Assembly (NCBI GenBank): GCA_963833125.1
Contig: CAWHWX010000032.1
Coordinates: 16,187 to 80,186 of the forward strand
Origin: Candidatus Bathyarchaeota archaeon
GTDB taxonomy: Archaea > Thermoproteota > Bathyarchaeia > 40CM-2-53-6
Direction: 5' to 3'
DNA length: 64,000 nucleotides
Shown here: piece by piece, positions 1 through 64,000 of the stretch
How the letters are laid out: each line of letters begins with the position of its first letter
How positions within the stretch are numbered: position 1 is the first letter of the stretch
Program-made: the position numbers and the translations under genes
The notes under the pieces: generated by a model
What the model was told of the DNA's origin: nothing
The model's input: the letters and a program-made list of their open reading frames with translations, nothing else
Databases searched by the model: none

Positions 1-712
1 TGTGCCTGCACCTCGTTGTCTTGGTCGCATACGGTGGGGACGGGCAGTAACGGAATTCTAATCGTTGGGCTCTCCGGTTTTAAGAATGACCCTGCTACCA
101 GTGTTACGTTTGGCCCCAAGTCACTCTCTCGTGTGGGCAATCGCCTGGGTTTTGCTAATGTAAATGTTGAGTTGTGGGATCTCCTTAACCCATCGAGCGC
201 CTGCGCCCCTGCACCCGCTCCTTGCACCGCAACTGTCAGCGTCACCATCACGGGTGGCAATATCTTGGCTGGGGGGTCAGTTTCATACTTTAATGTCGGG
301 GGCACCGGAACCGTTGCCTCAGCCGATGACGGAGGAATCCCAGGAACCACTGGTTCAGTCACGGTGAGCAGCAGTAACTCCGGTGACCTCGTCGTCGATG
401 CGTTTGGGGCATATAACAACGTGGCCACACCCACCGCTTCTCCGGGTTCGAGTCAAAGTCAGCGTTGGAACACAGGACTGGTTCATCCAATCTCAGAGCG
501 CGTTCTTTGTTGGAGGGGGGAGCGACAAACCAGACTCTCCACCCGTAACCATGACCTGGTCATTCGCCACCCCCACCTTTTGGTCGTTGATTGCAGTCCC
601 ACTGACACCCGCCTCACCAATCCCAGAATACCCGCTTGGAGTACCGATACTTGCAATCCTCATGCTAATCGGGTACGGAGTAATTAGACGTAGAGCGATT
701 CACGAAACCTAA
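1..712 (+). CDS. Secreted/surface protein with PEF-CTERM-like (PIPEYPLG) C-terminal anchor; 5' truncated by window edge, frameshift near 490
   Basis: ORF 16..687 (N-part) joined to ORF 383..712 (C-part) ends SPIPEYPLGVPILAILMLIGYGVIRRR; paralogous to 11868..12668 (LSWxHxVGxxSNxxLIV). Confidence 0.8.
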
Positions 713-768
713 ACTCCAGCAAGTTACTGTGGAAATCGACTGCCTTTCGAGGAGGAATCACGTTTTAC

Positions 769-818
769 TCGGACAGTTCGGTTGGGACAAAGTATTTTCG
801 TCCTACAGTTCTGTAGGA
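769..818. repeat. Palindromic box pair flanking a CAAAGTATTTT core, downstream of PEYP gene
   Basis: TCCTACAG-TT-CTGTAGGA at 801-818 and a degenerate copy at 769-787; related boxes at 6904-6921 and 12728-12746. Confidence 0.75.
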
Positions 819-860
819 ATGAAGACACTGGAACGGCTTGGCCTCTAAGGCCCGACGACC

Positions 861-1274
861 TCAACTGAGGTTGTTCTGGGTTCTGCGTCTGATTACGCCG
901 TAGGTGACTACCATGAAGATTGCGAGTATTAGTAGTCCCAAGGGGTATTCAGGTATCGGTGGAGCGGATTGGACTGTGAAGTTCACGCAACTGGGTGAGT
1001 CACCCTCAACGGCTACACTGTATTGGCCCGCCGGTAGACCAGACACAGTCACCGTATACGAGACAATGGTGGTTGTTGACATAGAGACAACTACGGTTCC
1101 CGTACAGCCTGAGCCAGTGAACACCTCAACATTTCCCAGCTTAAGCGGCCCAGTCAATGTGAACGGTTGACCTGCTATAGGGGAGGCAGGGTTGACCATC
1201 AGTGCTAGGACAGGCGTCAAACTGAATAGTGAAACAAAAACAACCAACGCAACCATAAGCCTCCTACTCTGCAA
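861..1274 (-). CDS. Small secreted protein with PIPEYPLG anchor
   Basis: Signal peptide, short Cys-containing beta domain (LPAGQYSV...CVNFTV), PPIPEYPLG-TM-RRR. Confidence 0.85.
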   Translation of the reverse strand: MQSRRLMVALVVFVSLFSLTPVLALMVNPASPIAGQPFTLTGPLKLGNVEVFTGSGCTGTVVVSMSTTTIVSYTVTVSGLPAGQYSVAVEGDSPSCVNFTVQSAPPIPEYPLGLLILAIFMVVTYGVIRRRTQNNLS

Positions 1275-1390
1275 ATCCTACCATCACCGGCTAGCCAGAT
1301 AGCGAGAATGTAGGCTAATTTGCTTTGCGGTCTGTTTTGTCAACTTAGTTTCGAGTTCTACTTCCAAAAAGTAGGTTTTGTTAGGCGCTC

Positions 1391-2301
1391 TTATTGCTGC
1401 TCCATGTCGTGATAGAGTTGGAGCGCCTCGGTCAGCCGCTGGCGCGCTTCAGGGGTGTAAGGCTCGCATTGAAACATGATGTGCTGCACGCCGAGTTCCG
1501 CATAGCCGCGCATTGCCACTGCGATCTCCTGCACCGTACCTGTCAGGGGATTGTCGAAGAAACTCGGTTTCTTTGCTTGGAGATCGGGGAACCAGAGGCC
1601 GATGAGCGCCGTGATGCCAAGCGTCGCCGGGTCGCGCCCGATCTCGCGGCACGCGGCTTCGATTTTGGCGAGCGGCTCGGCCATTGTTTCAGGTTTGCCC
1701 ATATAGCCAGTGTTCCAGAGGTCGGCATACTGTGCGGTCAGCTTGAGCATGCGCGGACCCCTTCGCTTCCCACCATCAACGGCGGCCCTTCTGACCGCGG
1801 ACCGCGCGGCACGATGTCGCAGTTTCGCGCTTGATAATACCGTCCCGCGAAATCGACATGTCCTTCACGCAGCAGCGGCTTGAGGATCTGCAAGGCTTCT
1901 TCGAAGCGGTCCACGCGATGATCGAAGGGCAACCCGAACGCCTGATACTCCGGCTCGTTCCATCCCGCGCCGACACCCAGGATCAAGCGCCCGTGGCTCA
2001 CCTCGTCGGCGGTCGTCGCCATTTTCGCCAGGATCGCCGGATTGCGGAAGGAATTGCACACAACCAGCGTGCCGATCTCCACGCGCTGTGTCGCTTCGGC
2101 CAGCGCCGCCAGCACGATCCAGCATTCCCAAATTCCCCGGGTCGGCTCACCAGGATTGCGATAGAAGAGATGGTCGGGGAGCCAGATGCTATCGAAGCCA
2201 TCCGTTTCCGCTTGTTGTGCGATTTCGCGGATCGTATCATAAGGGCGCTTGCTGTTGTTTTCGCGGTCGTTCGCCAGAAAGACCATCAGCCCAATCTTCA
2301 C
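1391..2301 (-). CDS. LLM-class flavin-dependent oxidoreductase (frameshift near 1755)
   Basis: GFDSIWLPDH, RLILGVGAGW and YADLWN motifs split over ORFs 1738..2361 and 1391..1750; GTG start at 2301 is inferred. Confidence 0.85.
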
Positions 2302-2551
2302 TGCTTGCTCACTCGAACATTCTCTTGCAATATTGGTTATTCTTAACTTGCAGAGGCTCAAAAATCACGTAGAGAACAAAGGTCAGAGACGAAAGTGGAT
2401 GTTTCTTTAGACCTTAAAACTGGTACCTACTCACTGAATATGTCGAAGAGTGCAAGCATATTATTCTTGATGGAGACCAGATGCAATCGTTAAGTTCTCT
2501 AGCTATCTAGTCAGAGAACTAGTAAGTATCGAAAATTCGACTGCCCCTATG

Positions 2552-3472
2552 TTAATCGGTAACTTTGGAGCCCCAGGCTTTAGGTCTGTATTTGCCTTTT
2601 GCCGAGGCTTCGTTCTCCGGCTGCTCCTGGGCTTTCGGTTGCGCTTGTTGTTGAGTTGGTTGCTCATCCTCTGGCGCAGATGCAACAGCTCCGACATGGG
2701 GCGGGGTTTGGAGTTGTGATGGTTTCGGTGTTGAGGGTGGAGAGTTTTTGGCGGCTGCCGTCGTGGAGGTCGGGGTTTGATTTGATTCTTCCCCTTTCGG
2801 TGCGGCTTGAGCGGGTATCTTAGAGTCTGCCGCAGCTGGCTGCGACGTGGCAGCTTGTGGGGCGGGTTTACTTGTAGTCGGCGTAGTCGGCTTCGAAGCA
2901 GTAGACTGTGTAATTGCGTTCCGGTTTTTCAAGTCACTTTCGTAACTCGAGACTCGGCCTGAGAGTTCGCTGAAATTAGAATCAGAACGTTTGGATATTG
3001 CTACTGCAGCGATAATGGCAAGAATGGCTAGAACAACGCTGATAATCGAAACCCATTCCTCTATGTTTGCCTCTTGACTCAAAGCATTATTCGAGGAGCT
3101 TAAGGCGCTCATCTGGCCGCTTATACTTGCTACTTGGATCTGCAAGCTAGCAAATGCATCGGATACATTTGTTGTCTCTCGTGAAACAATTGCGGCGGTG
3201 GCATTCGCAGTACTGTTGGCCAAAGTCGTTGTAGATGAATTAGTGGAGCTCACACTTTGACTAACCGTCGCGTTTGTGACCTGTACTGGTCCGACTAAGT
3301 TCGGCGTGACAAATTGCGAGGAAGCGTGAACACTCTGCGCAAGCAAAACAACGGAAAGGGTCAGCAGAAGAAGCGTGAAGCCTATATTAGGTCTCAACCG
3401 ACAAATCACCCTCAATCCTTTCTGACCAATTCCCATAATGCTAAGTAGAAAAAGTGTTCGGCGTACAAACAA
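2552..3472 (-). CDS. Membrane protein with coiled-coil and low-complexity Pro/Gln/Thr tail
   Basis: Signal peptide-like segment, second TM (WVSIISVVLAILAIIAAVAI), low-complexity C-terminus. Confidence 0.7.
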   Translation of the reverse strand: MFVRRTLFLLSIMGIGQKGLRVICRLRPNIGFTLLLLTLSVVLLAQSVHASSQFVTPNLVGPVQVTNATVSQSVSSTNSSTTTLANSTANATAAIVSRETTNVSDAFASLQIQVASISGQMSALSSSNNALSQEANIEEWVSIISVVLAILAIIAAVAISKRSDSNFSELSGRVSSYESDLKNRNAITQSTASKPTTPTTSKPAPQAATSQPAAADSKIPAQAAPKGEESNQTPTSTTAAAKNSPPSTPKPSQLQTPPHVGAVASAPEDEQPTQQQAQPKAQEQPENEASAKGKYRPKAWGSKVTD

Positions 3473-3615
3473 AATATTGCAGAATAATATTGAAAGCTTC
3501 TACATACCAGTTTAACTCTTCTGTGTGTGTACGCACTATGAGCCCCCTCACACACTCCTAATGTGACAGGCGGCAAATTTTTAACATCGAGCTTAGTATT
3601 TTCGGGACGATTCTA

Positions 3616-3919
3616 ATGTTGTATCTTGTGTCTGGAGAATTTATCGAGGGTTCAGTAACCTCTGAAACGTTTCCACAAGTCTGGGATCAAGTGCATTCGT
3701 CCTAGCCTTGAATCTCTCGCCAAAATGGCTGACGAGAAGAAACTCACAGGTGGCATCTTAGCAGGCCAAAGAGCAGGTGCATTCGTTATTGATGCTCAGT
3801 CAAACGAAGAAGTTGGCACCATATTGGCTGGCCTTCCCTTTTGGGGTTTAGTCAAGTGGGATGTAAAACCGTTGCAATCGATTCGCAGTGCGATTGAATG
3901 CGTTATCGCAAAGCAGTAG
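3616..3919 (+). CDS. Small muconolactone-isomerase-like/dimeric alpha-beta barrel protein (frameshift near 3695)
   Basis: ATG at 3616 (MLYLVSGEFIE) joins ORF 3725..3919 containing SNEEVGTILAGLPFWGLVKWDVKPL. Confidence 0.5.
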
Positions 3920-3929
3920 AACGCTTGAA

Positions 3930-4125
3930 AGCCTCTCGTTGAAAACGAGCTAGCGCCTTCTGAGAAGGCCCCCGGCAGTAATGGCGTGAACGGATTCAGC
4001 ATCAAGATTGTGATGGAGTAGGAACTTCTAGGCTTCCTTGATGATGGGAATTAGTTCATCAGTTAGCCAACGGAAAGCTGCTAGTACGCAAACCAGTTCA
4101 AGTTCCCGTGAAAACCGACAGATAA
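3930..4125 (+). pseudogene. Gene-tail relic resembling the C-terminus of archaeal tyrosine integrases
   Basis: Reads KIVME*ELLGFLDDG/ELVHQLANGKLLVRK with a stop and a 4-nt deletion; second copy at 11621-11725; family assignment from memory only. Confidence 0.45.
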
Positions 4126-4300
4126 CTGTAACTCTATGGTCGATAGTTCAGAAAATCAAATTCACATCGTTCGGCGAGCATTGCTGTTCCAATTCGAAGC
4201 TAATGGCGAACGGAAATAAGTCATATTAGGTGCAGGCATCAAGCTCTGCGTTAAGGTTCGTGTCCTTGAAACGGGTGACGATTGGGTTTGGCTTACTAGT
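4025..4300 (+). repeat. Conserved 5' module of PEYP genes (relic tail, promoter, signal-peptide start)
   Basis: Similar to 11621-11900 and partly to 5947-6070; shared CATTGCTGTTCC, AT-rich box and GGTTCGT..TTGA(A/G)ACG. Confidence 0.85.
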
Positions 4301-5051
4301 AGTTATGTTCATGTTTCTGGTCGTTTACGTACCGTTGCCTGTTCACGCCGCATCTACCCTAGTCCAACAGAAAGAAGGTGATTGCGCCTCCTGCACAACG
4401 CTTCCGATAACTTTCCCAAGCAACGTTGCAAGCGGAGACGTAATCGTAGTAACGATGCTTGTCGACCCTTCGTTGACATCTATCACTGATTCGTTGCTTT
4501 CAACCTTCACTCAAGCCGTATCATTCAACTGTGATGGCGGTAGCACAATTTGCTACATCTACTACGCAACGCTTGCATCAAGTGGGGCTGATACAATCAC
4601 AATTACCATCCCAGGTACCCACATCGTCATTGAAGCGTATATTTACGAGGTTTCAGGCGTAGCCACGCCGCCAACCGTGACATCCGTCAACACTGGGACG
4701 GGTACTTCCGTTTCCACGGCCCCCACCGCTTTCCAAAGCGGAGCTTTCCTCCTTGGAACACTCGTCTGTTCTTTAGGGACATGTACGGTTACGAGCCCTT
4801 TCACTCAATCCCTTAGTGGAGGAAGCCTCTTTCTGTTTGAGGAATATGCCACCTCTGGCGTATCTTCTCCGACAACTTTCCCAGCGACTTTTACTCCATC
4901 CATCGAGGGTGCTCAATGGAATGATGTTGGGTTAGTCCTCAACCCCGCACCATCCCAACCAATCCCAGAGTATCCACTCGGCCTACCAATCCTAGCAATC
5001 CTCACGATACTCGCATACGGCGTAATCAGACGGAAAACTGTCACGAAATAA
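4266..5051 (+). CDS. Secreted/surface protein with PIPEYPLG anchor
   Basis: Signal peptide LKRVTIGFGLL...PVHA, Ser/Thr-rich beta domain, QPIPEYPLG-TM-RRK; paralogous to 6038..6865. Confidence 0.85.
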   Translation: MKRVTIGFGLLVVMFMFLVVYVPLPVHAASTLVQQKEGDCASCTTLPITFPSNVASGDVIVVTMLVDPSLTSITDSLLSTFTQAVSFNCDGGSTICYIYYATLASSGADTITITIPGTHIVIEAYIYEVSGVATPPTVTSVNTGTGTSVSTAPTAFQSGAFLLGTLVCSLGTCTVTSPFTQSLSGGSLFLFEEYATSGVSSPTTFPATFTPSIEGAQWNDVGLVLNPAPSQPIPEYPLGLPILAILTILAYGVIRRKTVTK

Positions 5052-5085
5052 GATTAAGAACGCATTCAATCGCCCGCAAAGTATT
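4958..5085 (+). repeat. 128-bp direct repeat, copy 1 (anchor-coding segment plus 3' flank)
   Basis: Matches 6772-6899 with one mismatch by eye. Confidence 0.95.
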
Positions 5086-5274
5086 GTGGTGTAGTATTTT
5101 CGTTCGGTTCTTTGGGTATGTACGGATAAGATGGTTTAGCCCGCTTCATATTTGAACTCCTACGAATCCGAAACGAATCATCTACTTGAGAAAAGGTAAA
5201 GAAAGTACTGACCCAAGGCTGATGCCTCATCATAGACTACAAGGGACTGGCTTACGGGTTCGCGCTCGAAGCCG

Positions 5275-5898
5275 TCAAGCCCCAGTCTCCTTTATGGCGC
5301 GTGCGCTTACAATCATAGTAGATCGGGTCGTTCGTTTCCAGGAAATGTCTCTGAACTCAGCCTCCTCCAGTAGTCTACGCATCTCGCTTTCTGAGTAAAG
5401 ATGTACGTCACCTCCGTGCCCAAATGGCGTGAAGAAGTTGACTAGCCTATTCAACAGGGATGGGGGACACATCTCGCCGATAATTACTCGCCCCCTGTTC
5501 TTCAATACGCGGCGTACTTCCCTCAAAACCGTCACTGGGTGCTCGTAGTGGTGGAATGAGAGATTGATAGTGACAGCCTCGAACGAATCGTTCGACCACG
5601 GTAACCTCTCGGAGTCACCAACACGAAGATCCACATCTGCACCCAGCTTCTCCCGAGCTTTGCTCATCATCTCCGGTGAGAAGTCTAAACCGGCTATTCT
5701 AACTCCGCTATCCAAACTTGAAAGCAAGGTTCCCGTGCCACATCCCACATCTAGAACCGACGTAACTGGTTCGAGTTTCAATTCAGCTAAAATGAATGGA
5801 TGTGTCCGCCTCGTCCAGTCGCTAGACTTCGAGTCATATGTGGATGCGGCTTCGTTGAATTTTCGAAGTGACTCTTGTTTGCGTTGACTTGACATCAA
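5275..5898 (-). CDS. Class I SAM-dependent methyltransferase (UbiE-like)
   Basis: VLDVGCGTG, GLDFSPEM, SFHHY and RVLKNRG motifs. Confidence 0.9.
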   Translation of the reverse strand: MMSSQRKQESLRKFNEAASTYDSKSSDWTRRTHPFILAELKLEPVTSVLDVGCGTGTLLSSLDSGVRIAGLDFSPEMMSKAREKLGADVDLRVGDSERLPWSNDSFEAVTINLSFHHYEHPVTVLREVRRVLKNRGRVIIGEMCPPSLLNRLVNFFTPFGHGGDVHLYSESEMRRLLEEAEFRDISWKRTTRSTMIVSARAIKETGA

Positions 5899-6037
5899 TT
5901 TTTTCTTTCTCTTGCTTGAGTTCGTGGAGTGCCTAGTTGAAAACTAACATTGCTGTTCCGAATCGTAATCTGATATCGAAAGCCGAATGAGGTCTTATTA
6001 AGTTCAGACACAGTGACTTGCGCTTGGGTTCGTGTTT

Positions 6038-6865
6038 ATGAGACGTGTGACGGCTGCGTTTGGATTACTTGTGGTTCTGTTCACATTCCTATTGGTTTTG
6101 GTGCCGTTGCCTGTTGACGCCTCAGCAACCCTAATCCAAGAGAACAACAATGGCATATCAATAACCTCAAGTTCCGCAGTCGTCACGGTTACCTTGAGCA
6201 GCGTTACCAGCGGAAATGTACTAGTCGTAGGCTTAGAAATTGGCGAACTTTCTTCGATTGCGTCGCCTGTCACCGACTCCTTAGGTTCAGTTTTCACTCC
6301 AGCAGTAACGACAATCACCCCTAGCGGCCCAAACGTGGCTATCTGGGAGGCAACGCTTTCTTCCAGCGGGGCAGATACAGTCCGGGTTGCTCAAATCTGT
6401 CCAAGCTGCGGACCAGGTAGCTTCGTACTGGAATTCGACGTCTTCGTGTATGAGGTGGCGGGAGTAACGGCCATGGGTCTCGCGACAGGCACCGGTATAG
6501 ATACTTTAGGTCACGGTCCTATCTTTACGTCCTCCGTCAGCTTCCAACCGGGAGCTTTTCTGTTTGGAATGATATCGGGTCAGGGAGAGATAGGGGCTGG
6601 GGCTGGGTTTACCCTCTCCACCGAAAAGTCAATTCTTGGGGTTTCCAATGGTCAGTGGTCCGACCCTGTGTCTTCGCCTACAACTTTTCCGGCACACCTT
6701 TTCTCCCCCGCCCCTGATTGCGTACCTTGCTGGGTTGAGGCTGGTGTAGCCCTCAACCCTGCACCAACCCCACCAATCCCAGAGTATCCACTTGGCCTAC
6801 CAATCCTAGCAATCCTCACGATACTCGCATACGGCGTAATCAGACGGAAAACTGTCACGAAATAA
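6038..6865 (+). CDS. Secreted/surface protein with PIPEYPLG anchor
   Basis: Signal peptide MRRVTAAFGLL, TLSSSGADT/YEVAGV domain, PPIPEYPLG-TM-RRK. Confidence 0.85.
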   Translation: MRRVTAAFGLLVVLFTFLLVLVPLPVDASATLIQENNNGISITSSSAVVTVTLSSVTSGNVLVVGLEIGELSSIASPVTDSLGSVFTPAVTTITPSGPNVAIWEATLSSSGADTVRVAQICPSCGPGSFVLEFDVFVYEVAGVTAMGLATGTGIDTLGHGPIFTSSVSFQPGAFLFGMISGQGEIGAGAGFTLSTEKSILGVSNGQWSDPVSSPTTFPAHLFSPAPDCVPCWVEAGVALNPAPTPPIPEYPLGLPILAILTILAYGVIRRKTVTK

Positions 6866-6899
6866 GATTAAGAACGCATTCAATCGCCCGCAAAGTATT
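6772..6899 (+). repeat. 128-bp direct repeat, copy 2
   Basis: Matches 4958-5085. Confidence 0.95.
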
Positions 6900-7037
6900 T
6901 TCGTCCTATGATTCTGTAGGACTAAAGCTCATTTTGGTTTGAAGACTTTACTTTGTCGACGGTTTGTTATCAGAGTCTAGATTTGTTGTGACCTCAGACT
7001 AATCTAGTATACCCAGAGTTAAATCGTGGCCCAGAAA

Positions 7038-7085
7038 ATGAGTTCAAATCCTGTTGCTCGCACCATTAGACCCTCACACACACAA
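7038..7085 (+). repeat. Degenerate tRNA(Leu-like) 3' end / att-like relic
   Basis: ATGAG-TTCAAAT-CCTGT-TGCTCGC-A-CCA is in tRNA T-arm/acceptor register, followed by TTAGACCCTCACACAC. Confidence 0.6.
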
Positions 7086-7233
7086 AATTACATGAACGAC
7101 AACGGACGACGATTCAAATCGCTAGATTCGCACCAACTCACTCAGACGGACTATACGATACTTGAAAATGCCATATTTCTCATAGCGACTAAGCATCCTA
7201 AATGACTCAAGTCTTAAAGCGACCAGGCGGGCT

Positions 7234-7602
7234 TTACTGGCTTGTCTTCGTGATTCTCTCCAACACCGCTTTCTTGATCTCGTCTTCGTCAAGCTCCACG
7301 GCAACCTTGTCGATTTCTAATTTGGTTACTTGGGCTTCCTTCGTGTTAAGTTTCTTGAGCAGCCAATCGACGATAAGACTCGCCCCAACTCTTTCAGTGA
7401 TATCTTCGGCTACGATCAACGTTATCTGAACCATTTCAGCAAGTCCGAAAGCTGTTCTAATTTTAGCGCCGTCGTACCTAACAGCCAAGTCACTTGTCAA
7501 TTGCTTCCGCGTACCTAGACTTCCCCTACTCTCTCCAAGTAAATCGTAGATCAGTTGATGGTTTAGCGTGTAGATTGTAACTGGAATCTCCAAGAAAATC
7601 AA
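7234..7602 (-). CDS. Hypothetical protein
   Basis: 122-aa ORF with protein-like composition lying between two att-like relics. Confidence 0.55.
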   Translation of the reverse strand: MIFLEIPVTIYTLNHQLIYDLLGESRGSLGTRKQLTSDLAVRYDGAKIRTAFGLAEMVQITLIVAEDITERVGASLIVDWLLKKLNTKEAQVTKLEIDKVAVELDEDEIKKAVLERITKTSQ

Positions 7603-7671
7603 CTTCAGTCGCTGTAACCACTCCGCTAAATATGGGTTAACCGGAAGTCGGTATCAAAACGCCTCTAAAAG

Positions 7672-7720
7672 GACGGTTCGATTTCCGATGCTCGCACCAT
7701 TGATACCACACACACGAAAA
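7672..7720 (+). repeat. Degenerate tRNA(Leu-like) 3' end / att-like relic
   Basis: GACGG-TTCGATT-TCCGA-TGCTCGC-A-CCA followed by TTGATACCACACACAC; same register as the 7038 copy. Confidence 0.6.
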
Positions 7721-7900
7721 GTAATCCGGGATCCTTCTCCTTCTGTCCGGATTCTCTCCTTACCGACCGTAAGTCGGTTGATGGGGAAACCGCCCATACG
7801 ATGACACCTAGCAGCTTTTACGGCAACCTGAGACACAAATTCACATGCTTATTCTATTCCAGTTGGACTAAGTAATTTAGGCAAGCAACCCAACGAGGCT

Positions 7901-8173
7901 ATGATTTTGATGACGACAGGTTTTGATAAGTTCGATAACAGAATCCATGACTTGGTTGAACGGGAAAATGAGTGTGACGACCTGTTCGAAGAAATTAAGA
8001 ATGGCAACGGAGAAAACTCTCTGCGCTATCTTGCACTGAGAGATGCTTGCAAAGAGTTGAGAAAGGGCATTTTCAGAAGCGCCATGTCGACAGGATTAAC
8101 GAGGGAAAGCATCAACATGGAGATCAAGAAAGTAAGACGCGTGACGATCGGTACTCACGCGAAGCAGACGTAG
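7901..8173 (+). CDS. Hypothetical helical protein
   Basis: 90-aa ATG-start ORF, charged helical composition. Confidence 0.5.
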   Translation: MILMTTGFDKFDNRIHDLVERENECDDLFEEIKNGNGENSLRYLALRDACKELRKGIFRSAMSTGLTRESINMEIKKVRRVTIGTHAKQT

Positions 8174-8557
8174 AAAGAATCAGCAGAATCAACCGATTTC
8201 TTACAACAGGACCAGTATGTCAATCAACCTACAACTTGACAGAACCGGCCCTAACTTAATACAATCTGTTTTACGGTCATGATCGCTTACGTTGAATAAC
8301 GAGTGCCGCCGAATTAGTGGTAGTGTGGCCTATGAGTGCACAAAGACAAGCCAAAGTCGACAGACGCAAAGGCAACCGAAGACGAAAGAAAACTCGGTCC
8401 TTGGAAGAAGAAGAGGAAAAGCGGCGTCAATAACCGGAATGCCGCAATGTTGCAACACTCGCCCTAGACGTCCCGTTCCCGCAACAGAACCGAATTGGTG
8501 TCTTCAAAGAGGGCTTATATGTGGTGAGGCTTCAGGCGTTTATCAAGGGTTTTTGGA

Positions 8558-9145
8558 GTGGCATCTCGTGTCGGAAGGAGAGCGTTCATCAATATCGAGA
8601 ACGTGGTCGCGACGGGTGCTCTCCATCAGAATATTGATTTGAACTCTATAGTACGCGTATTCCCTGGCGTCGAATATAGACCAGAGCAATTTCCCGGCTT
8701 AGTATATCGATTGAAGAAACCAAAGACCACCACCTTGATCTTCAGCTCGGGTAAAATGGTCTGTACTGGGGCGAAGTCGGAGCGACAGGCTCGTAAAGCC
8801 GTCATGAAGGTTGTGGACGAGCTCAACCGTAACGGGATCGTCATTCTGAGTAAGCCTGAGATTCAGATTCAGAACATAGTTGCGTCGGCAGGTTTAGGCG
8901 GTCATATAGATTTGGAAAAGGCAACCTACTCACTGAAACGCACCATGTATGAACCCGAACAGTTCCCTGGCCTTATCTACAGAATGGACGACCCCAAAGT
9001 AGTCATACTAATCTTCACAAGCGGAAAGCTCGTTTGTACTGGCGCCAAGAAAGAGACGGAGGTTCACAGAGCTATCTCAAAACTTCAAGAAACGCTTGAA
9101 GAGAAGACACTGATAACCTACGAATCAGCGATAGATGACCGATAA
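8558..9145 (+). CDS. tbp: TATA-box binding protein
   Basis: Two repeats: IENVVAT...YRPEQFPGLVYR...LIFSSGKMVCTGAK and IQNIVAS...YEPEQFPGLIYR...LIFTSGKLVCTGAK. Confidence 0.98.
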   Translation: MASRVGRRAFINIENVVATGALHQNIDLNSIVRVFPGVEYRPEQFPGLVYRLKKPKTTTLIFSSGKMVCTGAKSERQARKAVMKVVDELNRNGIVILSKPEIQIQNIVASAGLGGHIDLEKATYSLKRTMYEPEQFPGLIYRMDDPKVVILIFTSGKLVCTGAKKETEVHRAISKLQETLEEKTLITYESAIDDR

Positions 9146-9217
9146 ACGGAATAATCAAGCGCTTTTCGTTTGGAAGTTTGATTTTCTGCTGCTGAAGGAG
9201 CGAACGTAACATCGTCC

Positions 9218-9232
9218 CGCACCATTAGACCC
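9218..9232 (+). repeat. CGCACCATTAGACCC direct repeat (att-like relic)
   Basis: Identical 15-mer at 7059-7073. Confidence 0.6.
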
Positions 9233-9259
9233 GACGACGAATCGGGACGGAGATATTCT

Positions 9260-10110
9260 TTAGGTGTTCTTCGGTGTCTTGGTTCTGCGTCGAATCAACT
9301 CATACGCGACCAACATGAAGATAGCGAGTACTGGTAGCCCGAGGGGGTATTCTGGTATGGGCTGTGCCTGAGCGGGTCCGCCGGGGTCATTTACGGTGCC
9401 CGACCCGTCGGCTGTGAAACTTAAGGTGATCACCGTTCGGGTTGAATCCAACGTTGTTGGATACTGACTCCATGCCCCGCTTTGAAGTTTGTAATACGCG
9501 AAGCTGCCAGCCGGAAAAGGCACTGGTAAAGTTATAGTTACAGTAATCACCTGGGCAGGCGACAGATTCACAACCGTGAACGAAAACAAACCATCAGGAA
9601 AACTCAAGCCGCCCGGCGGCGATGGAGTCACGCTCCCAACCGGCAGTGCAGTTAGACTGGAGAATACTCCGGCAGACGCCGTGAATGCCGCATCACCAAG
9701 CCCCGTCGCCGTCGCTACGCTCTCGCTAGCGGCAGCAGAAACATCGAAGTTGATGCATTGGAAAGGAACGGGAGGGAAGTCATCGGACGCGCTGTATTGA
9801 CCCGATGGCAACTCGAAGGTTACCATGTAGGGTCCGAGGATTGTGGTCTGATAAACTATGAATGATGTCGGGTTGCAGCCATAACTCTGGAATACCTTAA
9901 ACGTCCCGCTTTGAGGAGCGGGGCCATCCCCTTTGAATATGATTGGTTCATCGGGCGAGCACGCATTGGGTCCCGTGCCTGCCGGGTGAGATGGGTTAGT
10001 ACAGTGCGCTTGATTGATCACTGCTCTCGCGGACCCAGCATTAATCAAAAGGAAGAAGGAGGAGATCGTTAGGATCAAGACGATCATAACACGCCTCAAG
10101 TCAAGACCCA
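9260..10110 (-). CDS. Secreted protein: N-domain like 861..1274, choice-of-anchor-U-like domain, PIPEYPLG anchor
   Basis: FPDGLFSFTV...VTITLP...YYK...DPGGP and QPIPEYPLG-TM-RRR; start approximate, placed at signal peptide LRRVMIVLILTISSFFLL. Confidence 0.8.
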
Positions 10111-10280
10111 GAAGCAATGTTATTGTGCGATTGTATTGCTTTAAGGTTCTTGTGCGATGAAACGATAAGCTAGTTCTCAGGTTCGCCTTTCGGTCCAAGT
10201 CAGTTAATTCTACTACTTCGTGAGTCTTACAAGTATGGTAGGCCGTCATCTGCATCCTTAATGAAACGTTTGAAATAACT

Positions 10281-11015
10281 CTAGTCGACCAAATTGACTT
10301 CGCCATTTTGCAGAAGTTTGAGCTGGTGCCATCGAGAATCGTAGTTCTTGCCTCGCATAGTTCTAACCCTCACAAAGTGTTCGATCGCTGCATCTCTCTC
10401 TTCGCTCTTGAATTCAATTATTCCATCGCACAACGATTCCCATTGCCTGCAGAATGAGTCCGAGTAAACTCCAGTTACGAGGGAGTGTACAAATGCGAGT
10501 TCACGATTTCTGGCCGAAGGGATAGCTCTAGTTCTCCAGAAATCTATGAACTGTTTCTCATCGTTGTATTGAAGCAAGACCGAGGTATTGTCGTCTATGT
10601 GCAGTCGTTCCTTTTCGGCTTGAGGTGCTCCAGCCTTGAGTTCTTGTGAACTTGCAATGCTCCAATCTGAAAGCTTGACTGATTGTGTCTGGTAGTGGAC
10701 TCGACCTGTTGGCTTTTTGCCTGCCCCTACTCCTAGTTGAACGGTGTAACTGTCAATTATGCTCAGAGTTCCTTCTTCTTCCGACTTCTTGACGTCTAAC
10801 CCAAAATCGGTGAGTGCCTCAACAACCTCATTCGGCATGTGCTGGAAGATGTGGTAGTCCGTCCTTATCCCGTCCCTTACCGCTTGAACCGCTATTGTCA
10901 AAGATGTTTCATACCATACGGATTTCGGATCGAATTCGACCAGTAGGTTGACGCCGTACCCGAATCCGTTTGGGACCAGTTCCTTGATCATTGGCAGCGC
11001 TAGGCGGTTCGACAA
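10281..11015 (-). CDS. RAD55/KaiC-like RecA-fold protein with degenerate Walker A
   Basis: LSIIDSYT, CDGIIEFK and VRVRTMRG motifs; P-loop region reads VEFDPKSVWYETS with no GKT. Confidence 0.75.
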   Translation of the reverse strand: MSNRLALPMIKELVPNGFGYGVNLLVEFDPKSVWYETSLTIAVQAVRDGIRTDYHIFQHMPNEVVEALTDFGLDVKKSEEEGTLSIIDSYTVQLGVGAGKKPTGRVHYQTQSVKLSDWSIASSQELKAGAPQAEKERLHIDDNTSVLLQYNDEKQFIDFWRTRAIPSARNRELAFVHSLVTGVYSDSFCRQWESLCDGIIEFKSEERDAAIEHFVRVRTMRGKNYDSRWHQLKLLQNGEVNLVD

Positions 11016-11373
11016 GTAATTTCCTCAAGGGCACAGATACACAATGAAGCATTCATGAGACTTCGATTGATTTCTGCTTTGCGTTGTGTCTTGGAGAACA
11101 ACCGTGAGCTATCTGACTGTGAATGATGGGAGACGAGGTGGTAGTCTCATTTCCTTCAAAAAAAGACAGGAAAAGGTGTGTGTGCGCACCATACTATATG
11201 CACTCAGGTTGGAGAGGCGGCTTGAATATTCTTGAGTGAGATGAATGGGAAAATCGTGTTCTTGGCGCAAGGAAGAACAGATTGACCTACGATTGAAGGC
11301 TGGTTCAATCGTACCTAGTGGCCATCGCTTAAAAGCAAGCAACTAGGCGCTTCATAGCTAGGAGCAATTATGA

Positions 11374-11577
11374 ATGGCATTTATTCCTTTGATGTTCATT
11401 AAAATGAAATGGACTCTAGAATGTTGTCAATGCAAAACTGTCTTTCACATAACTGATCGGTGGGCACCTCATATTAGAGCAGGAATAGGCTTGCCAGGGC
11501 ATGAGTGGCAGTATCGCAAGTGCCCTAACTGCAATGAATCTCGTCGGTGTAAGGTAATAGCAATGGAACGTGCATAG
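11374..11577 (+). CDS. Small zinc-ribbon protein
   Basis: CCQC...CPNC pairs. Confidence 0.5.
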   Translation: MAFIPLMFIKMKWTLECCQCKTVFHITDRWAPHIRAGIGLPGHEWQYRKCPNCNESRRCKVIAMERA

Positions 11578-11620
11578 ATCCCTTGGGGAAAACACTAGTC
11601 ACATAGACTCGTACTCTTAC

Positions 11621-11725
11621 CTTCTAGTCTTCCTCGATGATGGGTGGGAATTGGTTCAACAGTTAGCCAACGGAAAACTGTTAGTGCGCAAACAGGCTCA
11701 AATTCTCTTGAAAATCGACAGGTAA
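11621..11725 (+). pseudogene. Second integrase-tail-like relic
   Basis: Reads LLVFLDDGWELVQQLANGKLLVRKQAQILLKIDR* with no start; paralogous to 4025-4125. Confidence 0.45.
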
Positions 11726-11867
11726 CGCTACCTCTACGGTTGATAACACAATAGAAGTCACATCCACCTTGTTATAGGAACATTGCTGTTCCGATTCGTA
11801 ATCTGATCGAGAACCGAACAAGGTGTTATTAACTTCAGAAACACCCGTCTGTCGTAGGTTCGTCTTC

Positions 11868-12668
11868 TTGAGACGTGTGGCGGTTGGGTTTGGATTACTC
11901 GTAGTTTTGTTCATGTTTCTGTTTTTGTTGGAGCCGTTGCCTGTTCACGCCGGCACTAGCATTGGAGTCGATAGCCCAGTTGCTATACAAACCTGTACTT
12001 CATGTGGGTCAACATTATCTTGGCAACATATGGTCGGTTCGAACTCGAATCGCGTGCTCATCGTGGCGGTTTCGGTGCTCTGCAATAGTGGTTGTAGTTC
12101 GACTTTTGTTTCAAGTGTTACCTTCGGTCCGAGCAGCACCCTCCTGACGGCTCTCACACCTGAAATCAGTGGGATAAATCTCCTGGCTCAGCAATGGTAC
12201 CTGCTGAATCCGAGCAGTGGACTAGGTACGGTAACCGTCACGTTTTCTGCTGGTCTCGGTGCAGCCGTTGGGGCTTCAGTGTCATTCTTCAACGTGGCTG
12301 GAATTGGAGCCTCGAATGGGGTCGCCGGTTCCGGTTCGCCTGCGAGCGTATCCATATCGTCAGCTAATCCGGGGGACCTCCTGGTTGATACTCTCGCCTC
12401 AGGCGTTTCCTCGTCGCCGGTAGCAGGTCAGACGCAGTTATGGAACCAATTTCCAGCTAACATTCTTACAGGAGCAGGCAGCGATAAGACGGCAGCATCA
12501 CCGGTTCTAATGCAATGGACACTCGCTGGTTTCTGGGCTTTAGTAGCAGTTGACCTCCAAGCCTCTGCTCCACCAATCCCAGAGTATCCGCTTGGACTAC
12601 CAATACTAGCAATATTCATGATAATTGGGTACGGTGTAATCAGACGTAAAGTGAAGCACGAACCCTGA
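11868..12668 (+). CDS. Secreted/surface protein with PIPEYPLG anchor
   Basis: Signal peptide LRRVAVGFGLL...PVHA; domain paralogous to 1..712; PPIPEYPLG-TM-RRK. Confidence 0.85.
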   Translation: MRRVAVGFGLLVVLFMFLFLLEPLPVHAGTSIGVDSPVAIQTCTSCGSTLSWQHMVGSNSNRVLIVAVSVLCNSGCSSTFVSSVTFGPSSTLLTALTPEISGINLLAQQWYLLNPSSGLGTVTVTFSAGLGAAVGASVSFFNVAGIGASNGVAGSGSPASVSISSANPGDLLVDTLASGVSSSPVAGQTQLWNQFPANILTGAGSDKTAASPVLMQWTLAGFWALVAVDLQASAPPIPEYPLGLPILAIFMIIGYGVIRRKVKHEP

Positions 12669-12807
12669 ACCCGAACTCAAGTTATTGTGTAGAATCGACT
12701 GATTTTCGACTCGGAATCATGTTTTACTCCTACAGTTCTGTCGGGACAAAGTATTTTAGAGCTTGAACCGAAAGCGGTCGAATTAACCGCCTCGATTGGT
12801 GTCTTGA

Positions 12808-13812
12808 TTGGGCCATAGGAAAGTTCACGCGCCGAAACGCGGCTCCTTATCCTACCTACCTAGAGGGCGTGCTTCACGGTGGGTCGGCAGGATTAGGAAT
12901 TGGCCCGAAGTTGAGGAGGGACCGAGGTTGCTTGCTTTTGCTGGATTCAAGGCGGGCATGACCTACGCTCTCGCCATTGACACCCGTGAGGGATCGCTTA
13001 CTTTCGGAAAAGAAGTCGTCATCTCACTAACAACCCTAGAAGCGCCGCCAATGCTGGCTTGCGCATTGAGGGCCTACACGAAACATTACAAGGGGTTGCA
13101 GACTTTCGGCGAGGCTTGGATGGAGAAACTGCCCAAAGACTTTGAACGTGTCATTTCCGTTCCTGAGAAATTCTCAACTGAGGACGGGTTGAAGAAGATT
13201 GAAGGTGGCTTGGAGAAGATTGAGGAGTTGCGCCTACTCATGGCGACTCAGCCGCGTCTTGCAAAGCACGGAATCAAAGCACCCCAAATGATGGAGGTGA
13301 GAATCGGAGGAGGGTCGATCAAGGATCGATTCGAGTATGGAAAGAAAATGGTCGGCCAAGAAATCAAAGTTGCCGACTTCATCAAGGAGGGGCAAGTTGT
13401 CGACGCGATTGGAATAACGAAAGGTAAGGGTATTCAGGGCCCCGTTAAGAGGTGGGGCATTCGACGTAAGATTCACAAGGCTCGAAAAACCGTCCGCCAA
13501 GTCGGATCAATTGGTGGCTGGACACCGCACTACGTCATGTATTCAGTCCCGCGTGCTGGGCAGATGGGATTCCACCAGAGAACCGAATACAACAAAATTG
13601 TAATGAAAGTAGGCAACAACGGGAGCGAAATCACGCCAAAGGGTGGCTTCCTAAAGTACGGCATAGTCAACTCAGACTACGTTGCGGTTAAGGGCAGCGT
13701 GCCGGGAACAAGAAATAGGCTGATCGTGATACGATTGGCAATGCGTCCGCCACCGGAATCGAAACCGGCGAAACTAGATTACCTAAGCCTCGCATCAGTC
13801 CAAGGCGACTGA
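12808..13812 (+). CDS. rpl3: 50S ribosomal protein L3 (uL3)
   Basis: HAPKRGSL..PRGR, AGFKAGMT, ITKGKGIQGPVKRWG and PRAGQMGFHQRTEYNK motifs. Confidence 0.98.
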   Translation: MGHRKVHAPKRGSLSYLPRGRASRWVGRIRNWPEVEEGPRLLAFAGFKAGMTYALAIDTREGSLTFGKEVVISLTTLEAPPMLACALRAYTKHYKGLQTFGEAWMEKLPKDFERVISVPEKFSTEDGLKKIEGGLEKIEELRLLMATQPRLAKHGIKAPQMMEVRIGGGSIKDRFEYGKKMVGQEIKVADFIKEGQVVDAIGITKGKGIQGPVKRWGIRRKIHKARKTVRQVGSIGGWTPHYVMYSVPRAGQMGFHQRTEYNKIVMKVGNNGSEITPKGGFLKYGIVNSDYVAVKGSVPGTRNRLIVIRLAMRPPPESKPAKLDYLSLASVQGD

Positions 13813-13818
13813 GCGAAC

Positions 13819-15041
13819 TCAACGCCACCTTCCCCAAGCCTCCCCAACGAACCTCCTACTCTCCTTAGGTAGAGAATAAACAGCAGTTGCGCACGCCAGA
13901 ATCGATGGTCCGGAGGCAGCCATCCTTTCCTTCAGTAAGGCTTCCCAAGGCTGAAGTTCATTCGCCATCGACTCCAGCAGCTCGTCCGCGTCTTGGCTTA
14001 GAGTCCAGAAAAGACTCTCGTTTCCTATGGTCGAGGACAATATCCGCCGCTTCCTCGGTTATGGCCAAATTCTTAACCAACCAATCTTTCAGCTCGGTTA
14101 GCGCTCCGACGCCTCTTCCCTGCGAGAATAGTACAGCCAATTTGATTCTTGTTGGGAGTATGTCCCAAGCATACTCTACTTGGTATTCCAAGTCCAGATC
14201 GAGTCCCTTTTCTAAACTCGCCTTCTGAGAAGATCAAGGGTAGCGGAGGAAGCGGTTCCATACTACCTACGGGGAGATCTACCTTCAGCCGATTATGCGC
14301 ACACTTCTTCCGACACTCTGTCTCTGGCACTTGGCCGTTGAACCCAAGTTCCTTTGCCTTCCAAACCTCCTTGATGACCGACTGGCTTGGAACGTATTTC
14401 TCCTTCACAATCGAGAACGTGGCGAGCCTCGGGTATACGAGGATGGTTTCGGCGGCGCTTTTTATGAGGCGAGGAGAAAATTTTGGCGATTCACCTTCAA
14501 GTCGCTCTCTAAGAAGATAGACGCCGAACTGTTCGGCTATGCCGTTGTAGAACATTGCTTGAAATTTATACGCTGGAGTTGTTTTCGCGGAGTCCTTCGC
14601 TTCAACTATTATGGGCATGCCGTTTTGTTCCGTCAAGGCGATGAAATCCGGTCGTGCGGTTCCAGCCAGGTCGGGGTGGCGGCCTTCCCCCCTACCAACG
14701 ATCGTCACGGTTTTGTACGCGCCCTTGAGACTCTTGCGAATCTCATCCATCCCTTCTACGGACTGAGTAGCGATCTGCGCAAGATACTCGTTAACCCTAA
14801 GCTCTGGGATCGAGTGGGCGATTTGTTTCAAAGCCTCGTGTTTCGGGAACCCTTGAAGGCTTAGCTTGACCGCGGCTTCACCGATCTTTCCTATAATTGC
14901 GGGCTCCGCTATCCTCCGTTGTTGAATTTGCTCTGCCTCACGGGTGGTTCTGATTGCTCTGTAGGCCTTGATGGCCACGATCTTCGGGCATCTACGATAA
15001 TCGTAGAGATCCTCTCGGGAGACGGTGAAGATTGAAGTCAA
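13819..15041 (-). CDS. Cas4/RecB-like PD-(D/E)XK nuclease with C-terminal extension (frameshifts near 14200 and 14000)
   Basis: DLYDYRRCPK, ARPDFIA, IVEAK, QAMFY and CRKKC motifs; tail in ORFs 13958..14191 and 13819..14040. Confidence 0.6.
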
Positions 15042-15114
15042 CGGTTAGTTTCTAGCTTACCATACAGCTGGTTAAGCATTGAAGGTTCCAATCTGAGCTT
15101 CAAGCATTCTTGTC

Positions 15115-15588
15115 TTATTCGGGTGGGTAGACTCGTTTTCCCGTCTTCCGGTCCACAATAGTAATCGCTTGCGTGGGGCAGGACTGCGCGGCCATAACGA
15201 GGTTGTCGAAATCCTTGCCTCCAGCCTCATCAAGAACATCAAGCTTTGCCCTGCTTTGAAATACGCCCTTGCCTGGTCGCTCGTCGAGTCGGAATACGTC
15301 CGGGGACACTATAACGCAGCTTCCGAACCCGAGGCATTTGTCGGGATCAACCTTGACTTTCAACTCCCCTTCCCCCTCTTCAGCAGACGCCTGCCTTTCT
15401 GAGGGCATTTTTACCCCCAGCCCGTCGAAAATCCGAATCAGCGCGTTGTTAATGCTAATCTTTGCGATCTTCCCATCTTTCGCATATGCTACCGTCACGT
15501 CCTCATCCAAAACCTTTGGGCTAGCGTCCTTGTCGTCCTGAATGAGGAGCTGCAATTGGTCGGTTCGCTTATCGTAAATCATCCTCAT
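15115..15588 (-). CDS. Ferredoxin fused to an N-terminal DUF2283-like domain
   Basis: CLGFGSC...PDVF...SCPTQAI; N-terminus MIYDKRTDQL...DVTVAYAKDGKIAKISI. Confidence 0.75.
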   Translation of the reverse strand: MRMIYDKRTDQLQLLIQDDKDASPKVLDEDVTVAYAKDGKIAKISINNALIRIFDGLGVKMPSERQASAEEGEGELKVKVDPDKCLGFGSCVIVSPDVFRLDERPGKGVFQSRAKLDVLDEAGGKDFDNLVMAAQSCPTQAITIVDRKTGKRVYPPE

Positions 15589-15702
15589 GATAATTTGCCT
15601 TAACCCATCGTAGTCTCCGACGTAGGTATGCCTTTCGCTGCCTTGTCAGGGTTGGAAGGAAACAACGTTTAGGGCGACCTCGGCAAATCATAAGGAGAAG
15701 GT

Positions 15703-17100
15703 GTGTGGTGGTTGCGCGACGGAAAGAAACTCAGAAAGGAACTCGAACGCTTCCTAACAAGCGAACGTGTCTTCACCAAAACCAAGATTCCTGCAAAGTA
15801 TCGTTTCGATGCCCTGAGGCCCTACCGACCGTACCCTCGACTCAGGAAGCGGGGCTACGCCCCAACCTTCCTTGTTAAGCCTGAAACCGATGCTCAAATC
15901 TCCGATGTAGTTCGAGTTGCACGCCGGTACCGTTGCCCAGTTGTAACCTATGGTGGTGGGACGGGGTTGATGGGTGCCGCGATAGCTGTAGGCGGAGGAA
16001 TTATGGTTGATACGAGCAGAATGAACCAGATCGAAGAGATTTCGAAAGAGGACATGATACTCCGAGCGCGTCCAGGTGTAGTTTTGGAGGAAGCTTACGT
16101 GAGGCTTGACCGGGACCACCTATTGTTCGCGCATGATCCTTGGACGAGGCCAATAGCCACCATTGGCGGTGCTATCTCGACGAACAGTCTTGGGTATATT
16201 GGTGCAAAATACGGAAGCATTGGGGCTCAGTTGCTCGGGGTTGAGGCGGTCCTTCCGAACGGAGACTTACTGAAAACCCGTTCTGCGCAATTTTCATCAA
16301 CTGGATTCGATTTGAGGCGGTTGTTCATCGGCACAGAGGGGCTCTTTGGAGTAATCACGTCTGCGGTCGTCCGTGCATTTCCGAAACCGGAAACTATGAG
16401 GTTGATGAGCTATGGATTCCCATCTTTCGAGAAAGCCCACCGCGCTATTAGCCTCATGCGAAGAGGCGATGTTAGACCGAGCATGATCGATTACGGTGAA
16501 GAACCAGGTTCCAAGGGAGAAAGTCAGCTTAACTTGGCATTCGACGGTCTTGAGAGGGAGGTTTTGGCTCAAACCGAGAGAGCGGAACAGGTGATCTCGG
16601 AACGTGGTGGAAACAAACTTGATGACGGGGATGGTCGGGAGTTCTGGGATCACCGTCACGATATTGCGCTCATGTATAGCCGCAGAGTTTCGAACACGGC
16701 CTCGGAGGAGGAGCCTCGAACGAAGTATGATTACATAAGCGTCTCCCTGCCAGCCTCGAAGATTCTGGGATTCCGCACCGAACTTCTGAGGATTGCTCGA
16801 GAGGGTGGGGTGAATGTTCTTGAGGTAGGTTTGTGGCAGGGTCCAGAACTCCTCTCTCTAGTTCTCTCTTCGAAAGCCGCCGACCCGAAGATTGCTACAA
16901 AGAAACTGTGGCGTGCGTCAAACCTCATCCTCCGTTCCGCACAAGATTTGGGAGGCGCTATGGAATTTTGCCATGGGGTTGGTATGAAGCTCGCCCATTT
17001 AATGGAGCGTGAGCATGGCGTGGGTTTGGAGGTTATGCGGCAGCTGAAAAGAACCATTGACCCGCTTGGAATAATGAACCCTGGAAAATGGTCGCTATGA
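15703..17100 (+). CDS. FAD-linked oxidase, GlcD/D-lactate dehydrogenase family
   Basis: YGGGTGLMG, ATIGGAIS, FIGTEGLFGVIT, HGVG and DPLGIMNPGK motifs. Confidence 0.92.
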   Translation: MWWLRDGKKLRKELERFLTSERVFTKTKIPAKYRFDALRPYRPYPRLRKRGYAPTFLVKPETDAQISDVVRVARRYRCPVVTYGGGTGLMGAAIAVGGGIMVDTSRMNQIEEISKEDMILRARPGVVLEEAYVRLDRDHLLFAHDPWTRPIATIGGAISTNSLGYIGAKYGSIGAQLLGVEAVLPNGDLLKTRSAQFSSTGFDLRRLFIGTEGLFGVITSAVVRAFPKPETMRLMSYGFPSFEKAHRAISLMRRGDVRPSMIDYGEEPGSKGESQLNLAFDGLEREVLAQTERAEQVISERGGNKLDDGDGREFWDHRHDIALMYSRRVSNTASEEEPRTKYDYISVSLPASKILGFRTELLRIAREGGVNVLEVGLWQGPELLSLVLSSKAADPKIATKKLWRASNLILRSAQDLGGAMEFCHGVGMKLAHLMEREHGVGLEVMRQLKRTIDPLGIMNPGKWSL

Positions 17101-17133
17101 CCTCGCGCAGTTTCGCGTGGATCGGGTGAGGTT

Positions 17134-18420
17134 ATGGCGAATAAGCGGTATGATGTGCTCGTTGTTGGAGCGGGAATCATTGGTTTATCCTCGGCTTATC
17201 ACATCAAACAAAACCATCCAGACCTCTCGGTTCTAATCATTGACCGTGCCCCTGCGGCGGGGCAGGGGGACACGGCGAAGAGTAATGCCGCATTACGTGA
17301 CACATTCACGTCACACGTGAACCGAACACTCGCACGAAGCTCGATAGAGTTCTACAAACACGTACAATCCGAAATCGGTTTCAACCTAAACCTAGACCTG
17401 GTCGGGTACCTTTGGTTGCTCAGCAAAGACCAGGTTCGAGAGTATGAAGCGGTTGAGACTGAGATGAGGGAGCAGGGAACTCGCCTTCGAACCGTTGAAT
17501 CAAATGAACTCGGCGCCCTGATCCCAGACCTTGTGATGCAACCTTCTTCACAACAGAGTAGGCTCATGGAATTGGAAAACGTGGAAAAGGGACTCTTCGG
17601 CATCGATTGCGGTATCGTCGCCCCCGAATTGATCGTTAAGTTCTACGAAAACGAACTCACGAAACTCGGCGCGAAATTTCAGTTCGGCACGGAAGCACAA
17701 GGAATACGGTTAGGGGCAAAGAAGAGTCTGGGTCTTCCCGGAGAACCCTTTGTCTGGCAGGAGAAAAACATCAAGGAAATCGACACGAACCGTGGCCCAA
17801 TCTCGGCGGACGTGATCGTCCTTTCCGCCGGAACAAGGAACCCACTCCTACTCGACCCGGTAGGCATAGATTGTATGATTAAACCTCGCAAAAACCAGCT
17901 CTTCCAATTGCGCGCACCGGGCCTTCAGCGATTGCTGAAGACGAAAGGTTTCAACGAACAGAACATAATCCCATTCACAATCCTACCAAAAGGAGAAGTC
18001 TACCTGAGGCCTGCGCCGAGGGAGAGCAGCCTATGGATTGCCGCGGCGGTAGGACTCGGACAACCGTTCAGGCTCGAAGAGGAACCCGCCGCAGACGGAG
18101 CATTCTACACGCAGAACATATACCCAGTTCTGAGCGAGTATTTCCCCTGCTTTACCGATCTTCGGCCGGTAAACATGTGGGCTGGCTTTTACGACGTCAA
18201 CTCCCTAGACTCAACCCCGATCGTGGCTAGGATAGGAAACTGCATAATCACCGCGGGCTTGAGTGGGAGCGGAATCATGAAAGCCGACTCCGTAGGTCGC
18301 ATAGCGGCCGCCCTTTTCGACGACAAAGAGGAAGCGACATTGTTCGGCAATCGCTGCATCTCAACTATGAAATTGGGACTTGTTAACCGAGCCGTTGAGA
18401 AAGAAAAATTCGTAATCTAG
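17134..18420 (+). CDS. FAD-dependent oxidoreductase (DAO/sarcosine oxidase beta-like)
   Basis: VVGAGIIGLSSAY, WAGFYD and GLSGSGIMKA motifs. Confidence 0.9.
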   Translation: MANKRYDVLVVGAGIIGLSSAYHIKQNHPDLSVLIIDRAPAAGQGDTAKSNAALRDTFTSHVNRTLARSSIEFYKHVQSEIGFNLNLDLVGYLWLLSKDQVREYEAVETEMREQGTRLRTVESNELGALIPDLVMQPSSQQSRLMELENVEKGLFGIDCGIVAPELIVKFYENELTKLGAKFQFGTEAQGIRLGAKKSLGLPGEPFVWQEKNIKEIDTNRGPISADVIVLSAGTRNPLLLDPVGIDCMIKPRKNQLFQLRAPGLQRLLKTKGFNEQNIIPFTILPKGEVYLRPAPRESSLWIAAAVGLGQPFRLEEEPAADGAFYTQNIYPVLSEYFPCFTDLRPVNMWAGFYDVNSLDSTPIVARIGNCIITAGLSGSGIMKADSVGRIAAALFDDKEEATLFGNRCISTMKLGLVNRAVEKEKFVI

Positions 18421-18471
18421 AGGGCAAGCGGAAATACAATTTAAGACAGACTGACTGAGCGTAAGGACGGC

Positions 18472-18583
18472 GCCTCGGTGGCTCAGCCTGGTAGATTACC
18501 TATACGGTAACTGGGAAGCGGCCGCCTCGTAACTCACGCAAGAAAGCGGCAGGTCGCGGGTTCAAACCCCGCCCGAGGCTCCA
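18472..18583 (+). tRNA. tRNA-Thr(CGT) with a D-arm intron (~22 nt) and a canonical 37/38 intron (13 nt); CCA encoded
   Basis: Acceptor GCCTCGG/CCGAGGC, anticodon arm GCCGC-CTCGTAA-GCGGC after intron removal, T-arm GCGGG-TTCAAAC-CCCGC. Confidence 0.93.
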
Positions 18584-18599
18584 AAACCCGAACCCATAC

Positions 18600-18604
18600 G
18601 CATT
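18600..18604 (+). repeat. Target-site duplication GCATT (tRNA-proximal copy)
   Basis: Directly precedes TGT at 18605; identical to 63926-63930. Confidence 0.85.
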
Positions 18605-18669
18605 TGTAGATTCTCATACTGTTTGTCAAATTCTCATACACCGTGTCATTTCTCTCAAACTGCGTGTCA
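18605..18669 (+). repeat. tRNA-proximal transposon end with three closely spaced TnsB-type sites
   Basis: TCTCATACTGTTTGTCA (18612), TCTCATACACCGTGTCA (18632), TCTCAAACTGCGTGTCA (18653). Confidence 0.88.
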
Positions 18670-18871
18670 CTGCGGTTGTTGACTTAATCTGATAAGCCAA
18701 CTAGAAAAGAGAAACGCCATCCCGCAATTGTCTTCTACAGTTACGGGGAGCTAGCCATGATAGTCCACAGATAGATTGAGGAGGTTGCGGGACTATGAAT
18801 GATTACTCGTTGGATCGATAAGCGCTAGTTTTAAGCGGTTGATGCGTCACTATCAGAAGTGTTTGCCCGCC

Positions 18872-19942
18872 ATGAACCCGAAATTCGTTGATCTCTTCTC
18901 GGGCATTGGCCTCGGATCTTTGGGTCTCGTTAGAGCCGGGTTCGAGATCGCTGCGGCAGTAGATATTGATCCAGAAGCGTGCGCGGTCTATAAGGAGAAC
19001 CTTGGAGTCGAACCCATTGTGGGTGACCTGCGGCACTTATCGGGGTCTGACATACTGAAACGGATCGGTCTCCGACGATGGAGAATTATCGCTGTGCGTG
19101 GGTTGTCCTCCGTGTCAAGGGTTCTCAACTCTGAGGAAGACGCGGCTCAAGAAATGGGAGAGAGATGGGCGCAAATCGCTGCTGAAAGTGTTTGCCCAGC
19201 GCGTGTGGACGAGCTCTTTCCGAAAATCGTAGTTTTCGAGAATGTGAGAGGAATAACACTTGGACAGAACCGCAGATTCTTGAAGGATTTTATGGCTCAC
19301 ATGAAGCGTCTCGGTTACTATCTCGACTTCAGGGTCTTGGACTCGGCGTATTACGGCGTGCCCCAGCACCGGCTCAGATTCATCCTAGTAGGGAGCAGGG
19401 AACTTCCTCCGAGTCTTCCGGAGGAGACGCACTCGAACCCGAGGTCTGACAACGAGAAGCCGCGGTGGAAGACCGTCAGGGACGCGATCGCAGACTTGCC
19501 CCCCCTTGAAGCCGGTCAGAGAGACGAAAACATTGCGCTTCATGAGGCAGCCGCACATTCGGAGAACGCGCTCAGAATAATATGCAGTATCCCGGCAAAC
19601 GGAGGCGGGAGAAAGAGCCTTCCCAAGAAACTATGGCTGCCGTGCCACAGGAGGCTTGCGAAGAGGAAGCAGCGCGGAGCGGAGAGCATCTATGGGAGGA
19701 TGCGGTGGGACGAGCCTTCCCCGACTATAACCACCAGAAGTCACATTCCAAGCTGCGGCCGATTCGTACACCCTTCGCAAAACCGTGGCATCACGCTGCG
19801 GGAGGCAGCGCGGCTGCAGAACATACCAGACGACTTCAAGATTCGGGCACGTGCCAAGGACCAAGCCGCTATTTGGATTGGCAACGCGATGCCACTTGCC
19901 CTGGCAGAAGCGCTAGGCCGGGAAATAATTCATCTCATTTAA
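18872..19942 (+). CDS. dcm: DNA (cytosine-5) methyltransferase (compensating frameshifts ~19080-19200)
   Basis: DLFSGIG, ENV, YGVPQHR.R, HPSQNRGITLREAARLQ and IGNA motifs; catalytic GCPPCQGFS lies in an alternate frame near 19100. Confidence 0.9.
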   Translation: MNPKFVDLFSGIGLGSLGLVRAGFEIAAAVDIDPEACAVYKENLGVEPIVGDLRHLSGSDILKRIGLRRWRIIAVRGLSSVSRVLNSEEDAAQEMGERWAQIAAESVCPARVDELFPKIVVFENVRGITLGQNRRFLKDFMAHMKRLGYYLDFRVLDSAYYGVPQHRLRFILVGSRELPPSLPEETHSNPRSDNEKPRWKTVRDAIADLPPLEAGQRDENIALHEAAAHSENALRIICSIPANGGGRKSLPKKLWLPCHRRLAKRKQRGAESIYGRMRWDEPSPTITTRSHIPSCGRFVHPSQNRGITLREAARLQNIPDDFKIRARAKDQAAIWIGNAMPLALAEALGREIIHLI

Positions 19943-19973
19943 GCGTCCGCCCAACTATACGGCATTGGTCTGA

Positions 19974-20405
19974 ATGCCGCGCCGAAGGGACAAGTTCTCG
20001 AAGGCGAAGCGCAGCCTAGTCATGTCCCAAATCCGGAGTAAGAACACCGGGCTGGACGTTTCGATGCGGAGAACTCTGCGGAAGGCCGAGATCAAGTTTG
20101 AGGCTTACCCCAAAATGTACGGCAACCCCGACTTCCTAGTCGAACAATGCATCGCTCTGTTTTGCGACAGCAGTTTCTGGCACGGACGAAACTGGAGAAA
20201 ACTGAAGCAGCAGCTCACGAATGGTTCGAACGCGAAATACTGGGTCGAGCACATAGCTAAGAACAGAAGCCGAGACCGGCTCGTGAATGCGACGCTCCGA
20301 AGGCACGGGCTCAAGGTGATCAGGTTTTGGGATGATGAAATATTCAAGCGTCCAGAGGCTTGCGTGAGAAGAATTAAAGCCGCCAAGCGGCTTATGTCGA
20401 CTTAA
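19974..20405 (+). CDS. vsr: Very short patch repair endonuclease
   Basis: RSLVMSQIRSKNT, GNPDF, FCDSSFWHG, NRSRD and IRFW motifs. Confidence 0.93.
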   Translation: MPRRRDKFSKAKRSLVMSQIRSKNTGLDVSMRRTLRKAEIKFEAYPKMYGNPDFLVEQCIALFCDSSFWHGRNWRKLKQQLTNGSNAKYWVEHIAKNRSRDRLVNATLRRHGLKVIRFWDDEIFKRPEACVRRIKAAKRLMST

Positions 20406-20426
20406 GCAATTGAGAGTGCGAGTTGC

Positions 20427-22428
20427 TTGACCGATCCTCATTCGCCATATGTGATGACGATCTCCCGAACGACCGTAGACAAATTGGGAATCAAACTGTA
20501 CGACAAGGCGTCCGCCGTGGTTGCGGAACTCATAGCGAACGCCTACGACGGAGACGCCGAGAACGTGACTGTAAAGATACCACTAAACCGCTGGCTGTCC
20601 ACAAAGTCTGAAGGGAAGGTGGTCGATCAGGGCCTAGAAATATCCGTTGAGGACGACGGGCACGGAGTAGAGCCCGGTCGTGTCAACGGCTTTTACCTCA
20701 CGGTGGGAAAAAACCCTCGAGAGGACCCCGGGAGAGGGCCGGTTTCGCCCGAGAAGAAGCGGCCGATATTCGGGCGCAAGGGCATAGGTAAACTCGCGGC
20801 CCTTCGGCATCTGCAAAATCATCGAGGTTGATTTTACCGGAGGAACGAAAGACGAAGCGAATCCAGCGCGGGAGTATCGTATCGCGCACTTCATCCTGAA
20901 CTATGACGAGATAAATTTCGACACCGACGAGCCCTACTACCCGAAGGTTGGGAAAGATGACGGCAAGTTATCGACCAAGAGAGGAACGGTCGTAACACTC
21001 AGAAACTTCCTCTACAGACGCACTCCGGACGAAGAAACTTTCCGTCACCAGCTACAGCGGATCTTCGGCCTCCAGCTCCCGGATTTCAAGATCGTGGTCG
21101 AGAACACCGAGACAGGGAACAAATTCGTCGTCGGTCAGCTCGATGTTGAGATCGAGGAGGAGACGAAGATCACGGTGGACGACAGGCCCGTCGAGATGCC
21201 TGACCACTCTATCCTGCCCGTCAGCGGATACGTCGCTTACGCCAAGAAGCCCTACAAATACGAGGAGGTGGCAGGGGTGCGGATCTACGCTAGAGGAAAA
21301 CTCGTCTCATCAACGAGAGATTTCGGACTGAAGGCAGGGTTCACAGGAGAACACACGCTAAGGTCGTACCTGACAGGCGAGATACACGCGGACTGGCTAG
21401 ACGATGAAGAGGATCTCATCCACACGGGTCGCCAAGACATACTATGGGACTCAGAAAGAGGAGAGCCGTTCAAGGCTTGGGGGCAGACGCTCCTCAAAGA
21501 GCTCGGAAAGAAAGCATGGACTCCGATGAAGCAGAAAGCTTACAAAGTGTTCCTTGAGAAGTCCGACCTTGAAACCAAGGTTTGGGATCGATTCGGTAAG
21601 ACACCTGTCGCAGATACGGCCATGGCTCTCGGCAAGGCCATCGGCCAGATTGCCGCTATAGAAAGCTTAGACGATCCAGAGTATGTCAAAAGACTGACTG
21701 AGATTGTACTCACGACAGCGCCCCATAAGATGCTCGTAGACACACTCACTGAGATCGCCGAGACGGCGGTCGAGGGTCCGCTGGATGTCGTCGTCGGGCT
21801 GTTCAACGACGCGGGACTCGCAGAAGCGGCCTCGATGGGCCAGATAGCCCTTGAGAGAGTCGATGCCATCGAGAAGCTCGAAGAGAAGCTCGGTGCTAAC
21901 CCTCCGGGGTATGAGAAAGAGCTACAGAAAATTCTGGAAAAATCTCCCTGGCTGATGCACCCGGAGTGGACAGTTCTTCAAGCGAATAAGCCATTTGAAG
22001 AACTCCGCACCGCCTTCGAGAAATGGTACGAGCTCAAATACAACAAGAAGATAGCCACGAAATCGATTGATTTGCAGACGAAGCCGGATTTCATAATGCT
22101 CGCGGTTTCCACCACCGTGGAGATCGTGGAAATTAAGAAGGCACAATGGGCGCTTACCGACGAGGAGTTCAGCAGGCTGCGAGGCTACTACGACGCCATA
22201 GAGCAGTTCATGAAGGACAACCCGGATTTCAGAAAAGAATTCCCGCGAACACACCTCACACTCATCTGCGACAAAGTGAACCTCTCAAGAAACATCCAAC
22301 TGGCCTTCGAGAAACTAGAGGGCGATGGTGTGTTGACCCGGAAGACTTGGTGGGAAACGCTAGCAAAAACGAAAAAAGTACACGAACAGTTCTTAGAGCA
22401 ACACCAGCGTCCAGCAGCGCCGCCTTAA
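20427..22428 (+). CDS. GHKL (MORC/Hsp90-like) ATPase with C-terminal PD-(D/E)XK nuclease domain (frameshift near 20805)
   Basis: ELIANAYD, VEDDGHG and GRKGIGKLA motifs; C-terminal KPDF...VEIKK. Confidence 0.85.
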
Positions 22429-22506
22429 GTCCTGGAAATTCCTTGCTTAACACATTGGCGCGACTCCGCAGCGCCCTCGATAAGCTATGCTAGTCCCATA
22501 CTGTCG

Positions 22507-22692
22507 TCACTTAGGCTTCCTTCGGACAATCATTGCGCTATCAGTTATTCCTACTAGAACAAGATCTCCTTCTTTGATCGAGAGTGCCTTCGCAACCTCC
22601 TTTGGGATTGTCATTCTTAACGAACCGTGGACGCGATTAATCTTAACCTCGAATTCTATTGGCATCTTAATCGGCAAAACTTCCATATACAA
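22507..22692 (-). CDS. AbrB/MazE/SpoVT-family DNA-binding protein
   Basis: GSLRMTIPKEVAKALSIKEGDLV motif. Confidence 0.85.
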   Translation of the reverse strand: MYMEVLPIKMPIEFEVKINRVHGSLRMTIPKEVAKALSIKEGDLVLVGITDSAMIVRRKPK

Positions 22693-22754
22693 ACCATATA
22701 CTTAAATAACGCCAAATACTAGGTATTTGGATAGTATATGGGCAGGATGTATGG
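22683..22754. promoter_or_regulatory. Symmetric array of CCAWATAC boxes in the divergent abrB / cas4-tniQ promoter
   Basis: CCATATAC 22683 and 22694, CCAAATAC 22712; inverted GTATTTGG 22723, GTATATGG 22734, ATGTATGG 22747. Confidence 0.7.
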
Positions 22755-22882
22755 AAATTGCCAATCGTAATTGTCGAAGCGAAGAATCGTGATGCGTGGG
22801 AAATTGCTGAAGAAATTCGCGTAATCCTCGGTCAGCGAGCCAAGGTTGTCGAAACATAGCGGTGGATTTCCTCAAGGAGGAT

Positions 22883-23580
22883 ATGAATACTCACAACATC
22901 CGTGATTTGTGCACATAATCAGGATGCACGTACGTGTTCGAATTGCATTGAACTGCTACCCGCCTCATTCTGGGACAGACTAACGTGGAGGCGCTTCTCT
23001 CCAGGCATTGGCATCTATCATGTGACCGAACTGACACAATGCTTGGCTCGAGCATACTTCGAGAGAACCAAACCCACTCAAGAAACGGTCGAATCCGCAT
23101 GGGCAAAATTGCGAGGTTCCTTGCTTCACTACGCGGATAGGTCACTAGGCTGGAGCGAACTTCGGTGTCAAAATGAACTTCGAGCACGATAACGAAACAA
23201 TCACAATTGTTGGCCAAGTTGACGCGTACGATCCCGAAACAGCGACCATCTATGATCTTAAGACATCACGTTTTGTTAAATGGCAACATGAGAAAGGCTT
23301 CCTCCCTCGACAAAACCATCGCGCACAGATCCAGTCCTATTACACCATGTTGGATTCGTACGCTATCCCAATAAAACGGCTTGTCTTGATCTATGTGGAC
23401 GACAAGAATATCCTCGCCAAAGAAGTTCCACTAGGTTACCGCAAGGAATGGATGATCCGGAGAGCTTCGATTCTGCATAGGGCGTTGAGTGGGAGTCAGA
23501 TTCCTAAACCCGAACCTGACAATTGGTGCAAGTACTGTCCGTTCGTTCAAGTCTGCCCGGCGAAGGGAGGTGCAACCTGA
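22883..23580 (+). CDS. cas4: Solo Cas4-like PD-(D/E)XK nuclease with Fe-S Cys motif (frameshifted near 22900 and 23172)
   Basis: YHVTELTQC, GSLLH, GQVDAYD, IYDLKT, QIQSY and CKYCPFVQVC motifs. Confidence 0.8.
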
Positions 23581-24808
23581 ATGGGTGGATGCCTCCCCGT
23601 ACACCCACAGCCACGTGAGGGTGAATCGCTCACATCATGGATTGATCACGTTACACGATGCAATGGCATTACAATTCGACAGTTGTTGTCACATTGGGTG
23701 AGCGAGGCTGACTGGAGATACAGGGACCTTGACTTTCTGAAAATAGACGAGCTGAGAATACTTGCCGACCTTGCACGCGTTCAAGGTGGAACGGGCAAGC
23801 TGCGCAGTATGGTACTAACACCCTGGAAGGCGGTATTCTCAGAACCTAGGAACGAAATGGATCGCAAAGGTTGGGTTTGCTCGCGAGCGACAATTCGATA
23901 TTGTCCAATCTGCTTACAAATTGAAGAGCCATACTTCAGGTTATCGTGGCGCCTCCTCTTCCTTCCCCTCTGCGGCCGTCATGGGGTAGTGCTGCAAAGG
24001 GGCTCCTCGAGAATTATGCCAAATCCGAGTGAAGCGCCTCTGATTAAACCAACTAACTGCACCCTATTGTCACGTTTTAGTTCTTCTGGAATTGGAATTC
24101 TTGAATCACAAGCTCTTTCCCAGGGTTTTGGCTGGTCAGATAGTGGACAGGAATTTTTCCTTGTCCTTCTTACCCTGGTGAGGTACCTCAATCTCTACTT
24201 GCAACGCCGAACCGCTTTGGATAAGCGATTTGAAAGCCCACGGACTGCCTACCGCACCGCCTTTCGATTGGCGAAAGAATGAGGCTGTAGCGGTGCTTCT
24301 GATTGAAAGAGCTCTTGGTCTAGTTGAGGAATGGCCGAGAAATATCGGGAGGTTTGTCCGAGCGAATAGAACCCGCTTCAACAGATTACGCGTGGAGTAT
24401 GCTGCCCACTTCCCTAAGACACTAAGGGCTCTGAACGCGGAAAACATCGAACATAATGCTATCAGCAGCGTTGAACATGAGATTGAAAATTTACCTGATT
24501 ACAAGGAACGCCCAGACGAAGACCGAGTAAGACGCGCCGTTCAATACTTGCTGGAAACAAACGTTCCAGTCTCCCTAAGAGAGGTCGGTAAAATCACTAA
24601 AGTGAGTTTCGAACAGCTGAAGAACGAGGAAAAACTGAACAAAATCGTACTAGAAGGAAAGCGAGTGTTCAGATTTAAGCAAGAAGATGAGATTCAAAAC
24701 GCCATTACGGTGTTGCGTGGAAGGGGACTATATCCATCGGTCGGGGCTATTGCTACATATCTTGGAAGATCTCATCGATATCTGCATTCACATAAGATCA
24801 GAACATGA
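23581..24808 (+). CDS. tniQ: TniQ/TnsD-family target selector 1 (~409 codons, C-terminal HTH-like repeats; frameshift near 24230)
   Basis: PVHPQPREGESLTSWI, RDLD, YCPICL, YFRLSWRL..LPLCGRHGVVL; tail VSLREVGKITKVS and PSVGAIATYLGRS. Confidence 0.88.
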
Positions 24809-24827
24809 GAAAAGATAGAGAGTAATT

Positions 24828-25565
24828 TTAATCCTTCAACGCAGAAACCGCCCAATCAATAGAGTCCTGGAGGCCACTGCCAGGACTCTTCTTCTCAATG
24901 AGTACGGCAGCCGTCTTTATGTTGACTTTTTCATTGATAACCTTCAAAAACTGTTCCAATTTTGAAAAAGCATCCCGGGTCGAGCCATCTTCGACGACGA
25001 CCATCAACACGCCTTGTAAACCCTCCCATATGTTTTCCACATGACCCCCGTCCTGAAGGTCCAGCAGCTTGCCTCCTAAAGCGAGGATATCTTCATCCAC
25101 AAGATTGTCTAATACAATAATCCCCAGGAAACGCGCATTGCCTCCTACCGAAATACTATCGTCGTAAGTATATACAATGTCAAAATTGTGGATGAAAGTT
25201 GTACCTTTCACCTTAAGATGCTCATCAGTTTGAACATTGAATGATGTTCTTACATTCAGCAGTTCTCCTATGACGAAACCTCTAGTCGGGTAGTATAACT
25301 TTGCAATAATACTTTCAACAACGGATTTTCGCTTCGGAACAACTCGATAGATTTTTCTTCTTCCTTCGCTTTTGATCGCTACCAGAGACAGAAGCCTTAA
25401 TCGCTGCAATACGAGATGGATTGACGGCTGCTTTTTGTGAAGCGCTTTTGCGATCTCGGCCTCAGTAACTCCGTCGGTTTCGATTATGAACTTGGTCGAT
25501 TCGGCTAAGACCGGGCTTTCCCGCAGGATAGCATAGAGCTCAGCCTCACTGATCCCTTGGCTCAT
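24828..25565 (-). CDS. Winged-HTH regulator with nuclease-fold-like C-terminal domain
   Basis: GVTEAEIAKALHKKQPSIHLVLQRL...EGRRKIYRV; C-domain VKGTTFIHNFDIVY. Confidence 0.7.
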   Translation of the reverse strand: MSQGISEAELYAILRESPVLAESTKFIIETDGVTEAEIAKALHKKQPSIHLVLQRLRLLSLVAIKSEGRRKIYRVVPKRKSVVESIIAKLYYPTRGFVIGELLNVRTSFNVQTDEHLKVKGTTFIHNFDIVYTYDDSISVGGNARFLGIIVLDNLVDEDILALGGKLLDLQDGGHVENIWEGLQGVLMVVVEDGSTRDAFSKLEQFLKVINEKVNIKTAAVLIEKKSPGSGLQDSIDWAVSALKD

Positions 25566-25607
25566 GAGGCAAGTCAGAGTGAAGCCACACTTTTAACATT
25601 ACCTCTA

Positions 25608-25636
25608 ATGTTATATTATAGATGCTATTATAACAT
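25608..25636. promoter_or_regulatory. Inverted repeat in the divergent regulator/tnsA promoter
   Basis: ATGTTATA-N13-TATAACAT. Confidence 0.6.
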
Positions 25637-25659
25637 AATATTCGAGATGATGTGATGTA

Positions 25660-26472
25660 ATGCCACGCACCTTCCCAGTGAAACCAAACTACGGAGTCGA
25701 GATTGGTGTTATGGAGCCGGTTGAGATTTCTTCGTCGAATGAACCTGCGAGGAAGATTCGGCCGAACTACAGGAGTTCCACAGGCTTCTACGTTACTCGT
25801 AAAGGAAAAGCACTTGCTTTTGAATCAAAACAAGAACGAGACGCACTTCTCACCCTTGACTTTGACCCAAGTGTGCGCGATCTTGTCACTCAGCCACTGA
25901 GAATTGGAAACTATGTGCCGGATTGCCGTATAGAAACGACTTTTGATCTGACCGTTATTGTGGAAATAAAGTCAGAGAGCGAACTTGTTGAGAAATGGAT
26001 AGAGCTATCAGCGAAGTATTCTGCAGCAAATGATTACTGCTTCGCCAAAGGCTTTGAGTTTGTGTTTGTTACTGACTTCTACATCTACTACTCAGAACAA
26101 TATCGACTCAATATACTGAAAAAAGTAAGATTTCTTGGAGCCCGTCCAGAAGAATCCGACGAACAAGTTCAGGAACAACTCGTTAAGCTCCTAGGTCAGA
26201 TGCCATTATCCGTCGGTTCACTAGCCAAGAAGATCGAAGCGCCACTGGACGAGGCCAACAGAATTCGAGAAATTTGCAGACTTCTCTGTTCTGGTTCAGC
26301 TCACATTTTCAAAACCCCCACCCCACACCTCAAGGACTGCTTAATCTCAACCACCGAGGAAGGATGTGACACATTCCGTTCCCATGTCTTCAGCTTCGAG
26401 CAAATGAAAGAACGACTTCGAACCCATCCTTATCGACAACTCGAAGGAGGATTTGCCAGACTTGTTAATTGA
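25660..26472 (+). CDS. tnsA: TnsA endonuclease
   Basis: FESKQERD..L.LDFDPSV...TQP...YVPD...IVEIK; helical C-domain; overlaps tnsB start. Confidence 0.92.
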   Translation: MPRTFPVKPNYGVEIGVMEPVEISSSNEPARKIRPNYRSSTGFYVTRKGKALAFESKQERDALLTLDFDPSVRDLVTQPLRIGNYVPDCRIETTFDLTVIVEIKSESELVEKWIELSAKYSAANDYCFAKGFEFVFVTDFYIYYSEQYRLNILKKVRFLGARPEESDEQVQEQLVKLLGQMPLSVGSLAKKIEAPLDEANRIREICRLLCSGSAHIFKTPTPHLKDCLISTTEEGCDTFRSHVFSFEQMKERLRTHPYRQLEGGFARLVN

Positions 26473-28450
26473 ACCGGGGTCTAAGATCTCGATCAACGAC
26501 CAAGTCTTCACAGTCATAGACGGGACGGAAATCAACAAAGCAGAGATCAAGAGCGACTCGTCCGGACATGTATATTGCGTAGATCTCATGAATAAGATAC
26601 GAACAGGGGACGCACTATCCCTCATAGGTTCAGATCGACAATCTAATCGCCTATCGCATTTGGGCATTCTCTCACTCACCGATGAACAGCACGCTGAGGC
26701 GCGACGCCGCTACGTAGCTATCCTCGCAATCCTCCACATGAAGAAACGAACCTCCCATGAGAAAGAGGAAATACGGAAGCAATTCGCAAGGCAGCTGTGG
26801 AGACTCGCTGTTTCCTCAAGGACGATCAAGCGGTGGATAGAGAGATACACACTATCCGGATTCAAAGGTCTCGTAACAAGCGAGTCTTTTGGAGGAAAGG
26901 GAGGAACAAGAACCGATAAAGAATCCGAATCGATCCTTCAAAAGGTCATAGAAGAACAATATTTCACAAAGCAACAAAAGAATAAAGCGGAAGTCTACCG
27001 CGAATTCGAATCAGAGAGCAATCTTAAAGGTCTTACAAGTGTAGATGAGAACGGAAACGTGCGGCCGCCAATACCGCGCTCGACAATTTACCGTAGGCTA
27101 GCCCTTCTCGATCAAAGAGAAGTCACGTTGAGGCGTCTAGGGAACAGGGCCTACGTGCAAAAGCACTGTCTCAAAGGGGGAAGGTATCCTGACGTGGAAT
27201 ATCCATTAGAGACAATTTTAATCGACCATACGAAGCTTGACATAATCCTGCGAGATCCAATAACAAGAAAACCCATTGGTAGACCATGGATCACAGTTGC
27301 GATAGACGCATTTAGTCGATGCATCTGGGCATTCTACCTAAGTCTGGAACCACCTAACGCAGACACGGTTGGTTTAGTAATTATAATTGGTTGCAAGATC
27401 AAAAGTCAACTTGCGAAGTCACTCGGCTGCGAATCTGAATGGCCTGTCTATGGACTCCCGTCCAAATACACACTGACAATGGCAGAGACTTCAGAGCAAA
27501 ACAACTGGAAAAAGGCTGTGAAGCACAAGGAATCTCCCTCGTCAGAAGACCAATCAAAACGCCTGAGTTCGGCGGAATTATAGAACGCTTCTTCGGCACA
27601 CTCAACACCGAACTAATCCACAACTTGCCTGGAACAACTCGCTCAAACGTAATGAGTCTGAAGAACGGAGACTACGATCCAGAAAAGGAATCCCTCCTTG
27701 AACTGGAAGAGCTTGAACACCTCATCGCTAGATTCATTGTAGATCAATATCACAATACCCCGCACCGCGGGAATCAATACGACTCCCCTAAGAAAATGGA
27801 AAGAGGGAATTGAAGAAAATGCAATTGCCCCTTCTGAACCCGACGATATCGAACGTTTCAGACAAGATTTCCTCCCCTATGTCGAGGGCCCTAACGGAAC
27901 CCGTCAGATCGAGCGAGATGGGATACACTACCTGGGATTGGTCTACTATGCAAGCGAATTGAATCACTTAACACGTAACGAAAACGGCGGAAAAATACCA
28001 AAAGCATATTTCATTAAATATGACCCACAAGACCTTCGATACGTCTACATTTACGACGACGAAAACGACTGCTACCACGCACTAAGTCTCAGTGAACGCC
28101 CCATTGAGCCTTTCACTAAACGCAACCTCGAGATCAGCTCAAGGCAAAAGCGAGAGACGGCCACCGACAAACTCGATCAACACAGACGCCTAGACGCAAT
28201 CCAAGAACGACGAGAATTTCTCACGAGCAGGATTGAGGGGAACAAAAGAGCTCGTAGAACAATGGCCTCAGAAAGATCGGAGCGCGGTCGCCGTTCTCGC
28301 ACAATCCCTCTCACAAATCCAATGAATGCCTCTGACGAAGACGATAATGTGAACAACGATTCTGAGAGCTCGGATAACACGTCGTCTGAAATCGTATACT
28401 CCACCGATGACCAAGAGGAAGAAGTTGAATCGAATGAAGATCTACAATGA
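26453..28450 (+). CDS. tnsB: TnsB/TniA DDE transposase (~666 codons; frameshifts near 27455 and 27770)
   Basis: IDHTKLD...PIGRPWITVAIDAFSR, WPVYG, IHTDNGRDF, GIIERFFGTLN, YHNTPH and KYDPQDL motifs. Confidence 0.95.
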
Positions 28451-29325
28451 CACAAATTATTCAGGTTGATCATTTAACCGCCCATGTCAGATCACGATTA
28501 AACAGATCTATTGATGAGCGAATCAAGGATATTCAGGCGCTGACATATGTTCCATATCCCAAAGCCGAATACGTTCTCTCATTAATGCATCGACTCTGCT
28601 CCGAGCCAATGTCGGGAAGACCTCGTGGACTTACCATTTCTGCGGTTAGTGGAAACGGCAAAACCACCATAACAAATACGTTCCTCTACAAACATCCGAT
28701 GCGCGAGACAACTGAAGCCAGAATTATACCCGTCTTGAAAGTAGAGGCACCACCGGTTCCCAGTGAGAAAAGGATCCTCGGCGGGATCTTGAATGGTTTC
28801 AGCTCAGGAGACGCCATCGAAGCAGGCGACGTCGAGACGAGAATGCGACGAATCAAGATCCTTGTCCATAGATGCCAAGTTAAACTAATGGTCCTCGACG
28901 AATCCAATAACTTGCTCGCGGGAACAGCAAGAGCAATGGAAGAATGCTGCAACGTATTGAAGTACCTCTCCAATCAACTGGGCATCCGAATTGTTCTCGT
29001 TGGCACAAAACGTGTTGAAAACGTTCTGAGGTCGGATCCACAACTCCTTTCGCGCTTTCCAATAGTTGAATTGCCGTTATGGAAAGACGGGAGATGTTAC
29101 CGGAGATTTCTCGAAATGCTCGAATCGGCACTACCCTTGGCAAATGCCAGCGATCTGGCGTCCGACGAGAAAGCTTTCGCTCTCTTAGAACACTCCCACG
29201 GAGTACTGGGCGACATTGTAATGACCGTCAAAGACGCAGCGATTTGCGCTCTACGCAATCACGAAGAACGCATAACCACGGATATACTGAAGTGCCCCTT
29301 TTCAGTTCTCAAGAAAAGTCGCTGA
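28447..29325 (+). CDS. tnsC: TnsC/TniB AAA+ ATPase
   Basis: YVPYPKA, Walker A SGNGKT, Walker B MVLDE, DPQLLSRF; ATGA overlap with tnsB. Confidence 0.95.
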   Translation: MTQIIQVDHLTAHVRSRLNRSIDERIKDIQALTYVPYPKAEYVLSLMHRLCSEPMSGRPRGLTISAVSGNGKTTITNTFLYKHPMRETTEARIIPVLKVEAPPVPSEKRILGGILNGFSSGDAIEAGDVETRMRRIKILVHRCQVKLMVLDESNNLLAGTARAMEECCNVLKYLSNQLGIRIVLVGTKRVENVLRSDPQLLSRFPIVELPLWKDGRCYRRFLEMLESALPLANASDLASDEKAFALLEHSHGVLGDIVMTVKDAAICALRNHEERITTDILKCPFSVLKKSR

Positions 29326-29364
29326 ACACGATATCGTACACCATGATTTCGTACGACGAGGGAT

Positions 29365-30352
29365 ATGATGGAAACAGATATCGCAGTAGGACAACTCATT
29401 CGACAGAGTCTATGGCCAATACATCCGCCACCTTTACGCCGGCGAGTCTTTGGAATCGTGGATAACTAGACAAGCCTATGCAAACTGCTGCTCTCTCAAC
29501 ACTTTCTTACCCAGCTATCTCAAGACATATCCCACGCATTCAGGGAGAGAGATTACTCTCGACTTAGACTTCCTAAACGGGAATGACGAATCTCTTCAAA
29601 TAATTAGTGGCCTTATCGGTAGGAGACTTGCTGGAAACATGACGTTGCACTTCTTCAGGCACGTCTTAGATATAGGCAGGGAAGCTGAGAAAGCCAAAGG
29701 GCGATGGCGAGGCCCCTCTACTTGCGGATTTAATTGGGTTGTTCCTAGGCGTGATGGACGGATGTATTGTCCAGTATGCTTAGCTGGAGACAAGACTACT
29801 CACTTTCGCTTAGCTTGGCGACTAAGGTTCGCACCGATTTGCGTCAAGCATAAGGTGCTTCTGGAATCCGATTGCGGTCATTGCCACCATCTGATGAACC
29901 ATTTCGATGATAACGCCCATTACGATATAGGAAAATGTCCACAATGTGAATCATCACTTAGTTCTGCGCTACCCAAAGCACTTGATTCGAATGAGGACGG
30001 TTACGTTGCTATTTCGAACCTTTTGGGATTGCTCTATTCCACGGTGGGACTTCAAGAGATTGGTTGGGAAGAAAGTAAGGCCGACCTATTTGCTAGCCTG
30101 AAGCTCGTTGTTCTAATGTTGCTAGCCACAGCCAAATCTCCAGTTCCCGCCTACCGAAGAACTTTTCGTGATGCATCTATGATCTATGGATTAATGGGAC
30201 GGGCGTGGAGAATGTTGCTAGATTCCGCAGACATTCAACAATTCATTGCGAATCATCGGGGGCTTTTCCATTACCTTACACGCAAAAGATATCCCTACGT
30301 CTGTCCAAAATATTTCAACAGATACACGATGATTATTGCTACGCCTTCATGA
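29365..30352 (+). CDS. tniQ: TniQ-family protein 2 (~329 codons; frameshift near 29435)
   Basis: WPIHPPP/GESLESWITR, YCPVCL, FRLAWRL, CVKH, CGHC and CPQC motifs. Confidence 0.9.
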
Positions 30353-30857
30353 ATGTGCTGATGATCATGAACTCAGCGGATTTCTTGGGAAAAATAGGTT
30401 CTGCGGTGAGGGAATTTTACGATCACGACTCCATACTAACAATGCTGAACACGGAAAGGCCGATAGCGCATAGAGTGGCTTTCTATCTGGACCCGCTTTT
30501 CGAAGACTGGGATGTAGATTGCGAGTACAATCGCTATGGGAAGGAGAAGATCAAAGAGTTGGAAAAAATACGCGAGTGCGACCCGAGCGGAAGACCGATA
30601 GAATATACCCGGATATAGTGATACACGAAAGAATGTCGGAAGACAGGAATAACATTGCAGTAATAGAAATCAAGCCGAAACCCGACATAGAAGACTGCGA
30701 CAGAATGAAACTAGAACTTATGACTAGGAAGGGAGACGAGGACAAATACAAATATGAATTCGGTTTGTTTTTGGGATTCGAGCCCAGCGGATGCACGTGG
30801 ATTTTATTCGTAGGCGGGGAAAGGAATAGCGACGGAAGGATTGAGGCAAAGGCATAG
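30349..30857 (+). CDS. Putative PD-(D/E)XK nuclease-fold protein (frameshift near 30590)
   Basis: ERPIAHRVAFYL, VDCEYNR and IYPDIVIHER...IAVIEIK; start overlaps tniQ2 stop. Confidence 0.65.
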
Positions 30858-30941
30858 ACACTCTAACCACATCTCAAATGATCCTCTCCAAACTACGTCA
30901 AATGGATTTCCGAAATGAACTGACAAAACCGAACTCAGCAT

Positions 30942-31460
30942 TTGAATACTATCAAGGACTTAGCCATCGCCAAATCCAACTCTCCACGATTCTTCCAACA
31001 AACCTTCCAACAATGCCTCACCCAACTCGCGGAAGGGTGCCACTCCCCAACCGACTTTGAAATCGCGAAACAGCAAATCCCGGAAATCGTCACGGAAGCC
31101 GTCCAACGGCTACGCGAAAGAACCGTGTCCCTAGCGAACCTGGAGTACCGAGTTGAACTAAGAGAGGACCCACACGAAAAGTTGACGTCGAAGAGGCTGC
31201 CGCAACCCTACCAGGTGGCTTGGTTGCTCACGAAGCAGGGAAAGGCTCCGGTCTGCGGAGAGATGGTCGATTTCGCGAAAGTGTTTCCCTTCAGATTGCA
31301 GGGAAGACAATTCACCGTCAAACCCACCCCACAAATAAACTCGAAGGAGATCGACGTAGAGGACTACATCCTCAGCCTACTCGCCTCACTATCACAGGTC
31401 TTCGATCCGATGAATATTCGACTCAAAATGAATCCGACGACCCTCTCAGATTTCGTTTAA
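30942..31460 (+). CDS. Hypothetical protein
   Basis: 172-aa ORF; start uncertain. Confidence 0.55.
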   Translation: MNTIKDLAIAKSNSPRFFQQTFQQCLTQLAEGCHSPTDFEIAKQQIPEIVTEAVQRLRERTVSLANLEYRVELREDPHEKLTSKRLPQPYQVAWLLTKQGKAPVCGEMVDFAKVFPFRLQGRQFTVKPTPQINSKEIDVEDYILSLLASLSQVFDPMNIRLKMNPTTLSDFV

Positions 31461-31579
31461 TACTCATTAACAGGAAATCCAATGCTAAATTTCTGCATTG
31501 TTTCCTTCCCAAAAGAAAATGGTGTAGAAACGAATTTGCTAAGGCGCAATGAAGTTTCTACAAAATGTTTTAACAGTGA

Positions 31580-32089
31580 TTGGTTTTCCTAAAGCGGTTC
31601 TTTCACTTGCTTTATAGAATTAGACGACGCAGAGGATTGAATCCGCTTCCGTCGCTTCTTAAACAAGCTTTGCGTTCTGGTGGTATAATTTTGCTTGAGG
31701 TGGCTGTGGAACAGCAGGATTACGCTCGATCGGGAGAACAAAACTTGAGAGCGATTCGTTCTTTGGAGGAACTCCAATGGGGGCCGATCTTGATGCTGTT
31801 CGTTCACTGTGAAAAGGGGGGGCGAGATTTCTGGATAGAAGCGGCCTACGAGATGGGCGATAATGGATTATCGGAGTTCGACTTCTATCTAAAGGACTGG
31901 GAAGAACGCCATTCAGAAAATCCCACTTCATCAGAAGGCCTCTGCCTTACGGCAAAGGAGAGAAAATTCCTTCAAACTTTGCTTCTCATGGTGTTTCAGT
32001 TTTCTATAGTGGCACCACAAGTAGGATCGGATGTAGCGCGGATGATGCTGCGGTTAGTGAAAATTAACTGGGCGAGAACACAAAGTTAG
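31580..32089 (+). CDS. Hypothetical protein
   Basis: 169-aa ORF; start uncertain. Confidence 0.45.
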   Translation: MVFLKRFFHLLYRIRRRRGLNPLPSLLKQALRSGGIILLEVAVEQQDYARSGEQNLRAIRSLEELQWGPILMLFVHCEKGGRDFWIEAAYEMGDNGLSEFDFYLKDWEERHSENPTSSEGLCLTAKERKFLQTLLLMVFQFSIVAPQVGSDVARMMLRLVKINWARTQS

Positions 32090-32094
32090 AAAAA

Positions 32095-32448
32095 TTAGGG
32101 GGTTGACGGAAGCTCTCTTCTCAGTTTATAGAGAACCTCGTCAACCTTCGGAGTCAGTTTGTAGAATCGTCCCGCTCGTCCTGAGGGTGAATTCGGTTTC
32201 TTGATTTCTCCGACCTCGCTCGTTAGGAAACCGTCTTTCTGCATCATAACCAAGTGAAATGAGACTAGCCGATGATTCTCGTTGACTTCTTTTGCGATTG
32301 CGTCTATGTATAACGGTGCCCGAGCTTGCTTCAGCGCCATTATGATCTTATAGCGAGTTGGCTGAAGTAATGGAGCAGCTTCACTAATTGCGGACAATAC
32401 CAAAATCTCCATCGATCGACCTTTGGACAGCAAGTTCCCATCCGGCAC
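32095..32448 (-). CDS. ArsR-like winged-HTH regulator
   Basis: QPTRYKIIMAL...LYIDAIAKEV...LVSFHL...GRFYKLT. Confidence 0.75.
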   Translation of the reverse strand: MPDGNLLSKGRSMEILVLSAISEAAPLLQPTRYKIIMALKQARAPLYIDAIAKEVNENHRLVSFHLVMMQKDGFLTSEVGEIKKPNSPSGRAGRFYKLTPKVDEVLYKLRRELPSTP

Positions 32449-32882
32449 TTCGTGATATAACGTTTTGCAAACTTGGAACGGTCAATGACCTAGACGCAGA
32501 AACGGGGCCCAGTTAGGGTCTGACATATTCCGAACATTTTCGATACCGACATGTCCATTCAACGGTACTCATAGTAAAGGTATTGCTACCTAGAAACATG
32601 GTCAACATATACCCAAAACTGGGCGCAACCACAAAGTTTATTACTACGTCCACATTCCTTTACTACCTAGTAATGGCGTTTCCCTGAGAGGGGAACTCGA
32701 CCAGTTACCAACCAATTAGGAATGGACCCAGAAAAAAGCGGGATGAAGCGATGCAAGAAAAGCCTCACCGACCGAAGATGCTCAGAGAGCTATTCATGAT
32801 TACTGATTGATTTAGCTTTCGCTTTGGCGTGAGAAATTCTCGCATGATCTTTGTTCCCTCCTCCTAGGAGGTGTAGCGGGAT

Positions 32883-33389
32883 ATGACAAAGAAAGCCAAG
32901 AAAGGAAAGCGAAAGCCGTACCTTGCAGCGGAGCTTCTCATTGAAAACTACTTGAAAAGAAGGACTATTCGTTCCAGAAGACTAGCCGTTACAACAACTA
33001 ACATTGCCCTTGCAGTAAAGATGCCCAACGACAAGACATGGAGAACACTAGAGAAGATGCACGAAAAGAACAAAGTTGACCGTACACCGACTAAGGGCAG
33101 TCGAAAACACTACCTGTTAAACAACATCACATGGCAGCGCTACTATGGCAGGAACATGGAACGGATATTTCTTCAATGTGCCGCAGACCTCCTTCGGTAT
33201 GCTACGGCAGACCCTAGCATACTGAAACTTCTGAACTGCACACTTGCCGACATCAGAAGCCTAGTGAGCGTCTTCACTGATGTGGACCGATACAACCGAT
33301 ACATAGCAACACTAGCAAACAAGGGAGTTGTCACGGCACTTCCAAGACTACTCTGGAGAAGCGACCCGATAAGCTGGTGGCTTACATGA
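32883..33389 (+). CDS. Basic hypothetical protein, possible winged-HTH
   Basis: GGAGGTG RBS upstream; VTTTNIALAVKMPNDKTWRTLEKM. Confidence 0.6.
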   Translation: MTKKAKKGKRKPYLAAELLIENYLKRRTIRSRRLAVTTTNIALAVKMPNDKTWRTLEKMHEKNKVDRTPTKGSRKHYLLNNITWQRYYGRNMERIFLQCAADLLRYATADPSILKLLNCTLADIRSLVSVFTDVDRYNRYIATLANKGVVTALPRLLWRSDPISWWLT

Positions 33390-34058
33390 TGAGGAAACTG
33401 GATTGGCAGTTTCCTTTCCCTTTTTTATTCGTTCGGACGAATCATTCCTTTGTGAAATAATTCTGAGTAGTCCGCATCAGTAATGAGCCACCATCTCAGT
33501 TGGCCGCTATTATCGACCACGAAATCAAATTTGAACTTGACGAATCCGCTAAACAAACCATTGGCGATCTTGCGACCACAGCGTCCGCGTTCAATTTCCG
33601 CTTCTAGCAGTTCTTCTAAGCGAAGCACTCGTGGCGCCCTGTGGGAACGCATTAGTCGGGGGAAGCGTCCATTTTGCTTAGTCATTGATGACAACACTAT
33701 CGCGATTAGATATATGGAGTTTAGCTTCTCTTAGAAAAATAGGACAGAGGGTATGGAACCAGACGGAGAAGGGAAAATGTAATGTGATTCGCAGTGGGCG
33801 ATTCAAAGGAACTCGGTAAACTGATCGTCGAAACTCTGAATCTACAGGTCGGAGATACTTACGAACTACTGACCTGTAAAGGAAACCCATACTACGTGTT
33901 GGTAAAACGAATTCCGGCAGGCATACCAGACGTACCGAAATGGAACGAAGAGGTATCGGGAATGGCGATCGCTTAGAACCGTACTAAGGCGTTTGCGCCA
34001 CCATAACAGGCGGTGTGACTCTGCAAAGGATTCCATAAATCCTAGTCGGGATCCAGAT

Positions 34059-34286
34059 TCAATAATTTTCATGTTCCGAGAAAGCAAGTCGGAACCCGCC
34101 CACGTTGTAGATGACCTCATGCTCCTTAGGCTGTTCGCTTCTTATCTCAACAACTATTGGTATACCTTTTTGTTCCATCGCCGCTTTCACTTTCTCAACA
34201 TTATTTACTTTCACTGAGAATCCACGCACCCCATCAACATCAAGGCGTGGTTCAGTTTGTTCGATAAGTTCAATACCAAACTTCAT
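34059..34286 (-). CDS. VOC/glyoxalase-like protein (possibly truncated)
   Basis: IELIEQ...FSVKVNNVEKVKAAMEQKGI. Confidence 0.55.
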   Translation of the reverse strand: MKFGIELIEQTEPRLDVDGVRGFSVKVNNVEKVKAAMEQKGIPIVVEIRSEQPKEHEVIYNVGGFRLAFSEHENY

Positions 34287-34350
34287 TGCAAGGATTCAAG
34301 CGGGGATATCAAGTATTGTTGGAGCTTAACTCTTCGGGTCAAGCAACTGA

Positions 34351-35667
34351 GTGCCCATAGGTTTGATGTTTGGAATGACCAACCGGACTCTGGAAAGGAT
34401 TCTTCAACTAGAAAATCAGCATTCTACGTATAGAAGCCACTGTCTAAATCTCATCGTGTCCGAAAATGTAGCTAGTCCTTCAGTCCGTAGGAGGCTCTCA
34501 TCTGACTTCGAATGCCGCTACGGAAATGCGTACGCTCCCACTTTGTCCACCGATTGGGAGGCTTTCGCCAAGGTGAGGTGGTACGAAGGTCTTCAGTACG
34601 TAGAAAACGTTGAGAAGATATGTAATACGTTGCTACGGCAACTCTTTGATGCGAAATACGCTGACTATCGACCATTATCAGGAAGCTCAGCGATTTTGGC
34701 GAATTGGCTGAGCTTAACGGAACCTGGCGACACGATTGTCACAACCCGTGATTATGACGGTGGACATGGATCAGGTTGGGACGATTGCGCAACGATTTTG
34801 GGTCGAAAGGTCACACATTGGCCCTTCGACTCTAATGAGTTTAGAATTGATGTCGACAAAGCGGAACGTATGATTCGACGGACTAAACCTAAACTCCTAG
34901 TCTTCGGTGCCAGTCAAATCTTGTTTCCCGCTCCAATCAGTGAACTAAAGTCAGTCGCTGATGATGTCAGCGCATACTGCGTCTACGACGGCTCACATGT
35001 TATGGGGCTCTTAGCAGGAAAACGTTTGCAAGATCCTCTCAGAGAAGGTGCAATCGCTTTGTTCGGAAGTACGCACAAGACATTTCCCGGCCCACAAGGG
35101 GGATTGATTGTATCAAACGCTCAACATGAGATTTTGGAGAAGTTAGACAGAACATTGAGCCCCACCTTGTTTGACAATTATCACCAACACCGAGTTGCAG
35201 CCCTAGCCGTAGCTTCTGCAGAAATGATTGCCTTCGGTCAGGCCTATGCGGATCAGATAATTAGAAACGCGAAAGCCCTTGGACAAGCCTTGAATGAGGA
35301 AGGCTTCACTGTTGTCGGGTCACACAAAGGATTCACCCAGACACATCAGGTATTGTTGGACGTGAGACCTCTGAAGAGAGATGGTCGTGAATTAGCAAAA
35401 GTCCTTGCCTCATGCAATATCATAACAAACCAAATTCATCTTCCCGGCGACCCTTCTGAAGACAGATTCGGAGGAGTTCGATTGGGGACGGCCGAGGTCA
35501 CAAGGACTGGAATGAAAGAAAATGAGATGAAGACGGTGGCTTCGCTGTTCCGGTTGTGCTTGATCGATCGCAGAGGAACAGGCCATGTTAAGAGGCAAGT
35601 CATTAAATTCAAGGCGCGATTCAATCGACTAAAATACTCTTTTGATGAAGGGCTCCCTGCATACTGA
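34351..35667 (+). CDS. glyA: Serine hydroxymethyltransferase-family PLP enzyme
   Basis: LNLIVSEN, YDGSHVMGL, PLP-Lys motif STHKTFPGPQGG, GVRLGT.EVTR.GM. Confidence 0.88.
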   Translation: MPIGLMFGMTNRTLERILQLENQHSTYRSHCLNLIVSENVASPSVRRRLSSDFECRYGNAYAPTLSTDWEAFAKVRWYEGLQYVENVEKICNTLLRQLFDAKYADYRPLSGSSAILANWLSLTEPGDTIVTTRDYDGGHGSGWDDCATILGRKVTHWPFDSNEFRIDVDKAERMIRRTKPKLLVFGASQILFPAPISELKSVADDVSAYCVYDGSHVMGLLAGKRLQDPLREGAIALFGSTHKTFPGPQGGLIVSNAQHEILEKLDRTLSPTLFDNYHQHRVAALAVASAEMIAFGQAYADQIIRNAKALGQALNEEGFTVVGSHKGFTQTHQVLLDVRPLKRDGRELAKVLASCNIITNQIHLPGDPSEDRFGGVRLGTAEVTRTGMKENEMKTVASLFRLCLIDRRGTGHVKRQVIKFKARFNRLKYSFDEGLPAY

Positions 35668-35688
35668 ACCTCAGGTTCTAAGAATTCT

Positions 35689-36006
35689 TCAAATCTTCAT
35701 CAGAAGAGAACCATATCCTTGCACTTGCGCCCTCACCTTCGCAATTCGAAGCCCATTCCACATAGTCGCTTGGTTGGCGCTCACAACAGGTTTACCAAGA
35801 TCCTCTTCCAAAGGTTGCAGTACTTCAGCAGTAGGCAATGCATTGCATGCAGTGAAAATTCCATCCGAGTGTTTTGTATCTATTTCCTTGCCGAATTCGT
35901 ATCCACTATCGGCTAGAAACCTCTTCAAACGCAGATTAACGTCATCCCCATAACACGTTCCGACAGCGACCGTCCGTATCCCGAGTTCTTTCAACGCCCT
36001 TACCAC
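35689..36006 (-). pseudogene. Truncated Asp/Glu racemase / maleate isomerase-family gene
   Basis: DGIFTACNALP...LEEDLGKPVVSANQATMW; N-terminal half missing. Confidence 0.75.
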
Positions 36007-36137
36007 TGACGATGAGGTCGTCGAACCGGGACACCCGCCCCTTCATGACGTTTTGGATGAGTTCATGTCGTTTTACGGACTACTAGACGTCGTCAGTTCA
36101 TGAAAACCCAACATGTCGTCATTCGATTTGCGCTCAA

Positions 36138-37487
36138 TTATTTGTAGCAGAGAAGGATGGAAACGACGTGTTTGATTGCCAAAAGGAAGTCTTGCACCCT
36201 AATGTTTTCATTCGGTGCATGAATATTCGAACCATAATAGCCTGCGCCAATTTGTACAGTCGGTTTCTTCATTATCTTGACAGGAACATACATTGCACCG
36301 GAAGCTATACTATTAGGGTATACCACGGGGTCGATACCATAGACTGATTTTGCCGTTTCTATTGTTAGCCTTACTATCCCTGACTCGGGGTCAGTTCTGG
36401 CTGGATAGAATTTCATTAAGGGTCTAATTTCAATATCGTCAAATCCGAATTTCGTTAGGTGCACTTGAAGTTTGTGCAGTATGTCTTCAGGGTCTTGATC
36501 TGGCACAAGGCGCATGTCTATTTTAGAGAAGGCTTTGCTCGGCACTATGGTTTTCGGTCCCTCGCCTTCATAACCACTCCGGATGCTATCAATGTTGCAG
36601 GTTGGATCGAAGAAGAGTCTTTTTTTGATGTTCTCGGGGTTTTCGTCTAAGGGGATTTGTTCTATTCCTGCCAGCAGCTTTTCTCTCTGAACGTCGAAAG
36701 GCAAGATTTCTAGCAAACGCTCCATAAGTTGCGTTGGTCGACGAATATCATCGTAGAAACCGTCAATTCTTATTTTTCCGTCCGATAATTTGATGCTGGC
36801 TAAAGCCCAAACTATTCTCCAAGCAGGATTGCATAGCAACGGGGCTTTGCCCGAGTGTGCGTCCGATCTTGCCCCGGTAGCATGAAGGTCGACACATAGC
36901 ATCCCTTTGTTCCCCAGCTCAATCGTCGGTCGCTCCGAAGTATCGCGCTCGCTTCCTTCCCAGATTACAGAATCTGCTTCAAGTAATTGTCGTTGTTCTG
37001 TTACGAATGGTGCTAGATTGGGGCTACCAATCTCTTCTTCTCCCTCTACGATGAATTTGATATTAACCGGGCACTCACCGATCACGGTGAGGATAGAGTG
37101 AAGGGCGGCAATCCTTGACGCAAAAGTCCCCTTGTTATCGGCGGTCCCCCTACCGTATATTTTGCCATCGCGAATCTCTGGCTCAAAAGGCCCTGAGGCC
37201 CATTCGTTGAGCGGACCTGGATGCTGCACATCGTAGTGGTTGTAAAATAAAATCGTGCCACACGGAGTTGGCGAACGATATGCCCCGTACACAATGGGAT
37301 TTCCTTTGGTCTGAAAAATTCTTGTTGTAAGACCTATTTGGTCCATCATTTCTCGTACCAAGTCCGCGCATCTTTTCACCCCGGTATTTTCAGTTGAGAT
37401 GCTGGGCTGGTGGACAAGTTCCTTCAGGTACCCCAGGTAGCGACTTCCATTGGTATCGATATGGGGTAGCACATCGTGCAACGACAT
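36138..37487 (-). CDS. M20/M25/M40 metallo-hydrolase
   Basis: YNHYDVQ, GRGTADNKG, EGEEEIGS and HAPNE motifs. Confidence 0.93.
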   Translation of the reverse strand: MSLHDVLPHIDTNGSRYLGYLKELVHQPSISTENTGVKRCADLVREMMDQIGLTTRIFQTKGNPIVYGAYRSPTPCGTILFYNHYDVQHPGPLNEWASGPFEPEIRDGKIYGRGTADNKGTFASRIAALHSILTVIGECPVNIKFIVEGEEEIGSPNLAPFVTEQRQLLEADSVIWEGSERDTSERPTIELGNKGMLCVDLHATGARSDAHSGKAPLLCNPAWRIVWALASIKLSDGKIRIDGFYDDIRRPTQLMERLLEILPFDVQREKLLAGIEQIPLDENPENIKKRLFFDPTCNIDSIRSGYEGEGPKTIVPSKAFSKIDMRLVPDQDPEDILHKLQVHLTKFGFDDIEIRPLMKFYPARTDPESGIVRLTIETAKSVYGIDPVVYPNSIASGAMYVPVKIMKKPTVQIGAGYYGSNIHAPNENIRVQDFLLAIKHVVSILLCYK

Positions 37488-37779
37488 TGGCGGACTGCTC
37501 CTATCGTTAGGTTGAGACTAATCATTCATTTAAAACCAGACCGGTCAGGATTACGGACTCTTCAGAAAACTGCAATTTCCTGCAGCGCGTTGTACTTCCT
37601 TCCGAGAATATTCGATAGGTTCTACTTCCTTCCTCGAGACTGGCGCGAAATCTGAGCGTTTCCTAATAATTGCTAGCCCCTCCAGCATCCTACTAGGTTT
37701 CAAATACCTTCTGGGATCCATCTGAATGCTATTCAAAAGAGAGAGTGATTCTTCTTGAGACTTGTAAATGCTTAACCAG

Positions 37780-38514
37780 CTAGAGAGAGTTGAGCAACCT
37801 GCCATAGCCGTTCACTGGACCCTGGATGCCTCCGAGTCGACAAGAGTACCAGAAACTTGCTACGTTGCTAGTGATTACCGGTTTGCGAAGCTCACCTTCG
37901 AGCCGTGCAACGATCGGTACAGCGTGCAGTCCGGTGCAACTTAGGAAGATTCCGTCAGCATCCGATGTGTCGACACTCTTGCCCAACTCAAATATATCTT
38001 CCGTTTCGAGTAAGCTCATTGATGGCCCATTGCTGATTTGAAGCCCCCGAATGCTGACAACATCGAATCCATGTTGTTCTAAGTACTGCTTCTCGGCGGC
38101 ATTAATATCGTCAGTGTACGGAGTTCCGACAGCAACCTTGTGCACCCCAAGATGACGCAAGGCATTCACTACTGCTGTAATTGTTGTCGTTGCCTTGGCA
38201 TTAGGAGCCAGCTTTTGGATCTTATTGATCAATAGATCTTCGCCTATGACAATGCTGCCAGCAGTGCAGGCAAAACAGATTACGTTTGGTTGAGCCCAGA
38301 CAATCTCAGTGACCGCCTTCTCGACCTGTGATAACAAAGTGGCGAGCACGCTGGGTGAGACTGATGAGGCATCGAACATCATCCGTGAGGCATGAACCGC
38401 AACTCCATCTGGGGCAAGCTGGTTGAATTCTGGTTCAACCGTCATGTCGTCTGCGAGAACGAGCAGTCCAATTCTGTGCCTAAAAGGTGGCAAATTCGTG
38501 CTGGTTTCTCCCAT
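37780..38514 (-). CDS. Maleate cis-trans isomerase / Asp-Glu racemase family (EutA-like)
   Basis: Catalytic Cys pair FACT and FLSCT; GTPY; KPVITSN. Confidence 0.9.
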   Translation of the reverse strand: MGETSTNLPPFRHRIGLLVLADDMTVEPEFNQLAPDGVAVHASRMMFDASSVSPSVLATLLSQVEKAVTEIVWAQPNVICFACTAGSIVIGEDLLINKIQKLAPNAKATTTITAVVNALRHLGVHKVAVGTPYTDDINAAEKQYLEQHGFDVVSIRGLQISNGPSMSLLETEDIFELGKSVDTSDADGIFLSCTGLHAVPIVARLEGELRKPVITSNVASFWYSCRLGGIQGPVNGYGRLLNSL

Positions 38515-38849
38515 GCTATGCATTGAAGGAACTTGACATAAGTTATTCGGAATGTAAGGGCTTTTTGAATGGTATATCCTCATAATAGCAGAGGATCATC
38601 TATATCTTCAATTCGGCTATCCTTTTGACAGGTTTTCATAACGATGAACATCGAGGTCACTTTTGAGAGCTTTATTCTGTCCTACCATGCGAATGAGATC
38701 TCATGATAGGCGATTGAGAACTCCTAAATTCTGAAGGCTCGAAGAAAGCGTAGACACCGCGATCAGCGCAAATCGTCTTTTCGAAACGGTTCCAACCAAT
38801 CGAAACGGCTTTAGGATGCGTCAGGCTCCACTTTTCGTGTGGCATACGG

Positions 38850-39912
38850 TTGAGGCTCCTAGAGAGTCAACTGAGGGAGTTCTACCAGGCTTTTTTCAAG
38901 AAATTCGATGCACCTGAAGACGAGAGTGCGTAATCTTTGCTGACCAACTGGTTTAACGCGGACCTGAAAGGATTCGACGGTCAAGGTATCGTGATGTTCA
39001 ACTTACACTACATTCGACCTCTTGTCGCGGGCGACATGAAATTTGGTCGAACCATCCGCGTCGTAAAAGAGACGCCTGCCATGGCTCTAATTGACGGGGG
39101 AGGCGGAATCAGGGCACGTCATAGGTGCCAAGGCGATGGAGGTCGCTGTTGCCAAGGCTAAGAAGTCTGGCGTAGGCCTCGTCTCAATTGGGAACAGCAC
39201 GGCTTGGGGAAGTACCTCATACCAATCTACGATGGCATTGAAACATGATTGCATAGGCGTAGCGATGGCCATTTACAATTCGCCTATGGTTGCACCGTGG
39301 GGAGGTCGCGATCCGGTTTTTGGTACAAACCCGTTCTCATATGCTATTCCTGCGAAGAAGCATTGGCCAATCGTACTGGACATGTCCACTGCTGCGGCGT
39401 CGGCAAGCCGAGTGTATGAGGCTATGGTGCATGGCAGAAAGATTCCTGAGGGGTGGATTCTCGACTCCTCTGGACGCCCCACAACGGATCCACATGCTCT
39501 TTTCTCCGACCTTTCTCGGCCTGCGGGAGGTGTTCTGCAGACTTTCGGCCCTCGAGGTTTCGGACTCATGATAATGGTTGAACTTCTGACTGGCCCGCTG
39601 TCCGGCATGGGGCTATCCATCAATAATGACGCAGGAGTTAGACTAGGTCAGCTGTGTATGGCGATTGACATTAACCAGTTCACACCCATTGATGAATTTA
39701 AGGAGAAAGTCTGATCGGTTGATTGATTCCGTAAATCCTCGAGGGTAGCTGAGGGCTTCAAAGAGATCTACATGCCAGGAGAATTACAGTTCATCGAAGA
39801 AGAAAAGCGTCGCAAGGAAGGAATCGAAGTCCCCGAAAAAGTGTGGAAAGAAGTCACCGAAGCCGCGAAGAAACTGGGCATTGACTGGGAGAAAGCCATA
39901 ATAGAGGATTAG
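38850..39912 (+). pseudogene. Ldh_2-family (malate/lactate/ureidoglycolate) dehydrogenase, disrupted
   Basis: VAPWGG..PVFGTNPFSYAIP, VLDMST, IPEGWILD; several indels and stops. Confidence 0.8.
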
Positions 39913-39937
39913 TATCACGCCCTATCTTACCCACAAC

Positions 39938-40946
39938 CTACTCTCGTTGCGTTCTTTTGGAAAATGCATTCAACACCTCAAAGGAGATTTCATCATTGAC
40001 GGGAACCAGTACCGGAAGACTTAGACCAGCTTCATAGTAATCTTCGAGCCTAGCTTGGCAATCGTCTGCGTTGCCAACAAGCGCCAAGTGTTTCGCTGTT
40101 TCAATATCAATGAGTTTTGAGGCACCCGCCAAGTCGTATTTGTCCACTCTTGGATCATAGAATTTTCTAAGCCTACCAGATAAGTCAGGATCCTCACCCG
40201 AACCTTCCAAAAGAGCCTCCCCAAGCCTTGGAAAAGACAGCACATACGCAAGAGGTGCTCTGGATAAGCCCGAGTGCCTTCAGATCGATCCTTACATAGT
40301 GAACACCAAACGAGAGAGGCTATGTCGACATCCTCTTTTTGTCGTCCCTTTCTTATCGCAGCATCGGCCAATTGTTCTGTAGAACGTTTCACATATTGAG
40401 GAGAGGTTGCATAGTCCAAAAGCACTCCGTCCGCCACTTCACCGGTCATTTGCAGCGTCTTTGGACCAACTGCTGCGACATATACCGGAACTTTGTGGAC
40501 CGGTGGCTTGCTCAGTCCAACATTCGATATTTTGTAATTTGCTGTAGAGACTGTGATGCTCTTGCCTGATAGCAAATCTCTTACAATTGTAACAAACTCG
40601 CTAAGTGTTTGAAGTGGGTGATCGAATGGGTACCCCATCTGATTTCTAATCAAAGTGATGCTCCCGGTTCCGACGCCTAGAATGAAACGTCCACCGGAGT
40701 CGTCACTGAGAGTGGCGGAGCTCATTGCGGCGAGAATTGGATGACGAGTGTAACACGGAATTATCCCGTCGCCAATCCGATATGTCTAGTGGTCATTGAC
40801 ACAATTGAGAGTGTAGCGAAAGCGTCTCTGAAGAACGGGTTTTCACATGCCCAGATAGATTCGAAACCTTTCTTTTCGGCCTCTTGGGCTACCGAAATTG
40901 TAGCACTTACAGGCGTCTTGTTTTGTGTCGTCATAGCAACTCGCAT
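39938..40946 (-). CDS. LLM-class (Mer-like) oxidoreductase, frameshifted
   Basis: AEKKGFESIW, GRFILGVGTG and YVAAVGPKTLQMTGEVADGV over three ORFs. Confidence 0.8.
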
Positions 40947-41155
40947 TCAGCACCAACTCAATGAATATGCTCTTGAATGAAGAACGTGTAGGACTATGTG
41001 AATTGTTCTGCGTGACTTGCCTAGTGGTTCAGTTCCTGATCAAGACAGAGTGGTATCGTTCTTTGCAATGCATTGTGCAAGAAATCTTGCCGTCGATCCC
41101 GATAAGCGTGTCCGTTTTTGCAGCGTGGCCAATAGGAATGATGGAGTTGGATCGT

Positions 41156-42018
41156 CTACCACGAAAACAAAGAGCTCATTGTGATATTTGTAGGTATTTG
41201 GCAACGTCTATGAGTCGGGAAGAAAACGTCGTCGAAACTGCTGCAATATTTTATTAGATTTTCCATGAATATCATCCTGTGTCCTCGACCGCTTACTTGA
41301 GGGTGAAAAGTCAGAGTCCATACTCCCCAATCTAAGTGGGCTCTCATATAGTCGAGGTCTCCCTTGTAATTGTCAAACACGTCCGTTATTGACCTCAGCC
41401 CGGTTCTGTTATCTCGGATGAATTCAAAGTTTGACCAATCATCTGTTGACCAAGAGATTCGGAATTCCAACACGTTAATTTCTTTGCCGTGGCGCAGCAC
41501 ATCATTTTCAAAGTAGTCACCGCTCCGGCATCTGTATGGTGTGTAGTCGTCTGCCATGAGGCTGCTATCGTATATGAAGCGATTCTCCTGAAGAAGTCTG
41601 GGAGTATCGGTTGTAAACTCCCAGATTGGTGATCTATACCCATACGGTCTTTGCCCGATGGCACGCTCAATTGCGGCATTCCCTTTTTGCAGAGCTGTAT
41701 TCTCCTCATCTGCGTTAAGCTTGGAGATGTTCTCATGCAGGTAACCATGGTTCCCTACCTCATGTCCCTCTCTATGAATCTCCTTAACGTGATTTGAGAA
41801 GTATCCGCGACAAGGCCAGGGACGAAGAAAGTACTAGTTACGTTGTATTTGTGCAGTAGACCAAGAATTCTTGGCACACCAACGTTGGGTCCAAATTCAC
41901 CCCGTGAAATAAATTGTGGTGTCCTGACACCGTACGACGAAATCCATACTGAGTAGGCGTCAAAATCGAAGGTAAAGCACACAGCAAATTTCTTTCCGCT
42001 AGGGAAAACACACTTCAA
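41156..42018 (-). CDS. Polysaccharide deacetylase/PuuE-like hydrolase, frameshifted
   Basis: TFDFDA, SRGEFGPNVGVPRIL, TFFVPG and TLTFHPQVSGR motifs. Confidence 0.82.
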
Positions 42019-42185
42019 AAATATGACCGCAGCTGCTAAGCCCCGTCGTTATTTTAAATTTGCGCACGCTGTGAAGGTCGGATGACTTGCTTATAGTTAA
42101 CAAGGTCAAAGAAATTTTCGACTGGCCGAACAATATATGGCCCAGAACTCTAATTCAGCTGCATAATTCAATGCTGGCAGCACCT

Positions 42186-43378
42186 ATGCCTAACCTGAAA
42201 AAATATGAATTACCCTTTCCGCTCTCCGAATACAAAGACCGATTGCAGAGACTAAAGAGACGCAATGCACGTAGCGGATGTGGACGTTGCGCTCATTGAG
42301 GGTCTCCGCGACCTCTACTGGTTAACTGGAACGAGGATCATCGAAGAACAGGGCCCGGGCGATAATCAACTCATCATCTGGGATGGCGAGCCCATAATGG
42401 TGGTTCGACACCTCGAAGCGTTCGCGAGTAAGTGCTCGACTTGGATTAATGAATGGAAGGAGTACACGGATGAAGGGCCTATCAACCCATATGACCCAAT
42501 AGCGAAGGTCGCTGGAAACTCTCAAAGATCATCGACTAGGAAGAAAACGGATAGGAGTCAACTTTAGACTGATGACGCTTGAGCACCATGACAGGCTAAA
42601 ACAACTTCTGCCTGACGCCGAGATCCAAGACTTCCGCGCCGAGTAACAAGGTATCGTGAAATCTAGGCTTGAGCAGGAATGCCAGTTTAGGGCTGCGAAA
42701 TTAACCAGGATGCTTTGATGGCGACGATAAATGAGATGCAGATCGGTTGGAGTCAACAGGAGATTGAAGACTGCATCGTCCGTTACCAGATAAAATCTCT
42801 CGGTAGCGAGTTTGAAAGGATGGGTGAGCCTGACATGCTCTGCAGAGTTGGGCAAGACAACTTGCAAATGCACCAGACCGTATGGGGAGGGGAGGCGAGG
42901 CAAGCCAAGATAACACACGGGGATATCGTCTACTTAGAGCCAGGAACGTACATCAAGAGATACGCCGGAACAATGGTGCGAATGATATTCTTCGGCAAAC
43001 CCTCCTGCTGCCGTCAGGAGGTCGTGCGAGTCGAGTATAGAGGCTCTGAACCGTGCAATTGAAGCGACTGCGCCTGGGAGGACTGCGCATGAAGTGGACA
43101 AAGCTGGACGAGACTACTTTGTGAAAATGGGCCTTGACTGCCAAGGGAGAATGGGTTATTCATGCGGAATCGATTGGTCAGAAGCTAACACGATGTCCAT
43201 CGAACCCAACAACCCTCTAGTCTTGAAGCCGTGGACACATTCTTCATTATGTATCCCTCAACTATCTGCCAGATTGGGGATACATAGGCGCTAGCGAACA
43301 GATTCTGGTTACGAGAGAAGGCACGAAGTCCTCGCTGATCGTGACCGAACGTGCCCCAGAATTCTCTTCACAAAATAA
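42186..43378 (+). CDS. M24 peptidase/creatinase/EutD-like hydrolase, multiply frameshifted
   Basis: LPFPLSEY..RL, DLYWLTG, GDIVYLE and GYSCGI motifs across several ORFs. Confidence 0.75.
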
Positions 43379-43850
43379 GACACACGTTATGAATTCTGGT
43401 CTCTGTTCTCGCGGAACGCATTTCTCATTTTCTTTTTCATGGATGTCTCGCATGCGGCGACTGGACCTCGTTCGATCTTCAGCTCCTTTAGCCTGCCCTC
43501 ATTGAATCGATATTCACGTTTGCATGAATCGCACCGGAAGCAAAACTCATCAACATCGACCTTCAAGTAACCGCCTACTTCGGTTTACCTTAACCAAATG
43601 GCTTATGGCAATCCAGGCCATCTGTCGAATTAGATTCAATTTCCAAATACGCTGCAACTCAGCGCCACAAATACACTTGGTCGGCTGGAAAAGGTTCTTC
43701 AGTCTGAGAAGAAATTTCTGGGGCGAAAGAGTCAAACCAAAAGAGATTGAGCAGCAACAAGAGAGAACTCCCAGCACCACATTTGACACAGCATATAACT
43801 ATTAGGAGCGTGCATGATTTTATTGACTATCGCAGTCCGGGAGATGATCG

Positions 43851-45446
43851 ATGATAAACAAGAAGACCAAAAGGAAAGGTTCAACGAAGATTCCGAGAAT
43901 TACTTATGCGACGCTAAAAGTGACACCTCAAGACGACAAGGCTTACGATGATGCAGTAGTCCGAGTAAGGACTAAGCTCGGCGGGCACTTCGCCATGCTC
44001 ATCAACGGCAAGGAGCGATTCTCAGCTGAGGAGATGGCGCACGCTAGCCCTGTGGACACAAGAGCAATCGTCAGTTACTTTCCCAAGGGAACACGTGATG
44101 ATGTGAAGTCGGCGATTGCGGCGGCTAGACAAGCATACCCAAATTGGGCTGCTATGCCATACAGTGATCGAATCGCAATCTTACGTAAAGCAGCTGAACT
44201 GATGATTGAAAGGCGTTACGAGCTGTCAGCCTGGATGGCCTTTGAGGTGGGCAAGAACCGCTCCGAATCCCTGGCGGAAGTTAACGAAGCTGCGGAGCTG
44301 ATCCGTTACTACTGCGACCAGATGTTACGCAACAAGGGTTTCTTACGTCCACTTGAATCGCCCGGTCCAGGACAGAAGACTTACAGCGTCTTGCGTCCAT
44401 ATGGGGTATGGGCGGTAATAGGTCCTTGGAACTTTCCCTTTTCATTAGCCGCTGGGATGTCTGCTGGTGCACTCATTGCGGGTAACACTGTTGTGTTCAA
44501 ACCTTCGAGCGACTCACCGGTACTTGGATTTGAGCTCTGTAGAGCATTTGTTGACGCTGGCCTTCCGCCTGGGGTATTCAACTTCGTGACTGGACCCGGG
44601 GAACAGTTGGGGCTGAATTGCGAGATAATCAGGAGATTGATGGACTTGTCTTCACTGGGTCGAAGGACGTAGGGTTGGAGATTTATCACCACTTTACACG
44701 AGGCTACCCTAAGCCGGTGATTACAGAAATGGGGGGAAAGAACCCAGTCATAGTTACTGCTTCAGCGGACCTCGACTCGGCCGCGGAAGGAGTCATGCGT
44801 GCAGCCTTTGGTTATGGAGGGCAGAGATGCGCAGCATGTTCTCTCGTTTATGTGGACCAGCATGTTAAAACCAACTTCGTCGAACTCCTGAAGAAGTACA
44901 CTCTAGAATACGTGAAGATTGGCAATCCTACACACAAGGAAACCTTCTTGGGGCCAATAATCAACAAGGCTGCTGTGGAAACCTATTTGCAAGCAGTCGA
45001 AGAAGCGAGTCTGCGCTTCCGGGCGATTTTTAGCCGGAGGCAAAGTACTATCAACTGACGAGTGCAGAAACGGTTACTTCGTGGAACCAACAATTGTGGA
45101 TGGCCTTCCTCCATCTCATCGATTAATCAAAGAAGAATTGTTTGTTCCATTTCTTGTAATCACAGGGGTGGAATCATTCGACGAAGCCCTGAGACTCGCG
45201 AACCAGAACGAATTCGGACTCTGTGCGGGAATCTATACAAGGAACGAAGATGAATTGCGCATTTTCTTCAACGAAATACAGGCTGGCGTTACATATTCGA
45301 ATATACGTGCGGGTGCAACTACAGGTGCTTGGCCTGGGATCAACTCTTTCGGAGGATGGAAGGGCAGCGGTTCCACGGGCAAGAACTGGCGCAAGGGCCG
45401 TATTACCTGCAACAATTCATGCGTGAGCAGTCGCGGTGGATCGTAA
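43851..45446 (+). CDS. Aldehyde dehydrogenase (P5C dehydrogenase/RocA-like), frameshifted
   Basis: IGPWNFP, FTGS, EMGGKN, GQRCAA, EELFVP and FGGWKGSG motifs. Confidence 0.88.
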
Positions 45447-45576
45447 CCTCTATAAGAACAGTTCATGACATCGGATTTGAGGACGGTTCTCCAGACATGC
45501 TACCCTGTTTTCTAGTAACTACACTTATTGTTAATTGAGTTGCATTCACACAAGTTGTTTATCGGAAGACACGTTC

Positions 45577-46530
45577 ATGGTTCGATTTGGTGCCGTCATT
45601 CCTCAGCATGGTCGTACTTATGAAGAAATCAAGCTTATTGCCTCAGAAAGCGGAGAAATTGGGGTTCGACTCCGTCTGGATCTATGATCACTTGTTTTGG
45701 TCAAGCGAACCCTTCCTCGAAGCGTGGACCACATTGTCTTCTCTCGCACGTGACGTCCCGAGAGTTCGTCTAGGAACATTGGTCACCTGCTACGCGTATT
45801 GACATCCGTCTATTATGGCCAAAATAGCGGCCAGTCTAGACAACATCTCGAAAGGTAGACTTGACCTGGGGTTGGGAGCAGGGAGTAGTCTGCCGGTTCA
45901 CGAGCAAGAAATGACTTCTTTCGGCTTTACATTTCCTGAACGAAATGTGAGATTCGATCAGCTCCGCGAGTATATCGCCCTGATTAGAGAGATGTGGACG
46001 AGCGATGAAGCAACGTACAGAGGGCAATACTATAGCGTAAACAGGGCCATTTGCAATCCGAAACCTCTACAGAAACCCGGTCCTCCTATCGTTGTCGCTG
46101 GCACCGGGCAAAAGATACTACGAACCGTTGTCGATCTTGCCGATGGTCTGAACTATTGGGGGAGTACGGAAGAATATTCAAAAATTATTACGACTTTGAA
46201 TCGGTTATGTGTTTCGGGCGGATGTGACCCTAGTACCATAGAAAAATCCTGGCACCTAACGGGTCTGATCGAAGAAGGTTCTGAAGCGGCTGTAAAGAAA
46301 TTGGGATATCTCAAGAGGAACGCTAAGACGCTTTACGGCGAAAAATCCATCGAGTCGGCGTTCGGCGGTTCTCCGGATGATTGGACTCAGCTCTGCGCTA
46401 GAGGCGTTAGAATCGGAATTTCTTCCATCCAAGTTTGGTTTCTGGATGCGATCGAGCTCACTCCTCTTCGGATCTTTGCGGGGAAGTCGTGCCTGCTGTG
46501 AAGCAATACGCGCTCAGTCTAGGCCATTGA
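45577..46530 (+). pseudogene. LLM-class oxidoreductase with frameshifts and an internal stop
   Basis: GFDSVWIYDH, EAWTTL, GRLDLGLGAG, PKPLQKP; TGA at 45800-45802. Confidence 0.8.
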
Positions 46531-46662
46531 AGTGGGAGCTGCAAACTTAGGATCTGAAGTGAGTAAATGTTTGTAATATAAGACCCAAACCTTCATGCAA
46601 TGGCGGAAGGGATGCAAGCCTCAAAATGTTTATGGCACGAGTAGATCGAACGATTCTCGTCA

Positions 46663-47777
46663 CTACAAAATTCGTGATTCTCGATTCGTCTTCGACAGAA
46701 TCTCCGGGCCATGGTCTGTAACTAGCACCATGTCTTCGATCCTAACTCCCACCTTATTGGGAATTGTCAAGCCTACTTCACACATCATCACCATATCCTC
46801 TTGGAAGACTTGGTCTGTCTTAGGGCTCATTTCCGGAGTCTCACGTACTTCAAGACCGATTCCATGGCTAATGTGAAACTGTTCGTATTTAGTTTCCTGG
46901 ACGACTCTTTTTGCAGATTCATAGACACTGAACATTTTGTTTCCAGATCGGATTTCTCCGACAGCAGCATTGAACATGGCACCAAGAACGTCAAGTATAT
47001 CCTCTTGTTCATCCGAAGTGTGTTCCAATTGTGCCTATCCGGGTCAGTACTCCACAGTAGCCAGATATTCTGGCTCCAAGATTTATCACTAATGTGTCTC
47101 CATGAACTAATCTTCTATGACTCGGTTGCGCGGCTTGCCAAGCCGTTCTTTCACCAGAGAAGACTTCAGGAGGAAATGGTAACTCATCTGCGCCGTGAAC
47201 TCTTACAGCATTTACCCCTGCCATGGCTACCTCGACCTCCGTTTTTCCGTTTGCGGCTGTTTCAAATGCAGCTTCGATGCCAATTTCACTTAGAGTTTCG
47301 GCATTTTGTAGTATTTGAATTTCGGATTGGCTCTTAATCATCCGCTCTTGCTGTATTATGCTGGTATGTTCAAACGATGCTTTTGGGATGAATCTGCTCA
47401 AATCCGAATAGATTCTTTGGGGTAGCAAAAACAAATTTCTAGACCAATCCTTGGTTTTTCGCCTGTCACCATTTGAGAAACGGTTTCTCCGAAGTTTACT
47501 GCCACTTCAACATCGGCAATCCTACACTGCCGACTCGCTCGTTGCAGATCCAACGAAGTCTCTCACCCAAGAGTAGCTTAGAATTTCCACTCTTTGAAAT
47601 GAAAAATGCCCATTCACCCATAGGATACGAGTAGTCGCACATGTATCTGACCGCCCCTGGTCCGTGAAAAACGTCAGGATTCCCGTACACGAACAATCCG
47701 TCTAAGTGCTCCTTCTCCATTCTCCGGGTCACCCTCACTTCTCTAGCCAAGAACTCTTCATTGGAGATGCTCGCCAT
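46663..47777 (-). CDS. M24 (Xaa-Pro peptidase-like) hydrolase, frameshifted
   Basis: RMIKSQSEI, SHGIGLEVRE and GVRIEDMVLVT motifs. Confidence 0.83.
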
Positions 47778-47909
47778 TCCTGCGCTCGTACTTTTCGCAC
47801 AACACAACTCATTCATCAGCGGGTGTCTTTTGCCGGTTAAGATCCCTGAACGATGACGTTGTGATAAACGATCCATGGTGGTGCGATTTACATCAATTGG
47901 CCTTAAGCG

Positions 47910-49011
47910 TTCTAGATCTAACTTTGAACCTCTCGACCGATGCACGATCAAGTTCTACGCCCAATCCCGGTTTATCAGGAGCCTCGAGCATCCCGTCCTT
48001 CGGAATCCGATAGCCACTAAACAATTGATCCTCAAGTCTAATGCCCTCCTCGGCGGAAAGAATTCCAACATCAGAACATTTGGATCGGAAGCGCCAAGAT
48101 GAATGTTGATTTCTTGCGCATTATGAGGCGTGATTCGGAATCCCGAAGGCTGAGGCGAAGTTGGCAATCTTGATCCATTCGCTTATGCCGCCGCATATAG
48201 CAGCATCGGGCTGTATGATGTCGACGGCCTTGTTTTCAATTAGGTCTCGGAAGCCGTATCGTAAGTACTCAAGTTCGCCCGAAGCTATTGGGGTGTGCAG
48301 ACTCGCAGCAACCTTGGCACTTCCTCTCAGATCCTCTGGCCAAACAGGTTCTTCTAACCAGAAAATATCAAATTTCTCAAATTCGCGTCCAGCGAGTATC
48401 GCGGAATTAGAGTCGTAGGCGTTATTTGCATCTACGATTAGGGTGCCATCTGGACCTAGTACTTCTCGTGCTGCCTTGACTCTTTCGATATCCTTTGACA
48501 GGCGTTCTCCTCCGACTTTGATTTTCACCGCTGTGAAACCCATATCTAAGTAGCTACTCACCTCCTGCGCGAGTCCCGCTACGTTCTTCGACTCCAAGTA
48601 ATATCCTCCACTGGCATAACAAGGAACATACTTTCGATAGCCGCCGAGCATTTTCCAGATCGGTAAATTCAGGTATTTCCCAATCAAATCCCATATCGCG
48701 ATGTCGACAGCTCCTAGTGCAACTATTGGTATTCCTTTTCTCTCCCGGTATACCTCTCGATACATGTTTGTCCAAATTCTCTCACGATTCATGGGATCCT
48801 CGCCGATTACCGATTTAGCGAGCTGGGATTCAACGACGTTGCTGACTCCTTCTGAGACACCAAACCCAACTACTGCAAGTCCATCCAGACTGCTATCGGT
48901 GTGCAATTCGACTATTGTGAAGTCGCGTTGTTTGACTTCTCTAGTGGCGAAACGAATGGGATGTTCATACGGCAAGGAGACGGCAGTTGTTCGTAGCTCT
49001 GTGACGATCAT
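47910..49011 (-). CDS. Mandelate racemase/muconate lactonizing enzyme family (C-terminus frameshifted)
   Basis: DIAIWDLIGK, YASGG, KIKVG, VDAN, WLEEP and IASGE motifs. Confidence 0.9.
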
Positions 49012-49263
49012 TGATTCTTCAGTCCTGTCGTCTCAGGATAAAACCAGGTATCTCCGCTGAGAATTCTTTCGAACATAGCGTATTTAGCCGAGCGGATGAG
49101 ATGGCTAGCGGTGGCGCAAAGCGACCGGTTGCTGAGGGTACTAACCTTAGACCCAAAGCTTCCTCAGTCGAGTCATCTCTGTTGAAACCCTCTGCCACTT
49201 TGCATTCAATACGCAAGACACATCGGTATTGCGTGGTTGATCTCGTTTGTACCATGGGCTCAT

Positions 49264-50373
49264 TCACATACAAAGGATTCTTTTCGCGTTCTCTATAGTC
49301 ATATAATCAACTTGTTTGCCTGATACCCCTCCTAGTCTCAGCAGCGGTACGATGTGTTCAAGAATGTGTGAATAGCCGTGACCTCCATACTTCTTTAGGA
49401 ACACCTTTTCGCAGAGATCAGTGGAGAGAGTGATCTGCTTTTCAAAGCCTTTCTCGCAAAGTGCCTTCACCAACTCAAGCCTTTCTGGATCCGTAGCGCT
49501 CCTAGCACCGGGGTACGAGAACAAGCCACCCCACACTTCCATTCCCCATGTATCAAGGCCCAAAGTGATGCCCCTATCAAGTAACTTCTCGGCATATTTG
49601 ACGTAATCTGGCAGATAGCAAGACCAGTCTGCATGGCTTAAGTAGAACTTTGTTGGGTCTGCACCCTCTTTCTCTATCAGATCTACGTATTCTTCGCCTG
49701 CCGTTACTGCTTTCATCTTGGAGGTATCCCTCAACGAGGGATGAAAAGTAAATGCTACCTTAGTGATCCTCTGTGTGCGACACGCTGCTCTAAGCACCTT
49801 CTCCTCTTCGGGATGCCATGGAACGGGTTCACTACAACCGCACTCACCTATGACCCCTGCTTTCACTCCAGTAGTGCCTATGCCCTCTGTTATTTCTTTG
49901 ATCATCACTTGGGCAAGTTGGTCCGAATCAGCCTTCCTAACAAAAGCTGGGTGGGTAATGTGGGTATAAAATCCCGTTCCAGCAATGATATTTAACCCGG
50001 TCAAAGCAGAGATGCGTCTTAGACCCAAAGGATCCCTTCCAATCCCAGGAAGGGACTGGTCGACAATCGTCCTGCCTCCCCACTTCTTGAATTCCATTAG
50101 TTCGTCTTCGATAAGCCGTTCGTCATTCAACATGACGTTATCTTTGCAAAAAATTTCGCCTCGCTTTATCTTGCCCAACAATTCCATGCTCACGGGTTCG
50201 TCGACATAGCGCATTGATGAAGCTTCAATTGGATGACTAAGATTAGCGAGCATGTGTTTCGACCAAATCGACATGTCGAGCAGGACATGTTCATGCAATG
50301 TCGTTACGCCAAACTGCTCAGGAGTGATTCGTCCCCAAACAGTCTCAGCAAAGGTCATGTGAGTATTCCACAT
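49264..50373 (-). CDS. Phosphotriesterase-family amidohydrolase
   Basis: TTLHEH, GRDP, AGTGFY, GVIGE and YGGHGY motifs. Confidence 0.92.
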   Translation of the reverse strand: MWNTHMTFAETVWGRITPEQFGVTTLHEHVLLDMSIWSKHMLANLSHPIEASSMRYVDEPVSMELLGKIKRGEIFCKDNVMLNDERLIEDELMEFKKWGGRTIVDQSLPGIGRDPLGLRRISALTGLNIIAGTGFYTHITHPAFVRKADSDQLAQVMIKEITEGIGTTGVKAGVIGECGCSEPVPWHPEEEKVLRAACRTQRITKVAFTFHPSLRDTSKMKAVTAGEEYVDLIEKEGADPTKFYLSHADWSCYLPDYVKYAEKLLDRGITLGLDTWGMEVWGGLFSYPGARSATDPERLELVKALCEKGFEKQITLSTDLCEKVFLKKYGGHGYSHILEHIVPLLRLGGVSGKQVDYMTIENAKRILCM

Positions 50374-50434
50374 TTCATAAATGGATTCGCATTCATGTGA
50401 ATTCTTCTAATCCGTTGGCCGTTACTCATCAATG

Positions 50435-51270
50435 TCACTCCACATCGGCCCTGAGAGTGCCTAATCCGACAAATTCGTCAAGACCAGTGACCTTCTCGAC
50501 GAGAAACAAAATGGCGAGAGTAAGCGCCATTAGTATGCCTGAGGCGGCCGCGAGAGTAAGGTCGAATTGTGCTCGCATATTGGAGAATAGAACGACTGGA
50601 AGCGTCGACATAAAAGGGTCTACGAGGAACACACTAACCGAAACGTCGTCCAAGGACGCTGCAAACGCAAAACTGCGGCCGCGATCACACCTGGCCTGAT
50701 CAAGGGCAAGGTGATTTTGAAGAAGGTAGTTGCTTGATTTGCACCCAGGTTCCGCGCCGCTTCTTCAAGAGACCGATCAAAGCCAGTCAATGTCGCAGAT
50801 ATTGCCCTGACCGCATAAGGGAGGGTGATTACGATGTGGGCGATTAGTAGTCTAGCAAAGGTAATTCTGAATCCCATTAAGGAAAAGAGACCAAGTAAAG
50901 CATAGCCCAATACGATTCCGGGCGCTATCAATGGTGAGAGGAGGAGGGTGTTAAGAGTTTCTTTCCCCCGAAATTTGTATCGCGTCAGGCCATATGAGGC
51001 TAGCATGCCTATTACGACGGACAAAACGCAGCTCATGGTAGCTAGAACAAGACTTGTTTGCAAACCTGCGACAAACATTTGATTTGCCCAGAATCTTTGG
51101 TACCACTTGATAGAGAATCCAGTGGGCGGCCAGTTCCCCAGATAATTCCGAGAATCAAAAGAGATTATGATTGTGCTTACTATGGGAAACAACAGTATGA
51201 TTTGAGTAGTAACGATGACTAAAGCGACGAGAACAGAGCCGAATTTGTCGAAACTGAGTTTGCTTACCAA
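50435..51270 (-). CDS. ABC transporter permease (PotC-like), frameshift near 50660
   Basis: LEEAARNLGA EAA motif; TM helices. Confidence 0.88.
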
Positions 51271-52134
51271 CTAGCCGAATCCCCTAATCCTACTCGAAAG
51301 AATTCTACTCAAACCATAGGCGACGAACACGGTTGTAGCGAGAAGGACGATTGACATTGCTGACCCCGCCGGAAAGTTGAAGGTTTCTGAGAAACTCGTG
51401 TAGATAACATTGGACATCATCAAAATAATGCCTCGTCCTAGGAAGGCGGGTATGATAAAGGCGCTTACGCCCAAGGAGTAGGACAATAGTGTCGCTGCAA
51501 GAATTCCGGGCATACTCAGGGGTAATGTGACCCGGATGAATGTTCGTAACTTTGTTGCCCCAAGGTTGAGAGCGGCCTCTTCCAAAGATGGATCAATGTT
51601 CTTAATTGGGCCAATTAATGCAAAAGCGACCATGCCAACGAGGAAATATACTAGGCCAAAAATAACAGCCCGGTCAGTCCCGAGCCATCTAACTGAACCT
51701 AAGCCTGCAAACGTAAAGATGGAGTTTATCAATCCATTATCGCCGAAAACTATCAACAACGCAAACACCTTGACCATGCTACTGGTAAAGAAGACGGTCA
51801 CGAGGATCGCAAGAAGGAATTTCCTAATTCTAGAAGAGGTCGTTCGCGCGATCTTATAGGCCAGAGGGTATCCAAGCAGAAGAGCGATTGCTGTGGCAAT
51901 ACCCGATAGTTCTAGGGACCCTAGGATGATTCCAACATAGACATGCGTTGTCACAAAGTACTGGAGATAATTGTTGAAGGTAAACACATAGGGCTCACTC
52001 GTGATCGTTCCCGGAACGTAAGTCTGGAAACTCTGCTCAAAAAGTGTTGCCACGCCTCCAAGCATAAAGAAACCTATGATAATTACAGCAGGTAGCAATA
52101 GTAAGATATGGAGGGTCCGATTGCGGCGCGGCAA
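51271..52134 (-). CDS. ABC transporter permease (PotB-like)
   Basis: LLGYPLAY and LEEAALNLGA motifs. Confidence 0.9.
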   Translation of the reverse strand: MPRRNRTLHILLLLPAVIIIGFFMLGGVATLFEQSFQTYVPGTITSEPYVFTFNNYLQYFVTTHVYVGIILGSLELSGIATAIALLLGYPLAYKIARTTSSRIRKFLLAILVTVFFTSSMVKVFALLIVFGDNGLINSIFTFAGLGSVRWLGTDRAVIFGLVYFLVGMVAFALIGPIKNIDPSLEEAALNLGATKLRTFIRVTLPLSMPGILAATLLSYSLGVSAFIIPAFLGRGIILMMSNVIYTSFSETFNFPAGSAMSIVLLATTVFVAYGLSRILSSRIRGFG

Positions 52135-52140
52135 CCCGAA

Positions 52141-53238
52141 TCAGTCTCCATCGGCGGAAAGAATGACGCTGTTGCTCTCATCCCAAGCAACAAAAATCTC
52201 ATCTCCCGAATGGCGAAGACCTGGCAATCCTTGGATCCTGTCTTCCACAATAAGCCGTTGTTCTCCAACTAGAATTCGATACGTGACATCGGACCCAGCA
52301 TAAATTACGTCTTCGATTATGCCCTTAAACGAATTCTTGGCCGCGACAGGTCTGGTTGATATCTGAATTCGTTCTGGTCGGATCGAAACCTTGACGGCCA
52401 TCCCTTCTCCACGATGGCTTGAGTGGCTTGAGACGATTATCAATCCATTATCGATAGACACTTCGGCAAAACCGTCATTAACGGATCTAATAGTTCCTGA
52501 CAAGATATTTGCGTCTCCCAGGAACTGCGCCACAAATTCGTTGGCCGGTCGCTCATATACCTCTGTAGGCGACCCAATCTGCATGAGCTTTCCTTTATTG
52601 ATTACAGCAAGCTTATCAGACATAGTTAGCGCTTCACCCTGATCATGTGTGACATAGATCATCGTTACTCCGGTACGTTTTTGAATTGACTTTAGTTCAA
52701 GCCTCATCGCCTGTCGTAGCTTGAGATCGAGATTACTCAAAGGCTCGTCCAAAAGAAGTACATCAGGTTCTATTACCAGCGCTCTGGCCAAAGCAATCCT
52801 TTGCTGCTGACCCCCACTTAGCTGCCTAGGATAACGCTCTTCCAGTTGTCGGAGCTGCACTAATTCAAGTACTTCCTTAACCTTGCGATGTATTTCCTGC
52901 TCCTGGGTTCTCCTCATACGGAGGCCGAAAGCGACGTTTTCGAAGACGTTCATGTGAGGAAATAGCGCATAGTTCTGAAAAAACATGGCCGTATTACGAA
53001 GATTCGGAGGTCTGTCATTGATCCGTTCCCCTTTGATGAAGATTGAGCCGGAAGTGGGTGAAACGAATCCTGCTACCATTCTAAGCGCTGTGGTTTTTCC
53101 ACAGCCACTAGGACCTACCAGTGTTAAGAGTTCTCCTTTTTCGACCTCCAAATCAAGGCTATCTACGGCAAGCACCGAACCGTAACTCTTGCTCACGTCA
53201 TCAAACTCAACGTGCCAAGGACCCAACCTGCGAAACAC
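52141..53238 (-). CDS. ABC transporter ATPase (PotA-like)
   Basis: GPSGCGKT, LSGGQQQR, LLLDEP; TOBE-like tail. Confidence 0.95.
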   Translation of the reverse strand: MFRRLGPWHVEFDDVSKSYGSVLAVDSLDLEVEKGELLTLVGPSGCGKTTALRMVAGFVSPTSGSIFIKGERINDRPPNLRNTAMFFQNYALFPHMNVFENVAFGLRMRRTQEQEIHRKVKEVLELVQLRQLEERYPRQLSGGQQQRIALARALVIEPDVLLLDEPLSNLDLKLRQAMRLELKSIQKRTGVTMIYVTHDQGEALTMSDKLAVINKGKLMQIGSPTEVYERPANEFVAQFLGDANILSGTIRSVNDGFAEVSIDNGLIIVSSHSSHRGEGMAVKVSIRPERIQISTRPVAAKNSFKGIIEDVIYAGSDVTYRILVGEQRLIVEDRIQGLPGLRHSGDEIFVAWDESNSVILSADGD

Positions 53239-53285
53239 GGGCCCATTTGCTAATAATTAACTGTTAATCGCACTACGACTCTTGT

Positions 53286-54467
53286 TTAGCTTGTCTTTAT
53301 CAATGGCAGAATATCAGTTTCGAACTTGGTTTCCCATGCATCTGTGACTGTGGAGATGTAAACATAATCTGGAATGTAACCAATGCTGTCGATTTCCGCA
53401 GAGGTCGAGTAGAACACGTCCAAACCCGATGGAACCGTTGCCTTCGTGCAAAGAGGCGGTTCTCCAACGCCAGCAGCATACTGCGAAATAACAGGTCCAG
53501 TTAGCCAGTAGTTGAGCCAATCGTACGCTTCGTCAACTCTAGGGCTGTCCTTCATTATGCACCAACCCTCGAGATTAGCGAACGACCTGACTACTTTATT
53601 CTTGTCTCTCTTTATGGGTATGTTCTGAGCTTTCACGGCGATCGCGTCAGAGAAACCTCCGACATCTGTGATCCAAGCGTCTCCGGACGTAAGTAGTTGA
53701 ACCACTTCGGCTTCGGAGTTATAGACAGTACCAACGTTGCCCGACTGCGCTAGCTTTGTAAGAAAGTTCCAGCCAGGGTCGGGGTTCTTCTCATTCCCCC
53801 CAAACTGCAGCGCAGGAAGCCACACAATATCTCCAGAGCTAACAGTCATTGGATGTATAGCCACCTTGCCCTTCAACCGGGGATCCAAGAGTTTGTTGAA
53901 GTCGTCAAATGGTTGAAGATCCTTCGGGAATAGATCCTCTCGATATACATATCCACCCTCATTTGTAGTGTGACCAATTGCAACGACTTCTCCCGACTTA
54001 GGTCCAGTGAAATACGCAGACTGAGGGAAGTCATTATATCCAGAGATTTTGTCGGGAGTGAGTGGGGCTAGCCAACCTTCTTCATCCATTGCAGCCCAGA
54101 CGGGATTCCAAGCATTTATGGAGTCTCTATTTATGACTGGAAGATCGGCTTTAATCCTATCAATGACGGTGGCCGATCCGCCTACATGGAGTTCAAACCT
54201 GACGGGGATTCCCGTCTGCTGAGTGAAGGCGTTGGCAAGTGGTTGTGTAGCTTCTATATACGGACTACCCCACGTGACTAATTCCAGGACTGGTTTTCCC
54301 TGGTTTGATTGGCTCGGTGTGAACATTTGACTAGCGTAGTAGCCTGCGCTTCCGGCTACAACCGCCGAGGCACCAGCTGCGATACCAACTTTGGCGACGG
54401 TACTCAGCGCTTCGCGCCGGGACATTCGCCTTTCAAAAATTCCTTGCGGATTATTCGAATTAGTCAC
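53286..54467 (-). CDS. ABC substrate-binding protein (PotD-like) with twin-arginine signal
   Basis: SRREAL plus hydrophobic stretch; TWG; DPRLKGKV. Confidence 0.88.
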   Translation of the reverse strand: MTNSNNPQGIFERRMSRREALSTVAKVGIAAGASAVVAGSAGYYASQMFTPSQSNQGKPVLELVTWGSPYIEATQPLANAFTQQTGIPVRFELHVGGSATVIDRIKADLPVINRDSINAWNPVWAAMDEEGWLAPLTPDKISGYNDFPQSAYFTGPKSGEVVAIGHTTNEGGYVYREDLFPKDLQPFDDFNKLLDPRLKGKVAIHPMTVSSGDIVWLPALQFGGNEKNPDPGWNFLTKLAQSGNVGTVYNSEAEVVQLLTSGDAWITDVGGFSDAIAVKAQNIPIKRDKNKVVRSFANLEGWCIMKDSPRVDEAYDWLNYWLTGPVISQYAAGVGEPPLCTKATVPSGLDVFYSTSAEIDSIGYIPDYVYISTVTDAWETKFETDILPLIKTS

Positions 54468-54693
54468 TGATTACCAAAACCGTAACAAATACTGAGCGTA
54501 GTTTGGTATATAACACTATTCCTGTCAAATGGCCAAAGAAGTAGTTGCCCTATTGGACAAACATGATATTTGGTGCCGATATTTGGACAAACATTACATT
54601 GTTCGTACTCTTCCAAACCCATATATTTTCGGTTCTAGGAACTTGTTGTAGACCTTCTGGCAAACAATCAACTTCAAAGGTATAGGGTGTTGA

Positions 54694-56196
54694 ATGGCAA
54701 TTCTTTCTGAGGTTCTATACAAACCCGATCCACTCCCACTACTAATCGACGGAGAATGGGTGAAATCGGATTCCACTGAATATTTGCCGGTAGTGAATCC
54801 TGCAACCGGAAAAATCTTATCAAAAGTTCCTTTTGCATCTAAGGATGAGGTTGACCACGTGGCTGTCTGTCTGCAACGTGCATTCGAAAAATGGAAGGAT
54901 GTCTCAGTTAGTGAAAGAGTACAGTACTTGTTCAGAATGAAAAATGTGTTTGAGGAACATTCTGAGGAGCTCGCACGTGTCAATACTCAGAACCATGGTA
55001 AGACAGTGATCGAGAGTCGGGGGGACATTAGGCGGGCAATAGAGAGCATTGAAGCCGCGATAGGGGCCGGTCTTATCCTCTCTAAAGGAGAACATCTCGA
55101 TCAAATAGCGCCCGGAATCGATGAAGGTACCGTTAAGGAACCACTTGGCGTATTTGCTGTAATAAGCCCTTTCAACTTCCCAATAATGTTGCCTTTTTGG
55201 TTCGTGCCCTTCGCTATCGTACTTGGATGTACAGTGATCCTGAAACCCAGCGAGTTGACACCAATGCCTCTAGCCTTTGCGGTTGATCTCCTGCAGAAAG
55301 AAGTTGGATTACCACCAGGGGTACTTAATCTCGTCCACGGGAGCAGGGAGACGGTAGAGTCTCTGATCGTCCATCCCGTCGTGAAAGGCGTTACTTTTGT
55401 CGGTTCGACCGCGGTTGGCCGGCGGGTGTACAAACTAGCTGGCGAGCATGGAAAGCGAGCGATAGTTCAAGCAGGCGCAAAGAATTCGGTGGTCATAATG
55501 CCTGATGCCGATATTCCATCCACGATTGAGTCGTGTGTTTCATCATCCTTTGGGAACGCAGGTCAGAGATGCCTTGCGGGGGCAAATCTGATAGTAGCTA
55601 AAGAGATACATGGGAAATTGCTGGATAAGCTCACAATGCGAACCGAGACCATAAGAATGGGCTATGGCCTTGACGAGGCAACCGAAATGGGGCCTCTGGT
55701 CTCAGACAAGGCAAGAGACAAAGTTGTGCAATACATCGGCAAGGGAGCCTCAGAAGGAGCAGACTTGGTGCTAGACGGTAGAGAACGCATTGCGAGAGGT
55801 TATGAAAACGGCTACTTCCTCGGACCAACGATTTTCGACGGTGTCGAAGGGGATATGACAATTGCAAAAGAAGAAATTTTCGGCCCAGTTGCGAGCATTA
55901 TGGAGGTTGCGGACCTTGATGAGGCTATCCATTTCATTAACCACGGTACAAACTACGGTAACGCTGCAAGCATATTCACTCGCAGCGGTGCGTACGCAAG
56001 AGAATTTCGACGAAGAGTTTTGGCTGGAAATATCGGCATAAATGTTGGGGTGGCTGCTCCCCTAGCCTATTTTCCCTTCGGAGGTATGCGTGATTCATTT
56101 TTTGGCGTTCTTCATGGCCAGATTGAGTCAGTTGATTTCTTCACAGATCGTAAGGTCATCATAAGCAGATGGGGAAGCACTAGGGGTAGCGGCTAG
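54694..56196 (+). CDS. mmsA: CoA-acylating methylmalonate-semialdehyde dehydrogenase
   Basis: PFNFPIM, FVGST, GAKN, FGNAGQRCLA, GINVGVAAP and SFFG.LHGQ motifs. Confidence 0.88.
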   Translation: MAILSEVLYKPDPLPLLIDGEWVKSDSTEYLPVVNPATGKILSKVPFASKDEVDHVAVCLQRAFEKWKDVSVSERVQYLFRMKNVFEEHSEELARVNTQNHGKTVIESRGDIRRAIESIEAAIGAGLILSKGEHLDQIAPGIDEGTVKEPLGVFAVISPFNFPIMLPFWFVPFAIVLGCTVILKPSELTPMPLAFAVDLLQKEVGLPPGVLNLVHGSRETVESLIVHPVVKGVTFVGSTAVGRRVYKLAGEHGKRAIVQAGAKNSVVIMPDADIPSTIESCVSSSFGNAGQRCLAGANLIVAKEIHGKLLDKLTMRTETIRMGYGLDEATEMGPLVSDKARDKVVQYIGKGASEGADLVLDGRERIARGYENGYFLGPTIFDGVEGDMTIAKEEIFGPVASIMEVADLDEAIHFINHGTNYGNAASIFTRSGAYAREFRRRVLAGNIGINVGVAAPLAYFPFGGMRDSFFGVLHGQIESVDFFTDRKVIISRWGSTRGSG

Positions 56197-56633
56197 ACTG
56201 GAAGATGGAGCTGACATAATACCAGTCAAACCTCGAAGAGGGTGTCCCGACCCTCACTAGGCGACACACGTACTGAACTTGGCGTCGGGAGAAAGGTTGG
56301 TTGCCTCGTGAGACAACAGATGCTGATGCGTGTTATTTCGTTGATGCTGCCGGTAACCGTTACCTCCGATTTTTCGTCTCAACTAATCTGCTCGAATCTT
56401 GGGCATAAGAACAATGTCGTAATTGAGGACATTTGTTAGCAGGCCAACCTACCTTGGGTAGCTCATCATTCGCTACAGAAATACGCTAAAGGAATCTCGA
56501 CCCCGCTCTAGCGATACCGCCTGACGGCCTGGGGAAGTCATGTTTTTCCGAGTTCACCTGAATGTCTTCGAACCTAAGCCGTAACACGATTAAATTTTCA
56601 GGATTCTCATCTTTTTCAGCTACTCAATAATTC

Positions 56634-57148
56634 CTAGCGAACTGGTTTGGACAGAACGATCTGTTTGATGTCGGGTAGTTCTATTCGCGGATCCTCTTTG
56701 ACAACTCTCGCTACCACCTGGGTGCTAGTCTGACTCGATGCCTGCCATATTAATAATAGAATCAAGCTTCTGCACATAGTCCTGCCTGTTCTTCGCTCTG
56801 ATCAAGACAACAAAATCCATATCGCCGAGAACGAAGTACACTGATCCGACACCAGGTAGATGAGCTAATCTGCGGCCCACCTTCTTCGTGATATCCTGGT
56901 CCATATCTTGCCCTAACTAATACTATTGCGAGGTAGTCATATCCCAACCGAGAGGCATTGACCTTCGCATGATAACCTTCAAGGACACCACTGTCCTCAA
57001 GTTTCCTTACCCGATAGTGTACTGTTGACTTAGGAATCCCAAGCTTTTCGGCCAACTGATGAAGGGGCATCCTGCAATCGCGCTGCAACGCCCGGAGAAG
57101 TTTTCTATCAATGGCATCCAATTGCTCTTCGGAGGACATAACCTTCAC
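56634..57148 (-). CDS. Lrp/AsnC transcriptional regulator, frameshifted
   Basis: LDAIDRKLLRALQRDCR...STVHYRVRKLEDSGVL; tail VVARVVKE. Confidence 0.88.
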
Positions 57149-57328
57149 AACTGTGTTATGTTAGCGTTTGCTTAACAAATTTCCTGTTTCTACTTACATA
57201 CCCAAGCATTTCACTCGCATCATCAATGGACAACCTTAAGACAGCTTCGGAAAGAATGCTGGCAACTCTGGCTCACTGAAAGCTAGGAGCGATTAGACTA
57301 ACGCGGACTAGTGAAGTTTGAAATCGAA

Positions 57329-58401
57329 TCAAACGCGCATAAGACTCTCGACATCGAGTCCGTACTCTTTGCAGGCCTGCATCAGAGGTTGCCAAGCTTT
57401 CTCAGAGATCGGTATCCCGTCCCTTAATCTCCTTTCACGCTCATTACTCTCCGGCTCACCCCGGGATCAGAATCTCCTTGACACCTTCAGCCTTCGGGGA
57501 ATTCTTAACCGATTTTACAAGCTTGTCGGCTTGATGCTTGAAATCCTCCAGCGGAACGAAATTGTCAATCTTCAGAGCCATCATGAAGACTCCATTAGTT
57601 AACCACCCTGACGTCATATCTTGGCTGCTGCCCGCTCCGTAAGGACGCCAGCCAGCATGTCAACAACCAAACCCAGACCATACCCCTTGTAACCTCCAAA
57701 TGGCAGCAAGGCTCCTCCCAGCTTAATGCGCTCAGGAGGCAGCGGTGGTTCGTACAGATCTGCCGGGTTTGTGGATGAGGGCCATGGGAGTCGACGATCC
57801 ACCCAGATGGCAATTGTTCTCCTCTGAAGAGAGCTGCCCGAACTTTACCCTCTGCTGCCGCACTTGTCGCATAGTCGACGACAACAGCCTTCTGGTGACC
57901 TGCGGGAATTGCGTAAGAGAGCGGGTTTGTGCCTAAAACCGGAGTTCTTCCCCCGTATGGTGCGACGTATGGTTCGCAGTTGGCCGTGATGAAACCAATC
58001 ATCCCGCTAGCTGCTGCCATCTGGGCGTATTCTGCCAATCGCCCTATGTGATTGCAATTGAAAACACCAACCGCCCCAACTCCCGTTCTCCCAGCCTTAT
58101 CGATTGCGACTTCCATCGCCTTTGAACAAGCCATTTGACCGAAGCCCCATTTTCCATCAACAAGCGCAGTGGAGGGACTATCAGCTCTAACCTCAATCTT
58201 TGCTCGTGGCTTGATAGTGCCGCTTCGAACACCTTGAAGGTAGATGATCAGGTTTGGAGTAACGCCGTGTGAATCCACTCCTGCCAAATTTGCGTTGACC
58301 AGAAACCTGGTGACCATTTCCGCCTCTTCGTCGGAAGCGCCCGCAGCTTTGAGAAGATTCTGGGAGATGAGGGTTAATTGTGTATTTGTAATGGTAGGCA
58401 A
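57329..58401 (-). CDS. Ldh_2-family dehydrogenase, frameshifted
   Basis: GVDSHGV, HIGRL, LGTNPL and PFGGYKGYGL motifs. Confidence 0.88.
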
Positions 58402-58593
58402 GAATAACTACCCTTTGACGTGTACGGAGGTGATAGCGGCTTAAAGCCTACTTCTCGAGGGACTTGAGGAATACAAATCTGAACAGGACTGTAGTCTGAG
58501 AAGATCCCGCCATATGAGTAAATACTTAGATGCGTTCCATGCGGTCCCGGGTCGATTTACTTTCAAAGATGGACCCTGAACATCTGAGAGGGT

Positions 58594-58726
58594 GGAGCGC
58601 AGAAATTTTCAGACCAATGACAGATAGTGTGGCACAATCAGAGTCATAGCACTCAACTAACTTGACGGATAATCTGGTAAATTACACTTAATCAACGCGT
58701 TCCCAATGAGACTCTGGCAACCGACA
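58594..58726 (+). repeat. Decayed internal copy of the distal transposon end
   Basis: Colinear with 63791-63925: TGACAGATAGTGTGGCA (58618), TGACGGATAATCTGGTA (58663), terminus CTCTGGCAACCGACA. Confidence 0.8.
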
Positions 58727-58746
58727 ACTGAATTGAATTGATCCAG

Positions 58747-59940
58747 ATGCGAGTCATAATAGTAGGTGCAGGCGTCACTGGACTGTTCACGGCTTACTAT
58801 ATGCTCAAGCACGGTCACTCAGTAACCCTCATCGATCGAAAGGACGGAAATTGCGTGTCGCTCTGGAACGCTGGCCTCATCACACCCTCGACGGCGCTCG
58901 CCCCGACGATGGGCATGTCAACGATTTTGTCTCAAATTCTTGGAGCAAGAGGTCCTATTCGAATTTCGCCGATTGAAATTATTACAAACTTAAGATGGTT
59001 TTCGATTGCCCTTAGGAAGGGTCTCACAGGACAAGAAGAGAGAATCTTACAACTCGGTCAAAGAAGTCTACAGATGTACTCTGAATTATTTGATGAAGAG
59101 TCCATTGAAGTCGATCTAAGAGAAGGCTTAGTTGATCTCTTCATGAGTCAGGCTGAGGCGAAAGCGACCGCAATGATAACCAACGGTCGATTTCTTGACC
59201 AAGAGGAGGCGAGTGAGATTGGATTTACAGACGTGGGGGGTGGTGTATTTCTCGATAGGGAATTTTCTTTGAATCCTGTGAAACTTCTGTACGAGTTGAG
59301 TCAAACAATAGCGAGACGGGGTGCTAGACTCGAAGTCGGGCAGCAGGTTCAAGTGAACTCCGAAGGCGACTCAATAGTGTCGGTCTCCGTCAATCAACAA
59401 AGAATTGTCGGCGACAAATACATCCTCACAGCGGGTCCCTGGAGCAGACAGATCTGCAAAACGCTAGGTTACGATCCGCCAATACTGCCGGCTAGGGGAC
59501 TAGTGATTTTATTTGCAACAAATGGTGAGGAGATAGTAAGAAACCCAGTTTTCTTCGAAGACTACGGGATGGGGATCGCCCAGCATGATCCGAATACGCT
59601 GAGAGTCACAGGGTTCTTTGAACTCGTCGGTTTCGAAGATAGCTACAGCACATCCCGGAAAGCGTGGCTACTCGACACTCTTAAAAAACACTTGAGGAAA
59701 TGCGTGACGCTGCGTTACCTTAGTGAAGGTGTGGGATACAGGCCGTGCACACCCGATCAATTACCAATTATCGGGGCAGTTCCGAAGTTCACAAACCTGT
59801 TCATGGCTTCCGGAAATTGCCGACTTGGTATGACTCTTGCTCCTGCCACCGCCGAAATTCTTTGTCACCTGCTTGAGGGCGGAACCATGCTCGATAGATG
59901 GGACGACTTCTCTCCGCTGAGGTTCTCGAATGCTATTTGA
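58747..59940 (+). CDS. D-amino acid dehydrogenase-family FAD oxidoreductase
   Basis: IVGAGVTG, SLWNAG, GYRPCTPDQLPIIG and LGMTLAPAT motifs. Confidence 0.9.
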   Translation: MRVIIVGAGVTGLFTAYYMLKHGHSVTLIDRKDGNCVSLWNAGLITPSTALAPTMGMSTILSQILGARGPIRISPIEIITNLRWFSIALRKGLTGQEERILQLGQRSLQMYSELFDEESIEVDLREGLVDLFMSQAEAKATAMITNGRFLDQEEASEIGFTDVGGGVFLDREFSLNPVKLLYELSQTIARRGARLEVGQQVQVNSEGDSIVSVSVNQQRIVGDKYILTAGPWSRQICKTLGYDPPILPARGLVILFATNGEEIVRNPVFFEDYGMGIAQHDPNTLRVTGFFELVGFEDSYSTSRKAWLLDTLKKHLRKCVTLRYLSEGVGYRPCTPDQLPIIGAVPKFTNLFMASGNCRLGMTLAPATAEILCHLLEGGTMLDRWDDFSPLRFSNAI

Positions 59941-60002
59941 TTGGAGTTATACAATAATGCGAAGGTAAGTCTCAATTAGCTGACGTCAGTACTCATTGAA
60001 GA

Positions 60003-61125
60003 CTAGCTCATCCACCAATCCATTCTGCATTTGGTGAGCGTTTCGCAACCGCCCTCTGTCACCAGAACCATATCTTCCAGCCTAAAGGTCCCTTCCGGAA
60101 CAGTGAAACTCGGTTCCACGCAGAGTATCATGTTCTTCTCCAAGCGTACATCGGACGTTTCGTCGAGGGCAGGATATTCGTGCATTTCCAGGCCGTTGCC
60201 GTGACCAGATGCCGTCCAGCCCCCATGTTTTTCGTATCCCGCTTCCTGGATCGCTTTCTTGCCTATACGGTGTAGCTCTGAGCATTTCATTCCGGGGCGA
60301 ATTGCAGCGATAGTTTGTTTGAGATTTTCCGCCTCGAATTCGAGTAACTCACGCTGCGTTTTCGTTGGTTTACCGGCCACCTTCATCCGAGTGATGTCAC
60401 CGCGATATCCCTGATAGGCCCCGCCCATGTCAAGGAGACACAGATCGCCCTCTTTCAATACCTTGTTTGTTGGTAGTGGCGCAACTAGCTGCGTTCTGCT
60501 CCCAGATCCGAATTCTGATACGAACGACAATTGGCCTCCGTTTAACAGAACGGTCGACTCTGCGGCCGACGAGTATCTCCCACTCCTTTTTCCAGTCTCT
60601 ACCGCCTCCATCCCTGCTTTGAGAGCCATATCCGATATTCCTGCCGCGTTTCTCATCAGCGTGACTTCAGTCGGGCTTTTCTACCACTCTCATCTCGTCC
60701 ACTATTTTCGTCGCTGCGAAACTTACATCGGGTAATTGCTTCTTTAGGGCAAGAAAGACCGGTGCCGGGAAATAATTCCATCCGGCTATTCCAACACTTC
60801 CGCGGCTCACTTTGGACTGAGTCAGAATATTGGCAACTCCCAGCGCAAGATCTGAGGACACCTTGACCTCCAAGGGGCATGTCTCCCGAGCCCTATACTC
60901 GTCCCATGCGGAATCGGTTAGCATCAAACTTGAGTCTTTTGTGATCACCACGATCGTTTGCTCTCTTTCTTTTCCAAAGAAGTTTGCAAAGTATAACACA
61001 TTGCCTGGAAGATACTGGCGGTTAGATGAATAGGCTATCAGAGCTTCAAGGTTTGAAGTCTCAATTCTTTCCCTAGCGGTGTCAATTCGTCTTTCAAACT
61101 CATCATGTCCGATTTCCCCTGACAT
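60003..61125 (-). CDS. M24 (Xaa-Pro peptidase-like) hydrolase, frameshift near 60665
   Basis: LDMGG...GDITR, GHGNGLEMHE, VEP and RLEDMVLVT motifs. Confidence 0.88.
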
Positions 61126-61160
61126 TAGTTCTGCCTCTGTCCGCGGAAAGCTTGAAATTC

Positions 61161-62823
61161 CTATTCAGGAGGAATGGTCTTGTAAAGTAGTTCCATGTCG
61201 ACACCGTGGCTCATACGATAGTGTTTCACGGCGTAGTAAATTATGGAACCAGCAATGATCGCGATAATTCCGTACGAAATTCCGGTCGAGTCGGCATAGC
61301 TAACGAAAGCCTGTGTCGAAGTGATGCTGATCGTCGTCATCGTATATGCTACAAACAATCCCATACCTCCCACAAGGAACGCCAACCAGAGCACGGCCAT
61401 CAAGACCACGGCGGGAACTCCAGCGACCTTTTTCAACCACCACCCTTTTGGCGCATTCTCGAATTGGTCTGGCCTTCTCCTCTTGAGAAGTAATACGTTA
61501 ACAGCCGGAAAGAAGATGGAAGGCAGGAGCAGTATTACACCCCAATAGACAAGCGTCGACCGGACTCAATCCCAGAACTTGAGCAGCATAGAGCCCGTAA
61601 GTAAGAAGCACTATGAAGACAGTAGCTTTTACAGGAGTACTTCTCTTCTCATCTACTGAAGAAAACCAATTTGGCAACATCCTGTCCATCGAAAAGGCGA
61701 AGAGAAGATGCGTTACCATTGTGATCTCTGGAATAGTGTTCGCGAGGTTCAGGAAGCATAACGCTAAGATCCCAAGAATCATTGCTATCACCGCTATTCC
61801 GGGGTTTGCAAGTGCTAGGAGTATGGGAAGCATGGGAGGCAGACCCAAAGGTGTCTTCGCCGAACCGCTCAAGTAAAGAAAACTCCAAGCATTGACAAAG
61901 TTGTACCCAACTCCGTAGATGAATGGTACCCAGAGTAATCCAGCCAGCACCATCACGAGCACTATACCGGTAATTTCTGAGATTAGGAGATTTCTTGAGA
62001 CGTTTCCCTTGATCTCTCCGGCTAGATAGGTCTTGTTCTGAAAGCCAGTATAGAAAAATAGTCCATTAAATATCAACCCGCCCCAACTCAACGCGGTATA
62101 GGAGGCCGGACTCCATCCCGCAGCGTTTGCATTGCTGATTACCTGAGTCTTCGTTACTCCAGCCACACTCATCAGATTTTGATCGATATTATTAGTTCCC
62201 GATGCCAAGAACAAGGCAAGCAAGAGAAAGGCTGCCGCCAGAGAGGCTAGGCCAAGAATTGTGTTGGTTTTGAGCCACGTGCGAGTAGGTCTCAGTCCTA
62301 CCACGTAGAGAAGAAAGATCAAGACTGGTATGCCTGTTATGAATAGCCCGGGTATCGATAGAATCCAGTTTCCTACTGTTGAAAGAGTTCCTCCGTTTGG
62401 CATGAACGAACCTATTCCAAGCGAAACTCCAAACAGATACACTGCATAGTAGAAATTGAACTCGGTGAACGTTAGCCAGGCCAGCAGTGCGGTCCATCCT
62501 TCAATGAATCCCAAATAGGGAGTGAGTATTCTGCTCGTGAACACGTAATCGCCACCGCTGCGTGGCATGACACCCGAAAGGAACGCATACTGCGGAGCCA
62601 AACACAGGAACATCACTCCTGAAAGCAAGATTGCCCAAGAGTATACTGGGAGTGGCCCGAGAAGATCTACCGGATAGAGTACCAAATATATTATCGGAAC
62701 CGCTACATATGAGCCGGCAACGCACGTGAAGGCATACATTGCCGCATTGAATGGGCCTATCTCCTTAACGAGTCCCGTGGCATCACGTGTAAATACCGGG
62801 TAAGTCCGTTTCGCCAAAAGCAT
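61161..62823 (-). CDS. APC-family amino acid permease, frameshift near 61550
   Basis: FTRDATGLVKEI, MPRSGGDYVF, FAFSMDRMLP; terminal IPPE. Confidence 0.9.
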
Positions 62824-62973
62824 CCGCCGTAAGAATGAATCTGTATATATTTAAAATATTATCATGTTAGGTATTTTCCGATGAGTGAAATTCAATGAAC
62901 GGCCTGTAAGGCGATGTTCAACCTCAAGGATCGATTATCGTTGGCTAGTTGAAATACACTCATGTTAAGTAGG

Positions 62974-63687
62974 TTAGCAGGTCAGTAGCTTTCCAAATCC
63001 GCTAATCCGTTCATGTAGCCCAGCTTTTCGTAGGGCGTCCCAAATTGTGGCTTGATTGCTGGTTATTACTGGTTTTCCAAGGTCACGCTCCAGGATGTCG
63101 AGGATCTCGATTGTTCGGAAATTAGTACAACTTATGAAAACGCCATCATTCTCCGAACTGTCAACGCTCTTTGCAACTTGATATGCATCCTCTGGTCGCA
63201 ATCTGCCGATATCCGAATCCTGTCCGATTCCAAGCCCCTTGATGTTGGTTACCGTGAACCCATGCTCATCGAAGAACTTCTTGACAATGTCGTTGATATC
63301 ATCGGTGTAGGGTGTCGCAATTGCGACCCTCTTCATATCCAATATCTTGAGCGCATTCCGAATTGCTGTCGCTGTTGTCGTTGCCTTCGACCCAACAGCG
63401 GATTCCATCTTCTGAATCATCTGTTGATCGTATGCATCTCCTTTCATGAAACTCCCGATCGTACAGCAGAAGCATACAACATCGGGCTTCAACACAGCCA
63501 ACATCTTGCAAGCTCCCTCGGCTTCATCAGAAAGCCCTGCCAAGCTGGCCTCGTCAACGGTACCCGGAAACCACATTCTCGTAAAGTGAATCGAGACCCC
63601 TTCCGGGAGCATTTCTGGAAACTCATGCTCAGGCGTCGTGTCAGGGGCCACAAGCAAAGCCCCAATCTTCGCTCTCCAACCCAACAT
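62974..63687 (-). CDS. Maleate cis-trans isomerase / Asp-Glu racemase family (EutA-like)
   Basis: MLGWRAKIG start; FCCT and FISCTNF Cys pair; GKPVITSNQA. Confidence 0.9.
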   Translation of the reverse strand: MLGWRAKIGALLVAPDTTPEHEFPEMLPEGVSIHFTRMWFPGTVDEASLAGLSDEAEGACKMLAVLKPDVVCFCCTIGSFMKGDAYDQQMIQKMESAVGSKATTTATAIRNALKILDMKRVAIATPYTDDINDIVKKFFDEHGFTVTNIKGLGIGQDSDIGRLRPEDAYQVAKSVDSSENDGVFISCTNFRTIEILDILERDLGKPVITSNQATIWDALRKAGLHERISGFGKLLTC

Positions 63688-63814
63688 AATGCTATGCCTA
63701 CCGAGAATCCTCAGAACGAGGCTTAATGGTTTACCGTCCAAGGAAGGGTTGATACGCCCGGCGCCATGCTGCGATCGTATGTCCTCCGGGGGAGCTTCGG
63801 CATTTTCAGGCCGA

Positions 63815-63925
63815 TGACAAATAGTGCGACACAATCCTAGTCATACCACTAACCTGATGACAGATAGTCTGGCAAATTTCCGCTAACGAAGCCATTTCGA
63901 ATGACAATTACTTTGGCAATCGACA
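63815..63925 (-). repeat. Distal transposon end with three widely spaced TnsB-type sites
   Basis: TGACAAATAGTGCGACA (63815), TGACAGATAGTCTGGCA (63858), TGACAATTACTTTGGCA (63902), then ATCGACA terminus. Confidence 0.85.
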
Positions 63926-63930
63926 GCATT
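63926..63930 (+). repeat. Target-site duplication GCATT (distal copy)
   Basis: Directly follows terminal ACA; identical to 18600-18604. Confidence 0.85.
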
Positions 63931-64000
63931 CGCAGTCCGATCTCTGTCGCCGAGATGTGATGACGATAGCAACCCAGCGAGAGCTTAAGAGGCCTTTGTT

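What the first reader, a model, noticed from the sequence alone, without database searches (positions are those of the whole stretch)
18600..63930. Complete 45.3-kb tRNA-targeted Tn7-like transposon in an archaeon
Seen: GCATT|TGTAGATTCTCATACTGTTTGTCA...TGACAATTACTTTGGCAATCGACA|GCATT, with the terminal 24 bp 17/24 identical as inverted repeats. The tRNA-side end has three 17-bp sites at 20-21 bp period and the far end has three at 43-44 bp period. tnsABC-tniQ point away from the packed end. The element begins 21 bp after the tRNA CCA. Known: 5-bp TSD, TGT/ACA ends, asymmetric TnsB-site arrays and fixed-distance oriented insertion downstream of a conserved gene are Tn7 hallmarks. To my knowledge these are described almost entirely in bacteria. 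Inference: TniQ/TnsD-directed homing to an archaeal tRNA gene.
Basis: partly seen in the sequence, partly recalled or inferred. Interest (0 to 1): 0.92.

Follow-up and report, generated by a model that had tools for sequence, protein, structure and literature searches.

The report
Tn7-like transposon beside archaeal tRNA-Thr
A 45-kb Tn7-family transposon sits just downstream of a threonine tRNA gene in an archaeal genome, a real and well-delimited example of a kind of element first reported in archaea in a 2025 preprint.

Summary
A 45,321-bp element (window 18605-63925) begins TGT and ends ACA. It is flanked by a perfect 5-bp duplication (GCATT). Three 19-bp sites are packed at the tRNA-side end and three are spread out at the far end. 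Its first base lies 21 nt after the CCA of an intron-bearing tRNA-Thr(CGU). It encodes TnsA, TnsB, TnsC (TniB type) and two TniQ proteins. A Cas4-family nuclease gene abuts the longer TniQ.

The host is archaeal: an archaeal-type ribosomal protein L3 gene lies 5 kb upstream, and the flank is syntenic with congeners. A second, divergent element (G016, 34.5 kb, fused TnsAB, TSD GTTAC) sits at the same tRNA in a congeneric genome, again with its packed end next to the tRNA.

Three corrections:
- Archaeal Tn7-like elements, including one next to a tRNA-Thr, were described in bioRxiv 10.1101/2025.07.27.667033.
- The predicted empty site was not found. The element lies 9 nt inside a larger island bounded by 23-nt direct repeats. 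One soil-metagenome contig joins the tRNA directly to the far side of that island.
- tnsB, tniQ1 and the Cas4-like gene are frameshifted as assembled. Six of 22 conserved chromosomal genes are too, so the breaks may be assembly errors.

Verdict: a new member of a known kind.

The parts
18472..18583 (+). tRNA-Thr(CGU) gene with a D-arm insert of about 22 nt and a 13-nt anticodon-loop intron; the presumed attachment gene
   Evidence: Rfam RF00005, 40.7 bits. ARAGORN calls Thr(cgt) after in-silico removal of the D-arm insert. The same 26-nt 3' end occurs in 19 loci of 19 congeneric or related genomes.
18573..18595 (+). 23-nt core: the last 11 nt of the tRNA plus 12 nt downstream. It is repeated exactly at G000:C18:188674-188696 and is the putative attL of a larger integrated island.
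   Evidence: exact 23-nt copy. In one search, a contig of run X2 leaves the window at 18595 and runs on into the C18 sequence.
18600..18604 (.). [quoted passage not shown]
18605..18669 (+). tRNA-proximal (R-type, packed) end: TGTAG tip plus three 19-bp sites at 18610, 18630 and 18651
18839..22428 (+). Cargo: restriction-modification module. C5 cytosine methylase 18839-19942, Vsr 19974-20405, and a GHKL-type type II restriction enzyme in two ORFs (20427-20831 and 21094-22428).
   Evidence: Pfam: PF00145 150.6 bits, PF03852 53.6 bits, PF13589 49.2 bits. PADLOC: DruM2/MTase_II, Vsr and REase_II PDLC03419.
22980..23580 (+). Cas4-family PD-(D/E)XK nuclease gene with one frame change near 23167-23171. 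Its stop abuts the tniQ1 start.
   Evidence: Pfam PF01930 30.7 bits and PF12705 29 bits. tblastn with the intact 199-aa G016 protein gives 62-65% identity in two frames.
23581..24808 (+). tniQ1: long TniQ (405 aa in G016) with one frame change at about 24207/24209
   Evidence: PF06527 58.6 bits. 61-66% identity to G016 TniQ1 in two frames. Family alignment A4.
24828..25565 (-). Winged-helix regulator-like gene, divergent from tnsA
   Evidence: Weak hits only: TrmB PF01978 19 bits, below its cut-off; PADLOC Csa3/CARF-wHTH, 19.6-23.4 bits.
25660..26472 (+). tnsA (270 aa)
   Evidence: PF08722 30.7 bits against a cut-off of 26.5. 32% identity to the N-terminal 251 aa of the G016 TnsAB fusion. E...PD...EIK motif read by eye. 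No hit among PDB sequences.
26453..28450 (+). tnsB, in three ORFs as assembled (26453-27583, 27439-27813, 27938-28450)
   Evidence: Weak rve_3 and Mu-transpos_C hits. tblastn with G016 TnsAB aligns aa 344-815 in frame 2, with aa 558-703 better in frame 1. The DDE residues are encoded (DHT, DNG, ER, read by eye).
28447..29325 (+). tnsC (TniB-type AAA+, 292 aa)
   Evidence: PF05621 153.4 bits. PDB: VchTnsC of Tn6677 69.1 bits, ShTnsC 48.3 bits, Tn7 TnsC 24.3 bits.
29450..30352 (+). tniQ2 (short TniQ, 300 aa)
   Evidence: PF06527 63 bits. 40% identity to G016 TniQ2.
30205..31460 (+). Cargo fragments: a PD-Lambda-3_A-like gene in two ORFs (30205-30857) and a family-B DNA polymerase C-terminal fragment (30942-31460)
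   Evidence: PADLOC PDLC03986 40.2 and 18.9 bits. PF00136 26.8 bits.
34351..58401 (.). Metabolic cargo: SHMT, M20 peptidase, Amdase-like, Ldh_2 (partial), luciferase-like monooxygenases (partial), aldehyde dehydrogenases, M24 peptidase, MR/MLE enolase, phosphotriesterase, an ABC transporter, an AsnC regulator
58616..58726 (-). Degenerate internal copy of the far (L-type) end, ending ...CAACCGACA and followed by ACTGA rather than GCATT
   Evidence: The seventh weight-matrix hit, at 58618-58636. Sequence. 100 invariant columns in the alignment of 58590-58740 with 63787-63940, and similarity stops at CGACA.
58738..63834 (.). Outer cargo segment between the relic end and the true end: FAD oxidoreductase, M24 peptidase (two ORFs), amino-acid permease, a second Amdase-like gene
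63815..63925 (-). Far (L-type, dispersed) end: three 19-bp sites at 63902-20, 63858-76 and 63815-33, with tip ...TCGACA
63926..63930 (.). [quoted passage not shown]

Best explanation
Window 18605-63925 is a Tn7-family (heteromeric TnsA+TnsB) cut-and-paste transposon in an archaeal chromosome. It lies 21 nt downstream of the CCA of tRNA-Thr(CGU), with its packed-site (R-type) end next to the tRNA.

Shown:
- the termini, the 5-bp duplication and the 3+3 asymmetric site arrays;
- the gene set tnsA, tnsB, tnsC, tniQ2 plus a Cas4-like-tniQ1 pair;
- the archaeal flank;
- a second, divergent element at the same tRNA in a congener, with the same end orientation.

Inferred mechanism:
1. TnsB binds the 19-bp sites and pairs the ends.
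2. TnsA and TnsB cut both strands at each tip.
3. A TniQ protein bound to the tRNA gene body recruits the TnsC AAA+ adaptor.
4. TnsC positions the transpososome so that staggered 5-bp joining occurs a set distance downstream, outside the gene.

TniQ1 is my first candidate for the tRNA reader, at about even odds. It is the longer TniQ, with extra C-terminal helices, and it is 61-66% identical between the two elements while the core proteins are only 28-40% identical. TniQ2 may serve a second pathway.

The insertion went into DNA of a larger island already integrated at the tRNA 3' end. That island is bounded by 23-nt direct repeats. The element has grown by accretion, as shown by a decayed inner L-type end at 58616-58726. 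It carries restriction-modification, defence-like and metabolic cargo. Whether it is still mobile cannot be told from this assembly.
For: Ends:
- The junctions, the TSD and the 17/24 inverted repeat (P = 3e-6) are.
- A weight matrix of the six sites hits nothing else in 3.07 Mb except one site in an internal relic end.

Proteins:
- Pfam gives TnsA 30.7 bits (cut-off 26.5), TniB 153.4 bits and TniQ 63 and 58.6 bits.
- TnsC matches solved VchTnsC (69.1 bits), ShTnsC (48.3) and Tn7 TnsC (24.3).
- The intact G016 TnsAB matches solved PseCAST TnsAB (152.8 bits), Tn6677 TnsB (134.8), ShCAST TnsB (128.5) and Tn7 TnsB (105.5). It aligns to window tnsA and tnsB.

Archaeal host:
- Archaeal L3 (TIGR03626, 395.7 bits, cut-off 308.7) lies at 12808-13812 on the same contig.
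- The tRNA carries introns.
- The left flank is 84-87% identical to G019 and 81% identical to G016 up to the tRNA.

Second element (G016, a 1.57-Mb contig):
- Its tips are TGTCG...CGACA and its TSD is GTTAC on both sides. It starts 35 nt after the same tRNA's CCA.
- Near-end sites end at positions 24, 44, 66 and 91. Far-end sites end at 24, 58 and 103.
- It carries TnsAB, TnsC, TniQ2, TniQ1 and Cas4-like genes.

Occupancy: of 19 loci in 19 genomes with the same 26-nt tRNA 3' end, 2 carry such ends.

Selector: TniQ1 is 61-66% and Cas4-like 62-65% identical between the two elements. TniQ2 is 40%, TnsC 31-36%, TnsB 28-37% and TnsA 32%.

Island.
Against: - No empty site with a single GCATT was found. 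The 75-nt right flank matches nothing in 60 relatives beyond chance and nothing else in the same genome.
- The only unoccupied allele seen lacks the whole island. Presence or absence of the transposon alone is therefore not shown.
- The contig stops 75 nt beyond the element.
- As assembled, tnsB, tniQ1 and the Cas4-like gene are frameshifted.
- Targeting rests on two insertions at two different distances (21 and 35 nt). In G016 the tns genes point towards the tRNA-proximal end, the opposite of the window.
- TnsA has no hit among PDB sequences, and its Pfam score is only 4 bits over the cut-off.
- The roles of TniQ1 and TniQ2 are untested. A Foldseek search with the TniQ1 model gave no match at E <= 0.001.
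Confidence: 0.85

Rival explanations
1. The mobile unit at this tRNA is the larger island, integrated by a site-specific recombinase at the tRNA 3' end. The Tn7-like element arrived as a passenger already inside that island and did not itself choose the tRNA.
For: - An exact 23-nt direct repeat of the tRNA 3' end plus 12 nt lies at C18:188674-188696.
- A 151-nt contig of run X2 is 100% identical to 18460-18595 and then runs on as GAGGCTTTTTTTCCT, the sequence behind the C18 repeat. So the whole island is absent there.
- G016 synteny places C18 beyond the island.
- The element starts only 9 nt after the core.
Against: - In a free island the att site would carry only 11 nt of tRNA. At the C18 copy, similarity to the tRNA stops at the core. 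A Tn7-type end 21 nt after a full tRNA is then better explained by insertion after integration.
- G016 has a different Tn7-like element at the same tRNA, and no 12-nt or longer repeat of the tRNA end was found within 60 kb.
- No integrase gene was found in the window. The PF00589 hits in G000 lie on contigs C16, C22, C28 and C12.
Confidence: 0.08
2. The true transposon is shorter and ends at the inner L-type end (58726). The outer 5.2 kb and its end belong to a separate older remnant, so the 45.3-kb unit is not one element.
For: A second, recognisable copy of the far end lies at 58616-58726 and stops exactly at CGACA.
Against: - The inner copy is decayed. Only 1 of its 3 sites passes the matrix threshold, and the tip-proximal site has lost 4 nt.
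- It is followed by ACTGA, not GCATT.
- The outer end has three intact sites, a 17/24 match to the left tip and the matching GCATT.
Confidence: 0.05
3. The element is bacterial DNA joined to an archaeal contig by mis-assembly or binning error.
For: - The MAG has 6.99% estimated contamination.
- Two contigs (C18 and C23) cover the same G016 region.
- The nearest genome hit for TnsC in the species collection was a bacterial MAG at 32% identity.
- The contig ends just beyond the element.
Against: - The junction lies inside one contig, next to an intron-bearing archaeal tRNA, with the TSD on both sides.
- GC is 48.0% for the element and 50.1% for the genome.
- The related G016 element lies within a 1.57-Mb contig and is flanked on both sides by DNA syntenic with this genus.
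Confidence: 0.02

Closest known systems
Archaeal Tn7-like elements of Thesier, Hsieh, Schargel, Wingo and Peters (bioRxiv 10.1101/2025.07.27.667033), especially Clade V from a 'Ca. Bathyarchaeia' MAG
   Same: - Archaeal host known only from a MAG.
- TnsA/B, TnsC and TniQ gene set.
- Insertion next to a threonine tRNA gene taken as the att site.
- Cargo includes defence genes.
- The G016 element, like Clade V, has fused tnsAB (for the paper; here).
   Different: - The window has separate tnsA and tnsB, two tniQ genes and an adjoining Cas4-family nuclease. The words 'Cas4' and 'nuclease' do not occur in the preprint's text.
- It is 45.3 kb, against 8.4-25.8 kb for the preprint's four elements with both ends.
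- It lies nested in another island and holds a relic inner end.
- Whether it belongs to Clade V could not be tested. The accessions are in supplementary Table S2, which I could not see.
Tn7 of Escherichia coli (TnsABC+D pathway into attTn7 downstream of glmS)
   Same: - Heteromeric TnsA+TnsB transposase genes, an AAA+ TnsC and a TniQ-family selector.
- 5-bp duplication and TGT...ACA tips.
- Closely packed sites at the target-proximal end and spaced sites at the other.
- tns genes reading inward from the packed end.
- Insertion just beyond the 3' end of a conserved gene.

The Tn7 features are recalled knowledge.
   Different: - The target is a tRNA gene.
- TnsC is the short TniB type (292 aa) and scores only 24.3 bits against Tn7 TnsC.
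- There is no TnsE.
- About 7 kb of cargo plus the Cas4-like-tniQ1 pair lie between the R end and tnsA.
- The sites are 19 bp.
Tn6677 / PseCAST (type I-F3 CRISPR-associated transposons) and the Tn6022 group
   Same: They are the closest solved relatives of the core proteins: VchTnsC at 69.1 bits, and PseCAST TnsAB at 152.8 and Tn6677 TnsB at 134.8 bits for the G016 orthologue.
   Different: - No repeat array was found (Tandem Repeats Finder, 0 rows over 18000-64000).
- No Cascade or Cas12k gene appeared among the 59 window ORFs or ORF fragments scanned.
- Targeting is presumably protein-only.
tRNA homing by TnsD/TniQ of type I-B2, I-D and V-K CASTs (for example CyCAST, Faure et al. 2023, PMC10293859)
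   Same: A protein-directed insertion a few tens of nt downstream of a tRNA gene end. For CyCAST it is 30-33 nt downstream of tRNA-Leu (passage seen). Here the first base of the element is 21 nt (window) or 35 nt (G016) after the CCA. Both also have two TniQ-family selectors in one element.
   Different: - Bacterial (cyanobacterial) hosts with an RNA-guided second pathway.
- By sequence, the archaeal TniQ1 family matches solved TniQ/TnsD only in the Zn-ribbon region, at 15.7-19.7 bits for the nine matches at E <= 0.05 and 12.3-14.2 bits for five weaker TniQ chains.

Membership tests
Tn7 family (heteromeric-transposase Tn7-like elements) | TnsB: a DDE transposase of the Mu/retroviral integrase type | tested here: met
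   The window gene gives only weak Pfam hits as split ORFs: rve_3 18.2 bits and Mu-transpos_C 21.6 bits. It aligns over aa 344-815 of G016 TnsAB. G016 TnsAB in turn matches four solved TnsB proteins at 105-153 bits. D, D and E are encoded (read by eye). The reading frame is broken twice as assembled.
Tn7 family (heteromeric-transposase Tn7-like elements) | TnsA: an endonuclease partner, which sets these elements apart from Tn5053/Tn402-type elements | tested here: met
   PF08722 30.7 bits against a cut-off of 26.5. 32% identity over 253 aa to the N-terminus of the G016 TnsAB fusion, E = 1e-33. No hit among PDB sequences.
Tn7 family (heteromeric-transposase Tn7-like elements) | TnsC/TniB AAA+ regulator | tested here: met
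   PF05621 153.4 bits. Solved TnsC proteins match at 24-69 bits.
Tn7 family (heteromeric-transposase Tn7-like elements) | TniQ/TnsD-family target selector | tested here: met
   Two genes: PF06527 at 63 and 58.6 bits, and 76.3 and 59.8 bits in the genome search.
Tn7 family (heteromeric-transposase Tn7-like elements) | 5-bp target-site duplication and TGT...ACA termini | tested here: met
   GCATT on both sides, TGT and ACA at the tips. In G016: GTTAC on both sides, with TGTCG...CGACA tips.
Tn7 family (heteromeric-transposase Tn7-like elements) | Several transposase-binding sites at each end, arranged asymmetrically | tested here: met
   Sites are 3+3, with periods of 20-21 and 43-44. The motif is otherwise absent from the genome apart from the relic end. 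G016 shows the same pattern. Binding itself was not tested.
Tn7 family (heteromeric-transposase Tn7-like elements) | Site- and orientation-specific insertion next to a conserved gene | tested here: inconclusive
   Two different elements lie at the same tRNA-Thr in two species, both with the packed end proximal. They sit at 21 and 35 nt, with one insertion each. No clean empty site was seen.
Tn7 family (heteromeric-transposase Tn7-like elements) | Transposition activity and target immunity | not testable with these tools
   Needs a mate-out or in-vitro assay of the kind used in the preprint.
CRISPR-associated transposon (CAST) | A CRISPR effector (Cascade or Cas12k) and a repeat array inside the element | tested here: not met
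   No tandem repeats in 18000-64000. No effector family among the ORFs scanned. The only cas-like gene is a Cas4-family nuclease. ORFs under 90 aa and some unannotated ORFs were not scanned.
Integrase-type integrative island at a tRNA 3' end (for the surrounding island, not the transposon) | Direct repeats made of the tRNA 3' end, and an unoccupied allele lacking the DNA between them | tested here: met
   The 23-nt exact repeat. One 151-nt contig of run X2 joins the tRNA to the far side. This rests on a single low-depth contig (3.1x).
Integrase-type integrative island at a tRNA 3' end (for the surrounding island, not the transposon) | A tyrosine or serine recombinase gene inside the island | tested here: inconclusive
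   None in the window and none of the PF00589 hits lies on contig C18. The DNA between the end of C32 and the end of C18 is not assembled.

The most novel reading that the evidence does not exclude
The abutting Cas4-family nuclease and long TniQ (TniQ1) form a portable target-selector cassette that is exchanged between otherwise divergent archaeal Tn7 cores. TniQ1 reads the tRNA-Thr gene. The iron-sulphur PD-(D/E)XK nuclease is a new accessory factor of Tn7-type targeting, for example in end or flap recognition or in processing at the target. The short TniQ2 serves a separate pathway.

For this reading:
- The cassette is 61-66% identical between the two elements, while their TnsA, TnsB, TnsC and TniQ2 are only 28-40% identical.
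- The two genes abut in both elements.

Against it:
- The nuclease family is far commoner than TniQ1: 140 homologues against 17.
- Four other copies in related genomes have no TniQ1 within 1.5 kb.
Probability: 0.22. Interest if true: 0.7.

Novelty: new member of a known kind. Interest (0 to 1): 0.5.

Why it matters
Until 2021 a survey of 6,549 Tn7-like transposons reported none in archaea (PMC8649781, passage seen). The 2025 preprint found only 27 TniQ proteins in 13,858 archaeal assemblies, and only four elements with both ends.

This window adds a fully delimited element with both ends and a target duplication. At 45 kb it is larger than the preprint's four delimited elements (8.4-25.8 kb). 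With G016 it also gives a natural pair of divergent elements that share one tRNA-Thr site and one selector cassette.

That pair is useful material for three questions:
- which TniQ reads an archaeal tRNA gene;
- how the distance to the insertion point is set (21 against 35 nt);
- how such elements gather cargo, given the relic inner end and the nesting in another island.

It does not open a new category.

Tried and rejected
Empty-site and flank searches
- The 75-nt right flank against 60 relatives gave only chance-level hits; the best was 34 nt at 89% in G034. Against the own genome it gave nothing of 19 nt or more.
- The right flank of the G016 element against 40 relatives matched only part of a gene in G015. 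No clean empty site was obtained for either element.

Sequencing runs
- Laying X1-X4 gave the X2 junction described above. X4 showed only diverse relatives with other downstream DNA. No depth beyond 18636 in any run is a part without cover and counts for nothing.

Wider distribution
- The search for related loci in the species genomes with the two-sequence TnsC alignment gave one distant bacterial hit at 32%.
- In metagenome contigs with the five-sequence alignment it gave four distant loci (28-30%, GC 59-66%) with tnsB-tnsC-tniQ and no Cas4-like gene. The 54-60% relatives seen were not retrieved, so their context is unknown.
- In viral contigs with G016 TniQ1 it gave nothing.
- The weak TniB hits in G330 and G125 have no TniQ in their genomes. 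I dropped them as not Tn7-like.

Structure and complex
- The TniQ1 model has mean pLDDT 78.1. Foldseek against the PDB gave 0 matches at E <= 0.001. The two C-terminal three-helix units are read from the secondary-structure line only.
- Complex prediction of TniQ1 with the Cas4-like protein returned 'no answer' (score 0.00, mark 0.32). That is no evidence either way.

Decay versus assembly error
- A long-ORF coverage measure did not set the element apart: 0.644 against a genome mean of 0.677.
- The frameshift sites are not in long homopolymers.
- The comparison with G016 orthologues made me drop the reading 'decayed, immobile element'.

Host class
- No archaeal amoA was found (PF12942). The control rang nowhere, so this says little.
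- One Cas4-like homologue is named 'Candidatus Bathyarchaeia archaeon' by its source. That is a hint only. I did not try to identify the unnamed records.

Island recombinase
- Integrase hits lie at the starts of contigs C16 and C22. Nothing links them to the end of C32.

Full report
**1. The observation**

- GCATT occurs at 18600-18604 and at 63926-63930.
- The DNA between, 18605-63925, is 45,321 bp. It begins TGT and ends ACA.
- The terminal 24 nt match as inverted repeats at 17 of 24 positions. The binomial tail is 3e-6.

Six 19-nt sites of the form ATTSYCANAC-N4-TGTCA point inward from the tips.
- Three are packed at 18610, 18630 and 18651.
- Three are spaced at 63902, 63858 and 63815.
- At both ends the first site finishes at position 24 from the tip.
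- A weight matrix of the six sites, which match it by construction, was scanned over both strands of the whole 3.07-Mb assembly. It finds one further place, 58618-58636, inside the element.

Rfam finds one tRNA in the window, at 18472-18580 (40.7 bits), with CCA at 18581-83. Twenty-one nt separate the CCA from the element. ARAGORN misses the gene because it has an insert in the D arm as well as an anticodon-loop intron. After in-silico removal of the D-arm insert it calls tRNA-Thr(cgt) with a 13-nt intron (219 calls among 324 variants; 39 of the 40 printed were Thr).

**2. The genes**

On the + strand, reading away from the packed end:
- a cytosine methylase, Vsr, and a GHKL-type restriction enzyme in two ORFs (18839-22428);
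- a Cas4-family nuclease (22980-23580);
- a long TniQ, tniQ1 (23581-24808), whose start abuts the nuclease's stop;
- on the other strand, a weakly winged-helix-like gene (24828-25565);
- tnsA (25660-26472; PF08722, 30.7 bits);
- tnsB (26453-28450);
- tnsC (28447-29325; TniB, 153.4 bits);
- a short TniQ, tniQ2 (29450-30352; 63 bits).

TnsC matches the solved TnsC of Tn6677 best (69.1 bits), then ShCAST (48.3) and Tn7 (24.3).

Further cargo:
- a PD-Lambda-3_A-like gene and a family-B polymerase fragment;
- about 29 kb of metabolic genes: SHMT, peptidases, aldehyde dehydrogenases, an MR/MLE enzyme, a phosphotriesterase, an ABC transporter, an amino-acid permease and others.

There is no integrase, no repeat array and no CRISPR effector among the ORFs scanned.

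**3. The host is an archaeon**

- The same contig carries an archaeal-type ribosomal protein L3 gene at 12808-13812 (TIGR03626, 395.7 bits, cut-off 308.7).
- The tRNA has archaeal-style introns.
- The last 5-6 kb before the tRNA are 84-87% identical to G019 and 81% identical to G016, both of the same genus.
- GC is 48.0% for the element and 50.1% for the genome.
- I could not name the class. No archaeal amoA was found, but that search's control rang nowhere. One homologue of the Cas4-like protein is labelled Bathyarchaeia by its source.

**4. A second element at the same tRNA**

A search with TnsC in 60 relatives found one other genome, G016 (35% identity), directly beside the orthologous tRNA. 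That element lies in a 1.57-Mb contig.
- It starts TGTCGG 35 nt after the CCA.
- It ends ...CACGACA about 34.5 kb further on.
- GTTAC flanks it on both sides.
- Its near-end sites finish at positions 24, 44, 66 and 91. Its far-end sites finish at 24, 58 and 103. The packed end is again tRNA-proximal.
- It encodes an 871-aa TnsA-TnsB fusion, TnsC, TniQ2 (apparently split), an intact 405-aa TniQ1 and an intact 199-aa Cas4-like protein. The fusion's C-terminal part matches solved TnsB proteins at 105-153 bits.
- Here the tns genes point towards the packed end, the reverse of the window.
- Its cargo is different: OLD-family nuclease, HerA, SMC/Mre11-like genes, ParB and metabolic genes.

Identities between the two elements:

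| Protein | Identity |
|---|---|
| TnsA | 32% |
| TnsB | 28-37% |
| TnsC | 31-36% |
| TniQ2 | 40% |
| TniQ1 | 61-66% |
| Cas4-like | 62-65% |

The Cas4-like-tniQ1 DNA is 70% identical over 2 kb.

Of 19 loci in 19 genomes that share the 26-nt tRNA 3' end, only these 2 carry Tn7-type ends.

Such elements are rare in the samples searched.
- TniB was found in 4 of 401 genomes of the class. Two of those hits are weak and lie in genomes without TniQ.
- The TniQ1 profile was found in 1 of 401 genomes of a phylum sample, and that one is G000 itself.

**5. The element lies inside a larger island**

- The 23 nt at 18573-18595 (the last 11 nt of the tRNA plus 12 nt downstream) recur exactly at G000:C18:188674-188696 on the opposite strand, 3.8 kb from the end of that contig.
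- G016 synteny places C18 (and a second contig, C23) on the far side of the variable region.
- In run X2, a soil metagenome, four contig pieces are identical to the window's left flank and tRNA. One of them, 151 nt at depth 3.1, covers 18460-18595 and then continues GAGGCTTTTTTTCCT. Apart from one extra T, that is the sequence following the C18 repeat.
- G003 and G002 have similar ...AACCCGAG[G/A]CTT... sequences after this tRNA.

So an allele exists in which the tRNA is joined directly to the C18 side. The unit of presence or absence seen is an island bounded by 23-nt direct repeats. The Tn7-like element begins 9 nt inside it.

At the C18 copy, similarity to the tRNA stops at the core. A free island would therefore carry only 11 nt of tRNA. 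I infer from this that the transposon inserted after the island had integrated, reading the complete tRNA gene. This ordering is inference.

**6. A relic inner end**

58616-58726 is a decayed copy of the far end. The alignment with 63787-63940 has 100 invariant columns, and similarity stops at CGACA. It is followed by ACTGA.

The simplest reading is accretion. An ancestor ended at 58726 and a later transposition used an outer L-type end 5.2 kb away, taking the intervening genes along, after which the inner end decayed. This is inference.

**7. Are the genes broken?**

With G016 proteins as guides, tnsB changes frame twice, and tniQ1 and the Cas4-like gene once each. Several cargo genes are split as well.

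The same test was run on 34 long ORFs from G016 chromosomal regions. Twenty-two had orthologues of at least 55% identity in G000, and 6 of those 22 showed multi-frame matches. The X2 contig also differs from G000 by one T in a T-run. Assembly indel errors are therefore a sufficient explanation, and I do not call the element defective. The DDE residues of TnsB and the E/PD/ExK residues of TnsA are encoded (read by eye).

**8. Mechanism**

The anatomy fits the Tn7 scheme:
1. TnsB binds the 19-bp sites.
2. TnsA and TnsB make double-strand cuts.
3. TnsC bridges to a TniQ bound on the tRNA gene.
4. Joining with a 5-bp stagger takes place downstream of the gene, with the packed end proximal.

The spacer DNA between the tRNA and the insertion point is unrelated in the two genomes. 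That fits recognition of the gene rather than of the insertion point.

TniQ1 is the better candidate for the tRNA reader.
- It is conserved far above the core proteins in two elements that share only the target.
- Its family of 17 homologues of about 430 aa has a Zn-ribbon TniQ domain followed by a helical region with two conserved helix-rich blocks.
- Recent exchange of the cassette would explain the conservation equally well, and TniQ2 sits in the canonical position after tnsC.
- My odds are about 0.5 for TniQ1, 0.35 for TniQ2 and 0.15 for both.

**9. What is known**

- Benler et al. 2021 stated that no Tn7-like transposase homologues were found in archaea (PMC8649781, passage).
- The Thaumarchaeota mobilome paper mentions Tn7 only in passing (PMC6563490, passages).
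- The preprint 10.1101/2025.07.27.667033 reports 27 TniQ proteins in 24 of 13,858 archaeal assemblies, 16 candidate elements in 10 clades, and tRNA and nrdD attachment sites. It includes a 15.8-kb Bathyarchaeia element with fused tnsAB beside a tRNA-Thr, and it reconstitutes a Heimdallarchaeal element in E. coli. I read the abstract, all three parts of Results, the legends of the supplementary figures and tables, and term searches.
- Two full-text searches found no other paper on archaeal Tn7 elements.
- The preprint's text has no 'Cas4', 'nuclease', 'Nitroso' or 'Thaumarch'. I therefore cannot say whether G016 or a near relative is already among its elements.

**10. Verdict**

This is a genuine, well-delimited Tn7-family transposon at an archaeal tRNA-Thr gene, and a new member of a kind described in 2025. 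Points of added interest:
- its size;
- the natural pair of divergent elements at one site;
- the shared Cas4-like-TniQ1 cassette;
- the relic end;
- the nesting in an integrase-type island.

Confidence in the main reading is 0.85. Interest is 0.5.

Noticed in passing
window 18573-18595 and G000:C18:188674-188696: An exact 23-nt direct repeat of the tRNA-Thr 3' end plus 12 nt marks a larger integrated island that contains the transposon. One soil-metagenome contig (run X2) shows the island-free junction. The DNA between the end of C32 and the end of C18 is unassembled, and no recombinase gene was found for the island.
   Followed up: partly
G000 assembly as a whole (C18, C23, C32): Six of 22 conserved chromosomal genes, compared with G016 orthologues, align in more than one frame. 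The assembly seems to carry many indel errors, so 'pseudogenes' in this genome should not be trusted without reads.
   Followed up: partly
G000 contigs C18 (about 157-185 kb) and C23 (1-31 kb): Both contigs are syntenic with the same stretch of G016 at similar identity. The bin probably holds two related strains or a duplicated region, in line with its 7% contamination estimate.
   Followed up: no
window 30942-31460: An isolated C-terminal fragment of a family-B DNA polymerase (PF00136, 26.8 bits) lies just after tniQ2. It may be a remnant of another mobile element or virus.
   Followed up: no
L051:1888-2898 (G016 TnsC): G016 TnsC carries an internal duplication of about 37 aa that repeats the Walker A segment (GxPGNGK twice), as seen in the alignment with the window TnsC.
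   Followed up: no
G016:C1:1567642-1568226; G010:C361:2937-3521; G010:C300:6182-6763; G002:C20:4920-5249: Further copies of the Cas4-family nuclease (62-79% identity) occur in three congeners with no TniQ1 within 1.5 kb. The family has at least 140 metagenomic homologues and looks like a common mobile-element gene of this lineage.
   Followed up: partly
G000:C16:1240-3700: Three tyrosine-recombinase genes lie in tandem at the very start of contig C16, with three more PF00589 hits (one of them marginal, 27 bits) within 13 kb. Another lies at the start of C22. This points to other integrative elements at contig breaks.
   Followed up: no
window 18472-18583: The tRNA-Thr(CGU) gene has two intervening sequences, in the D arm and the anticodon loop. 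ARAGORN does not detect it, so tRNA-linked islands in this lineage will be missed by standard tRNA scans.
   Followed up: yes
window 37780-38583 / 62974-63834 and 39091-39714 / 57595-58401: The cargo holds paralogous pairs: two Amdase-like genes and two partial Ldh_2 genes. One member of the Amdase-like pair lies inside and the other outside the relic inner end, which fits cargo assembled from related pieces.
   Followed up: no

Follow-up and report, generated by a model that had tools for sequence, protein, structure and literature searches.

An uncultured archaeon carries a Tn7-family transposon, inserted some 24 nt past a tRNA-Thr(CGU) gene, that is not CRISPR guided and in which the gene for a Cas4-family nuclease directly abuts the gene for one of two TniQ selectors. 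Our joint reading, to which we give a probability of roughly 55%, is that this Tn7-family element captured cas4 once and has kept it as an accessory nuclease of the TniQ1 pathway. A role for Cas4 in targeting is, on sequence comparison, plausible but unproven. The Cas4-TniQ1 pair outside CRISPR hints that insertion sites may be selected or prepared in a new way, with the help of a nuclease. A first-pass annotation of the 64,000-nt stretch of DNA analyzed here (the window) had pointed out the pair and proposed that one TniQ homes to the tRNA while the other may use a partner such as the Cas4-like protein; its observation is partly confirmed and its interpretation partly supported.

Two divergent operons, cas4-tniQ1 and tnsA-tnsB-tnsC-tniQ2, make up the core, with a wHTH regulator gene between them. 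The cas4 gene (22883..23580, plus strand) matches PF01930 (E = 3.9e-7), PF12705, and PDB entry 4ic1_A (E = 0.002), and its homolog P0002 matches the PADLOC Cas4 model (E = 1.5e-11). The PD-(D/E)XK motifs (catalytic D, (D/E)xK, and QxxxY) and four cysteines are invariant across the family and are all present in the window copy. tniQ1 (23581..24808, plus strand; PF06527, E = 1.4e-15) encodes a TniQ core followed by a helical, HTH-like C-terminal domain. Open reading frames and domain matches agree that the cas4 stop (23580) directly abuts the tniQ1 ATG (23581), as had been described. The further claim that this operon stands apart from tnsABC is borne out by the intervening minus-strand gene for a 245-aa TrmB/ArsR-like wHTH protein (24828..25565; weak Pfam and NCBIfam matches), which is divergent from tnsA.

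On the plus strand follow tnsA (25660..26472; PF08722, E = 4.7e-7; NF033179 TnsA-like, E = 3.2e-10), tnsB (26453..28450, in three frames; Mu-transpos_C, E = 2.2e-4), tnsC (28447..29325; PF05621 [TniB], E = 6.4e-45), and tniQ2 (29450..30352; 300 aa; PF06527, E = 6.4e-17). The transposase is heteromeric (TnsA plus TnsB) and is accompanied by TnsC, a TniB-type AAA+ ATPase, and by a pair of TniQ selectors that stem from an ancient duplication. The genome has no TniQ matches besides these two, which share 29% identity. As first reported and as read again from the sequence, TniQ1 has one zinc-knuckle pair (CxxC...CxxH) and TniQ2 two, the same pair plus CxxC...CxxC. The overlap of tniQ2, which follows tnsC, with a nuclease-like gene was likewise recovered: the ATG at 30349 overlaps the tniQ2 stop (ATGA) and opens a gene for a PD-Lambda-3_A-like putative nuclease (30349..30857, plus strand; two pieces matching PADLOC PDLC03986, E = 7.6e-11 and 2.7e-4).

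The predicted model of TniQ1 has pLDDT values of 78 to 90 over residues 310 to 395. The best structural match of its C-terminal domain is chain J, presumably TnsD, of the TnsABCD-DNA transpososome entry 9bw1 (rmsd 2.0 over 52 residues), at a Z score of 6.8 that falls under the tool's own caution line of 8; a Foldseek search gave no match at E ≤ 0.001.

The probable attachment site is the tRNA gene at 18472..18580 (plus strand), 4.3 kb outside the region covered by the first-pass annotation (22883-30352). It was detected by Rfam (RF00005, 40.7 bits) and missed by ARAGORN. The gene is intron bearing, with insertions of 28 nt in the D arm and 15 nt after the anticodon, and its anticodon loop, CUCGUAA, is read as CGU (Thr). 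Gene and introns are kept in four congeners, and the region downstream of the tRNA is unlike in all four of those compared. The tRNA-proximal transposon end (18605..18660, plus strand) begins 24 nt past the Rfam tRNA end and consists of three packed TGT-initiated repeats, TGTAGATTCTCATAC, TGTCAAATTCTCATAC, and TGTCATTTCTCTCAAAC, copies of which cluster only there in a motif scan. Motif and inverted-copy searches did not find a convincing second end. A weak candidate, an inverted copy of the terminal 9-mer TGTAGATTC at 33838..33846 (minus strand; search E = 1.7), would give an element of 15.2 kb and has neither repeated sites nor a 5-bp duplication. Host-type metabolic genes occupy the sequence from 34351 on.

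Between the tRNA-proximal end and cas4 lies a type II restriction-modification set (18839..22428, plus strand) comprising a C5 methylase (18839-19942; PF00145, E = 9.4e-44), Vsr (19974-20405; TIGR00632, E = 2.5e-23), and a restriction enzyme resembling BbrUII/HgiDII, which is split into two pieces (20427-20831 and 21094-22428; NF050001, E = 6.4e-28 and 1.2e-26) and lacks model positions 104 to 248. A small AbrB/MazE-type gene (22507..22692, minus strand; PF04014, E = 2.8e-10) is divergent from cas4. In the third archaeal element considered below, L142, a small minus-strand ORF, AbrB-like on reading, likewise lies upstream of the tniQ1-like gene. Beyond the PD-Lambda-3_A-like gene, the C-terminal fragment of a family B DNA polymerase (30942..31460, plus strand; PF00136 positions 303 to 452 of 453, E = 2.8e-6) is cargo or a remnant.

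A congener, G565, also has an element at this tRNA, a different one of the same layout, and 30 nt past the G565 tRNA lies a comparable array of TGTCG... repeats. The description of a Tn7-like element with two TniQ paralogs and no CRISPR effector holds for a locus whose tRNA is thus shared with a divergent element. The G565 element contains cas4 (199+ aa) and tniQ1 (405 aa), abutting and both intact, followed by an HTH gene, fused tnsAB (871 aa), tnsC, and tniQ2. Between the two elements, Cas4 and TniQ1 are 61 to 66% identical, TniQ2 is 37 to 40% identical, and pieces of TnsA, TnsB, and TnsC are 29 to 45% identical (about 32% for TnsA and TnsC); the host flank is 80 to 94% identical. The gene order relative to the tRNA is opposite in the two elements, so one shared homing selector is an insufficient explanation.

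L142 has the dual-TniQ layout of the window, with TnsB 35 to 50% identical to the window's pieces, and no cas4 at the locus or elsewhere in its genome. Its TniQ1-like protein is closer to the TniQ1s (36 to 38%) than to the TniQ2s (25 to 28%), which makes the TniQ1s and TniQ2s orthologous sets, and the order tniQ1-HTH-tnsA/B-tnsC-tniQ2 is common to all three elements, G565 and L142 each having a positional counterpart of the wHTH gene. Because L142 shares this layout, the TniQ duplication must be old; because it lacks cas4, Cas4 is probably dispensable for the architecture. The cas4-tniQ1 linkage, on which the original proposal was staked, is conserved in the intact G565 element, where the two genes abut in the same way.

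The TniQ1 family is tiny: of 415 candidates drawn from 5.8 billion proteins, 3 are relatives. Two of the three seem to share contigs with the nearest Cas4 relatives, judged from matching contig sizes (1,572,808 and 32,355 bp). P0063, the only other full-length TniQ1 relative, and P0002, the closest Cas4, both come from a 32,355-bp contig, that size being the sole basis for their presumed adjacency. The suggested co-occurrence of Cas4 and TniQ is upheld by this pair but not by the Cas4 family at large, whose usual partner is a SWIM/IS1-type zinc-finger protein (48/59 metagenome loci). Tn7 genes adjoin it in 0 of the 59 loci, and searching from the TnsC side gave Cas4 pairing in 0 of 80 related loci. 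Typically, cas4 overlaps (ATGA) the gene of this transposase-derived zinc-finger protein or of a whole SWIM-DDE transposase.

The G565 cas4 has a mosaic structure. Over the body it is closer to G565's own SWIM-linked copy (142/174 identical residues versus 108/174 to P0002), while its last 25 residues are closer to TniQ-linked Cas4 (20/25 to P0002 versus 10/25 to the SWIM-linked copy). At the nucleotide level, the two G565 copies cease to be similar about 125 nt before the stop codon. In the Cas4 tree, TniQ-linked sequences do not form one clade (two changes are needed, and P0017 falls inside a 99%-supported SWIM-linked clade), so the Cas4 body is not coevolving with TniQ1. Recombination with SWIM-linked copies affects the body of cas4.

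These results bear on whether cas4 is simply passenger cargo, a defense, antidefense, or repair nuclease that happens to lie upstream of tniQ1 and is kept for the benefit of host or element. Several observations fit: the Cas4 family is accessory (5/59 genomes of the taxonomic family) and is often near methyltransferase genes (11/59 loci), the element bears other defense-type cargo (restriction-modification with Vsr and the PD-Lambda-3-like gene), L142 manages both TniQs without cas4, and the cas4 body is interchangeable with SWIM-linked copies. Solo Cas4 proteins are also common in archaea, with possible repair or defense roles, according to the portions of Hudaiberdiev et al. 2017 (PMC5704561) drawn on here. 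However, the abutting junction and the distinctive C-terminal tail have outlasted both replacement of the cas4 body and divergence of the transposase, and the equally tight coupling of Cas4 to zinc-finger proteins or SWIM-DDE transposases fits a nuclease with a DNA-binding partner. We therefore consider a passenger role possible though rather unlikely. Since junction and last ~25 residues are common to the window and to a congener element whose transposase is about 32% identical, cas4 itself is part of the element.

The first-pass annotation had treated the genes as single open frames and overlooked five frame breaks, in cas4 (near 23165-23190), tniQ1 (24230-24280), tnsB (about 27440-27580 and 27810-27940), and the gene after tniQ2; a probable further one in cas4 falls between the ATG at 22883 and 22902. 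Intact cas4 homologs of 199 to 217 aa read through the window's break, the intact tniQ1 homolog has 405 aa, and the P0062 alignment spans both tniQ1 pieces. The breaks are most likely assembly errors rather than decay because the whole assembly is indel rich, with 39 of 173 conserved host genes split by 51 frame switches in 185,467 nt; even rpoB is split (703 + 483 aa) in the window's genome, G000, versus 1,123 aa in G565. Were the breaks real, including that in the restriction enzyme, the element would be a decaying relic with nothing functional left. Its five switches in 7,743 nt exceed the 2.1 expected from the genomic background (Poisson P = 0.065), the cas4 break reads as lying outside a homopolymer, and the missing second end and the gap in the restriction enzyme would also fit decay. 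Yet essential host genes are split at a similar rate, each piece retains all conserved motifs, and cas4, tniQ1, and tnsAB are intact in the congener, which leaves a relic improbable.

Far less probable is a tandem insertion of two transposons at the tRNA, each contributing one TniQ, with an accidental pairing of cas4-tniQ1 and tnsABC-tniQ2. Successive insertions are typical of tRNA sites, and the differing downstream regions of the four congeners and the unequal identities to G565 would agree with it. However, the interval from tniQ1 to tnsA contains no transposon end, the 94-nt spacer between the wHTH gene and tnsA being a divergent promoter region with palindromes, and both the repeated gene order and the orthology of the TniQ sets argue against it.

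The reported lack of an array and of cas5, cas6, and cas7 was reproduced. TRF returned 0 rows in the window, our own k-mer scan of the whole genome found no array, and no cas family other than Cas4 matched among the scanned ORFs between 18.8 and 33.4 kb. Neither of two genomes (G000 and G565) yielded Cas1, DevR/Cas7, or Cas5d, and Cas6 was found in 0 of 3 (G000, G565, and G742); as G000 is only 87.8% complete (G565, 96%), the absence of CRISPR genes from it is unproven. A TnsE_C search gave zero matches and is uninformative because the control genomes were silent as well. In known CRISPR-associated transposons (CASTs), TniQ links the transposon to Cascade or Cas12k, and Cas4 is as a rule a CRISPR adaptation protein, which might suggest a disguised CAST whose second TniQ uses a host-supplied effector in trans, but these searches make that extremely improbable.

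Returning to cas4 as a captured accessory nuclease, we propose a single capture from a two-gene module of Cas4 and a SWIM/IS1-type zinc finger, in which TniQ1 would have replaced the zinc-finger protein as the partner of Cas4. Two features make TniQ1 look TnsD-like, its C-terminal HTH domain and its higher conservation, relative to TniQ2, between two elements sharing a tRNA site, and it may be the DNA-binding selector; TniQ2 would be the selector traveling with tnsABC. Cotranslated with TniQ1, Cas4 could serve its pathway by recognizing or processing DNA ends or branched structures, either at the target or close by, by analogy with TnsE, which reads 3'-recessed ends.

Like Tn7, the element combines TnsA, TnsB, and TnsC with a TniQ-family selector, inserts at a fixed short distance past a conserved gene, and faces its target with the end in which TGT-initiated sites are packed. 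For another target class, Tn7 uses TnsE as its second selector, and TnsE is not known to have a nuclease partner. Here, in contrast, a further TniQ is the second selector, encoded together with a Cas4 nuclease in a separate operon. Among the archaeal Tn7-like elements in the main text of Thesier et al. 2025 (bioRxiv 10.1101/2025.07.27.667033), some of which encode multiple TniQs, the "Clade V" Bathyarchaeia element is similar in archaeal host, Tn7 core genes, threonine tRNA site, and size near 15 kb. Its fused tnsAB is shared with G565, whereas tnsA and tnsB are separate in the window. "Cas4" has no occurrence in that main text, which describes no nuclease-coupled TniQ. In the parts of Faure et al. 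2023 (PMC10293859) considered, 1,048 loci have tandem tniQ-family pairs; these dual tniQ-tnsD elements also have two TniQ-family genes, and some home to tRNA genes, but their pairs follow tnsC in tandem, unlike the divergent operons of the window. In the type I-B and I-D CASTs treated there, the second TniQ works with Cascade, whereas neither effector nor array was found in the window, and Cas4 figures in those parts solely within the I-D adaptation module. "Tn7" and "SWIM" each have 0 occurrences in the text of Hudaiberdiev et al. 2017 (PMC5704561); here, Cas4 is partnered by TniQ or by a transposase-type zinc-finger protein. Like the solo and element-borne Cas4 proteins of that study and the Argonaute-associated ACE1 (PMC12094033), the window's Cas4 is a PD-(D/E)XK nuclease of the Fe-S cluster type that is encoded outside CRISPR loci, and such Cas4 proteins are sometimes recruited as an aid to another DNA-targeting system.

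The element lies on contig C32 of G000, a 3.07-Mb metagenome-assembled genome in 39 contigs (87.8% complete, 7% contamination), and introns in the tRNA, TrmB- and HVO-type regulators, and a family B polymerase fragment mark its setting as archaeal. Host oxidoreductase genes form the left flank up to 18420. Beyond the tRNA gene at 18472-18580 lies type II restriction-modification cargo (18839-22428) that consists of a C5 methylase, a Vsr repair endonuclease, and a BbrUII/HgiDII-like enzyme in two ORFs. The restriction enzyme lacks model positions 104-248, possibly through a true deletion and not an indel of the assembly. A divergent AbrB/MazE-like gene separates this set from cas4 (22883-23580), whose stop codon directly abuts the start codon of tniQ1 (23581-24808), as the first-pass annotation had claimed. 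The same annotation placed cas4-tniQ1 in an operon of its own, and a divergent wHTH gene (24828-25565) does stand between it and tnsA, tnsB, tnsC, and tniQ2 (25660-30352). Two short palindromes, taacatt...aatgtta and tattata...tataa, lie in the 94 nt that separate the HTH gene from tnsA (25566-25659) and are likely operators of divergent promoters. The ATG of a PD-Lambda-3_A-like gene (30349-30857) overlaps the tniQ2 stop codon (ATGA), in agreement with the overlap described earlier for a PD-(D/E)XK-like gene. This gene is missing from the two related elements described below and is therefore probably defence cargo set inside the transposition operon. A C-terminal fragment of a family B DNA polymerase (30942-31460) sits just past the transposon core, and host-type metabolic genes restart at 34351. 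Polymerase B fragments with 84 to 86% identity, spread over two frames, also occur about 9 kb from cas4 on two metagenome contigs (L016:19782-19974 and L018:9872-10064).

Transposase, regulator, and target selectors of the Tn7 family are encoded. TnsC is a TnsC/TniB AAA+ regulator (PF05621, E value of 6.4e-45), TnsA matches the endonuclease of heteromeric transposases (PF08722, 30.7 bits with a cutoff of 26.5), and the two TniQ/TnsD selectors both match PF06527 above its cutoff, with no further TniQ match in the genome. TniQ1 has one pair of zinc knuckles and TniQ2 has two, as had been read from the sequence before. The TnsB-type DDE transposase is present in three pieces that match the TnsAB and TnsB proteins of the related elements; its own Mu-transpos_C match is borderline (E value of 2.2e-4, 21.6 bits with a cutoff of 21.7), while that of the related TnsAB protein has an E value of 5.1e-12.

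The tRNA gene scores 40.7 bits in Rfam and is not detected by ARAGORN. Its D arm carries an insertion of 28 nt, and a second one, of 15 nt, follows the anticodon. These introns are kept in four congeners; we read the anticodon loop CUCGUAA as CGU, that is, threonine. One clear end of the element consists of three TGT-initiated repeats packed into 18605-18660, starting 24 nt past the tRNA. Motif searches for a second end found no inverted cluster of these repeats, and the candidate from a short-word BLAST search is only a 9-nt terminal match at 33838-33846 without a 5-bp target duplication. DNA downstream of the tRNA is different in each congener compared (G577, G644, G525, and G664; L118 to L121), so synteny with these four yields no empty site, and the site is a hotspot of integration. 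The tRNA 3' end (CCCGAGGCT) is found again a few bases downstream in G644, like the remnant of an integrase-type attachment site. The element of the window and a second one in another genome lie 24 and 30 nt, respectively, beyond the same tRNA, as expected of site-specific insertion at a fixed distance from a conserved gene. We conclude that an archaeal Tn7-like transposon of a kind already in print is indeed present at this locus and homes to tRNA-Thr.

That second element was reached through TniQ1, which has only three relatives among 415 candidates: P0062 (405 amino acids, 67% identical), P0063 (374 amino acids, 53% identical), and a fragment, P0064. The TniQ1 pieces of the window jointly cover P0062 end to end. 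P0062 is encoded by G565, which belongs to the same genus and was the sole match among 22 congeners; a search of genome contigs with the TniQ1 alignment gave 65 pattern matches, of which 0 were confirmed. In G565, an array of TGTCG... repeats lies 30 nt beyond the same intron-bearing tRNA, and after it come tniQ2, tnsC, a fused tnsAB (871 amino acids), an HTH gene, tniQ1, cas4, and other genes. A possible far end near 10089 in the reverse-complemented merge of its two loci (L086 and L087) is as weak as the candidate in the window. The host flanks of the two genomes are 80 to 94% identical, Cas4 and TniQ1 are 61 to 66% identical, TniQ2 is 37 to 40% identical, and the TnsA, TnsB, and TnsC pieces are 29 to 45% identical (about 32% for TnsA and TnsC). 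Relative to the tRNA-proximal end, the core genes run in opposite order, with packed sites at the proximal end of both elements. These are two different elements occupying one site, and cas4 directly abuts tniQ1 in each. P0063 and the closest relative of the window's Cas4 (P0002, 82% identical) lie on contigs of equal length (32,355 bp) and are presumably adjacent as well.

TnsC led to a wider set of elements. It was not found in any of 400 other genomes sampled from the phylum, and it has nine relatives in the protein collection; the closest one among named genomes is titled as an uncultured Nitrososphaerota archaeon, in keeping with the archaeal setting. Species representatives yielded a single archaeal relative (L142, 47% identity), and the remaining 79 TnsC-related loci that were kept are mostly titled as bacteria and are 30 to 35% identical. 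L142 encodes methylases, a small minus-strand gene that we read as AbrB-like, a tniQ1-like gene, a TrmB-like HTH gene, tnsA, tnsB, tnsC, and tniQ2. Its tniQ1-like protein has 366 amino acids and no C-terminal tail. The linkage of cas4 and tniQ expected in homologous elements recurs in G565 as the same abutting junction. In L142, cas4 is absent from both the locus and the whole genome, and no Cas4 match was obtained at any of the 80 TnsC-related loci. The two TniQ proteins of L142 pair off with TniQ1 and TniQ2, respectively (36 to 38% identity versus 25 to 28%), which makes the TniQ duplication older than these elements and cas4 a later arrival.

Neither a Cascade nor a Cas12k gene was found among the scanned ORFs of the element, nor was an array or guide found in it. 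The earlier statement that there is no CRISPR array held up, since TRF returned 0 rows in the window and a k-mer scan of the genome was likewise empty. Family searches for Cas1, DevR/Cas7, and Cas5d were negative in G000 and G565, and one for Cas6 was negative in these two genomes and in G742, with control genomes positive in each case. No scanned ORF of the element matched a cas family other than Cas4. A search for TnsE_C gave no match, but control genomes were equally silent.

The Cas4 alignment (A2) has an invariant D, (D/E)xK, and QxxxY, which we take to be the catalytic residues, and four invariant cysteines (C39, C201, C204, and C210), presumably ligands of the Fe-S cluster; every one is present in the window's pieces. 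The protein matches PF01930 above its cutoff and scores 26.8 bits against the Cas4 equivalog TIGR00372, for which the cutoff is 65. Given this score and a genome without Cas1, so that cas4 is not encoded with cas1 and cas2, it is a solo or element-borne member of the Cas4 family.

The C-terminal piece of Cas4 retrieved 60 proteins with an E value of ≤0.001 among 67 candidates (59 to 82% identical), many of them 199 to 217 amino acids long and reading straight across the frame break in the window. In a scan of metagenome contigs, this family is found at 59 loci. None has TniQ1, TnsA, TnsB, TnsC, or TniQ2 within up to 10 kb of cas4 (tblastn, E value of ≤1e-5). At 48 of the 59 loci, cas4 is instead accompanied by a protein of 170 to 200 amino acids, usually overlapping the cas4 stop codon by ATGA, that combines a SWIM finger with a second zinc ribbon of the IS1/IS1595 type. 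This two-gene module recurs across L003 to L061 (for example, L022:10055-11229), and no description of it was found in the literature. At L026/L036 and L034, the N-terminal region of the partner lies within a longer downstream protein; the one at L026 has 381 amino acids and a DDE_Tnp_IS240 domain (E value of 2.3e-19). No convincing inverted repeats surround cas4 and the SWIM-DDE gene. The partner is not a hidden TniQ (hhalign probability of 0.2% against TniQ1). The neighbourhood of these loci is otherwise variable, although methyltransferases recur in 11, and the family is patchy, occurring in 5 of 59 genomes of the taxonomic family. A viral origin was rejected because IMG/VR contained only two distant loci (30% identity). 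The SWIM pairing, variable neighbours, patchiness, and near-absence from viral contigs together mark this Cas4 as an accessory gene that normally works beside a transposase-type DNA-binding protein.

The history of the cas4-tniQ1 junction can be read from the two cas4 copies of G565, one linked to tniQ1 (P0017) and the other linked to a SWIM gene. In a tree of 48 Cas4 sequences, the window's Cas4 and P0002 are sisters (SH-aLRT of 97), and P0017 falls into another clade (99) among SWIM-linked genes. Its body shares 142 of 174 residues with the SWIM-linked copy in the same genome and 108 of 174 with P0002. The last 25 residues reverse this relation, with 10 of 25 shared with the SWIM-linked copy, 20 of 25 with P0002, and 18 of 25 with the window's Cas4. 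Nucleotide similarity between the two G565 copies ends about 125 nt ahead of the stop codon. This mosaic is best explained if the cas4 3' end and the tniQ1 junction were inherited from one capture event and the body of the G565 gene was replaced through recombination with the resident paralogue.

A kept junction suggests that the linkage matters, and we lean slightly toward a role of Cas4 in the TniQ1 pathway. An interchangeable body means that most of Cas4 is not coevolving with TniQ1. The rival reading, in which Cas4 is mere cargo, would sit comfortably with this exchange and with the lack of cas4 in L142; set against the junction retained in two otherwise diverged elements, it appears doubtful, though it deserves to be taken seriously. 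Cas4 was also considered as a transposon target or host gene at the border of the element and was rejected, as no transposon end would fit between cas4 and tniQ1, cas4 is conserved far below the level of the host flank, and no SWIM gene was found elsewhere in the locus or genome except for a distant SWIM-DDE gene on contig C4.

TniQ1 is the longer selector and the better conserved one between the two elements that share the tRNA site. In a structural model, its last ∼95 residues form helices (pLDDT of 78 to 90); the model as a whole is poor, built from an alignment of three sequences with a mean pLDDT of 48.4, and the C-terminal piece modelled alone reached 64.6. The best match of the C-terminal domain among 48,161 chains was chain J of 9bw1, a TnsABCD-DNA transpososome (rmsd of 2.0 over 52 residues), at a Z score of 6.8 that is under the caution line of the tool; we take this chain to be TnsD. 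TetR-type HTH domains followed. Foldseek found no match of the domain in the PDB at an E value of ≤0.001, and a TniQ1 profile had 0 matches among PDB sequences, so that the modelled likeness to TnsD is a hint only. On the basis of its length and C-terminal helices, this hint, and its better conservation at a common site, we lean toward TniQ1 as the TnsD-like reader of the tRNA. The opposite order of the core genes relative to the tRNA in the two genomes runs counter to a simple homing story.

Tn7-family elements are directed to their targets by DNA-binding TnsD/TniQ proteins or by RNA-guided Cascade or Cas12k. We propose, with a probability of roughly one in five for the scheme as a whole, that Cas4-TniQ1 is a third kind of targeting module, a nuclease-coupled target selector. 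The Cas4-family nuclease would recognize or trim DNA ends or branched DNA, such as incoming linear viral or plasmid DNA or breaks. It would act through its special C-terminal tail, with TniQ1 and TnsC receiving the site from it. As the source of the module, we envisage a broader, previously undescribed pairing between this Cas4 family and zinc-finger proteins of the transposase type (SWIM plus an IS1-type ribbon, and sometimes a whole SWIM-DDE transposase).

The gene descriptions of the first-pass annotation were right in layout and missed frame breaks in four genes. There is one frame switch in cas4 near 23165-23190, with a second one probable just after its ATG, one in tniQ1, two in tnsB, and one in the PD-Lambda-3-like gene. 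As a control, 253 ORFs of at least 200 amino acids from 400 kb of the congener G577 were compared with G000, and 173 pairs were kept (best contig per gene, at least 60% identity, and at least 70% coverage). Of these host genes, 39 change frame at least once in G000, which amounts to 51 switches over 185,467 nt (0.27 per kb); a less strict first count gave 43 of 199 pairs. Even rpoB is in two frames (703 and 483 amino acids) in G000 and in one frame (1,123 amino acids) in G565, and a large aminoacyl-tRNA synthetase is fragmented and interrupted by stops. Within 7,743 coding nt of the element there are 5 switches, with 2.1 expected (Poisson P = 0.065). The element may carry a slight excess over the background, and its breaks are most simply assembly indels. 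The five breaks can be taken for decay, and this pseudogene reading was dropped once the host genes proved split at such a rate; a dead element is improbable. G000 is indel-rich throughout (for example, C14:90087-91201), and pseudogene calls in this genome need such a control. Similar breaks occur in other long-contig genomes: in G565 they affect tniQ2 and a FAD-oxidase gene of the host, and the tnsB of L142 (8114-9909) is spread over three ORFs. Caution is needed in judging whether single genes of these two assemblies are intact.

The control of target choice is studied mainly in Tn7-family elements, on which CRISPR-guided insertion tools are also built, and each new selector so far has broadened both the biology and the toolbox. 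If our proposal is true, an inherited operon of TniQ with a Cas4-family nuclease predicted to be catalytically intact, in hosts that lack CRISPR, would be a new partner class for TniQ, would bear on the old question of what many solo Cas4 genes do in archaea, and would make Cas4 nucleases recurrent transposition helpers in these archaea. The bond of the family with transposase-derived zinc-finger proteins points to a general nuclease-plus-DNA-binder module. Should Cas4 prove to be cargo, the locus would still add a useful case to the rare archaeal Tn7-like elements with homing to tRNA-Thr.

Archaeal Tn7-like homing to tRNA-Thr and dual TniQ in bacteria are already known. According to the available text of Benler et al. 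(2021), no archaeal Tn7-like transposase was found at that time. Archaeal elements were reported in 2025 (Thesier et al., bioRxiv 10.1101/2025.07.27.667033), and the portion of that report available to us describes a 15.8-kb Bathyarchaeia element with fused tnsAB adjoining a threonine tRNA gene, some elements with more than one TniQ, and a mate-out assay applied to a Heimdallarchaeial Tn7-like element; the word Cas4 is absent from its main text. Solo and element-borne Cas4 were treated by Hudaiberdiev et al. (2017, PMC5704561), in whose accessible text Tn7 and SWIM do not appear. The corresponding part of Faure et al. (2023, PMC10293859) lists 1,048 loci with tandem tniQ/tnsD pairs and mentions Cas4 only inside the I-D adaptation module. 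A literature search with supplements and image tables outside its scope found no description of a Cas4-TniQ operon. What is new here is a Cas4-TniQ1 pair, inherited and coupled in translation, in hosts free of CRISPR and, as far as the sequences indicate, its probable origin from a module of Cas4 and a transposase-type zinc-finger protein. The traits seen in common with Clade V of Thesier et al., as far as its available description goes, are the tRNA-Thr site and, in G565 only, the fused tnsAB. With the dual tniQ-tnsD elements of Faure et al., the window shares two tniQ-family genes with one tnsC; the genes are in tandem there, whereas the pair in the window is 4.6 kb apart in divergent operons.
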